From assembly GCF_048593235.1 (NCBI RefSeq), contig NC_133621.1, forward strand, positions 299,035,146 through 299,099,145: a stretch of DNA of 64,000 nt, in the 5' to 3' direction. The notes below the pieces were generated by a model. That model had not been told where the DNA came from, ran no database searches, and saw nothing but the letters and a program-made list of their open reading frames with translations. The position numbers and the translations under genes are program-made. Below are positions 1-64,000 of this stretch, piece by piece (the first letter of the stretch is position 1; the number at the start of each line of letters is the position of its first letter). Source of the stretch: Sminthopsis crassicaudata. Its lineage: Eukaryota.

Positions 1-299
1 GGGAAGGATTTCTGGAGATGTAAAGGGAGAGAGTGGCAGACATCCCAATGCCCCCTTCCCCAGAGGATGGAATTTGGTCTAAGGGACTCAGAAGTGTGTC
101 TGTGACATGTCCTCCATTTAGACAGTGAGTGAAAAGAAGGGATTTTATTTTCCCATCTTGCCTCTTCTTTCATCCTTAGCTCTTATTCCTCTCTTAAGAG
201 GGAAATTAAGATCAAGATCTACAGCTGCAAGGCACTTTAATTCTCTAATGCTGTTTCCCCATCTATAAATGGGAATCCTAGTAGAATTAAAAGTAGGAT

Positions 300-500
300 T
301 TGTTTAATCTATATTGGATTTCTTGCTACCCAGAGAGAGGGAGAAAGAGGGGAGGAAAGGAGAAAAACTTGGAACACAAGGTTTTGCAAGAGTGAATGTT
401 GAAAATTATCTTTGCATGTATTTTGAAAAATAAAAAGCTATTATTATTATAAAAATGCAATTGAAACACAGTTTTAAAAATAAATAAAAATTTAATACAA
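300..500 (+). mobile_element. L1 3' UTR remnant (marsupial type)
   Basis: GGAACACAAGGTTTTGCAAGAGTGAATGTTGAAAATTATCTTTGCATGTATTTTGAAAAATAAAAAGCT followed by an A/T-rich tail. The same L1 tail recurs near 21300, 27300 and 49020. Confidence 0.7.
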
Positions 501-1748
501 TATAAAAAGTATTAAAAGCAGGATGATATGGTGTCAAAAAGAACAGTGTTCAAATCCCACCTCACAAATCCCCTAACTTCTCAGTGAGGAAACTCTGTAA
601 GATTCCTGTCTTCATAATCTGGAGGTTTACAGATCTCCCTAGAGTCCATGGATGTAAGGGATCTGTGAACTTGAGAGAAAAAAAAAAGGAATTACATTTT
701 TAATTTTACCAAATTTGAATGCAAATGTATTATTTTATTTTATACTTAAACAAAACACATTTTTTTTCTTAGAAGAAGGCTCTGTGAAACAAATTAATCT
801 AAATTCTTCTGCTTTAATTCTATGTAGAATTTTATGTCTGGGGGAGGGGTGAAGTTCCCTATGTATACAATGTCCCTGCCCTAACAGAATCCTCCAATCT
901 CCACTTGGAAGGGACTTCATAATAACTATTGAAATAAAATCTTCCTCTGAAACTTTTTTTCAAAATGGTCATCTAGATTTACTTTGAAGACCTCCAAGAA
1001 TGGGAAATGTACTTCCTAAGGCATCAGCTAATTCCCTTTTGGACATCTCCCATAGTTACACTGAATAGATAGTCCCCTCTGCAGAATCCCCAAATTTCTG
1101 CTGATTCTGTCTCCAAGGCTAAATTCTCTCCTGTAAGACAGCCCCTTTGTATTTTCAGGGGAGGGTTAGGTACCCAAGCCCAACACCCCTGACTATTCCT
1201 TCTCCTGTCATCTATCTAAAGGGCAAGAGAATTGTTCCATAAAACTTGGAGAAGTTGGAGAAACAGAAACCTTGATCACCAGGCTGAGAGTTCCTAGCAG
1301 TGAGTGGGGCAGAACAGATACAGCTCCCCTCCTCTCAAGCCTCCAACCAACTCCAAGTGACTCACACCCCGAACCTGATTCCAGTGCCTTCCATCTCCTG
1401 GCAAAGTTTTTTACCCTTATCTATTCTCTTCCTTCTCCCCACTCAATTTCAGCGCTGGGAGTTTATTAAAGAAGAGGGGAGCAGAGCTGGGCTCAAGCTG
1501 CTGGCTGTGGGGGTCCTGCTTTGCCCTTCAAAGTTCATTTGCCACTGGGAAGAATGGAGGGTGTAGTGTGGAAGGCTTTATTTTTCCCTTAGTTGAGACT
1601 TCAGAAAACTTTAATTATAGGGAAGAAAGAGTGAGGCCAGATGTGGCACCTTTGGGTGCCACATTTGGGACCCAATTCAACCTTACAAATGTCACCTTCA
1701 ATCTAGAGGGGCTAGGAATGAATTGTCAGCTTTGAAAACACACACACA

Positions 1749-2497
1749 AGTATATGTCAATAAATTTGATAATTTAAGTGAAATGAAGAAATATCTACAA
1801 AAATATAGATTGCCCAGGTCAACAGAAAATAAAATAAGTTATTTAAATAGTCCCATTTTAGAAAAAGAAATCAAAAAAAGCTATTAATCAACTCCCTGAG
1901 AAAACTCTCCAGGACCAGTTGGATTTACCTGTGAATTCTACCAAACATGTAAAGAACAATTAATTCCAATACTATGTAAACTATTTGAAAAAACAGGGAA
2001 AGAAGGATTCCTGCCAAAATCCTTTTATGACACAGATATGGTGCTGACAACTAAACTAGGTAGGGTGAAAACAGAGAAAGAAAATTATAGACCAATATCC
2101 CTAATGAATATTGATGCAAAAATCTTAAATAAAATATTAGCAAAGACATTAGAGAAAATCATCCCCAAGACAATACACCATGACCAAGTAGGATTTATAC
2201 CAGGAATGCAGGGCTGGTTCAATATTAAATAAACTATTATCATAACTGACTATATCAATGACCAAACTAAGATCATATGATTGCCTCAATAGACGCAGAA
2301 AAAGCATTTGATAAAATCCAACACCCATTCCTAATAAAAACACTAAAAAACAGGGGTCAACTAGGTGATGCAGTGGAGAGCATCAGCCTTTAAGTCAGGA
2401 AGACCTGACTTCTCAGACACTAAATCTTTCCTAGCGGTGTGACCCTGGGCAAGTCACTTATCCCAATTGCTTCAGGGGGGGAAAAACACTAGAAAAC
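1749..2497 (+). mobile_element. L1 ORF2 internal fragment (N-terminal part of reverse transcriptase)
   Basis: ORF 2038-2232 contains [22 protein letters not shown]...[17 protein letters not shown], a hallmark L1 ORF2 sequence. Frameshifted and truncated at both ends. Confidence 0.92.
2353..2481 (+). mobile_element. tRNA-derived CORE-SINE (WSINE1/SINE1-like) nested in L1
   Basis: GGGGTCAACTAGGTGATGCAGTGG...TGTGACCCTGGGCAAGTCACTTA. Target-site duplication (TSD) AAAAACACTA(A/G)AAAAC at 2336-2351 and 2482-2497. Confidence 0.85.
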
Positions 2498-3217
2498 ACA
2501 CACATCCTTTTCAAAAGTCAATATTCCACTAAAACATCCTATGTTAAACACTCATACTTTACAAAATTGAGATGTAGGGAAGCTTCTCCCTTTCCTAGAA
2601 AGTATTCAATTAAGACAATGTCTATACTGGATTATACCAGCCAAAGAGAGGCCTGGAGATTCCGCCCCACATAACAACATAGGATTTACGGCTGGCCACA
2701 AAATGATACCATTCAGATTAGAAAACTTTCCAGGCCAAGTTGGCCCACCTCCATCCTCTCCTGTCTGTGGGTGTCTCTAGTCTTACTGAACCTTGTAGAG
2801 GTCCCCCATCATGTCTTTACATAAAAGGAGAGAAAAATGGGCAAAGTGCCCAGGGCTGAACCTGTGATTTTCTGACCTGCTGTCAGAAAGCACTCCCTGC
2901 TCAGTCTGTATCAGGAAGCTGGAGGGAGGCAGGCTGAGGTTCCCCACAAACTCCCTGCTCAAGGAAGGGAGTGACTGGGACCCCAGTGGGTGCATTGGTG
3001 CTGACAGAGACTAAGGATCTCGGGTAGCCTGTGACACATTCTCCCCTTGGGTACCCATAGACAGAGAGAGTGTGGTGAAAGGTTGTGTTTCTAGCTTTGG
3101 CTGACCTTCTAAGAAAGACTTTGGAAATTGGGCCGACTTCGTCCCTGAGATACAACCCCTTCTTCTTTTGTGCTCTGTATTGGGGGAAAGTGCCAGGGGG
3201 CTGGGCTGGAGGTGTGT

Positions 3218-3258
3218 GGAGGCGGGCTCCCAGAGGAAGCTTAGCCGGATATTTGAAG
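3218..3258 (+). promoter_or_regulatory. G1 core promoter: GC box and TATA-like TATTTGAAG
   Basis: GAGGCGGG near 3220 and TATTTGAAG at 3250-3258, 115 nt upstream of the ATG. The same motif lies 115 nt upstream of the ATG in G3 (32831, TATTGGAAG), G4 (41116), G5 (51357) and G6 (62636), and 119 nt upstream in G2 (16459, TTTTTGAAG). Confidence 0.6.
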
Positions 3259-3364
3259 AATCCAACACTTTCCTGAGTTACTATCTCACAATCAGAGTTG
3301 GTCCTTATCCTTCCAGGTCCCAGAGCAGCCAGGAGAATCGCAGGAGCATTTCTCATCTTCCACC

Positions 3365-6165
3365 ATGGCCAATGTGAGTGCTTCAGGAGGCTCCGTGTTC
3401 CAACTGAGGCTCCAGAAGGGGGGCATCCTCTGGGCTTGATGCTTGGAAATGAGCCTGGAGACTCAAGAAGGGTGTGTTCAGGAAGGGCTGGGGATGTTAT
3501 AACCTCCCATCCTACCCCCATAGGTTGGGACTTCTTTCTCTTCTTCTCTAACCCCAACCCTGACCTCCCCAGCCCTCAAGGGATGCCTCTTCCATGCCCT
3601 CCTCTTTGCAACTTGTCTTTGGCAAGCTGATAAATCCAGAGAGATTCTAGGGAGAGGGGAGTAAGGGGGAAGTGGGATTAAGGTTAGGGTGTCCCTGCCT
3701 CGGAGAAATTCCATCTGTGTGGGGATGCTGAGGAGGAGAAGGTATAATATGGAGGAATCTTCTTCCTTGAGAAGGAAGGAAAAGAGAAGAGGTGGCTGGG
3801 AAGGGGAATGGGGACCAAAATGAGTCTTTTACCAGAGAATCAGATTTTTCTGGAAGAAACAATGGTTTTACAGAGTCAACTCCACTTCAGCCTTCTGGTA
3901 CAGAAAGACTTCAGACTCCATTAGAAAAGGAAGAAGGTGGAAACCAAAGAAGGTGTGGGACAGGGGGCAGCCCTTCCTCTCCCTCTTTTAAAAGTGATAA
4001 CCAATTGATCTCACAAATACACTATTTCCTCTTCTCTAGGAAACCAGTTTATGACACCCCTCACCTTGTTCTCAATTATTTCTCTAAGGATTTGGAACAG
4101 GAAGGACCACACATCTGTGCTACCTCGATGCCCTTATCCTTTTAAGGAGAAGTTTGTTTTTAGTGTTTCTACCAGGGTGATCTTTGATTCCCCTTCTTTC
4201 GGAATCTCCTCCTCCCTCCCTTGCCGATTCCCCTTCAGGAGAAGGGGAATCAGCAAGGATATGATTGGCTCCTGTCGTTGATTGGCACCCAGATTTGGCC
4301 CTGGAGAATGGGCAAAGCTCTTCTGAACACTTTTCTTGGGACCATTTCCATCCTTAATAATCCCTACTTAAGCTCTCAGAGAATGAGGAAAAGGGCAGGA
4401 CAATGACTGGGAATATGGGGGAGGTGAGGGAAGGCTGACCTAGCTACCAAGGAGTTTCCCCATTGAGTTACAGTTTATCTCCTACCCCTGGGATATAACC
4501 ACAATCCTCCTCCTCCTTCCCATCCTCCTTCATCCTTGAGCAAGGGCCAGGATCCATGTGATGGTAACAAAAGAAGACTTTGGGGCAGACAGTGGAACAG
4601 AAAGAACATAAACCTGAGACTGCAAAAATGTGGATTCCATTCCTATTTCTGTTGGTGACTTGTGTGACCTGGGGAAGGTCCCAATTTGCTTCTTTGAATC
4701 TCAGTTTCCTGAGAAGTTGACTGGGTCAGTCACTTAGGCTAGGTCCTCATTTAAAATATGGGGAAACTGAGGCTTAGAGACATGAAGAGAGGTTTCCTCA
4801 AGGTCACAAAGCTAGGACTGACTCCCACTTCAGCTCTGGCTCCCCTCAGCTCCCAGCCAATCCTAACCTTGCTGTGCTTGGTTTCTTCAGCCATTGCATG
4901 CCATTAAGTTGAACCTGAAACCTGGACGGAGCCTAAGACTAGTGGGAGATGTGTCATCTAATGCCCAACAGTAAGTACAAAATGGGAGGGATGAGGCAAT
5001 TTAAACATGGGTGAGAGCTGAATCCTTCACACATCTGCCTGCACTTGACCCTTAGAAGCACTAAACTTGTTTGGTCTCAGCTCTAGATGACTGGTCTTGG
5101 ACACAGAATTAGGGAAATCTTTCCAAAGGAAACTTCCCAGTCCCAAATGAACTATTTGGATAGGTAGTGAATTCCTTGTGTCTGGAGGTAGCGAAATGTG
5201 GGCACTGGTGACTTGTTGGACAGGGTGGGGGAAGGAGGGATACTGCTTAAGAGAGACCTTCTGGTAAGGTTGGAGTGAGAGTCCCTTTGGGGGGATTCTC
5301 TGAATGGGGATTTTCCAGGCTCTGAGACCTATGTTAATGACAGAGATATATTTTCTGTCCCCAGATTTAGAATTGCATTGAACAATATTGGCGATAACAT
5401 TGCATTTCACTTGAATATACGCTTCGACTATCTCCAGGATCATCACACTATAGTCTACAACACCATGAATAACGGGAAATGGGGCACGGAAATAAGACAG
5501 AGCTATTTCCCCTTTCTGCAAGGGGTCAGGATGGAGGTAAGAACCCAGAATCAGAGCATGGTATATACCCCGGGGAAGGACCCAAGACAGGATCTCTTCC
5601 ATCCCTTGCATTAGACAGAGGAGGCCTGGGAAGCAAATTGTGATGGGGGAAAAATGAAAAGCTAGAGGGTGAAGAGGGTCAGTGGGTTTCCAAAAGCCAA
5701 TGGCCAGAAACCCAGAATCCCTTGAGATGAAGAGGGAGAGTGAGTTGTGAAGGACCACAGCTCCCAACAGGATAAGAGAAGACTTGGGGCATGCTGGGAC
5801 ACATTACAGGACCCTAGCTTTAAAGTGGGAGGGGCCTTCAGGAGTTATCTACTCTGACCCACTCATTTTACAGAGGGGGAAAGGGAGGCTTAGAATGGAG
5901 AAATGCCTTACCCAAGACTCCCAGGGTCTTGGAGTCAGTGTCTTGAGCTGGAATTTGAATCCAGGCCTTCCTGTGTCCAAGCTCTGTGTTTACCTACTTC
6001 TGCCCTCTTCCCATTCAGATTTTCATAGTCTTTCAAGGGACTCACTTTGCAGTAAAGTTGCCTGATGGATATGAGTTTAGTGTCCCCAATCGCAATGAGA
6101 TAACAGTAATCGAATGCTTGGGAGTTAGTGGAGACATCAAAATGAGAGCACTGTCCTTCGTATGA
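3365..6165 (+). CDS. G1: galectin-1-like prototype galectin, 135 aa, canonical binding site
   Basis: Exons 3365-3373 (ATGGCCAAT|gtgagt), 4891-4970, 5365-5536, 6019-6165 = 9/80/172/147 nt as in LGALS1, all GT-AG. Protein MANPLHAIKLNLKPGRSLRLVGDVSSNAQQFRIALNNIGDNIAFHLNIRFDYLQDHHTIVYNTMNNGKWGTEIRQSYFPFLQGVRMEIFIVFQGTHFAVKLPDGYEFSVPNRNEITVIECLGVSGDIKMRALSFV. HxNxR, VxN and WGxExR motifs intact. Confidence 0.93.
5820..5970. mobile_element. MIR-like CORE-SINE in intron 3, shared by all array members
   Basis: CTCATTTTACAGAGG...GGAATTTGAATCCAGG motif. Homologous copies sit just before exon 4 at about 10975-11110, 18910-19080, 35415-35560, 43345-43490 and 53395-53550. Confidence 0.65.
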
Positions 6166-6221
6166 GCCCTGCAATCAAGCCCGCTTCAGACCATTCTCCA
6201 GGCTTGAAGCTTTTTATTACT

Positions 6222-6227
6222 AATAAA
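6222..6227 (+). terminator. G1 polyadenylation signal
   Basis: AATAAA about 57 nt after the stop, in a conserved TTATT(A/C)CTAATAAA context. Paralogous signals at 11366, 19331, 35810, 43739 and 53807. Confidence 0.8.
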
Positions 6228-7679
6228 AGTCCTGATGATGATAACAGTTGACATTGTCTGTTATTCTGGTCGGGGGATAGAGCGTTTGGAGTTGAATAGG
6301 ATGGCTGAGTGAGCCTGGACAAAGTCCCTTATTCCATGGCCCTTTGGTGCCTCTTTAGGAAAAGAATTCTCCACTGGGATTCATAAGTCATTTTTAGATG
6401 GAAAAAAATCCCATGTTCACTAACTTTCAGTTTTCCTAGTATGGCTCTGTGGTATTTATGTATGTAAAAATATGATTCGTATCCCATTGTTTGCCCTTTT
6501 GATGGGTAAAGAAAAATGAGAGGGAAGGACAGAATTGGGAGTTCAAAACTTTTAAAAGTGAATGACAAAAATAAATACAAAATGAAATATTCACTGAATG
6601 AAAAAACACAACACCATCACCACCATATTATTATGAGAAGTCAGGAGTCCAGGCCATAACACAAAGGTGATAAGTACTTAGAAGCTTCCACACTCCCTGA
6701 TTAACCAATGGGGAAGAGTACCTCCAGAGTAATAACCTGGGGGTATCTCTGTGTATTAGGGAAGGGAGGGGACTTGACCACAGACTGAGCAAGTCCACTT
6801 GCTGGAAAGTTGCTGAATCCTAACCAGTGAGACACTGTGAACCTTTGAAAACTAGCCTCAGAAAGCTCAGAGAAATCTGCAGACATGATGGGTGGTTCTG
6901 GGACTCCCTGATTCTGGAGTCAGACCTATTGAGCTCGAATTTGGCCTCTGACACTCACTGTTTAAATGACCTAGGAGAAGCTTCTGAGCCCCAGGTTCCT
7001 TAAGGGTAAAAATGAAGAGCTCCCAGCTCCTTCCACCTCTATATACCTGTGCTCCCATGGGTCCAAGTCATTCCCCAGCCTCAGTTTCCTCCTCTGTAAC
7101 ATGAGGAAGTTGGACTCCATGGCCTCTGAGGTCCCTTCCCTGAGCCTCTAATCTCTGCTCTCCTCTTCTGAAGTACAATAAATTCCATAATTTCTTCCCA
7201 CCTGGAGGGGAAGAATATGAGATAATATGATCTCTAAGGCCCTTCCAATTCTGAACTGATGATCCCAATGGACCATTTCTTGGAACACTCTGTGTCATTA
7301 GTTCCTAAATTCCTTATTCTGCCTGGGTCAGGGATTTCCCTTCTTTCATACATAGCTTCCTCTGATTGGTCCTGGACCTTCAATCCTCCTTATTCTTTTA
7401 TAGATTTTGGAGGGTGCAATATCCTTCTTGGTCTACACGTGTATTGTTCCCTCTTTAACCCATTCCTGATGTGAATAGGAGTAGCCCTCCTCCCTGATCT
7501 AATATTTCTGTATTGGGTCTTGCTATTACATCTTATTTATAGAGTATAATTACTATTTTTCCCTTTTCTTAGTTTTTTTTTTTTTCTATTAGAGTTACAT
7601 CATACTCAGCTCTACCCCAGGTTTTCTTTTGGATTATCCAATTATTAATATTAATCTCAGGCATATGGTTTAAATTTTA

Positions 7680-8177
7680 AATTTATTTTAAATACACATT
7701 GTTTTATGAATTATGTTGGAAGAGAAAAATCAGAGCAAATGGGAAAAAGCATGGGAGAGAAAAACCAAAAAACCCCAAAAAACAGAAAAAAGAATTGAAC
7801 CTAGCATGTGTTGATTTACATTCAGTCTCCTCAGTTCTTTCTCTGGTTGCAGAGGGCATTTTCTGTCCAAAGTCTGTTGGAATTCCTTTGGATCACTGAA
7901 CTGTTGAGAAGAACCAAGCCTTTCATAGTTGATCATCACACATTCTTGCTGTTATTGTGTACAATGTATACCTGGTTCTGCTTGTTTCACTCAGTGTCAG
8001 TTCATGTAAATCTTTCTAGGCTTTTCTATAATCAGCTTGTTCATCATTTTTTTTATAGAACAATAATGTTGTATTACTTATGCATGTACCATAACTTATT
8101 CAGCTATTTCCCAAGTGAAGGGCATCCACTCCCTTTCCAATTCTTTGCTACCACAAAAGAACTGCTACAAGCCATTT
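7680..8177 (-). mobile_element. L1 3' end (ORF2 C-terminus and 3' UTR), runs into a gap
   Basis: Minus strand reads ACSSSFVVAKNWKGSGCPSLGK, a degenerate form of the L1 ORF2 C-terminal [19 protein letters not shown] motif, followed by the L1 3' UTR. Confidence 0.75.
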
Positions 8178-8535
8178 NNNNNNNNNNNNNNNNNNNNNNN
8201 NNNNNNNNNNNNNNNNNNNNNNNNNNNNNNNNNNNNNNNNNNNNNNNNNNNNNNNNNNNNNNNNNNNNNNNNNNNNNNNNNNNNNNNNNNNNNNNNNNNN
8301 NNNNNNNNNNNNNNNNNNNNNNNNNNNNNNNNNNNNNNNNNNNNNNNNNNNNNNNNNNNNNNNNNNNNNNNNNNNNNNNNNNNNNNNNNNNNNNNNNNNN
8401 NNNNNNNNNNNNNNNNNNNNNNNNNNNNNNNNNNNNNNNNNNNNNNNNNNNNNNNNNNNNNNNNNNNNNNNNNNNNNNNNNNNNNNNNNNNNNNNNNNNN
8501 NNNNNNNNNNNNNNNNNNNNNNNNNNNNNNNNNNN
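8178..8535. other. Assembly gap (358 N)
   Basis: Run of N. Confidence 1.
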
Positions 8536-11163
8536 TCTGGGTTTCTGGGTCACCCAGGGCCTTGACTCAGCTGCAGTTCTCCATTTGCCATTCCTTTTCA
8601 GGAAAAGTTCCCTCAATAATCTGGACTCAAATGCCCCAATTTCCCTTGCTGCTTCTGGGAGGTGAAAGTTTCTATAATTCTGACTGAGGCTACCTTCAAA
8701 CCCAGCTAACCCCAGGGCTCCCTGCTATCCTTTCAACAAAGCTCGCCCCAAGGTATTTACACTTTATACTAACTAATCCTCTACCCAAACCACTTTCTTC
8801 TGGGCTTCTGCAGTAGTCCTAAAAGGATCCTTGTTCTGTCCCAAATCTTGTTTGTTTTTCACCAATCTATGTTTGTCCTAAGGCTCAATTATATTTTGTT
8901 TATGGGAGAAACCTAGAGTGCTTTGAATTTTCTGATCCATTCTGCCATTTTCACATAATCCTCCCTCTTTGCTAACTTTAAAAGACATAATTCGTTTACA
9001 AATCAGACCCTCAACATTTTTTTTAGGTTCTTATGTGAGGTACAAGATTGAGGTTTAAAAAATAAAACCAAGATCAAGTGTTATATAAAAACTTAAATTC
9101 TCTGAAGTTTCAGAATTATAGAACCAACTTTAAGACCCGTAGTAAATTATATAAAGTTTTATTACTGGCAGATTTTAGCAGAATTATCTACAACCCTTTT
9201 ACAAGTAATATGGAATGAGAGAAGCAGTCTCCTTAGATACTAGGAGAATGAGACCTATTCCAGAATGTCCAAGAGAAAATATTTCCACTCCATCATCAGT
9301 CAAAATGGGAAATTGAGGGGATTAGGACAGCAAGTGATCGATTTGGGGAATTGAATAAATTACACTGACTCAGTTTTGGTACTCAGTAATACAGTTAGTC
9401 CAGCTTCCTTTCTATGCAATTGTGGATCTAATCCATATTCCTTCTTGGGAGAAAACTTTATGGTATTTTTGAACCTGGCCCTACATAGCCTAGAAGCTGA
9501 ACCATGTTTCCCTCCTATTTAGAAACCCTTACCTAAAGATCTAAATTGGGCCGACCTGAAATCTGATCAGATCCAAAATTGATGCAAGGAGTTTTCTTAC
9601 AATTATACATTTTAAGCAATCTATATTACTTATCTGAAAAGTGGCCCTGTAATGTTCAAACAGTTATTGTTTCTACACTCCTTGCATTATATAAAGATAC
9701 AAGTCAGAAAATTAACTCCCCACCATTGACTCTCTCTCTCCCAACTTTGAAAGTTCCTAATCTCTCCTCCTATTAAAAATCAGATTACCTAATTTTGTAT
9801 TGACTACCTTTTAATTAATTGGCTTCATTTGTTTATGATAAAAACCTGTCTCTTCTTGTATGGGGAGGGGGTGCAATCCTAAGGTGATGAAGGGAGCTTC
9901 TCTGGCTTTGTTGGGCAATTGTCAGACATTGCTTAACACATCAAAAAACTTGTTAGGCTGATCTTTCTGTCTTCAGTCATTTAATATTTCACCCATAACA
10001 ACCAGGAAGGGGGTTGGCACACGGATTTTTATCTCCTTTTTATAGAGAAGGAAACTGAGTTTCAGTCAAGATATTATTTGTTCATGGGTCACATAGCAGG
10101 GCAAATGGGAGGAGACAGTACAGGGGGAAGGTGAAGAGGCTAGAAGCAAGTTCAGAATGTGAAGCATTTGGGGATGGTGGGAGGCTTGGGAGGACAGGAG
10201 TTGTGTCTAGTCTGCTCTGATTGCTGTTGGGGGCTCTCTTTCCCTGGTAATGATGGGTTTGTTTGTTTGTTTGTTTTTTGGTTTTTCCAACTCTTCCAAA
10301 GTTTATGGAATCCTTTCTTTGCCCTTGAGATAAATGGTGGGAGAAGGAATAATCAGGGATGTTGGATTTGAGTGCCTGAGCCTCGTCTGAAAATACAGAG
10401 GAGCTCTGCCATAGGAGAGGATTTAGTCTACTCCTGCTCAGCCCCAGAGGCAGAACCAGGAGGAATTTGGGACAGGTACAGAGGGACTTGCCTATTCAAT
10501 CCAACATAGGGAGCTGTCTTTCTTAAGGACCATCCCTTAAGCCTAAATCATGCTAGCTTTCACTGATTGGTCAACAGTAGGAACTAGGACAAGCCCCAGA
10601 TGGTCATTATTTCAGCAGGGCTTGGTTCAGAATGAATGTATTTAATAATTGTTTCTGTTTTGGACAGAAATCCTCAGGGTCATCCCCTCCCAGACTAAAT
10701 TACCAGAATCAGAGCAAGGAATATTCCACTTGGGAAGAATCGAAGAAATTTCTTCCACCTTTTTTTGCATTTGACAAAAAAGTCCTGGAAGAAAATTCTG
10801 ATGCAAAAAAAGACAAAAAGATTGAGGGAAAATGATTCAGTGGACTTCCAAAGGTCAACGACAAGAAGGCCAGCATCCCTTGGACTGAAGTGGGGAGAGA
10901 AAGTGAGAGAGCTGTGATGGGCTGTGATCCCAGTAAGACTGAGATATGCCAGGGTACATAAAAGGATCCTGGATTTAAAGCTAGGAAGAACCTTAGAACT
11001 ACCTACTCTAACTCCCTCATTTTACAGAGGAAGAAACTTAGAAATTTGTTCAGTTCACACTATGTCTTCTAATGAGTGTCTTGAGTTGGAATTGGAATCT
11101 AGATCTTTCTGTCTCCAAGCTTAGGTTTGTGTGTTCATCTCGGTCTGTCTTCTCCCCATTTGG

Positions 11164-11371
11164 GTTTGCATAGAATTTAAAGGCAGTTTTGTAGGGAAGC
11201 TGCCAGATGGGCTTCATTTGAGTTTCCCAAATTGCACTAACTTAACATCAATGGATTCTGTGGCAGCTCAAAGTGACATCAAAATGAGAACATCGGAATT
11301 GCCAATGAATTTTCCTTTCATGCCAGTTTTAGATCATTGTTCACTTTTGGAGCTCTCTTACTACTAATAAA
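11164..11371 (+). pseudogene. Galectin exon-4 remnant, paralogue of G2, exons 1-3 deleted
   Basis: Translates VCIEFKGSFVGKLPDGLHLSFPNCTNLTSMDSVAAQSDIKMRTSEL, close to G2 exon 4. The acceptor is mutated (CCATTTGG instead of CCATTCAG) and PNR has become PNC. Intron-3 homology begins near 10703, joined to upstream-flank sequence with no exons 1-3. AATAAA at 11366. Confidence 0.88.
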
Positions 11372-11684
11372 AGTACTGCTGATGATAACAGCTGGCACTG
11401 TCTGTTATTCTGATCTGGGGGATAGAGGTCTGGGTTCGGGTAGAGAAGGATGGTTGAGTGGGCCTACACAAGCTTGAAAGCCCTTTGATGACACTAAGAG
11501 AGGAGTTCTCCACATGTGATTTTTAGGTATGAAAAATATCATTTTTTTTGTTGCTAACCTTTATTTTTTTCTGGAATTACTATGTGGTATCCACATATAA
11601 AGAAAAACATCATTCCAATTCATATCGTATTGTTTGCCCTTTCAGTGGGGAGAGGAAGAACAAGAGAGAGGGAGAAATTTAAGA

Positions 11685-11815
11685 NNNNNNNNNNNNNNNN
11701 NNNNNNNNNNNNNNNNNNNNNNNNNNNNNNNNNNNNNNNNNNNNNNNNNNNNNNNNNNNNNNNNNNNNNNNNNNNNNNNNNNNNNNNNNNNNNNNNNNNN
11801 NNNNNNNNNNNNNNN
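11685..11815. other. Assembly gap (131 N)
   Basis: Run of N. Confidence 1.
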
Positions 11816-11895
11816 TATTTTTTTTGTGTGAATGTTTTATATATACATATATACATGTATATATGTATATATAAAACATTCACACAAAAAAAATA
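11816..11895. repeat. Perfect 80-bp palindrome next to the gap
   Basis: TATTTTTTTTGTGTGAATGTTTTATATATACATATATACA|TGTATATATGTATATATAAAACATTCACACAAAAAAAATA, centred on CATG at 11854-11857. Confidence 0.9.
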
Positions 11896-13389
11896 CAACA
11901 TCAACACCACCACCTTATTGTGAGAAGGGTTCCATGGGCTTTCCCAGACTTTCAGAAGTCCAGACTATAACACAAAAAGGTAATAATCACTTAGGAGCCT
12001 CTACACTCCCTGATTTGCAATGGGGAAGGGAGTAGTGACCTCAGGTGAACCTCTATGTAGTAGGTATGGAAGAAGACCAGACCACAGACTGTGGGCAAGT
12101 CCACCTGCTGGAAAGCTACTAAATCCAAACCAGTTAAGCCTTACTGTCCTTTTGAGGACAAGCTAAGGAAACTCAGATCTGCAGGTCAGATGGAGGAAGA
12201 CATTCCCTGGCTCTGAGGTCACAGGGATTGGATTTGACTTTGACCTCTGATACCCACTGTCTAGACCACCTTGGAGAAGGCCTCCGTTTCCTCAGGGTAA
12301 AATCAAGATCTTGGACTCCCAGGTCCTTCCAGCTCTCTATGTCTATGCTCATATGAGCCCAAGTCATCCCCAGCCTCAGTTCTTCTTGTGTAACATGAGG
12401 AAGTTGGACTCAATGGCCTCGGAGATCCCTTCTCTGAGCCTCTGATCTCTCCTCTACTCCTCTGAAGTACAATAAATTCCCGTATTTCTTCCCACCAGAA
12501 AGTGACGAAAGTAAGAGATCTGTTCCCAGAGACTTTGTATGTGCAGCCAGTTCCAGCTCAGCCTCAAATTCAAAGGTTTTTTTTTAATCACCATAGAATA
12601 AACTCACAAGCAGTGACCAAGGATTCTGCCCAAGCTCAGAGATGGGCTCACGGCTCCTAGATCTGGGCTTGGCTCTAGGGCTGGTTGGCTTCAAGAGGGC
12701 CAGCCCTGTCAGCTGCTCTCACCACATCTAGACTCCTCACAGCAGAAGGGGGATGACCAGTTTGCAGACTTTTGGGGGACACTCACTGTAAGCTGGGCCC
12801 AAGTCAGAGAGAGGCTTGAGAAGGAGCCTCCAGTCCTGGGTGGAAAGGCCCTCACATGCCTGGATGTCCAAAGGTTAGAGCCAGGTTCCAGTGCAGTCTG
12901 GGCTGAGAATTGGCTGTTTGACTGAGGGCAGGCCTGACCACCCCTCTGAGTATGGTTTCCTGGGTCAGATAATGGCTTGGGGTCATGACATTCACTCAGA
13001 GAATACTGGATGCCCTCTCAGTCCAGCCCTGGGAGAGAGGCAGAGAAGGACTGAAGGGGTCCCACTACTCCACCGACAACATGGCAGCCAGAGGAAGAAA
13101 CTGAGGCAACTTGATCAGATAAAGGACAGTTTTTTTTCATTTAAATTGGACTAAGTGTCCTCTCTTCCCATCACCTCCTGCTTCCCTGTACTGGATGTCT
13201 TTACCTAATGCTAGCTTCCCCTCCCCTTATCACTCTCAGTTCAGCCTCCTTTTCCCCAGTCCCTATACTCTATCAATGCTGCCTTAACTTGTTTTGTTTC
13301 TCTCTTCCAGACCCATGAGTTACAACTCTGGGAACAAACAGTGTCTCAGTTTCCCTCTCTGTAAAAATGAAAGTATTGGGAAAAAAAGA

Positions 13390-14425
13390 GGACAAGAATA
13401 TCAAGGGAATTAATGAAAAAATACAAAGTATGATGGTCATACCTAAAACTCCATTATGAAACAGCAGTCTTCAAAACCATCTGATACTGGCTAAAAAAAT
13501 AGAGTGGTGGATCAGTGGAATAGGTTAGATACCCATGACACAATAATCAATAACTATACTGTTCTAATATTTGATCAACCCCAAAACTCCAGCTTCTGGA
13601 ATAAAAATTCACTATTTCACAAAAATTGCTGAGAAAATTAGAAAATAATATGTCAGAAACATCTCACATCCCATCCCAAAATAAGATCAAAATGGGTACA
13701 TGATTTGGGGGTGATATCACAGATCTTTGAAGAAGGGAGGAATTTATGATCAAAAAAGAACTAGAGAACAATGTGAAATGCAAAATGGGCAACTTTGATT
13801 ACATCAAATTAAAAAGGTTTTGTAGAAACAAAGGCAATGCAAACAAGATTAAAAGGGAATTATAAAGCTGGGGGGAGTTGTACAGCCAATGTTCTGTTAA
13901 AACCTCATTTCTAAAATATATAAAGAACTGTGTCAACTTTATAAGAACACAAGTTATTTTTTGATTGATAAATAGTCAAAGAATATGAGCAATTTTCAGA
14001 TGATGAAATTAAAGCCATTTATAGTCATATGTAAAAATGCTCTAAATCATTATTGATTAGAGAAATGCAAATCAAAACAACTCTGAGGTACCACCGAACA
14101 CCTCTCAGATTGGCTAAGATGACAGGAAAGGATAATGATAAATGTTGGAAGAGATGTGGGGAAACGGGGACACACACACATTGTTGGTGGAGTTGTTGAT
14201 CCAGCCTTTCTGGAGAGCAATTTGGAACTGTGCTCAGAGACTTATAAAATGGTGCATACCCTTTGAGGGGAAATCATAAAGGAGGAAAAAGGACCCACAG
14301 ATGCCAAAATGTTTGTAGCAGCTCTTTTTGTGGGGGCAAAGATGTGGTCAATGAGCAGATGTCAGCCAATTGGGGAATGCCTGAATAAATTGTAGTATAT
14401 GAAAGTAATGGAATATTACTCTGTG
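13390..14425 (+). mobile_element. Degraded L1 ORF2 3' half
   Basis: Recognisable pieces include GATACTGGCTAAAAAAATAGAGTGGTGGATCAGTGGAATAGG and AGAGAAATGCAAATCAAAACAACTCTGAGGTACCAC. Many indels. Confidence 0.85.
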
Positions 14426-16577
14426 TATATAGAGTTTTCCTACATCATACACGTCAAGCAACCAATGTTGTATCTGAAAAGTGGCCCTGTATTGATTAAT
14501 CAGTTATTGTTTCTGACTTCTTTTGACTATATAAAAACATTTTGGGGGAGAGAAATATTCTTTTTCGTTGAATTTAGGGAACTGAACCTGTTGACTTTCC
14601 TGGAAAGTTCCTAATCTTTCTTCCTATGTGAAATCAGATTACTTAATATTGCAATGTTTCCTTTTGATTTATTGGGCTCATTTGATTTCTTTATGTATAA
14701 AAATCTGTCTTTTAGCATATTTGGGATGCAGTCCTAAGGTGAGGAAAGGGCCTGCTCCCATTTTTTTTCCTCTAACAATTGCTAGGCATTGCCTAATATA
14801 TTGATAAGATTGGAAAACTAAATTTTTATGTCCTCAACCATTTAATCATTCACCCATAACAACCAGGAAAGGGGTTGGTACGAAGATTTTATCTCCTTTT
14901 TATAAAGGAGGAATGTGAGATACATACTGGTGATATGACTTGCCCCTGAGTCGCACAGTTGACAGTGCAGGGAGTTGGGGTGGTGCCAGTTGAGGGGGGA
15001 GGTGAAGGGGCTGGAATCAAACTTAAGATATGAGGCACCTAAAGTTGGTGGGGAGCTTTGTTTGCTCTGTTCCAGTCACTGCTAGGAGTTCCCTTTGCTT
15101 AATGTATCTCCAACCTCTGCAAGGTTCATGAAGTGCTTCTCTTGCCCTTGAAAGAGATGGTAGGAGAAGGAATGGTCAGGATTGTTGGGTTTAGATATCT
15201 GAGCCTGGCTGGAAATACAGAGGGACTGTCCGATGGGAGGGGATTTAGCCTGCTCAAGCCCAAATAAGAAAACTGAAGATCAAAGAGTGGAAGTGTCTTG
15301 TTGCTAAGGATCCTGGCCTTCAGGTCCCCCTCAAGAGAAAAACAAGAATCAAGAGGGAAAAGGAAGGCATGATGGGGAAAGTCAGATCCCTTCTTTTCAC
15401 TCAGGGAGTTCATTCCCATTTAGCTAATGGAATCCCAGGACCCTCTCTAACCTATGACCCGGCACTTCTGTTTTCATTGGGTCTCACTGTCAAGGGAAGG
15501 ATCTGTGGGTATCCAAGGAGAAGCTGTGTCAAAGACTTCCTGGGACTCCTATCTTGGGGTCTTGTGGGAAAAAAAAACATTGTACTTGGGTCAGAGGGCC
15601 TAGACAGAGATCTGGGTTCAGTTCTTCAAGGCCCAAATGACCCCAGGGCCTCGGTTTCCACATTTGTTAAGAAACCAGATGGATTCTCAGTCTGTCCATG
15701 CTATGCCATCCTCTGATTAAGATTGCCACCTTCAGGTGGATTTTTTTTGGAGAGACACTCATTTGGATTAGAATATGGCTTTCCCTCTAGAGCCACCCAG
15801 TCTCTTCCCTCCAACATCATATTCATCTTTATTCTAAAACTAATTTTCCCTCTAAAAGTTGCTCCAACCTCATCCCCTAAAGCTGGCTTTCTCAACTTTT
15901 TACCCATTTGTGACTCCTTTTCACCAGAGAAATTTTTATGTGACCTGAGTATATAAAATAGGATACAAATCAAATATTTACCGATAATAAATAAAGACGT
16001 TGTTTTGAAATCATTTTTGGTATTTGTATAATTTTATCATTTATTAAAGAAAAAACAAATGTGGATATTAATGATGGGTGTGTGCTTGTTTATTTTTACA
16101 TAAAGAATGAAATCTTGGGCAAATGTTTGTTATCTTTTCCTCTAGCCATATTATTCACATCCCCCACATTCAGCAAGGCGATCCCAAATGGAGAGGAGAC
16201 TCACCTTAAAGGATGATTTTAGGATTTGGTTGTGGGAAGGAATTTGGAAAAGGGAAGAGCTTGATATAGAGAGGGTGTGACCACAGATGTCGTCTCATTG
16301 ATTGGTTCATTTTCCAAGATGTAGAGCTCACATCCACCGTCCTCTCTCCTGATATAGAGACCTCCCCTTTTGTGCTCTAACTTGGCTTAAAGTTCCTGAG
16401 GACCGGACTGGTGTGGGGGATTGCTCTGGATTCAGAGGAAGCCCTGAGCCCAATCTTCTTTTTGAAGGGTCTTGACACCTCCCTGAATTACCTTCTTGGT
16501 CTTGGAGTTGGACATTCTCCTTCGGGGATCCAACACAGCCAGGAGAATCGCAGGACCATTTCCCTCATCCCTCCGTT

Positions 16578-19313
16578 ATGGCCGGAGTGAGTGAGCTAGG
16601 GCACAGACTTGGGGTTCGACAATGGGGAAATCCCCTGGGATTGGGGCTCGAAAAGATCCCGGAGACTCAAGGATGCTGTGTTTCCAATGGAGAGGAGATG
16701 GTCTGCCCTTCCTGTCTATATGAGTTAGGGTTTCTTTTTCTCTCCTCTATTTCACCCCCCTTGATCTCCCTAGTCCTAGCAAGGTCTGTCCTTGCCATGG
16801 CCCCTTCACCTTGAAGCTGTCTTTTGTCTCTGGTTGCTGGCCCAAGGTCTTTAACAAGTTGATAAGTCAGAGAGATCTTGGGGAGGGAGTGTGTCCGTTG
16901 GCTGAGAGGGGCTACATCTGCATGGAGATGAAGGAAGGGAAAGAGACGAAGAAAGCAGAGATGGGTATTCTGTCACAAGATCAGACCTTCTGGAATTAAT
17001 GACTGTCTTAGAAAGTTAACTCCAACCTAGGCTGATAGTACAGAAAGAGCCAGACTGACTAGACTCTAGTGGAAAAGGAAAAGCCTGAAGATGGGAAGAC
17101 AAATGGGGCAGGTGACAAAAACAAATGGAACAAGTGATTTCTTAGACATTTCCATTTGATCTCACAAATACACTACTTTTCTCTTCTCTTGGGAAACTAA
17201 TGCATAAAATTCCTCTCACCACGCCTTCCCATTACTTTTCCATTGATTTAGAACTAAAAGGGACCATATATCACTGCTGCCCTGGTTCCCTTACCCTTTT
17301 TCCCTTAGGAAGGAGAAGCTTAATTTCAGTGTTTTTCCCAAGGTTACTCTTTATTCCCAAATCTTTCTGAGACTCTTCCTCCCCTTCTCTTGAATATGGT
17401 TGACTTCTGCTCTTGATTAGGACCAAGACTTGGCCATGGAGAAAGTGGGAAGCTCTCCTGAAAACTTTTCTGAGGATCCCCATTCATACTTAATGAAATG
17501 CAGACCATGCTGGGCAAATGAAGAAGAGTGCAAGACAATTGGTGAAGATATGTTAGAGGCAAAGTAAAGTTGACCTAGCCACCAAGGAATTTCCCCATTG
17601 AGTTACAGCCAATCTTCTACCCTTGGGGGAGAACCACGGTCCTCATTTTCCCCTTGACAAAGTGCTAAGATACCTGTGATGTCAGCCAAAGATGGCACTA
17701 ATGCAGCCAGTAGGACAGAAAGCCCTGGGATTCAGGAAAAACGTGGATTCTAGTTCTGATCTTGTTACTCAAGAAAAGATCACTTTTTATTTCTTTAAGT
17801 CTTAGTTATCTGAGGTGCAAAATGAAGAATGGACTGATCACTCAATTGGGCCTGTACCTCATTTAACAAATAGGGAAACTGAGGTCCAGAGACATGAAGG
17901 TGTTTCCTCAAGTTCATAGATCTGGGACTGACTCCCACTTCAGCACTAAATAATCTTTCCTAGAACCTTCCTGAAGGAGGGTCTCTCCCCACCTGGAAGC
18001 TGTGGCTCCCTAAACTCCCACTCAGCCCTAACTTTACTGTGCTTGGTCTTTTCAGCCAATATATGCCAGGCGCTTGAACCTGAAACCAGGAGATTCCATA
18101 AGATTGGTGGGAGACATATTGCCTAATGCCAGAAGGTAAGTGGGACATGGGATGGGTGAGACACAATTTTATTATGGGTAATAGCTGAATTTTTTACCTA
18201 CCTATTTGCACTTGTCCCTTTATTAGAAGCACCAAACTTGTTTTGCTTCTCTCTGGAGGTAGTAAAATGTGTGCAATGGGAACTTGTTAGATGGGGTTGA
18301 GGTGGAATGGGTACTACAGAAGAGGAGTCATGGTGCTTCAGGTCAGGATGGGATGAGTATCCCTTTGGGGGTCTTCTAGCTCAGGAATTCTCTGAGTGGA
18401 GGTTTCCAAGGCTCTGTGTCAATGCCATGTCCTCAATTCCCAGATTTGTAATAGACTTAGGCAAAGATGGAAGTAACATTGGTCTCCGCTTCAGCCCAAA
18501 CTTCGACTATGAAAGGGATTACAGAAACATCCTGTGCAACAGCATGGAGGATGGTGCATGGGATAAAGGAATAAGGCATACCTATTTCCCCTTTGTGCAA
18601 GGGACCACCGTGGAGGTAAGATCCCAGAACCAGAGCATGAAATGTTCCACCTAAGAAAGTCCAACAGATGATCTCATCCACTTCTTGAATTTGATAGAAG
18701 AATCCTAGAAATGAACTCTAATGGAGAGGGTAAAAAAAGTTAGAGGGAAAATGAGTCAGTGAATTTCCAAAGGTCAATAGTAAGAACCCCAATGTTGGTG
18801 GCTTCAGCTGAAGTATGTTTTGGGGTGGGTTGGTGGAGGGCGGGAACCGGAGGGAGTTGTGAAGGGCCATGGTCCCAAAATGATAAGAGAAGACCCTGGG
18901 ATATACCAGGACACATAATAGTGTTCTAGATTTAGAGTTGGAGAAAACATCAGGGGACATCCAGTGTCACTCTCTCGTTTCACAGAATGAGGTTCAGAAT
19001 GGAAAAATGATTTGTCCAAGGTCGCACATTGTCTTATAGGGAAAGTCTTAAAGTGGAATTGGAATCTAGATCTTCCTGTCTCCAAACCTATCGTTTTCCG
19101 TTCATCTCATTCTATCCTCTCTCCATTCAGATTTTGATAGAGTTTAAAGGGACTTCCTTTGAGGTGAAGTTGCCTGATGGGTTTCATTTGAGTTTCCCGA
19201 ATCGCACTACCTTAACAACAATGGATTCTGTGGCAGTTTATGATGACATCAAAATGACGACGTTGGAATTGCTCTCGATTTCTCCAAATAAGCAAGCTTC
19301 AGAGAATTCTTGA
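16578..19313 (+). CDS. G2: galectin-1-like protein, 147 aa, degenerate binding site and C-terminal extension
   Basis: Exons 16578-16586 (ATGGCCGGA|gtgagt), 18056-18135, 18444-18615, 19131-19313. Protein MAGPIYARRLNLKPGDSIRLVGDILPNARRFVIDLGKDGSNIGLRFSPNFDYERDYRNILCNSMEDGAWDKGIRHTYFPFVQGTTVEILIEFKGTSFEVKLPDGFHLSFPNRTTLTTMDSVAVYDDIKMTTLELLSISPNKQASENS. Open frame, canonical splice sites, AATAAA at 19331. Confidence 0.88.
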
Positions 19314-20089
19314 TCTTGAAGTTCATTACTAATAAAAGAGCTGCTGATGATAATAGATAACATTTTTCTCTGTAATTCTGGTCTAGGGGATAGAGGACTT
19401 GGGTTTGGAATTGAGAAGGATGGTTGAGTGATCCTGGTTATGTCCCTTTACCTCAATGGCCTCTAAGTCAGTGCTTCTCCACATAGATTCCCTGAGTAAT
19501 GTTCAGATGAGAAAAGATTGCAGTCTTTAATGTTTAAAACTTCTGATTTTCCTAGTTTTACTGCTTTTATATATGTAAAAACATGATTTTAATTCATATC
19601 ACATTGTTTATCTTTTCAGTGGGCACAGAAAGAATGAGAGGAAAGGAGAGAATGTGAAATCCAAATCTTTTTTATAAAATGGATGTTAAAAATTTAAATA
19701 TTAAAAAATCTTCACAGAATGAAAAAATATTAACACTATCTCATTATTCCAAATAGGGGTCCATGGACTTACCAGACTATTAGAACCCAGGCTGCAACAC
19801 AAAACAAGATGACAAACGTTTAGAAATCTCCACAATCCCTGATTGGCAATGGGGAAGGGATTTCTCAGAGTAGTGATGACAGGGGGACCTGTATTATTGT
19901 TAGCAAAGAGAGGGGACCAGACCACTCTCTGGGCAAGCCTACCTAATGGAAAGCTGCTGAATCCAAACCAGGTGAAACCTTATCTCCCTTTGAGGACCAG
20001 CCAAGGAAGCTCAGAGAGATCTGCAAGTCAGATGGAGGAGAGTGGGAAAACACTCTAGGAAGCTCTTAAGCTTCTTTGGTCCTCCCTTG

Positions 20090-20450
20090 TTCAAAGATCT
20101 GATAGGTAAATTTTCCTTTGCTCTCCTCATTTGCTTATGGTAGTACCCTTTACACCCAAATCACGTACCCATTTTGGCCTTATTTTGGTATGGGGTGTGA
20201 GATGTAAGTTTATGCCAAGTTTCTGACATATTTTCCAGTTTTCCCAGCAACTTTTGTGAATTAGTGAGTTTTAATCACAGAAGCAGGAGTTTGGGGGTTT
20301 ATCAAATACTAGATTACTATAGTCATTGATTATTATGTCATAGGGATCTAATCTATTCCATTGTTCCACCACGCTATTTCTTAGCCAGAATCAAATGGTT
20401 CTGATAACTGCTGCTTTATAATAGAGTTTTTGGTCTGATACTGCTAGGCC
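20090..20450 (-). mobile_element. L1 ORF2 fragment
   Basis: CCTTTACACCCAAATCACGTACCCATTTTGGCCTTATTTTGGTATGGGGTGTGAGA is the reverse complement of an L1 ORF2 3' region. Degraded. Confidence 0.7.
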
Positions 20451-21159
20451 TGGATGTCTTGTTTCTATGGCAACATAAAAACCTGTCACTTGTCACACCT
20501 GGGATCAACTGTGACTTCCCCCTTCTCTCAGCTCTGACTTGGCTGATGTTTCCTTAACTTCTTTCTTCAACTTTCTCTAAGTTTTACACATAGTAACAAT
20601 CCAAAATGTTTTTATGATGCCCTACAGGCTAAAGAGGGGTCAAAAACTTATGGTTCATTTTAACTACTCAGTACTGTTAAGATCACATTGATTAGTGATA
20701 AAAATATGGACCTGGAAAGGCTGAACATTCCCATAGTGTCTCAATGCACCCTCATCAATCAATGCTGAAGCTACTGACTTTATATCTCAGGTTGAAGTTA
20801 ATCTCTCTCAAGCTGAACTTCCAAATGAAGAAATTTATAATGCCATTAGGATCATATTTGGGGGCAAAGGACCTGGTATTGATTCTACTCCAATTGAGAT
20901 TTAGGAGGCAAAGGGTCCAATGTTTATAAAAATGATGGGCTGAAATATCCCAGATCATTTGATAAGAGGAGGTTATCCCCCATGATATCCCCAAGGATGC
21001 CTCTATTGTCCATCTCTATAAAGGTAAAAGAAATAGGTCTCTCTCTATTATTCATTGCAGATAAGATTCTTGTCAGACTCTTTACAACAATGAGGTGATT
21101 CAGGACAATTTCAATAGACTTGTGATGGAGAGAGTCATCTGCACCCAGAAAAAGGATTA

Positions 21160-21440
21160 TGGAGACTGAATGTGGATCACAACAAAGCATTTTCATCCTT
21201 TTTTATTTCTTGCTCATTTTTTTGTTTTCTCATTTTTTCCTTTTTTGACCTGATTTTTCTTGTGCAGCATGATAATTATAGAAATATGTATAGAAGAATT
21301 GCATATGTTTAACATATATTAGATTACTTGCTGTCTAAAGGAGATGGTGGGGAAGGAGGGAGAAAAAATTTGGAACACAAGGTTTTACAGAAGTGAATGT
21401 GGAATACTATGCATATATTCTGAAAATCAAAAGCTAAAAT
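21160..21440 (+). mobile_element. L1 3' UTR insert
   Basis: GACTATGGAGACTGAATGTGGATCACAACA...GGAACACAAGGTTTT... ending in an A tail. Confidence 0.75.
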
Positions 21441-21684
21441 AAAATGTTAAAAAAAAAAGATTCTTTCCAGAGTCCTTCTAAACAGACTGAATAGATAGCC
21501 ATTTACTTTAGAGACAGTGTAGCTTCAGAAAGGGCCAAAGAATATTCTATATGGTGTTTGCTACCTGACATTTCTCAGAGGAAATAATAGGTTCAGAAGA
21601 AAAGTCTGGACACAACACTCATTGATCTGACCCAAGATTTTGATGCTGTCAGCTTTGAAGATCATGGCAAAATATGATTGCCTG

Positions 21685-22600
21685 CAAATCACTATTGATC
21701 AGAGAAATGCAAATTAAGACAACTCTGAGGTATCATTACACACCTGTCAGATTGGCTAAAATGACAGGAACAAATAACGATGAATGTTGGAGGGGCTGTG
21801 GGAAAACTGGGACACTGATGCATTGTTGGTGGAGTTGTGAAAGAATCCAACCATTCTGGAGAGCAATCTGGAATTATGCCCAAAAAGTTATCAAAATGTG
21901 CATACCCTTTGACCCAGCCATACTACTACTGGGCTTATACCCCAAGGAACTACTAGAGAAGGGAAAGGGTCCTGTATGTGCCAAAATGTTTGTGGCAGCC
22001 CTTTTCATAGTGGCTAGAAGCTGGAAGATGAATGGATGTCCATCAATTGGAGAATGGTTGGGTAAACTATGGTATATGAATGTTATGGAATATTATTGCT
22101 CTGTAAGAAATGACCAGCAGGAGGAATACAGAGAGGCTTGGAGAGACTTACATCAACTGATGCTGAGTGAAACGAGCAGAACCAGAAGATCATTATACAC
22201 TTCAACAATGATACTGTACGAGGATGTATGCTGATGGAAGTGGATTTCTTCAACATAGAGAAGAGCTAATCCAATTCCAATTGATTAATGATGGACAGAA
22301 CCAGCTACATCCAGAAAAGGACTGGGAAATGAATGTAAACTGTTATTTTTACCTTCTGAATCCAATTCTTCCTGTGCAACAAAAAATTCGGTTCTACACA
22401 CATATATTGTATCTAAATTATACTGTAATATATTTAACATATATAAGACTGCTTGCCATCAGGGGGAGGGGGTTGGGGGAGGAAGGGAAAAAATCTGAAT
22501 AGAAGTAAGTGCAAGGGATAATGTTGTTAAAAATTACCCATGCATATGTACTGTCAAAAAATGTTATAATTATAAAATAAAATAAAAAATTTAAAAAAAA
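21685..22600 (+). mobile_element. Young 5'-truncated L1 (ORF2 C-terminus, 3' UTR, poly-A)
   Basis: ORF 21674-22234 [15 protein letters not shown]...[16 protein letters not shown]...YAQK is the L1 ORF2 Cys-rich C-terminus. TSD AAAATATGATTGCCTG at 21669-21684 and ending at 22614. Confidence 0.95.
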
Positions 22601-23849
22601 AATATGATTGCCTGGAGAAGTTCATTAGTATTTTATGCCATTTCCAGGAAGACATGCTTGCCCGGGTTCTGGATAATAGACAATGCTCTTCTCCTTTCCC
22701 AGAAAATAATGGAGTGAAGCAGGTCTCTATGTCTTGTGATAGATGATTAAACTCTATTTTAAGAGATTTGATATGATTCTCCCAGGGGTTAAAACCCATA
22801 TCTATGAACTACAGATTGTAAGTTCATTGCTTTGTCATGGGAAGCTAACTAGAGGACCTTCATCCTTGTTTTTCTTTGTTATTGGAGACCAAGCCCATGA
22901 TGGTGGAGGTGACTCAGTTGTATAGAAAGTGCCTGGGTTATTTTTGTTGCCCCTCTATTCATTGTCATCCTTCTAACATGCAACATTTTGAGATGAACAT
23001 GAGCACTAGACCAACAAGTAGTCCTATTTCCTAGTGCTCTGTGTTTCTATTGACCCATCAGACCATGTAAATGTTTTGACATCTGTTTATCAGGCCAGTC
23101 CATAGATCTGATCATTAGCTTCACAAGACCTCTTGAAAGATCAAGACAGATCTTGGTCTATAGTATAATCAATGTAGTAAAGATCTGTTCATTAACCTTG
23201 TTGTTAATCAGTAAAATTCTGTATTTTGTGAAGAGTCTCATGAAGAGTCAAGGACAAAGTCTACCATTCAATGAGATTCTGAATTTTTAGTTTGTGCATT
23301 CAATGCAGCCAAGCAGACTGAAATGTAACAGACTAGAGATCAGTTCTTTGTCACTTGTGTTTATTTTGACTTAACACCAAGAAAACACATGTGTTCCATC
23401 AGCCCGAATCAAACAATCTATATGTAGAATTGCATTGAGTGCACAATCATCTGTGAACAAGAAGTCACAGACCAGCTCTCTTGGCTTGTTGCCTTTTCAA
23501 ATCAAATAATTAACCTCCTGTACAGTAATTGGTCTTGATACTATTTTTGTCCTAATTGAAGGCATCTGACAATATTATTGAAACATTATGTTAAAAGACT
23601 GTGGGTCCAAAACCATCCACAATTGTTACAACAAATGGAGAAATTTTGAATATTGTGGACAATACTTTGGCTATATATTTTTCAGGGAGGTACACAACTT
23701 TTTACATACAAAAAATAATTTGACTCATATATGTTTTAAAAAAAAAGACAAAGAGATTGATACACAGTCAGAACTAGCTCAGTGTTTGGGAGACACCAAA
23801 GGAAAGTATGAGAGTAAAATTTAAACATAAAAGGTGATTATTAAAGTCC

Positions 23850-24330
23850 ATGTATAATTTTCTGATAGGAAAAAGATGCCATATTTATTGTCAATAACTT
23901 CTAGTCTTCCTAGTAGTTCTTTGTGATTTTTATACATGTAAAAATATTATCCAAATTTGGAACACATTTTTTTTTGCCCTTTCAATGGGGAGATAAAGAA
24001 TTTAGAACTCAAAATTTAAAATAAATATTTTAAATAAATAATACATTCTAATAATCACAAAAAAACCAATGACAACACCACCACATTATTATGAGAACGG
24101 GCCCATACGCTTGCCCAGACTGTCAGGAACCCATGCCATGACACAAATAAGGGTGACAAGCACTTAGGAGCCTCTATGACACAAATAACGGTCTGTGCAT
24201 AGCTGGTTCTAGCTCAGCCCTCAATTCAAAGGCCTTTTATCACCATAGAATGAGCTCAAAGGCAGTGATCGAGATACTGTATGTGCTCTGAAGTAGAGAT
24301 CAGGACTCTCCACTGCCCAAGCTCAGAGAT
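23850..24330 (+). repeat. Orphan copy of the galectin-unit 3' flank with no gene
   Basis: ACACCACCACATTATTATGAGAA...GCTTGCCCAGACTGTCAGGAA matches the flank after every polyA signal (about 6620, 11900, 36210, 44150, 54170). No exon 4 precedes it; it abuts the RTE. Confidence 0.7.
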
Positions 24331-25929
24331 CCATTCCTGGATCGGAACATGACTCTTGGGCAAGTTGGCTGGAAGAGGGCCAGCCTTGAGAGCACCTGCA
24401 GTCTCAATCACCCCATCAATTCTCCCAAAAAAAGAATGGGGTGACCAATCTACAAAATTTGCGGATCTCAGGTCCTTAGTGTCTTCTTCAGGGAGCATAT
24501 GGTTATTTGTTGTAAGAGAGAATAACTGGGACCAGGCAGAGAGCCCTAATTGGGTGGTAACATCAACCAGAATCCCTGTGACTAGCCCAGTTTCACCCTG
24601 TGAGAAGGGAGAATGTAGAAGAGACCCTGAGTTAGAATCCTGGCAGTGCTTAGGAGCTGTGTGACCCAGGAATGTCACATTCCACACTGAATCTCAGCTT
24701 TCTTTTCTTTAAAATAGTCATCATGACCAAGACAGGGGGACTGAAGTCTAGACTCTGGAATCCCAAAGGTACCTTCTGCCCTGGTTGCCTTTGGCCCTTC
24801 TTCCTTCTTCAAGAGGATCAAAATCATATCACTCTGTTGAGATCAAGGGACAGTGTTTCCAAATGTGACTGCATAAATTTAAAAAAGTTGGAAAGCTCCA
24901 TCACAGATTGGACATAAAATGTCCCTGTAGCCAACTCCTAGTTCTAGAGGTACTTGAAATTTGCCAAAGTACTTCTCTCCAAACTACTCTCTGTCTTCCC
25001 ATTTTTGAAGTAACTGATAATTTAAAAAAGATGGAAGAGTCCATTTTACAAGTCAGATGCTCATGAATTTGTTAAGATTCTTATATCATTCGAAGGATGA
25101 AGTTGCAGAATAAGAGAACCCGATTCAAGAGACAATACTAAATCGTATTAAGTTTTGTTACTAACAGATTTTAGCAGCATTATCTAGGAAGCTTCTACAT
25201 GTGATTTGGAACCAGAAAAACAGAACTTCTTCAGAGTTGCCCTGAGACTGAGACTTATTCCAGAATACACAAAAGAAAATATTTTCTACCACAAGAGGGC
25301 TACATGAAGCATCTGGGTTTCAAAAATATGCTGTTTAACTGGATATTGGGAGGGGGTTACTAGCAAACAAGGAGACTTGGTCTTAGTTAACATTGATGAT
25401 CCATATTATTTTGCTTTGGCATTTTGTTTCATGGAGTTTATGTTTATGTCGGAGTTTTCTTGGTTATCTTGGTGATATGTGTATCTCCCTTCTCAAAATT
25501 AGTCCATTGTAGACCCTCTAAATAGTTGGAGCTGTAATATCCTTTAGATAATTCTAATTGGAAATTTATAAAAATCCTTATGTGTTGAATTTATAGAAAG
25601 GAATATAAGAGAGGAGTGGGTTTTCTCCTCCACCGTCAATCAAAAGGGAAAATTGAAAAAATTGAAAGGATAAAGCCATCAAATGATTAATTCTGGACAC
25701 TAATTCTATCTTGATACTTAGATCTGGAGCTGGCTCAGTTCCTTTTCTATTTCATTATGGGTCTAATCAAAATTCTTTCTTGGGGAAAAAAACTTTTTTA
25801 ATTGTGGAAAATGGAATAAAGCCTTATTGTATTATTTCTACCTAGGCCTTCATAATTAGGAAGTTGGACCACTTCTCCCTGCTGCTTAGAGAGCCTTAAC
25901 TAAAGATCTAAATTATGCTGAGTAGAAAT

Positions 25930-35752: not shown

Positions 35753-38700
35753 GCCTTCCAATCAAGCCAGAATCAGACCACTCGTGATTCTTGAGATTCT
35801 CTTATTCCTAATAAAGTTGCTGCTGATGATAACAGCTGACATTGTCTTTTATTCTGGTCTGGGATTTAGGGCTGGGTTTGGAATTGGGGAGAATTGAGTG
35901 AGCTTGGACAGATCCCTTTACCCAAATGGCCTTTGTCTCTAATGTCTAATGTCTCTAAGACAGGAGTTCTCCCCCTATGGTCCATGGGTAATTTTCAGAT
36001 TGGAAAAAAAAATCATCTTTACTAGCATTAGCCTCTGTAGTAATATTCTGTGATTTTTTTATATTTGCAAAAATATTATTCAAATTCACATCACATTTTT
36101 GCCCTTTCAATAGGAGAGGAAGAATGATAGGGGGGAGAGAAATTTAAAATAAAGTTATTAAATATATAATAAAGAAAGCATTCATAAAATGAATAACAAG
36201 GATGACAACACCATCACATTATTGTGAGAAGGGGTTCCTGGGACTATCAGGAGCCCAGGCTATAACATAAACAAAGGTGACAATCTCTGATAAGCAATGG
36301 GGAAGGAGTTTCCCAGGTTGTAACTGCAGGGGAACCTCTGTGTGTTAGGAAAGGAAGGGGATCAGATCACAGACCCTGGGCAAGTGCACCTGCTGGATCC
36401 AAACCAAAGAATCCTGCGTCCCTTTGAGGACCAACCAAGGAAGCTCAGAGAGATCTGCAAGCACGATTTGAGGAGAATGGGAAGACATTCCCTGCTGGGT
36501 TTAAATTTGGCCTCTAATATTCACTGCCTACATGACCTTGGAGAAACCCTTGAACCCCAGTTTCCTCAAGGGTAGAATGAAGAACTTGGTCTCTCAGGTC
36601 CTTCCAGCTTTCTACATTTATGCTCCTATGGTCTCAATCACTCCCTAGTCTCAGTTTCTTCTTGTGAAACATGAGGAAGTTAGACTCAATGGCTTCTGAG
36701 GTTCCCTGTCTGAGTCTCTGATCTCTCCTCTCCTCCTCTGAAGTCCGATAAATTCCAATATTTCTTACCATCAGGCAGGGAAGAAAGCAAGAGATCATCT
36801 CCCAAGGACTGTATTCATGGCTGCTTCTGGCTCAGCCTCAAACTCAAAGGCTTTTTATCCCCATAAAATCACCTTGGCCGGCAGTGGCCAAGGACACTGT
36901 ATGTGCTCTGATATAGAGTCCAGAGCCCTCCACTGCCCAAGCTCAGAGATGGGCTTACCGCTCCTGGATCCAAGCTTGACTATAGGCCTGCTTGGCTGGA
37001 AGAGGGCTGCCCTCTCCACATCTAGACTCCCCACAGCAGAAGGCAGTGACTGGTCTACAGACCTTTGGAGACCCCAGACCCAATATCAGAGAGAGGAATA
37101 GCTGGGGCTCCCAGCCCTAGATGGAAAGAGCTTCAGGGTGCCTGGAAGTCCAAAAGTTAGAGCCAGGTTCCAGTGCTGTCTGAGCTGGGAATTGGCTGTG
37201 TGGCTGAGGGCAACTTTATTATCTCTCTCTGTGCCCGGTTTCTTGGGTCAGAAGATGGCCTGAGGTCTTGACATGCACTCAGAGAACACTGACTCCCTCT
37301 CCCTGAGCAGACTGGGAAAGAGACAGAGAGGGACTGGAGGTGTGATTTTGATTCGGGCACTTCCAGAATGAGAGGTCAACAGCTTCTTTGCCAGGAGCTC
37401 ATGGAGGTCCAATCATTTCTTCAAACTGATCTTTTGGGCAATAAGTGAAATGTGGTCATTGAATCGGGGTCCCATTGGCTCACCCCACTATCTCTAGTTA
37501 GGAGGTAAATTTTCAGCCACACTCCTAGAGCTCATGGTCTGAGGGCAGCAGGGCATGTATAAAGATATAATAATAAATAAATTTTGAAAAAAAATCCCCC
37601 TTCCTTCTTTTGTCAATAGGGCTGCCTGAGCACTGACAAGTCAGTGACTTCCTATGAGCCCAGATATCTATCCATTGTACCACATTGCCTCTCAGGAGTA
37701 TATTAGGAACAAGGAATGGACCTAGGAGTTCCCAAACGAGAGGGTTCCCTCTACCAATGCAAGTTGACACTCTTGGCCCCAGGAGAGGTATGGAGAACAC
37801 AGGGGCTTAGCCAGGGTGGCACTGCCAGTGTGTGTTTGAACTGGAACCCAGAGCTTCTATAAGGGTCAGGAGACCATGCTGCTGCTCTCTAAGATCCCTT
37901 TGCTATAGTCCTATGTTCTAGGCACCAGCCCCAACCTTCTCCCAGCTCCAACACTAATCTTTTGAGTCCCGGCCTCCATTTCTCCTAACACATCCTTGGT
38001 TTCCCATCCCCTTTTTCTCCATCCCAGAGGGAGAGGAAGCCTCAGAGCAGAAGTGGAGATGGCTTCAGAGCACCAGGAAAACCCAGCCCCTACATGGTCG
38101 AGCATTGTGGGGGACCACCAGGAAACAGACATCCCCTTCCATTACTGCTGCGACCTGACTACCATGCTCACCCCCACTGGAGTCTCTAAGATGGATCAGG
38201 TGATCCTAGTGGGAAAACTCCAGGCAGCCACCCCCAATAGAAGTCTATAAGTATAAATAGAAATTTATAGATAAAGGATTTAGAGGAGAAGTGAGTTTTC
38301 CATTCCACCATCAATCAAAAAGAGGAAACTGAGAGAACTGAGAGCATTAGGACTATAAGTGATTAATTTGGGGAATTCCCCACCAACACTGACTCCATCC
38401 GAGTTCTCAGTTTGGACGCTAGCTCAGTTCCTTTTCTATTCCATTATGAGCCTAATCAAAATTCTTTCTTGGGAAAAAACCTTTTTTTAATCGTAGAATT
38501 TGGGAGAAAGCCTTATTGTATTTTTTGGACTTAACTTTGCAGAGCCTGGAAGCTGGAGCAGCCCTCCCTGATGTTTAGAGACTCTTTAACTGAGGAGCTA
38601 AGTTATGCTGACTTGAAAACCTGACTGAGGTAAGGAGCTGTCCAGCAATTATACAATTCAAGAAACCTGTATGTCTCACCTGAAAACTAGACCTGCATGC

Positions 38701-39719
38701 ATCAATCAGTTATTGTTTCCACATTTTGGAGACCATACAAAGAGAGGGAGAGGAGAGACATCTGTTTCTCTGAATTCAGGAAATTGTGCCTTTTTGACCT
38801 TATCAATTTGGAAAGCTCCTAATCTTTCTTTCAATGGGAAATCAGATTTCTTTTTATGAATTGGCTTCATTTCCTTAATTATTTTCCATGTATAAAAATC
38901 TGACTCACCTTATATTTGGGGTGGATTTCTATGGCGAGGAAGGGGCCTGGTTCTGGTTGATTAGACGATTGTCAAACATTGTATAATACATTGATAAGAT
39001 GTGAAGATGGTGCATTGTGTACTCAATCATTTAATCATTCACCCATAACAACTAGGAAAGCAGTTGAGGCAAAGATTGTTATCTCTTTTTTTTTTAATAG
39101 AGAAGGACACTGAGATTCAGAGTGTACATATGACATGCTAATGGGTCACGTAGCTAGCAGGGTGGGGGAAGGGAATGATGAATGAGGGGGATGGTTCCGG
39201 GACTGTGGTGGAAATGAAGGGGCTGGAATCAGGTTCAGGATGGGAGTTACTTGGGGTTGGTGAGGGGCTTGGGAGGAAGGGAGCTATGTCTATTCTGCTC
39301 TATTCACTGTTGGGCGCTTCCTTTGCCTGGTAATCACGGTTTTAGTTTCTCCAACCTCTCCAAGGTTCAATGAGTGATTATCTTGCTTTGGAAATAGATA
39401 GTAGGAGAAGGAATAATTAGGGGTGCTGGGCTTAGGGACCTGAGCATTGCCTGCAAATACAAAGGGGCTGTCCTACAGGAGAGAATTTAGGCTGGTCCTG
39501 CTCAGCCCTAGAGGCAGAACAAAGTGCAGAGGGACCTATCCATTCAATCCAACACTAATGGCTGGGCAGTGGAAACTAGGAGGACGTTTTCTATCGTTGG
39601 ACGTCTTCAATAGATTTTAGATGGGAAAAAAATCTTTATTTTCACTAAGTTCTTTTCCTAGTACTCTTCTGTGTTTTATTATATATATATCAAAACATTA
39701 TTCCAATTAATAAAATTAG

Positions 39720-39960
39720 GGGCAGCTAGGTGGCGCAGTGGAGAGAGCACCAGCCCTGAATTCAGGAGGACCCGAGTTCAAATCTGATCTCAGACACTTA
39801 ACACTTCCTAGCTGTGTGACCCTGGGCAAGTCACTTAACCCCAGCCTCAGAAAAAGAAAAAGAAAATCTGACCTCAGACACTTAACATTTCCTAGCTATG
39901 TGACCCTGGGCAAGTCACTTAACTCCAGCCTCAAAAGAAAAAAAAAAGAAAATAAAATAA
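39720..39960 (+). mobile_element. WSINE1-like SINE with a second 5'-truncated SINE copy in its tail
   Basis: GGGGCAGCTAGGTGGCGCAGTGGAGAGAGCACCAGCCCTGAATTCAGG..., after which the 3' half (TCTGACCTCAGACACTTAAC...CAGCCTC) repeats, ending in an A-rich tail. Confidence 0.9.
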
Positions 39961-41230
39961 ATTAAAATAAAATGTTACTTGCCTTTTCAATGGAAGCCCC
40001 CACATCTGTGTTGCCTACTGACTGCTGGGAGCTCCCTCTGCCTGTTAATCATGGTTTTGTTTCTTCAACCTCTCTGTATTCATAGAGTGATTTTCCTGCC
40101 TCTGAGAAAGATGATGGGAGAAGAATAGTCAGGAGTGTTGGCCTTGGGTATCTGAGCCTTCCCATCAAATACAGAGGGGAGGATGGTCTTTCCTCCAGCT
40201 GGCCCCAGTGAGATGTGTGAACTCCAGTTTAAGAACTATTATCTTAGGGAACTATCTCAAGCACTGAGAAGTTAAGGGACTTGGGAAGTGGGATTTGACC
40301 CTGGAATTCCTATTTTGAGGAAGTGGATCTCTATCCACTATGATGCTCTAATTTTAATTCTATTAGGATCCCAGTTTGCAGATGAGGAAACACAGGATCA
40401 GAGATCCTGCCTTCAGGTCCCTTTTGTGAGAGGAACAGGGTGAAGAGGAGGGAGGATGGGGAAAATCAGATCCCTTCTTTTCACTCAAGAAGCTTATGCC
40501 CCTCGACCCCTTCTGCCAAACATTCTCTTTGGTTAAAGGAATCCCAAGACCCTGTTTCCTCTGACTCCGAACCTCTGCTTTCATTTCCTCTCATTGACAG
40601 TGGAAGGGTTTGTGGGTGCCTAAAGAGAAGCTGTGTCACAGGTTTGAACCTACTTGGAGTTAGAGGGTCCTGGCTAAGATCCTCAAAGCTCAAGTGACCC
40701 AAGACCCTCAGTTTCCATAAGAAACAAGATCCTTATTTAGGTCTCTCTATGCTGTGCCATCCTCTGTTTAGGATTTCTCCTCCAGATGGTCCAAGAGAGT
40801 GACTCTCAGAGGAGGGTCTTCCCTTCAGAATATGGCCCCCAGCCCCTCCCTGACAGTGTCAGATTCTTGTTCATTCTAAAAGCATGTCTCTCTCCCCTTC
40901 CCCCAGTCTCTCCAACTGCATCCTCCAGAGAAGAGATTAGGGCTTGGTCCAGATTGAGGGAGAAAGGTTAGGAAAGAACAGAACTTGGCTGACCCTTCCA
41001 GAAAGACTTCAGAAGTGCCGCTGGCCCCGCCTCTCAGATACTCCCTCTCTCTTTTTATGCTCTCTTTGGGCGAAGAGTGCAGCAGTGGAGGGCTGGGGTT
41101 GCTCAGTACTCCATCTATTTGAAGGGTCCGATACCTCCCTGCGTTACACTTTCTGGCTTAAAGTTGAACCTTGTCCTACCGGGACCCAGAGCAACCAGGA
41201 GAACCACAGGAGCATTTCGCATCCTCCACA

Positions 41231-43681
41231 ATGCCCCAAGTGAGTGCGCCAGGGTCCAGGCGGCGGGTGTCCTTGTCCACGGTATAGGCTGAGGGGCCAG
41301 GGCTGAGGGATCCGGTGCTTGGAGAGAATCTTGGACACTCGGGAGGGTTCTGCTCCAGAGCGGATGGGGGATGGGGATGTGTTGCTCTTCTTCTCTGTAT
41401 GGGCTCTTCTCCTTCTCTGTCACCTCACCCTGACCCTCCTTTACCACCATCACCACTCCCAACTTGAACTAGTCGTGATCCCTGGCTGCTGGTCCGAAGT
41501 TTTGACAAGCAAGTGAGTCCAAAGAGATGCTGGAGAGAGGGCAGGTGGGGAAGTGGGACCTGGCATGGAGGAGAGTTAGGGTCTCCATCTCACACGGGCT
41601 GTGGGGAAATGCCCTTTGTTGAGTTGAGAAGGAAGAGGAAAAGATGAAGTGACCTAGATTGGGACTAAGACTTGACTCTAGAGAATGAGAGTTACTCTTC
41701 TTGAAAATTTACCTCCTTAGATGAAAGTAGCTTTGGGAGAATGGAAGAATGGGTCAGGGCGGGAGGAAACTGAGCTAGCCATCAGGAAGTTTCCCTGTTG
41801 AGTTTCATCATGACCCAAGTGCCAGATACATATGATGCCAGCCAAAGATGGCACTGAGGAAGCCTGTGTCACACAGAGAGCCCGGCTGTAGGACTAGGGA
41901 AAGTGTAGGTGCCACTTCTGATTCTGTTGCTCACTTGTGTGATCTAGGAGAAGTCAGTTCTTCCTAATTTGAGCCTCAGAATCCTGATGAGTAAAAAGAA
42001 GAATGAACTGGATCAATCTATTAGGCTAGATCCTCATTTAACATATGGTAAAAGTGAGCCCCAGAGAGACTTCCTCAAGGTCGCGGAGCTGAGACTGATT
42101 CTAACTTCAGCACCATTAGTCTGGAGAGAGTCTGCTTCCCTAGAACCTTTCAGGAGGGTGGCCTCTCACCAATCGGAAGCTGCAGGTCCCCTCCGCTCCC
42201 AGCATGCCCTAACTTTGCTGTATCTGGTCTTTTCAGGAAATTTTAATTGAAAATATGAAACTCCAAACTGGATCGCACATAAAAGTACTGGGAGATATAA
42301 AACCTGGTGCCAATCTGTAAGTGACAGATGGGAAGGATGAGATAAATGTTAATGATGGGTGAGAGCTGAATCCTTAAAACATCCGGTTGCACTTGATCCT
42401 TGAAAACCAAGGTGGTTTTCCCTTAGCATTAGATGGCAGAGCTAGGACTCTGCATCAGGAAAAACCTGCTAACAGGAGCTTCCCAGTAGCTTCAACAAGT
42501 AGTGAGTTCCCTGTCTCTGAAAGGAGTACAATATAAACCATGTTAGGGTGGGTGGAGGGGGAGTACTGCAGAAGAGCATCCTTAGTGCTTCAGGTCAGAA
42601 TGGGGTGAGTCCCTTTGGGGGTCTTCCAGCTCAGGGATTTCTGAACGGGGAATTCCAAGGCTCAGAGGGTCCATGCCAATGATAATGGTGTGTTCCCCAT
42701 TCCCAGATTTCGAATTAACCTGGGCAAGGATGAAAATACCATTGGCCTACACTTCAACCCACGCTTCCGCCCCTACTTCCAAGAGAATGTCATTGTCTTC
42801 AATACCTTAAAGCATGGAAGATGGGAACAAGAAAAATGGGAGAGGAATACCTATTTTGTGCCAGGGGAGAGAGTATTGGTAAGAACCTGGAATCATATCA
42901 TGGAATGTCTGGAAGGATGCAAGAGATGTTCCCAACCTCCCCCCTTTCATTTGACAGAAGAGACCTGGAAGGGAGTTCTGGTGGGGGGGGGGAAGACAAA
43001 ATGCTAGAGGGGAAAGGGAGTTTGCAAAGGTCAGTGGAAGAATCCCAGCATCCCTTGAACTGAGGAGAGGTTGGGGAGAATGGGAGGGAGGGAGCTGGGA
43101 AGGGCAGTGATAGCAATGGGATAAGAGGAGACTCTGGAGTGTACCAGAAGCCACCATAAAACCCTAGATTAGGTTATACTGTAACACATTTAATATGCAT
43201 TGGATTGCCTGTCATCTAGGGGAGGGAGGGGAAAATTTGGAAAAATGAATATAAGGGATAATATTATAAAAAAATTACTCATGCATGTGTACTGTCAAAA
43301 AATGTATAATTATAAAATTAATTTTTAAAAATAAAACCCTAGATTTAGAGCTGGAGAGAACTTCAGGGGATATCTTGTTTTACCCCTTCATTTTACAGAG
43401 AAGGAAACTGAGGTTCAGCATGGGGAAATCATTTCCCTAAGAATATACAGTGTCATCTAGTAAGAGTCTTGGGGTCTTCTTGTCTCCAACCCCAGGGTTC
43501 TGTGTTCATCTCCTTCTGCCTTCTCTCCATTCAGATTTGCATCATCTTTGATGGGAAGCAGTTTTTGGTAAATCTGCCTAATGACAATCAGGTCGTTTTC
43601 CCCAATCGCCTTAACTTGGAAGAGATTAACTTCATGTCAATTAATGGTGATTTCACTATCAAAAAGGTGGATTTCGAATGA
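41231..43681 (+). CDS. G4: galectin-1-like protein, 135 aa, R73W/G69E site variant
   Basis: Exons 41231-41239 (ATGCCCCAA|gtgagt), 42237-42316, 42707-42878, 43535-43681. Protein MPQEILIENMKLQTGSHIKVLGDIKPGANLFRINLGKDENTIGLHFNPRFRPYFQENVIVFNTLKHGRWEQEKWERNTYFVPGERVLICIIFDGKQFLVNLPNDNQVVFPNRLNLEEINFMSINGDFTIKKVDFE. The C-terminal FPNRLNLEEINFM closely matches galectin-1 FPNRLNLEAINYM. AATAAA at 43739. Confidence 0.93.
43171..43331 (+). mobile_element. Short L1 3' tail in G4 intron 3
   Basis: TSD TAAAACCCTAGATT at 43157-43170 and 43332-43345. Confidence 0.88.
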
Positions 43682-44831
43682 GCCCTTCAATCAAGCCAGA
43701 TTCAGACCACTCCTGATTCTTGAAGCTCTCTTATTCCTAATAAAATTGCTGATCATAGTAAGAGCTGAAATTGTTACTGTGGTCTGAGAGATAGAGGCTG
43801 GGTTTGGAGTTGGGGAGGATGGCTGAATGAGGCTGGACAAGTCCCTTCACTTGAATGACCTTTGCTAAGTCCCTAGGACAGGTGTTCTCCCCTTGGGATC
43901 CATGGTTAAATTTCAGAGGGGAAGATTTTGATCTTTATTGCCATTAACTTCTCGTTTGCCTAGTATTATTCTGTCTTTATATTGAAAACATTATTCTACT
44001 TCATACCATATTATGTGCCTTTCGGATAATTAGGGGAAGAGTCAAAGCAAGGGAGAGAATTTGGAATTCAGTGTTTAAAAATGAATGTTAAAGATAAATG
44101 AAAAAAAAAAACTTTCACAAAATGAATAATAAGAATAACACCACACCACATTATTGTGAGGAGGGGTCCCAAGGCTTGTCCAGACTGTCAGGAGCCCAGG
44201 ATACAACACAAATAAAGATGACAGTCACCTAGGAACATGCACACTACCTGATTAGCAATAGGGAAAGGATTTCTCGGAGTCATAAACCTCAGAGGAACCT
44301 CTGGGTATTAGGGAAGGGAGGGACTAGACCACAGACCCACCGCTAGGAAGCTGCTGAATCCAAGCCATCGAAACCCTGTGTCCCTTTAAGGATTAGCAAA
44401 GGAGACTCAGAGAGATCTTCAGGCAAGATGGGGGGAAAGTGGGAACATATTCCCTGACTCTGGAGTCACAGGAATTGAATTTGACTTTGGCCTCTGACAC
44501 TCACTGCCTAGATGACCTTGGAGAATTCCCTGGGCCTGTCTCCTCAGGAGTAAAATGAAGAGCTTGGCCTCCAAGGTCCTTCCAGTTCTCTCTATATCTA
44601 TGATCCCATGGGTCTAAGTCATTCCCTTGCCTGTAACATGAGTTAGTTGGACTCTGGCCTCTAAGGTACCTTCTTTGAGCCTATGAGCTCTCCTCTCATC
44701 TGCTGAAGTATAATAAATTCCATGAGCGTCTCATACATTCATGTGTGTCCCCCCCCCAAACTCTTCACATCTTTTAAAAGTACTAGCTCCTAGATTTAAG
44801 ACTGAAAGTCCCAGTCTAAATCCCTTGGTTG

Positions 44832-44924
44832 TAATTTGGAAAAATGAATACAAGGGATAATGTTATAAAAAAATTACTCATGCATATATACTGTCAAAAA
44901 TTTATAAATAAAATTAAAAAAAAA
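44832..44924 (+). mobile_element. Very short L1 3' tail
   Basis: GGAAAAATGAATACAAGGGATAATGTTATAAAAAAATTACTCATGCA. TSD TAAATCCCTT(G/A)GTTG on both sides. Confidence 0.8.
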
Positions 44925-45619
44925 TAAATCCCTTAGTTGACCACTGAGGAAACTACACTTCCAGCAGGGAAGTGATTCCCCTACCCAGCAAGTGCCTGCA
45001 ATGGGATTTGAACCCAGGCCTTCCAGATTCCGAGTCCCGCAGCCTGTGAATCAGAAAACCTGCTTATGAATCCCCCCTCCCAAACATGGTAGTTGCGTGG
45101 CCACAGACTATTCATTCAACCTTCCCGATTTTCAATTTCCTCATCCATCCAATGGAGGAAATAGTATCAAATTAAGATTATTCTCAGGAAAGTGAGATAG
45201 AAACACTAGAGCAGGGGAGCTCTCATAATTGAGAGTCAGGAGTGCTGGTTTCAATTCTGGCTCTGCCCTTTACTTTCTGCAGAGATCCCTCCCAGGGCAG
45301 CAATGTTCTCTGTAATATATATGAGAATCCATTTCTTGATCATCCTTAATGATGCAGGTTCTAAGCAGTTCTACCAGCAGGCAGCTTTGATTTTGAACAA
45401 CTTCTTCCTTATTTTGTGGCAAATCCAGTCTCCTTGTGTGTCCCACCTCTTGGCTTTCCTTCTGAGACCATGAACAAGGAAACTAATCCCTTTTCCACAT
45501 GACAACCCTTAAAATACAGGCGCAGCCCAGGTTTGGGGCTCCCCCTTTCCACTCTTAGAGCAGCAGATTAGGTCCACGTGATAGCTACCCTTTCTCCCTT
45601 CAGGAATCTAGAGGTAATT

Positions 45620-45962
45620 GTGAGAAGTTGAAGGTTTGAGCCCCCATCAGGTGTGTTGCTCCCAATATCACTGGACTGATTGCCCCCTTGCTCCACTGAA
45701 CTGCCTCAATATAAATCAGTTTTCTGAAACTTAAGAGTCTTAAAGCAGAAGTCCTTTGATTAATTTCTATCATTGATCCTCTCAGGAAGTCTGGAGAAGC
45801 CTTTCTGAGTAAAGTTTTTCTTCTAATAGTAGAAGGAAATAATACATTTCAGTTAGAGTTCAGTGAGCTTTTTCCTCTGCAAGATCACAAATCCTTTGGA
45901 ATCTCTCCATGGACCTCAGGCAGATCTGTGAATAAAAACCCCTACCTTAGAGCGTTATCTCA
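45620..45962 (+). mobile_element. Possible solo LTR
   Basis: About 340 bp not found in other units, with TATA-like CAATATAAAT, AATAAAA near its 3' end and a terminal CA. No clean TSD found. Confidence 0.3.
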
Positions 45963-47599
45963 AGAATTGAGAAGTTAGGGAACTTGAGAGGTAGAACTCA
46001 AATCCAAGTCTTCTTGACTTTGAGGGAGTAGATTTCTATGCACTGATGCACTACTTTTAATCTCATTAAATTCCCAATTTATGATGAAACAGCTTTGGGG
46101 AATGGAAGTGACTTGCAACTGTAGACTAGCCTTCTGGTCCCCCTCAAGAGAGGAACAAGAGACAAGAGGGAAAGAGGAGAGAGGATGGGGAAAATCAGAA
46201 TCCTTCCTTCCCTCATGCCCTCTTTTTCCATCCCTCAACCATCCCTCTTTGGCTTAATGGAATCCCAGATACCTCCATCCTCTGACCTTGTACCTCTGTT
46301 TCATTAGGTCTCAATGTCAAGGGAAGGGTATAGGTGTTATTAATTAATTATTAATTAAGGGGAGATGTTTCACAGATCTAGGATCATCCCTAGCATGTAT
46401 TCCATTCTCTGGCAGCATCCAGGTACCCCATTGGGTTACCCACCACCCCTTTCTCTGAGCTAGCACGGCAGGGCTTTCTGAGGAAGCTCAGTGTGCTTTA
46501 TGGTATAGACATGGCAGGGAGCACTTTCTGACAGCAGTAGCCTTGCACCCCTTGAAAAAAGTTGGGCATCCTTCATATCACAGGTACAAGCTTTCCATGA
46601 ACACACCCTCCACTTCCACCTCTAGCTGAGGGAATCAAGCTCAAAGTTAGGGGGATCTACTTGGCTAAGTATTTTATCACTCAACAATGTCCCAAGAACC
46701 TAGTCTGCTGTGCTAAGTGTGGATGTTACACGTAAAGGAAAAGCAAACCCGGTCCTCAAGGGGTTTATGTTCTACCATGCGTTAATGTGTTATTCTTATT
46801 GTTGCTATTTTTTAAACAGATTGTGTTGAATGATTTGAATGAAATGCCTCCGTCATTCACAATGACCATTAGTAACTACCTACAGCTATTCAGTTCTTCA
46901 CAGGGCTTGGAGGATCACACAGAATCTTCTGTCTTCATTCAAGTAGGGATGGGAGAGTATTTCTACCTCCTGAAACCTTTCCACAATCCCTTCTTTGGGA
47001 GCTAGGCAGAGATTATCCTCCCCCAGACTCAAGCAAACTAGGTTTGTGAATTGGTCGGTGTGAGCCCTTCTTTTTCCAAAGGGATCAAAATGACATCACT
47101 CTGTGAGAGATAAGGTGCAGTGTGTTCAGCTGTTCCTGGAGAGACCAGTAGGAACTCAGAATGCTCTACCATACGTCAGGCCCAAATAGTCCATATAACC
47201 AACTCCTACTTCTGGAGGGCGATAAAGTTTGCAAAACACTTCCCTGCAAACAACTCTCTATTTTCCCATTTTAAAGTATCTCTTTGATCATTTTAAAAGA
47301 CATAACAGGTAATTTTCCAAGTCAGACTTTCCTGAATTATTTCTTTTAAGATTTTTACATCAGGTACAGAAATGAGGTAAAGAAAGAAACAGCAAGTAGG
47401 TATATAAAAACTAACATTTTTTGAAGTTTCAAGACCGAAGAAACAAATGTTTAAAACTATACTAAATTGTATGAAGTTTTATTATCTAGGAACAACTAAT
47501 ATAGAACCAGGGAAGCAGAGCCTCTTCAGAATTGACCTGAGAATGAGACCTATTCCAGAATGTCCAAAAGAAGATATTTCCTGAATGAATGTAAATTGT

Positions 47600-47870
47600 T
47601 AGCATTACTGTCTTTCTACCCAAGTTACTTATACCTTTGGAATCCAATTCTTACTGGGCAACAAGAAAATTGGATTTACACACATATATTATATCTAGGT
47701 TATACTGTAACACATGTAAAATGTATGGGATTGCCTGTCATCTAGGGGAGGGAGGGGAAAATTTGGAAAAATGAATACAAAGGATAATGTTATAAAAATT
47801 ACTCATGCATATATACTGTCATAAAATTATAATTATAAAATTTAAAAAAAATTAATAATAAAAAAACCCC
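47600..47870 (+). mobile_element. L1 3' UTR tail
   Basis: GAATCCAATTCTTACTGGGCAACAAGAAAATTGGATTTACACAC... followed by an A-rich tail. Confidence 0.8.
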
Positions 47871-48599
47871 TGGCACCCAAGGGCTACACTGATGTATCTG
47901 GAGTTCAAAATATGCTGATTAAATGGACATTGGGAATGAATCACTAGGACACTTGACATGATCAATTATTTTTTGGCCTTCTGTTTCATGGATTTTGTAT
48001 TTATGTTGAAGTTTTCTTGCTTACCGAGGTAATTCTTTCTGGTCAAACTTAAGTTTTGTGTGTCCTTTAACTAGTTGGATCAGTAACTTGACCTACTTAA
48101 TTCAGATGGTAATGAAAACCCTCATGGATTTCACTTATGCATAAGTAATCCAAGGGAGAACTAGGCTTCTCACTCCATCATCCATAAAAAGGGGAAACTG
48201 AAGAAATTGAGAGGATTGGGATAGCAAGTTAATACTTGTGGGAATTGAGTGAACTACATTGATGCTATTTTGGTACTCAGTTCTGGAGATAGCCTATTCC
48301 CTTTCTTTTTTGGTTATGAATCTAATCCAAATTCTTCACGGGGAGAAAACTTTTTTCATTTGTGGGAACTGGGATGCGATCTTATTGTACTATTTCAACC
48401 TCACCTCCAAGAAAAGGAAAGCTGGATCGCTTCTCCTTGCTACTGAGACTTTAACTAAGGACCTAAGTTATGCTGACCTGAAAGCTGGTCAGATCCAAAA
48501 AAGATTAATGCAAGAAGTTTTTTCACAATCATACATCTCAAATATTATCTGAAAAGTGACTAATCAAAAAGGTATTGTTTCTACAAATCTTTGAATTGT

Positions 48600-49120
48600 A
48601 TAATGAACTGATGCTAAGTGAAATGAGCAGAATCAGGAGATCATTGTACACCGCAACAAGATTATACAAAGATCGATTCTGATGGACGTGGCTCTTTTCA
48701 ACAATCAGATGATTCAAACTAGTTCCAATTGTTCAATGATGGAGAGAGCCATCTACACCCAGACAGAGGACTGTGGGAACTGAGTGTGGATCACAACATA
48801 GCATTTTCACTTTTTTGTTATTGCTTTGCATTTTAGTTTCTTTCTCGTTTGTTTTTCTTTTTGATCTGATTTTTCTTATGTAGCATAATAATTGTATAAA
48901 TATGTATATGTATGTATATATGTACATATATATGTGTCTATATGTACATATATATGTGTATATATATATATATATATGTTTAACCTTTATTGGATTACTT
49001 GCTATCTAGGGGAGGAGATGGAGAGAAGGGAAAGAAAATTTGGAACAAGAGATTTTGCAAGGGTAGATGTTGAAAAATTACCCATGCATATGTTTTATAA
49101 ATAAAAAGCTTTAATTAAAA
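48600..49120 (+). mobile_element. Older L1 3' end containing a (TA)n/(TATG)n microsatellite at 48895-48980
   Basis: GAACTGATGCTAAGTGAAATGAGCAGAA...GGAACAAGAGATTTTGCAAGGG with an expanded TA-rich repeat. Confidence 0.8.
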
Positions 49121-50049
49121 AAGAATTGTATAAAGACACTTGGGAAGAGTACTACATCTCTTTTCGCATATTCAGGAAACTGCACCTGCTGACTCCCCCT
49201 CCCAACTTGGACAGTTCCTAATCTTTCCCTCAATTAAAAAATCATGTACTATCTGATACCCTAACGCAATAATTGTTTTTAAGTAATTGGCTCTATTTGA
49301 ACAATAAGTTTTCATGTTTAAAAATCTGTCTTCCCTTGTATTTAGGGCACAATCTTTAACATGTGGAATCAGCCTGGTCCAGGTTTGTTGGGTAATTGCC
49401 AGACATTCCTTAATACATCTATAGCTTTGAAAAACTGAACCTTTGTGTCCTCAGTCATTTAATCATTCACCCATAACATGATGATGCTAAGATTTTTAAT
49501 CTCCCTTTTATAGAGAAGGAAACTGAGATTCAGAGTGGAGATAGGACTTGCCCATGGATCACGTGGATCACAGTGCAGGGGGTGAGGAAGTATGGAGATG
49601 CCAGGACTAAGGGGGAAGTGAAGGGAATGGAATCAGGCTCAGAATGTGAGGCATGTGGAGTTGGTGGGAGGCTTGGGAGAAGGGGAGCTGCATCTTTTCT
49701 GCCCTACTCACTGCTGGGAGCTCTCTCCCCAAGTGATCACCAGGCATTTTCCTTTGTTGAAAGTATTCAAGGAAAACTCAAATGATATCTTGGAGGGAAG
49801 GTTTTTCAAAGTTTTATTTTATGTAAATAGATGTATGAAATCTCCTCCAAGTGCAGATTTGATAATTCTGCAAAAGAGTAGTGACAAGGACCCAATCTGT
49901 GATTAAATGATGGCTCATTCTCGTAGGAATCAATTGGTTCATCTTTTGCCCAGATCCTGTTGTTGAATTGAATGGACTGGTCCATCTCCACTTTTCCCAA
50001 ATTCTTCCTGGTTCTGCCTCTGAGGCTGAGTGGGACCAGGCTAATTCCT

Positions 50050-52681
50050 GTCCTGTTGGCCCCTAGCCTAGGTCCCATTCTCTGGCAGCACCCAGAAACC
50101 TCACTGGGTTATTTACCACTCCTTGTCCTGGGGTGGCACATTAGGGCTTCCTGAGGAGCCTCAGTTGGCCTTCCTTCAAGCTCATGATACAAACAGGGAA
50201 GAGAGTGATTTCTGACAATGGACCAGAAGATCACAACCTCAGCTTCAGGTACATTTTTATTTTATTTTATTTTATTTTATTTTATTTTATTTTATTTTAT
50301 TTTATTTTATTTTATTTTATTTTATTTTAGAATTCAAAGTTGTTTTTTTTTAGAATTTTTTTCACAGTATATATGCATGAGTAATTTTTTTGTAACATTA
50401 TCCCTTGTACTCATTTTTCCAAATTATCCCCTCCCTCCCTCTACTCCCTCCCCCCCGATGACAGGCAATCCCATACATTTTACATGTATTACAATAAAAC
50501 CTAGATACAATATATGGGTGTAAATATTCAGGTACATTTTTAGACTTTCTATTTTTGTATTTAGGGACATGGAGGAAATTCAAGGAGCTTCTGTATGGCT
50601 GGAGACAGGCACAAAGCCCTGGTGCTGCCCAAAGACATTGGAGAGACTCCCCGATCCCTCATCCCAGGGGGAGACCAATCTGCTTCCCTGCCCTCCTTCT
50701 ACCCACCTCACTCTTCAGCGAACCTCCTCAAACTCAGTAATCACCTGGGTTAGTTACTCTCATCTTGGCAACTAGGTTTCCCTATTTGTAAAACTTGCAT
50801 GCTTTAACCATGTGATAGAGTGGAAAGAGCACTGGCCATGGGGTCAGAGGCCCTGCTACAAGGCCTGGCCCAGCTCCTCACTACCCAAGTGACCCCCAGC
50901 TCTCACTTTGGGCAGCGGTTAAGAAACCCGATGGTCTCTTTGGTCCCTCAGGATTATAATGTTGTCTGATGAGGATTTCTGCCTTCAGATGGACTCTTTG
51001 GAGGCCAGGGGGCTGACTCTCACCCAGCCTTCTTCCAACTGACCCCTTCCCTTCTAGACGATATCACAATTTGGTTCTCTCTAAAATTAGTTTTGCATAG
51101 TCTCCCCCAATCTCTCCACCACTCTCTCTAATCCCATCTTTCAAAGGACATTTTTCTTGGGGGGAGGCGGAATGTGGAGGGGAAGTGATCAAAGAGTTGT
51201 TCCCATGTGGATTGGCTGCTGGCCCAGCCCCAGAGATAAGGCCTTTTGTGCTCTGTGTGGACTCCAAGTGCCTGAATGGGGCTGAGGAGGGGTGGGGTGA
51301 GAGTGTGACTGGCAGAGTAGGGGGAGGGCTCAGCTGAAGCCCTGGACTGGACCACATATTTGAAGGGGCTGATACTTCCTTGACTTAGCATCGCTGCAGT
51401 GGAGTTGGACCTTGTCCTTCAGGGACCGAGCTCAGCCACAAGAATCACCGGAGTATTTCTCATCCTTCATCATGGTCAAGGTGAATGCGCCAGAGGGTAC
51501 ATAGACCGAGAGTGTCTTTGCACATACAGGGTATGGGCTGAGGGTCCAGGTGTATCATCTGAAGTTAGGGCTTGGGAAGAAGCTGGGAGATATGAGAAGG
51601 GAGTGTCGGGATACTCTATCCTTCCTTTCTCTCTCCTTCCCTATCCCCTCATCCTTATTTTATTGACCCTTAAAAAAATATTCCCAGCTTCACCTTACAC
51701 CTGTGGGCTATCCATGGCCACTGACCCCAAGGTCTATCACAAGCTGCTAAGTCCAGACAGATCCTGGAGAAAGGGGAACAAGGGGAAAGTGGGAGTTGCC
51801 ATGGATTAAAATTAAGGTGTCCCCTGACTCTCAGAGGCTGCACTTGAGTGGGGTTTGGTAAGTAGGATGTAGGAGGATTCCCTTCCTGGAGTAAAGAGAG
51901 CAAGAAGAGAGGGAGACAGGTAGAGCTCGATCTTCAGACTTTCTGGAATGAATGACTGTCTTACAGAGTTAACTCCAGCCTATCCTGGTGGTACAGGAAG
52001 TGTCCTGGCTGAAGGGGATCCATTAGAAAGACCACAGACTGGGGCAGAGGGGAAAGTGACTCACTGGATCCTTCCAAAGTCTAACCTCCATCTCCCCTTT
52101 AAAAATAAAACCTCATTAACCTCATAAATAACTTTCTTGCCTGTTGTCTAGGAAGCCAACTCAGAAGACTCCCCTCACCCTTCCCCCCAATTATTCTCTG
52201 TTGGTTTAGAACATGAAGGGACCCCACATCTGTGCATCCCTGGTTCCCTTAAGTTTCTCCAAAAAAAGCATTGGAAAAGCCAAATGCCTTTACCTTGGAG
52301 TTTCTGCCAAAGTCAGCTTGATTCCTCATGCAAACTAGCCTGAAGGCTTCCTAGAATCTTCCTGAACCGTGGCTGCTTCCCAGTAGATGCTCTGGGTCCC
52401 CTCAGGTTCCAGCCAGTTCCAACCTTCCTCTATTTGGTCTGTTTTAGGAAATGATGGTCTTTAACTTCCAAGTACTATCTGGAGGGACTATAAAAATAGA
52501 AGGAGAGATTCCACCCGATGCCAAGCAGTAAGTGGGAGGTGGGACACAACAATTAATCCCGAATGAAAGCTGAATATGTGAGCCCCCTGCTTGCACTTCA
52601 CCTTGATCAGAAGCACCCACCTGGCTTTGCCTTGTGCCCAAGTAGCAGAGCCAGGACTCAGCATCAGGGGAAACTTCCCAA
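50050..52681 (+). repeat. Recent segmental duplication, G5 block versus G6 block (61620-64000)
   Basis: Long near-identical stretches, e.g. 50545-51540 versus 61825-62820, and intron 2 52528-52681 identical to 63847-64000. Upstream homology also 46600-47400 versus 58710-59440. ATG-to-ATG period 11279 bp. Confidence 0.92.
50259..50526 (-). mobile_element. L1 3' tail with (TTTTA)n microsatellite, specific to the G5 copy
   Basis: TSD TTCAGGTACATTTTT at 50244-50258 and 50527-50541. The paralogous site near 61812 is empty. Confidence 0.92.
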
Positions 52682-53749
52682 CAGAAGCCATCCAGTAGCT
52701 AGAGTGGACAGTTTCATAGGTGGTGAGCTCTCTGCCTCTGAAAATAGTTCAACATGAAGGTGGTTACTTGTTAGATGGGGTGGGAGGGTGCCTATAGAAG
52801 TGAAGTCCTGGTGCTTTGGGCCAGGATTGGGGGATTGTTCCTTTGAGACTCTTCCATCTCAGGGATTCTCTGAGTGGAATTTCCCAAGGTGCTGTGCTGC
52901 ATGCCAGTGATGGAGGTGTATACTCAATTACCAGATTTAAACTGAAAGTGGGTGAGGACTATACTAACATTGGCATTCAAGTCAACCCAATCTTCAACCA
53001 TGAAGGGAAGACCAAAGTTATCTGCTACAACTACATGGACAAAAGCTGGTGGGGAGAAGAGGAGAAGACCACCAATTTCCCCTTTGTGCCAGGGAGCAGA
53101 GTGGAGGTAAGACCCCAGTATCGGGACATGGAACGTTCCACCTGAAAAAGACCCAAAAAGTGATCTTATCTACCCCCTGCATTTGAAAGAAGAGGCCTGG
53201 AAGCAAACCGATGGGGAAAAGATGAAAAGCTAGAGGGGAGAAGGGTCAGTGAGTTTTGCAAAGGTCGGTGCCAGGGAGCCCAGCAACCCTTGAGTTGAGT
53301 GGGTTGGTAGGGGAAAGGATTGTGAAGGGTTGGGGTCCCAATAGAAGTAGAGCAAACTCTGGGTTGTCCCATGACACATAATAGGAACCCAGATTTCAAG
53401 TTGAAAGGAACCTCAGGAGCCATCTAATTTGACCCCCTCATTTTACAGAGGGGGAAACTGAGGTTCACAATAAAGAAATTATTTACCCAAAAGCCACACT
53501 GTGTCTTGTAGTGAGTATTTTGAGTTGGAATTTAAACCCCAGTCCCTCTGTCTTTAAGCCCAGGGCTTTGGGTTCACTTCTTTCTACCTTCTCCCCATTC
53601 AGATTTCCATCACCTTTAATGGGTTTGGATTCACTGCAATTCTACCTAAAGATGTTCAAATACATGTACCCAATCGCCTTAAATTAAATGCTGCCACCTT
53701 CTTGCAAACTACTGGTGACTTCAAAGTCAGAAAGGTGACTTTTGATTGA
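51472..53749 (+). CDS. G5: galectin-1-like protein, 135 aa, non-canonical binding site
   Basis: Exons 51472-51480 (ATGGTCAAG|gtgaat), 52448-52527, 52935-53106, 53603-53749. Protein MVKEMMVFNFQVLSGGTIKIEGEIPPDAKQFKLKVGEDYTNIGIQVNPIFNHEGKTKVICYNYMDKSWWGEEEKTTNFPFVPGSRVEISITFNGFGFTAILPKDVQIHVPNRLKLNAATFLQTTGDFKVRKVTFD. AATAAA at 53807. Confidence 0.9.
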
Positions 53750-55214
53750 GCTCTTCAATCAAGCTGGCTGCACACCGTTCTTGTCTCTTGTGGCTCTCTT
53801 ATTACTAATAAAAATGCTGCTGCTGATGACAATTGATATTGTGTTTTTCTGGTCTGGGGGATGAAGGGCTGAGTATGGAGTTGGGGAGGATGACCCTGAA
53901 CTAGCCCCTTCAGTTCAATGGCCCTTTGGTGATTCTCCACTAGGATCCATGGTTCATTTTTAGAGAGGAAAAAAAATGGAATCTTCCTAAGATTTTTCCT
54001 ACTATTGCTCTGAAATTTTAACATATTAAAAATTCTTGTACTTCATACAATATTACTTCCCTTTTAATTAGGTAAGGGAAGGAAGGGTCAGAAGTATGGG
54101 AACATGGAATTTAAAAAATATTGAAAATATTTAAATAAAATTTTCACAAGATGAAAATATAAGAAGACATTATTGTGAGAAGAGCTTGCCCAGACTGTCA
54201 GGAATCCAGGCCATCACGCAAAGGTGACAAACATTTAGGAGCCTCCACAATCCCTGATTACCAATGGAAAATGAATTTTCCAGAGTAATAAGCTCAGGGG
54301 AACTTCTGTTTATTAGGGAAGGGAGGGGACCAGACCTCAGACTCTGGAAAGCTGCTAAATCCAAACCATAGAAGCCCTGTGTTCTTTTGAGGATCAGCCA
54401 AAGAAGCTCAGGGAGATCTGCAAACGTGATGGGAGGATATTAGGAAAAGACTCTCTGGCTCTGGAGTCAGAGATATAGGGCTTGAATTTGATCTCTGACA
54501 CTCACTGCCTAGATGACCTTGGAGAAGTCCCTGGGCCTCAGGTTCCTCAGGGATAAAATGAAGAGCTTGGTCTCCTAGATCCTTCCATTTTTCTAAATTG
54601 TGCTCCCAGGGGTCCAAGTTATTCTTCAGCCTCAGTTTCCTCCTCTGTTTCCTTGGGGATGCTTTCTTCAGGGCTTTCCTGTCCTTTACCTTGGCCCCAG
54701 TGTCTTTCTACAACTGTCACTCCATTCCCCCCAAATTCTGAAAAACCCTGGCGAGGGAAATTTGAGAGAGACAGGGGGAGTTAACTAGAATTATAAGTGA
54801 AAGTGGGGCTGGGGACAGGGACACCAAATCTCAGGGATAAACAAACTGAATCTTGAAGATAGATTAGATCTTAGAAGGGCTCAAGGGACCATCTACATAG
54901 TCTGTCCTGCCTTCTTCAGAGAGAGCGCTTATGGCCATTTGTTGGAGGAAAAGGACCACTAGGACCTGTCAGAGCCCAGATGGAGGAGGAGCATCAACCA
55001 GAGTAGGGTGACTGACCTCCTAGCTCCATTGTGGCTGCCCTGTCTCACCTGTGAGGAAGGAGAAGGTAGGAGAGATGAGGTTTACAATCTTGGCATTGGC
55101 ATTGGCAGGGCAGTGCAACCTAGGGTTATCACATAAAATAGGTATCATGACCCATTATGGAGGAGAAAAAGTTCAACTGCAAGACTCTGATCTCCCAAAG
55201 GTAACTCCTCCCCT

Positions 55215-58200
55215 AGTTGGTTGGCTTCCTTTGTTCTTAAAGAGGATCAAGATGACATTACTATTTTAAAGTCAAAGTACATTGTGTCCAGCTGTGGCCA
55301 AACATATTCAGAGAAACTCAGAATGAACATTTGGGGTGGATTCTCTAAATCTACGTATCTCAGATTTCGATGGAGCTACTTCAGTTCCATGATGGGCAGT
55401 CCTGCTGTCTTCCATATCACACAATCTCTGACATTCTTCAGAGCGCCCTGGAGAGTGTCTTTGTATCATTTTTAGCCACTCTCTGAGCACCTGCCTTATG
55501 CGGATTCGCAGTAAAATCATCAATCATCAAAAAATCAGTCAAGCATATTTTGCATTCAAACAAAGTGGCCATCCCATCATTGTTGTTCTTCCTGTAGCAG
55601 AATGTGCATGCTCGGCAGTTCAGTTCATGAAAGTTCCTCAGTATCCGGTACCTTTTCCTATCAGGTGAACTTGAGCATCTTCCCAAGATAATTCAAATAA
55701 AAGAGATTCAATTTCCTGGCAAATGAATTCCCCATTCATTTTCTGGGCCATTGTAACAGTAAGAGGATACGGTTATCCTTTCCAGATTTCATAGACATAC
55801 AACAGTCAGGTCAACACAATGGCCCTGTGGAAACTTCATTTGGAGAGTTAGTCTTCTCACCCACATTTTTCTTCAGAATCCCCAAATACTAAGCTAGCTC
55901 TGGCAATGCATGCATCAGCCTCATCATCAGTACCTACATTCCTGGAAAATAAATTGTCAAGTTAAGTGAACTTATCCACAATTTTTAAAAGTTAACCAAT
56001 GTTTTCACGTATGGATGGTGTGGTGGGTGGAACACCTGTGTTATCTTGGTGTAAATTGTTGGTCCAGAATGAGCACAATTAACAGAAAACCAATCCATGA
56101 TGCTTTAGAGGCCACACTGAATACACAATTATCTGTGAACAAAAAATCAGGCATCAACTCTCCTCCCCCCTTTAGTCTTAATTTGGAGCCTTTTCAAGAA
56201 AAATAATTTACCATCATTGCAGTAGCTGACCTTGACACTGTGTTCCTCCACAATGATGGTGTCTGACCCCATTGGTGACAACATCATGCTAAAAAGCAGA
56301 GGAACAAGCACACAGCCTTATTCATATAACTGGTGAATGGAAAAGCTCTAGTTTATTGTCCATTATCCAGAATCGGAGCAAGCATGCCATCATGAGACGG
56401 TCATTCAAGACAGATGAACTATTCAAGGGCAACCAAATTTTGCCATGATCTCCCATAAGCTTTCATGATTGGTAGTATCCAAGGTCCAAGTCAGATGCAC
56501 GAATGTTGTGTACAAATCTCTGCTCTGTTCCTAATATTGCTCCTGAAACTTTCCAATGGTAAACATGATATAGATTGTTCCTTGGCCCTTTCTGAAACCA
56601 CACTGGCTCTGCATGACTATCCAGGTAAAGGATCGGTCTATTAAGGAGAACTCTGACAAGAGACACATTGCCAAAGATCAAGAGGGAGATGCTCCCTGTG
56701 ATTGTCACAGAACAACTATTTCCTTTATCGTTATAGAAATGGAGACATCTGTGAATTCCTGGGGGATAACCTCCTCTTTTCATATAGCTTGGGAGATTTC
56801 AGCAGTGTTGATATGAACAATGGACCCCACAACCTATAGAGAATCACCTTATAAATCTCACCTGGAATAAGTGCACCAGACTATTCACAACAGGTAAGGA
56901 GCCTAATGGTCTTCTAAACTTCTTCAGTTGGAAATTGGATAGAGAAAGACTGACTTCGACCTAAGTTATACAGTCAATGAATCAGCCTTCACTGATGAAG
57001 GTCTATTGAGAATACTATAGAAGTATTCAGCCCAAGTGTCCAGCATCATATCCTTGATGTTTGCCAGTGCTGATACTCAGATGAGTAAAGACTTATGATT
57101 TTCTGAAAGCTGCCCATTCCTTTTCTGCTCCACTGGTAACGACCCCATGTTGGCTCAAATTTCTCTCCAATTTAGCAACAAATTGTTCATGTTCAGAGAA
57201 GCCTTCTCATCTGTTGACATTGTCTTCTGGTAGTCATATTGCCTTGGGACTGGTACTTTTGTTGAATGTGAATATTTATCTTGGAGAAGATAAGTCTATG
57301 ATCAGTCCAGCACAATGCAACATGCATAGTTTTTGTCACTCCCCAGTGTAAAATAGTCTGCAAAATGCCAATATTTGTTTTGAGGGTGCATCCACAAAGT
57401 GTATTGCATTTAGATAAATGAAAAACAGTGCAGGTGATGAGAAGGGCATGAGATGCATAAATCTTTAGTAGTGAATGAATAGCAGTTGCTGTTTCCAACT
57501 CCAATCTTCCCAAGGACTCCCCCCTACATCTGATAGTCTGTGCCTTGTTTAGCATGAAAATCATGCAAAATTTTAAGCTATTCCTTTTAGCACAATGATG
57601 AAGACCTTACCAGGTCTTCATAAAATTATTCTTTAACCACATCATGAAGGGAATAAAGGCATTGATAATGGAGGCGAAGCACTTTTCTGCAAATGGCAAT
57701 TCCATTATCATCAGCCTACCATTCAGGCCTTTTTGGAGGCATACAAATTTGTTGGCTAATATTGGTTTGGAAGGCAATACCAGTTCACAGTGCTTCCTTT
57801 TACTGTGGCTGCTTCAGAAAAACATGGATACAAATATAACTGCCAGCTTTCTTTTACTCAGGGTTGCTTTTTGGATCTGATAACTGCTAAGTTCTCTCCC
57901 AACAAGAATTATTCTTCATTCTGGTCTATTGGATATCTTGTTGTCCATAAGTCTATGAACATTCTGTGTAGCAATGGTGTACAGAATCATCTTTGGAGAA
58001 TTTTTTATGCATTTATTTTTCTGTTTCAACTGCAGAGTGAGACTCTCCCCTACTGAAGGAAATAGGCCAAGTTTGGATAAAGAGGCAATTTTTAGGGCAT
58101 CTTTCTATCCCCTTCCTTATCCCAGAAGGTGAACAGTGCAGACTTTAAAAGGCAGCACAGACATCCAGGGCTGTGGAATGCCACTACTACTTTCAGTAAG

Positions 58201-58760
58201 AAGATGAACCTATGACCTGGTCCACTTGTGTGGTTCTGACTATAGAGCCCAGAAAAAATGGTAAGATGATATGGGTCATGTCTTTTGATTCTTTCACTCT
58301 CTCTTCCAGAGTCATGACAGTCCAGTGGAAAGACAAGATCAAGATGACTGGTCATAGTTCCAGATACAGTGGATGATCTTGGTGTCTTCTACATGTAATG
58401 AAGCTCTAATCAATCCATAGTACCTGTTTCAGCTGCCTTCATGGCCATTGCCAACATCCAACAATCCCACCAAGGGAGATCTTCACATGTATGGGATAGA
58501 TACCCTCCTCATTCACTAAATCATTTGATACCCCGCAGTCACCCTCAACCTGGTTTAGCCCATCGGTCAAAAACAATTGCCTAGGAGTGCCACTGCACAT
58601 GCTACAGCTTCTTGGAGCCACAGCTGACAGGTGGCTAGGTCACATAGACACCAAAAAGTTAATAAGCAGCCCTGAGACGGGCTGAGGAACCTTTGAACCT
58701 CAACAAGCCTTCTATGGACATACCCTACACCTCCACCCCTAGCTGAGGGAATCAAGCTCA
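55215..58760 (-). mobile_element. Near full-length degraded RTE LINE (about 3.5 kb)
   Basis: Minus strand gives LWEIMAKFGC (about 56430-56460) and HDGMLA...DNGQ (about 56350-56400) RT motifs. Endonuclease-region remnants at 57200-58200. Many stops and frameshifts. Confidence 0.85.
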
Positions 58761-59443
58761 AAACTAGGAGGGGAAGGAGAGTGTCTACCTGGCCAAGTAT
58801 TTAATCAATCAGCAATGTCCTAAGACCAAGGCCTCAGGGGGCTTATGTTCTACCATGTGCTAATTTGTTGTTCTTATTGCGGCTGTTTTTTAAACATAAA
58901 TTGTGTTAAATGGTTTGAATGAAATGCCTCCTGGGCTCAAGAAGAAGAATGTTCTCCACAATTCACAATGACCATTAGTAACGATCTCTGTTCAGCTCTA
59001 CCTAGGGCTTGGAGGATTGCATGATGTCTTCACTCAAGTAGGGATGGGAAAGTATTTCTACCCTCAGAAACGTGTTCTCATCTTTCCACAATCTCTTCTC
59101 TGGGAGCTAGGCAGAGATTATCCTCCCTAAGATCAAAGCAAACTGAGTTTGTGAATTGGTCGGTGTGAGCCCTTCTTTTTCCAAAGGGATCAAAATGACA
59201 TCACTCTGTGAGAGATAAGGTGCAGTGTGTTCAGCTGTTCCTGGAGAGACCAGTAGGAACTCAGAATGCTTTACCATAGATCAGGCCCAAATAGTCCCTA
59301 TAACCAACTCCTATTTCTAAAGGGAGTTAAAATTTCAAAGTATTTCCCATTTTAAAGTATCTCTTTGATCATTTTAAAAGACAACAGGTAATTTTCCAAG
59401 TTAGACTTTCATGAATTATTTCTTTTAAGATTTTTACATCAGG

Positions 59444-60283
59444 AATGTTGGAGGGGATATGGGAAAACTGGGACACTGATGCGTTGTTGGTGGAGGTGTG
59501 AAAGAATCCAACCTTTTGGAGACCAATCTGGAATTGTGCCCAAAAAGTTATCAAACTGTGCATACCCTTTGATCCAGCAGTTTTACTTATATCCCAAGGA
59601 AATACTAAAGAAGGGAAAGGGACCTGTATGTGCCAAAATGTTTGTGGCAGCTCTTTTCATAGTGGCTAGAAACTGGAAGATGAATGGATGTCCATCAGTT
59701 GGAGAATGGTTGGGTAAATTGTGGTATATGAAGGTTATGGAATATTATTGTTCTGTAAGAAATGACCAGCAGGAGGAATACAGAGAGGCCTGGAGAGACT
59801 TACATCAACTGATGCTAAGTGAAACGAGCAGAACTAGGGGATCATTATACACTTCAACAATGATACTGTACGAGGATGTATGCTGATGGAAGTGGATATC
59901 TTCAACATAGAGAAGAGCTAATCCAATTCCAATTGATCAATGATGGACAGAATCAGTTACACCCAGAGAAGGAACACTGGGAAATGAGTGTAAACTGAGC
60001 ATTTTTTGTTTTTCTCCCCAGATTATTTTTACCTTCCGAATCCAATCCTTCCTTTGCAACAACAACAACAAAATTCGGTTCTGCACATATATATATTGTA
60101 CCTAGGATATACTATAAGATACTTAATATGTATGGGAATGCCTGCCATCTAGGGGAGGGGGTGGAGGGAAGGAGGGGAAAAATTCGGAACAGAAGGGAGT
60201 ACAAGGGATAATGTTGTAAATAAATTACCTATGCATTAAAAAATGTTATAATTATAAAATTAATTTAAAAAATTAAAAAAAAA
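59444..60283 (+). mobile_element. Young 5'-truncated L1 specific to the G6 copy
   Basis: ORF 59479-59886 is L1 ORF2 C-terminus. TSD TTACATCAGG at 59434-59443 and 60284-60293. The paralogous site near 47355 (TTTTTACATCAGGTACAGAAATGAGG) is empty. Confidence 0.93.
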
Positions 60284-62750
60284 TTACATCAGGTACAGAA
60301 ATGAGGTAAAGAAACAACAGCAAGTGGTATATAATGTGAGAAATCAGCCTGGTCCAGGTTTATGGAGTAATTGCCAGACATTGCTTAATATATCTATAAT
60401 CTTGAAAAACTGAATCTTTGTGTCCTCGGTCATATAATCATTCAGCCATAACAACTAGGAAGGAGGATAGTGCAAGGATTTTTATCTCCTTTTTATAGAG
60501 AAAAGAAAACTGAGATTCAGAGCGGAGATATGATATGCCCGTGAGTCACACAACTGGCAGAACAAGAGGTGATGGAGTAGGGAGATGCCAGGACTGAGGG
60601 GGAGGTGAAGGGGCTGGAATCAGGCTCAGGATATGAGGTATATGGAGTTGGTGGAAGACCTGGGAGGAGGGGAGCTGTGTCTGTCTCTCTGCTCACTACT
60701 GGGGGCTCCCTCTGACTGGTGATGATGGTTTTTATTTCTCCAATTTCTCCAAGGTTTATGTATTGCTCCTCTTGACCTTGAAATAAATGGTGGGAGAAGG
60801 GTGTTGGGCTTTGGTAGCTGACCCTTGGTTGCAAATTCAGAGGGACTGTCCTATAGAACATGATTTAGCTTGGTCTTGCTCATCCTCACAGGAAGAACCA
60901 GAAGGAATTTGGAAAAGTGCAGAGGGGGACCAGTCCATTCAGTTAGATAACGGGAACTGGCCAGAAATAGAACTAGTTGATCCCAAAGAGAATGATTTTC
61001 CCATTATTAGAGATATTCATGGGAAATCTAGCAGACAGCATGGAAGGAAGGTTTCAAAGGTATAGTTTATGTAAATATGCAGATTTGATGCTTCTGCAAA
61101 AGGATAGGGACAGGGATCCAATCTGTCATGACGTGGTATGTATAAGGAACTGCCAAGTAAGGAAACTCTCCTTTTCTCGGCCTTATCCAATACAAATCAG
61201 CACCAACACGGAAACTTAAAGTCTTTTGACTGGTTTGTGTCATCGACCTTCAGGGCAGCCTAGTGAAACCCTTCTGAGAAAAATTTTAGGTTTTAGATAG
61301 GAAGAGGAAATAGAACATTTCAATGAAAATAAATTTGTAGTTTCTTTTTCCCTTTTCAAGTTCACAAATTCCTTGGAAGCTATTGATGGATGCTGGGAAG
61401 CATTGTGAGCCTCGGCCTCAGGTTAAGATTTGCAGCTGTAAATTCTGGCCTTCAGGTTCACCTCAAGAAAGAAACAAGAGGCAAGCGGGGAAAAGGGTCT
61501 CATACTCCCCCTTCCCTCCCTCAACCATCCCCATTTGGCTTAATGGAATTCCAGGGCCTCTAATCTCTGACTCTCTACCTCTTTTTCACTGGGTCTCAAT
61601 GACAAGAAATGGGTCTACAAGTGTCTAAGCCCTAGCCTGGGTCCCATTCTCTGGCAGCACTCAGGGACCTCGTTGGGTTACTTAGCACTCCTTTCCTTGA
61701 GCTGGTAAGGCAGGGCTTTGAGTTACCTCAGTTTGCCTTCCTGCAACCTCATGATACAAACAGGGAAGAGAGTGATTTCTGACAATGGACCGGAAGATCA
61801 CAACCTAAGCTTCAGGTACATTTTTAGACTTTCTATTTTTGTATTTAGAGACATGGAGGAAATTCAAGGAGCTTCTGTATGGCTGGAGACAGGCACAAAG
61901 CCCTGGTGCTGTCCAAAGACATTGGAGAGACTCCCCGATCCCTCATCCCAGATGGAGACCAATCTGCTTTCATGTCCTCCTTCTACCCACCTCACTCTTC
62001 AACGAACCTCCTCAAACTCAGTAATCACCTGGGTAAGTTACTCTCATCTTGGCAACTAGGTTTCCCTATTTGTAAAACTTGCATGCTTTAACCATGTGAT
62101 AGAGTGGAAAGAGCACTGGCCATGGGGTCAGAGGCCCTGCTACAAGGCCTGGCCCAGCTCCTCACTACCCAAGTGACCCCCAGCTCTCACTTTGGGCAGC
62201 GGTTAAGAAACCCGATGGTCTCTTTGGTCCCTCAGGATTATAATGTTGTCTGATGAGGATTTCTGCCTTCAGATGGACTCTTTGGAGGCCAGGGGGCTGA
62301 CTCTCACCCAGCCTTCTTCCAACTGACCCCTTCCCTTCTAGACGATATCACAATTTGGTTCTCTCTAAAATTAGTTTTGCATAGTCTCCCCCAATCTCTC
62401 CACCACTCTCTCTAATCCCATCTTTCAAAGGACATTGGGGGGGGGGCGGAATGTGGAGGGGAAGTGATCAAAGAGTTGTTCCCATGTGGATTGGCTGCTG
62501 GCCCAGCCCCAGAGATAAGGCCTTTTGTGCTCTGTGTGGACTCCAAGTGCCTGAATGGGGCTGAGGAGGGGTGGGGTGAGAGTGTGACTGGCAGAGTAGG
62601 GGGAGGGCTCAGCTGAAGCCCTGGACTGGACCACATATTTGAAGGGGCTGATACTTCCTTGACTTAGCATCTCTGCAGTGGAGTTGGACCTTGTCCTTCA
62701 GGGACGGAGCTCAGCCACAAGAATCACCGGAGTATTTCTCATCCTTCATC

Positions 62751-63846
62751 ATGGTCAAGGTGAATGCGCCAGAGGGTACATAGACCGAGAGTGTCTTTGC
62801 ACATACAGGGTATGGGCTGAGGGTCCAGGTGTATCATCTGAAGTTAGGGCTTGGGAAGAAGAAGGGAGTGTCCTGGAACGAGTCGGGATGCTCTACCCTT
62901 CCTGTCTGTATGACTAAGGCTTCCTCTCTCTCTCCTTCCCTATCCCCTCATCCTTATCTTACTGACTCTGGAAAAAGCCGCCCTTTCTATTCCCAGCTTC
63001 ATCCTGCATCTGTGAGTTATCCATGGCTGCTGATTCCAAGATCTTTCACAAGCTGCTAAGTCCAGACAGATCCTGGAGAAAGGGGAACAAGGGGAAAGTG
63101 GGAGTTAATGGATTAAATTTAAGGTGTCCCCTGACTCTCAGAGGCTGCACTTGAGTGGGGTTTGGTAAGTAGGATGTAGGAGGATTCCCTTCCTGGAGTA
63201 AAGAGAGAAAGAAAAGAGGGAGACAGGTAGAGCTCGAGCTTCAGACTTGCTGGAATGAATGACTGTCTTACAGAGTTAACTCCAGCCTATCCTGGTGGTA
63301 TAGGAAGTGTCCTGGCTGAAGGGGATCCATTAGAAAGGCTGTAGACTGCAGACTGGCTGGAACGGAAGGCCAAGTGATTCACTAGAATCTTCCAAAATCT
63401 AACCTCCATCTCCCCTTTAAAAATAAAACCTCATTAACCTCACAACTAACCTTCTTGCCTGTTGTCTAGGAAGCCATCTCAGAAGACTCCCTTCACCCTT
63501 CCCCCCAATTATTCTCTGTTGGTTTAGAACATGAAGGGACCCCACATCTGTGCAGCCCTGGTTCCCTTAAGTTTCTCCAAAAAAAGCATTGGAAAAGCCA
63601 AGTGCCTTTACCTTGGAGTTTCTGCCAAAGTCACCCTTGATTCCTCATGCAAACTAGCCTGAAGGCTTCCTAGAACCTTCCTGAACCGTGGCTGCTTCCC
63701 AGTTGGTGCTCTGGGTCTCCTCAGGTTCCAGCCAGTTCCAACCTTCCTCTATTTGATCTGTTTTAGGATATGGTTGCCTTTAACTTCAGATTACTACCTG
63801 GAGGGACTATAAAAATAGAAGGAGAGATTCCACCCGATGCCAAGCA
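62751..63846 (+). CDS. G6: galectin-1-like gene, exons 1-2 only (continues beyond the window), sister of G5
   Basis: Exon 1 62751-62759 (ATGGTCAAG|gtgaat). Exon 2 63767-63846 encodes DMVAFNFRLLPGGTIKIEGEIPPDAK with an intact AG/GT. Exons 3-4 are not in the window, so integrity is unconfirmed. Confidence 0.8.
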
Positions 63847-64000
63847 GTAAGTGGGAGGTGGGACACAACAATTAATCCCGAATGAAAGCTGAATATGTGA
63901 GCCCCCTGCTTGCACTTCACCTTGATCAGAAGCACCCACCTGGCTTTGCCTTGTGCCCAAGTAGCAGAGCCAGGACTCAGCATCAGGGGAAACTTCCCAA

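Follow-up and report, generated by a model that had tools for sequence, protein, structure and literature searches.

The genome of the fat-tailed dunnart, Sminthopsis crassicaudata, carries a tandem cluster of galectin genes, which we interpret (probability about 0.75) as the 5' portion of an array of paralogues that descend from galectin-1 (LGALS1) and are specific to marsupials. The plus strand of the window, by which we mean the whole 64-kb stretch of DNA that was analysed, contains five complete four-exon galectin genes (G1–G5) and exons 1 and 2 of a further one, G6, as well as two dead remnants (Table 1). Amino-acid change proceeds at about twice the intron rate, without loss of the reading frame or of some 18 core positions; birth-and-death evolution together with diversifying selection is the best reading of these data. 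Galectin-1 in mammals is usually regarded as a single, slowly evolving gene. If the array is what we take it to be, a whole mammalian infraclass has made of this gene a large, fast-changing set of copies, and opossum and monito del monte, at the least, have retained a conserved galectin-1 alongside it. A literature search found no paper on a marsupial galectin-1 expansion and no functional study, in keeping with an earlier, sequence-only reading of this DNA that knew of no functional description.

Gene content and expression

Six promoter/exon-1 units lie head-to-tail within the window, and together with the five complete genes, each at its implied place, they bear out the six-copy array that the sequence-only reading had proposed; its assignment to a marsupial genome likewise agrees with the source organism. 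All introns of the G1–G5 models are of the GT..AG type, and splice sites are intact throughout. The coding exons of G1, G4 and G5 measure 9/80/172/147 nt, which is the layout of LGALS1 and also of LGALS2. This layout had been proposed for the array as a whole: G3 follows it with the short loop already noted (9/80/160/147 nt, four residues fewer), but G2 departs from it (9/80/172/183 nt), since loss of the ancestral stop has lengthened exon 4 and added a 12-residue C-terminal tail.

The products of G1–G5 are leaderless galectin-fold proteins of roughly 15 kDa. The NCBI annotation of S. crassicaudata already contains all five under the name 'galectin-1-like': the G1 protein is identical to 'galectin-1-like isoform X2' (P0001), G2 to P0080 and G4 to P0008, P0003 is an N-truncated isoform of G3, and the G5 sequence is contained in both P0152 and P0158. 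Ten long open reading frames from both strands of the window had no match in a Pfam search.

G4 is transcribed and spliced as predicted. RNA contigs from runs X5 and X6 contain the joints 41239>42237 and 42316>42707 (GT..AG), and the loose end of these contigs is the start of exon 4. Spliced mRNA from two RNA runs is on record for one gene among those whose junctions had been predicted.

Table 1. Features of the 64-kb window (positions count from its first nucleotide)
Feature	Position	Strand	Details
G1, complete, 135 aa	3365..6165	+	exons 3365-3373, 4891-4970, 5365-5536, 6019-6165; 7/7 sugar-binding residues intact
Assembly gap 1, G1–G2 spacer	8178..8535	.	spanned by no gene model
Pseudogene fragment	10703..13060	+	intron 3, exon-4 relic (11164-11289, frame broken) and 3' flank; tblastn, blastn; interrupted by gap 2
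Assembly gap 2, G1–G2 spacer	11685..11815	.	spanned by no gene model
G2, intact ORF, 147 aa	16578..19313	+	exons 16578-16586, 18056-18135, 18444-18615, 19131-19313; four canonical residues changed
Galectin-gene 3'-flank remnant, without exons	23846..24380	+	blastn; 69-75% identical to 3' flanks of G3, G4 and fragment 10703-13060
G3, complete, 131 aa	32946..35752	+	exons 32946-32954, 34489-34568, 34961-35120 (160 nt), 35606-35752; binding residues intact
G3/G4 near-identical tract	34560..35025	+	exon 2 end, intron 2, first third of exon 3; G4 side about 42308-42775; sliding identity
Conserved TNTTKGAAG block (G4)	41114..41126	+	alignment and regex; 115-121 nt before each ATG
G4, complete, 135 aa	41231..43681	+	exons 41231-41239, 42237-42316, 42707-42878, 43535-43681; R73 -> W
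G5, complete, 135 aa	51472..53749	+	exons 51472-51480, 52448-52527, 52935-53106, 53603-53749; H44 -> Q, R48 -> I, R73 -> K
G6, recent G5 duplicate	62751..64000	+	in window only exon 1 (62751-62759) and exon 2 (63767-63846)

Placement within the galectin family

The trees recover a marsupial clade (support 99/96 and 97/95) that takes in all 25 of the sampled marsupial sequences (97/95) and sides with galectin-1, separate from galectin-2. Galectin-1 and all marsupial copies form a group (96/84 and 97/86) from which kakapo galectin-2 is excluded. Searched against the PDB, G5 scores 99–105 bits with galectin-1 and 59–65 bits with galectin-2, and exon 3 of G3 also scores higher with galectin-1. The relatives were gathered by an exhaustive HMMER search; the copies are so diverged that word-indexed protein searches gave few. 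In the tree the window copies are not one-to-one orthologues of eutherian LGALS1, and the placement envisaged at the outset, galectin-1-type copies in a marsupial-only clade without one-to-one orthologues among named galectins, was recovered. Membership in galectin-2 was tested with a negative result (galectin-2 lies outside the clade, and the short loop occurs in G3 only).

A separate, conserved galectin-1 is kept in opossum and in monito del monte (Dromiciops), so the window copies are derived paralogues and not the canonical gene; G1, too, is not the canonical galectin-1. The conserved marsupial galectin-1 (P0252 and the Dromiciops upstream gene) constitutes its own lineage (95/89), apart from all window copies. 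In opossum a HAD-hydrolase (PDXP-like) gene lies 9 kb upstream of it; in Dromiciops it is itself directly upstream of a G1/G2-type gene. The neighbours of human LGALS1 are PDXP, NOL12 and TRIOBP, the locus lying between PDXP and NOL12; the dunnart window includes neither flank of an LGALS1-type locus. An origin before the marsupial–eutherian split is disfavoured, short of formal rejection (AU p = 0.076), and a marsupial-specific origin of the derived copies is favoured. The suggestion of an independent marsupial repertoire thus holds in that the clade is marsupial-only, but the repertoire is not species-specific, since orthologues occur in Antechinus and Tasmanian devil and family members are present even in opossum.

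Fold and sugar-binding site

Exon-3 pieces match the Pfam family Gal-bind_lectin (PF00337) with E values of 1e-6 to 1e-16, and the full G1–G5 proteins match it with E values of 1e-18 to 1e-32 (7.6e-26 for G1, 1e-23 for G2, 1e-18 for G5) over profile positions of about 6–132 of 132, so the galectin resemblance is not due to chance. A structure model was made for one of the five proteins, G5, the most divergent copy. This AlphaFold model has a pLDDT of 95.6, superposes on galectin-1 with a TM score of 0.94 and an rmsd of 1.0 Å, and has galectins as all of its top 40 PDB matches (eleven-strand beta-sandwich fold).

The seven canonical beta-galactoside-contact residues, H44/N46/R48/N61/W68/E71/R73, read in G1–G5 exactly as had been reported. 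All are retained in G1 and in G3, the S4–S5 loop of which is short; G2 reads R/S/N/N/W/G/R, G5 reads Q/N/I/N/W/E/K, and G4 carries the single change R73W. Across the marsupial clade a canonical residue is changed in 14 of 24 members, versus 0 of 20 non-marsupial sequences. From these residues we infer that G1 and G3 still bind beta-galactosides. Altered or lost beta-galactoside binding is predicted for G2, G4 and G5, which may have other ligands or a modulator role. The proposed mixture of lectins and non-lectins is accordingly upheld as regards the canonical residues lost from G2, G4 and G5, and the split between the two kinds is one read from residues.

Orthologues, birth and death, and gene conversion

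For each of G1–G4 there is a collinear orthologue in another dasyurid, either Antechinus or Tasmanian devil, and relatives are found across marsupials as far as opossum. Two independent assemblies, those of Antechinus (G1, G2) and Tasmanian devil (G3, G4, G5/6), show the same collinear gene order. The Antechinus orthologue of G1 is intact and 73% identical, and that of G2 is a pseudogene. The devil has an intact G3 orthologue that shares the short loop and an intact G4 orthologue (P0005) that keeps R73, and in this species a single unit corresponds to G5 and G6, the non-coding sequences of which are 94.5% identical in the dunnart. Birth-and-death evolution of the family is seen in the recent G5/G6 duplication, the two dead fragments and the dead Antechinus G2. 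G2 itself may be decaying: its orthologue is dead, and it has lost four of the binding residues.

The window copies are 30–57% identical to one another in protein. Between G3 and G4, intron 2 is 98.7% identical and the coding sequence 77.6%; four-sequence site patterns in intron 2 are 0 orthologous versus 11 concerted, and the tract at 34560–35025 is a local G3/G4 gene conversion. Intron 3 of the pair shows 84% identity, with site patterns of the orthologous kind. Identical introns beside diverged exons was considered as a general rule for G3 and G4 and rejected, the near-identity being this one conversion tract of ~470 nt.

Rate of change and selection

Orthologue divergence in coding sequence versus introns is 15.4 vs 9.2%, 15.2 vs 8.4% and 15.9 vs 8.3% in three pairs (Fisher p = 2.5e-4, 4.4e-4 and 1.1e-5). 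Coding divergence of about twice the intron divergence in these pairs agrees with the rapid diversification that had been claimed. In the same pairs dN is 0.16–0.19 against an intron K of about 0.09–0.10, and dS, at 0.16–0.23, is likewise above the intron rate, so the exon excess could partly stem from gene conversion or mutation bias. The dN/dS ratio (Nei–Gojobori) is 0.7–1.2 between orthologues and 0.65–1.48 between paralogues. Indels in the three orthologue coding sequences number 0, versus 10.2 expected from intron indel density (P = 3.6e-5); no stop or frameshift has arisen in the three pairs, the probability of no stop being about 0.1 per gene. Within the marsupial clade, 18 positions show conservation of 90% or more. 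The fast change suggests diversifying selection on surface, groove-edge and N- and C-terminal (dimer-interface) positions.

The high ratios could instead signal neutrality, with redundant duplicates under relaxed constraint drifting towards pseudogenes. The orthologue and paralogue dN/dS values, the dead fragments at 10703–13060 and 23846–24380, the dead Antechinus G2 and the loss of canonical residues from G2, G4 and G5 would all suit such decay, but neutrality cannot raise dN to twice the intron rate, nor does it fit the missing indels and stops, the intact splice sites, the core positions conserved clade-wide, the intact orthologues of G1, G3 and G4, or the spliced G4 mRNA. We consider drift unlikely as a general account, although it may hold for G2 alone; for G1, G3, G4 and G5 a pseudogene array was rejected on frame retention, conserved core and dN excess. 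It is slightly less probable still that the exon excess came mainly from gene conversion among diverged paralogues, which would introduce clustered synonymous and non-synonymous changes without selection for diversity. Such exchange has a clear precedent in the G3/G4 tract and would account for a dS above the intron rate; however, the sole tract seen homogenises intron 2 and does not diversify exons, exons yield few concerted patterns (6 among 387 compared columns, the complete G4 coding sequence having 65 differences), and the remaining paralogues, about 34–43% diverged in coding nucleotides, are poor conversion partners.

Two further accounts concern where the copies came from. Descent of the array from galectin-2 (LGALS2), with the short loop of G3 as the ancestral state, draws on an exon layout common to LGALS1 and LGALS2, on their close proximity in tetrapods (PMC10343441) and on a G3 loop of galectin-2 length. 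It is very improbable and was rejected on the tree and the PDB scores: kakapo galectin-2 branches outside, G3 exon 3 and G5 both favour galectin-1, and only G3 and its devil orthologue have the short loop. An assembly artefact, whether haplotigs or repeats collapsed or expanded around N gaps, could be suspected from the two N gaps in the G1–G2 spacer and from the block there that Antechinus lacks, but the low protein identity among the copies, the same collinear order in independent Antechinus and Tasmanian devil assemblies, and the 65–72% identity of the between-gap fragment to every paralogue leave it a negligible chance. It was rejected on copy divergence and on the collinear loci of two other species, and the risk is limited to the gapped spacer.

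Comparison with known systems

The window copies share with vertebrate galectin-1 (human, bovine; PDB 1gzw, 1sla) the four-exon layout, a length of about 135 residues, the lack of a signal peptide, a gapless alignment, the close fit of the G5 model and the same side of the tree. Unlike it, they are several-fold faster evolving and are 30–49% identical to eutherian galectin-1; of the five complete copies, G2, G4 and G5 lack at least one canonical sugar-binding residue. A single Gal-1 has been reported for most mammalian genomes (PMC4224342).

The primate chromosome-19 placental cluster (LGALS13/14/16 and CLC) likewise consists of prototype galectins that are clustered in tandem and specific to one lineage, with a raised evolutionary rate and binding-site changes. 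It is analogous to the dunnart array in evolutionary mode and differs in ancestor and locus: its members arose beside LGALS4 and have the N-terminal CRD-type exon structure, LGALS1 and LGALS2 being of the other type (PMC10343441). Descent of the dunnart array from the vicinity of LGALS4 was tested with a negative result, as exon layout and tree both indicate LGALS1.

Duplicated galectin-1-type proteins are known as congerins I and II, the skin-mucus lectins of the conger eel, which show accelerated amino-acid change and are among the PDB and fold matches. They are a pair of genes duplicated independently in fish, with no array, and they have retained lactose binding. Sauropsid Gal-1A/Gal-1B and the Xenopus gal-1 triplicate are likewise lineage-specific galectin-1 duplications, with positive selection possible for one copy (PMC4224342). 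Unlike the array, each of these sets has two or three genes, and every sampled sauropsid or amphibian sequence has 7/7 binding residues.

Proposed explanation

Galectin-1 would have been duplicated in marsupials to give a tandem array of derived paralogues beside the conserved copy lineage. The copies would turn over by birth and death, with local conversion between G3 and G4, and diversifying selection would drive change at surface, groove-edge and dimer-interface positions with the fold core retained. G1 and G3 would remain beta-galactoside binders, and G2, G4 and G5 may have shifted to other ligands or to modulation. The selective driver, the least certain step, may be conflict, either host–pathogen or mother–young. 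Tentatively, the derived paralogues could be to marsupials what the placental galectin cluster is to primates, a rapidly diversifying set of leaderless lectins and ex-lectins at a conflict interface (uterus/yolk-sac placenta, milk, pouch or pathogen-facing mucosa) in which copies that lost sugar binding have gained new ligands; we regard this as possible but less likely than not.

The array offers a natural experiment on the repurposing of a lectin fold, in which fixed and variable positions and the frequency of sugar-site abandonment can be read, and the parallel with the primate cluster allows a gene-by-gene comparison. It also supplies candidate genes, so far machine-annotated only, for marsupial immunology and reproductive biology.

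Shared non-coding features, remnants and assembly gaps

The shared upstream motif and 5' UTR that had been described are found in 6/6 copies, as a conserved leader preceded by the TNTTKGAAG block. Matches to the motif start at 16457 (G2) and 32829 (G3), and equivalent blocks align upstream of G1, G5 and G6. The G4 mRNA contig from run X5 extends 58 nt beyond 41150 and, if collinear with the genome, would reach upstream of the block, so TNTTKGAAG is only a putative TATA box. A poly(A) signal lies 57–58 nt past the stop in G1, G3, G4 and G5. By blastn, every copy shows homology across intron 3, with its putative MIR, and across the 3' flank, as expected from the shared 3' flank noted previously.

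Both sides of gap 2 align collinearly to paralogue 3' flanks. The pseudogene fragment that this gap interrupts is nearest to G2, and its identity of 65–72% to the paralogues marks it as old and not as an assembly duplicate. The collinear locus of Antechinus lacks the block at 7995–15303. The pseudogene fragment and the 3'-flank remnant are both additions to the list of features in the sequence-only reading.

Gene Models and Architecture of the Array

Scanned for motifs, the six-frame translation yields five open frames carrying galectin-type strings of the form H-x-N-x-R ... W-x-x-E-x-R, all on the plus strand, and splice-site-aware searches give four-exon models for five genes (G1–G5) plus exons 1 and 2 of G6, a sixth gene, with GT..AG borders in all introns. 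The galectin-1-type array of at least six copies proposed by the sequence-only reading is borne out, as five complete models and a sixth partial one. The coding exon layout of that reading, 9/80/172/147 nt, holds for G1, G4, and G5 but not for exon 3 of G3, which at 160 nt leaves a loop four residues shorter, or exon 4 of G2, which at 183 nt has lost the ancestral stop and encodes a 12-residue tail. The promoter block and 5' leader that it described as shared are present in six of six copies, the block (TNTTKGAAG) lying 115–121 nt upstream of the ATG, and a poly(A) signal is found 57–58 nt past the stop in four copies. Protein identity among the copies in the window is only 30–57%.

Features of the window (+ strand coordinates)
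Feature	Position	Strand	Description
G1	3365-6165	+	135 aa, four exons
N run 1	8178-8535		G1-G2 spacer, clear of all gene models
Pseudogene fragment	10703-13060	+	intron 3, exon-4 relic, 3' flank; between and around N runs
N run 2	11685-11815		G1-G2 spacer, clear of all gene models
G2	16578-19313	+	147 aa, four exons
Second remnant	23846-24380	+	galectin-gene 3' flank only
G3	32946-35752	+	131 aa, four exons
G4	41231-43681	+	135 aa, four exons
G5	51472-53749	+	135 aa, four exons
G6	from 62751, off window end	+	exons 1 and 2 only in window

The exon-4 relic of the pseudogene fragment (11164-11289) has a broken frame. The fragment is 65–72% identical to every paralogue, which identifies it as an old pseudogene relic rather than a duplication introduced by the assembly, and both sides of the second gap are collinear with the 3' flanks of the paralogues. 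Block 7995-15303, which contains both N runs, interspersed repeats, and this fragment, finds no equivalent in the collinear locus of Antechinus flavipes and represents either a dunnart insertion or retained duplicate, or an Antechinus deletion. Ten further long ORFs on both strands of the window gave no Pfam match.

Identity and Placement in the Galectin Family

Pfam Gal-bind_lectin hits are obtained with the separate exon pieces as well as with the complete proteins. G1, G2, and G4 are identical to NCBI 'galectin-1-like' proteins of Sminthopsis crassicaudata, which places the window in the fat-tailed dunnart, and G3 and G5 are contained in NCBI models of the same name and species; the window genes are already machine-annotated at NCBI. 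G5, the most divergent copy, aligns without gaps to human galectin-1 and scores 99–105 bits against galectin-1 vs 59–65 against galectin-2; its AlphaFold model (pLDDT 95.6) superposes on bovine and human galectin-1 with a TM of 0.94 and an rmsd of 1.0 Å.

Relatives gathered by an exhaustive profile search followed by name look-ups came from Antechinus, Tasmanian devil, koala, wombat, bilby, sugar glider, tammar wallaby, monito del monte (Dromiciops gliroides), and opossum. In the tree that had been proposed as a check, all marsupial sequences form one clade (branch supports 99/96 and 97/95 in two maximum-likelihood trees), eutherian and platypus galectin-1 form a separate clade, and kakapo galectin-2 falls outside the group of galectin-1 and the marsupial copies. 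G1 and G2 fall in a subfamily supported at 100/98, whose other members come from Dromiciops, koala, glider, wombat, and Antechinus; G3 and G4 cluster with a devil protein, and G5 sits on a long branch. This placement and the G5 scores indicate that the derivation from galectin-1 was largely right on descent. The proposal of a marsupial repertoire stands as a marsupial-only clade but not as a species-specific array, relatives being found across marsupials to opossum.

An alternative tree joins the conserved marsupial gene to the galectin-1 of other mammals and makes the derived copies older; it is 20 log-likelihood units worse, a deficit short of significance in the AU test (p = 0.076). That conserved gene is represented by an opossum 'galectin-1' (P0252), which is 62–66% identical to eutherian and platypus galectin-1 and lies 9 kb downstream of a PDXP-type HAD-hydrolase gene; the window exon pieces are only 34–60% identical to it. 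Its Dromiciops orthologue (74% identity over exons 3–4, grouped at 95/89) stands directly upstream of a G1/G2-type gene. Since opossum and Dromiciops have this separate conserved galectin-1, no window copy is the canonical gene, including G1 with its intact site, and the first interpretation is corrected accordingly: the array exists in addition to a conserved galectin-1. A 10-kb stretch immediately upstream of G1's orthologue in Antechinus contains no such conserved gene. In Dromiciops, galectin-1-like genes extend across at least 220 kb of one chromosome (loci L002 and L004; CM033369.1 289.11-289.35 Mb), with the conserved orthologue at the upstream end of L002.

Sugar-Binding Site, Rate of Change, and Constraint

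The seven canonical sugar-contact residues (H44/N46/R48/N61/W68/E71/R73) are kept in 20 of 20 non-marsupial sequences, galectin-2 and shark galectins included, and at least one is changed in 14 of the 24 marsupial clade members. Binding-site configurations likewise differ within the window, where the encoded site is intact in G1 and G3 and altered in G2 (four changes), G4 (one), and G5 (three).

Paralogue dN/dS ranges from 0.65 to 1.48. A cleaner test of rate is provided by orthologue pairs with their own introns as a neutral yardstick, and here the claim of rapid diversification is largely supported, coding divergence being about twice that of introns in three pairs: G1 of dunnart vs Antechinus (15.4% vs 9.2%, Fisher p 2.5e-4), G3 of dunnart vs devil (15.2% vs 8.4%, p 4.4e-4), and G4 of dunnart vs devil (15.9% vs 8.3%, p 1.1e-5). 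Orthologue dN (0.16–0.19) is about twice the intron distance (0.09–0.10); dS (0.16–0.23) also exceeds that distance, so that conversion or mutation bias may add to the coding excess, and dN/dS by simple counting is 0.7–1.2. Free drift of these genes is contradicted by several observations: the three coding sequences contain no indels vs 10.2 expected from intron indel density (P = 3.6e-5), random substitutions at the observed number would keep the frame open with a probability of only about 0.1 per gene, and 18 positions are at least 90% conserved among the 24 marsupial sequences. Per site, the marsupial clade has on average about double the entropy of amniote canonical galectin-1; the excess is greatest in the N- and C-terminal strands, the loop following R48, and groove-side residues.

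Turnover and Gene Conversion

Collinearity with the window extends over 1-7994 and 15304-20039 for the Antechinus locus (L001), and over 34146-45709 and then 59448-62411 for the devil locus (L003). Intact orthologues with identical exon structure exist for G1 in Antechinus and for G3 and G4 in devil; the short G3 loop is shared with the devil orthologue, and R73W of G4 is dunnart-specific relative to its devil orthologue. The Antechinus orthologue of G2 (L001:19011-21309) is dead: exon 3 contains an in-frame stop, the donor that follows exon 2 is GC, intron 3 is largely deleted, and no gene is called there; dunnart G2 may itself be dying. The devil has one G5/G6 unit (L003:18240-21270 vs window 50527-51127 and 59448-62411), and in the dunnart the non-coding DNA of G5 and G6 shows 94.5% identity; the duplication is therefore recent and specific to the dunnart lineage. 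Together, these gains, losses, and duplications are a birth-and-death pattern.

Intron 2 of G3 and G4 is 98.7% identical vs 77.6% for the coding sequence. Fine mapping places the near-identical tract, about 470 nt long, from the end of exon 2 to the first third of exon 3, so near-identity as a general property of the G3/G4 introns is ruled out. Site patterns from G3, G4, and their devil orthologues comprise 0 orthologous and 11 concerted sites in intron 2, 36 and 2 in intron 3, and 10 and 0 in exon 4. The tract map and these patterns attribute the intron identity to local gene conversion.

Expression of G4

The prediction of spliced transcripts is upheld for G4 by assembled RNA contigs from two sequencing runs of one study (X5 and X6), which contain the joints 41239 > 42237 and 42316 > 42707 with GT..AG ends and run past 42878 into letters matching the start of exon 4, thereby confirming all three introns. 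The G4 contig of 607 nt terminates about 60 nt downstream of the stop codon, close to the poly(A) signal. In X5 it extends 58 nt beyond 41150, to an inferred 41092-41150, and passes the TNTTKGAAG block if collinear with the genome, which points to a transcription start upstream of the block, or an upstream non-coding exon, in G4; a TATA-box role of the block is therefore putative. Position 42785 is A in X5 vs G in the assembly, a synonymous difference (G4 codon 56, GAG to GAA) that is probably a polymorphism. Four other runs labelled 'RNA?' (X1–X4) hold uninterrupted intron sequence, no joints, and 41–71% of genomic words (41150-43140), and look like DNA-like or unspliced nuclear RNA libraries.

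Other Galectin Expansions

Literature searches found no description of a marsupial or dunnart galectin expansion. Metatheria were among the groups covered by a 2023 review of galectin evolution, which makes no mention of an LGALS1 array (PMC10343441), and LGALS1 is among the immune transcripts of the koala milk transcriptome (PMC5054531). The array is apparently a machine-annotated but undescribed, lineage-specific, and fast-evolving prototype-galectin cluster; the functional proposals of the sequence-only reading, such as roles in milk or the pouch, are speculative. A single 14.3-Mb contig of the bat Pteronotus mesoamericanus encodes at least four 'galectin-1-like' proteins (P0227, P0239, P0258, P0267), 53–72% identical to eutherian galectin-1, and two more come from separate contigs of the slow loris (P0208, P0213), which suggests that galectin-1 expansions may also occur in some eutherians. 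At the top of the profile search are predicted proteins of 2,500–3,800 residues with 18–26 galectin domains (P0009, P0010, P0011, P0012), which may be genuine multi-CRD proteins, or else tandem arrays merged into single gene models.
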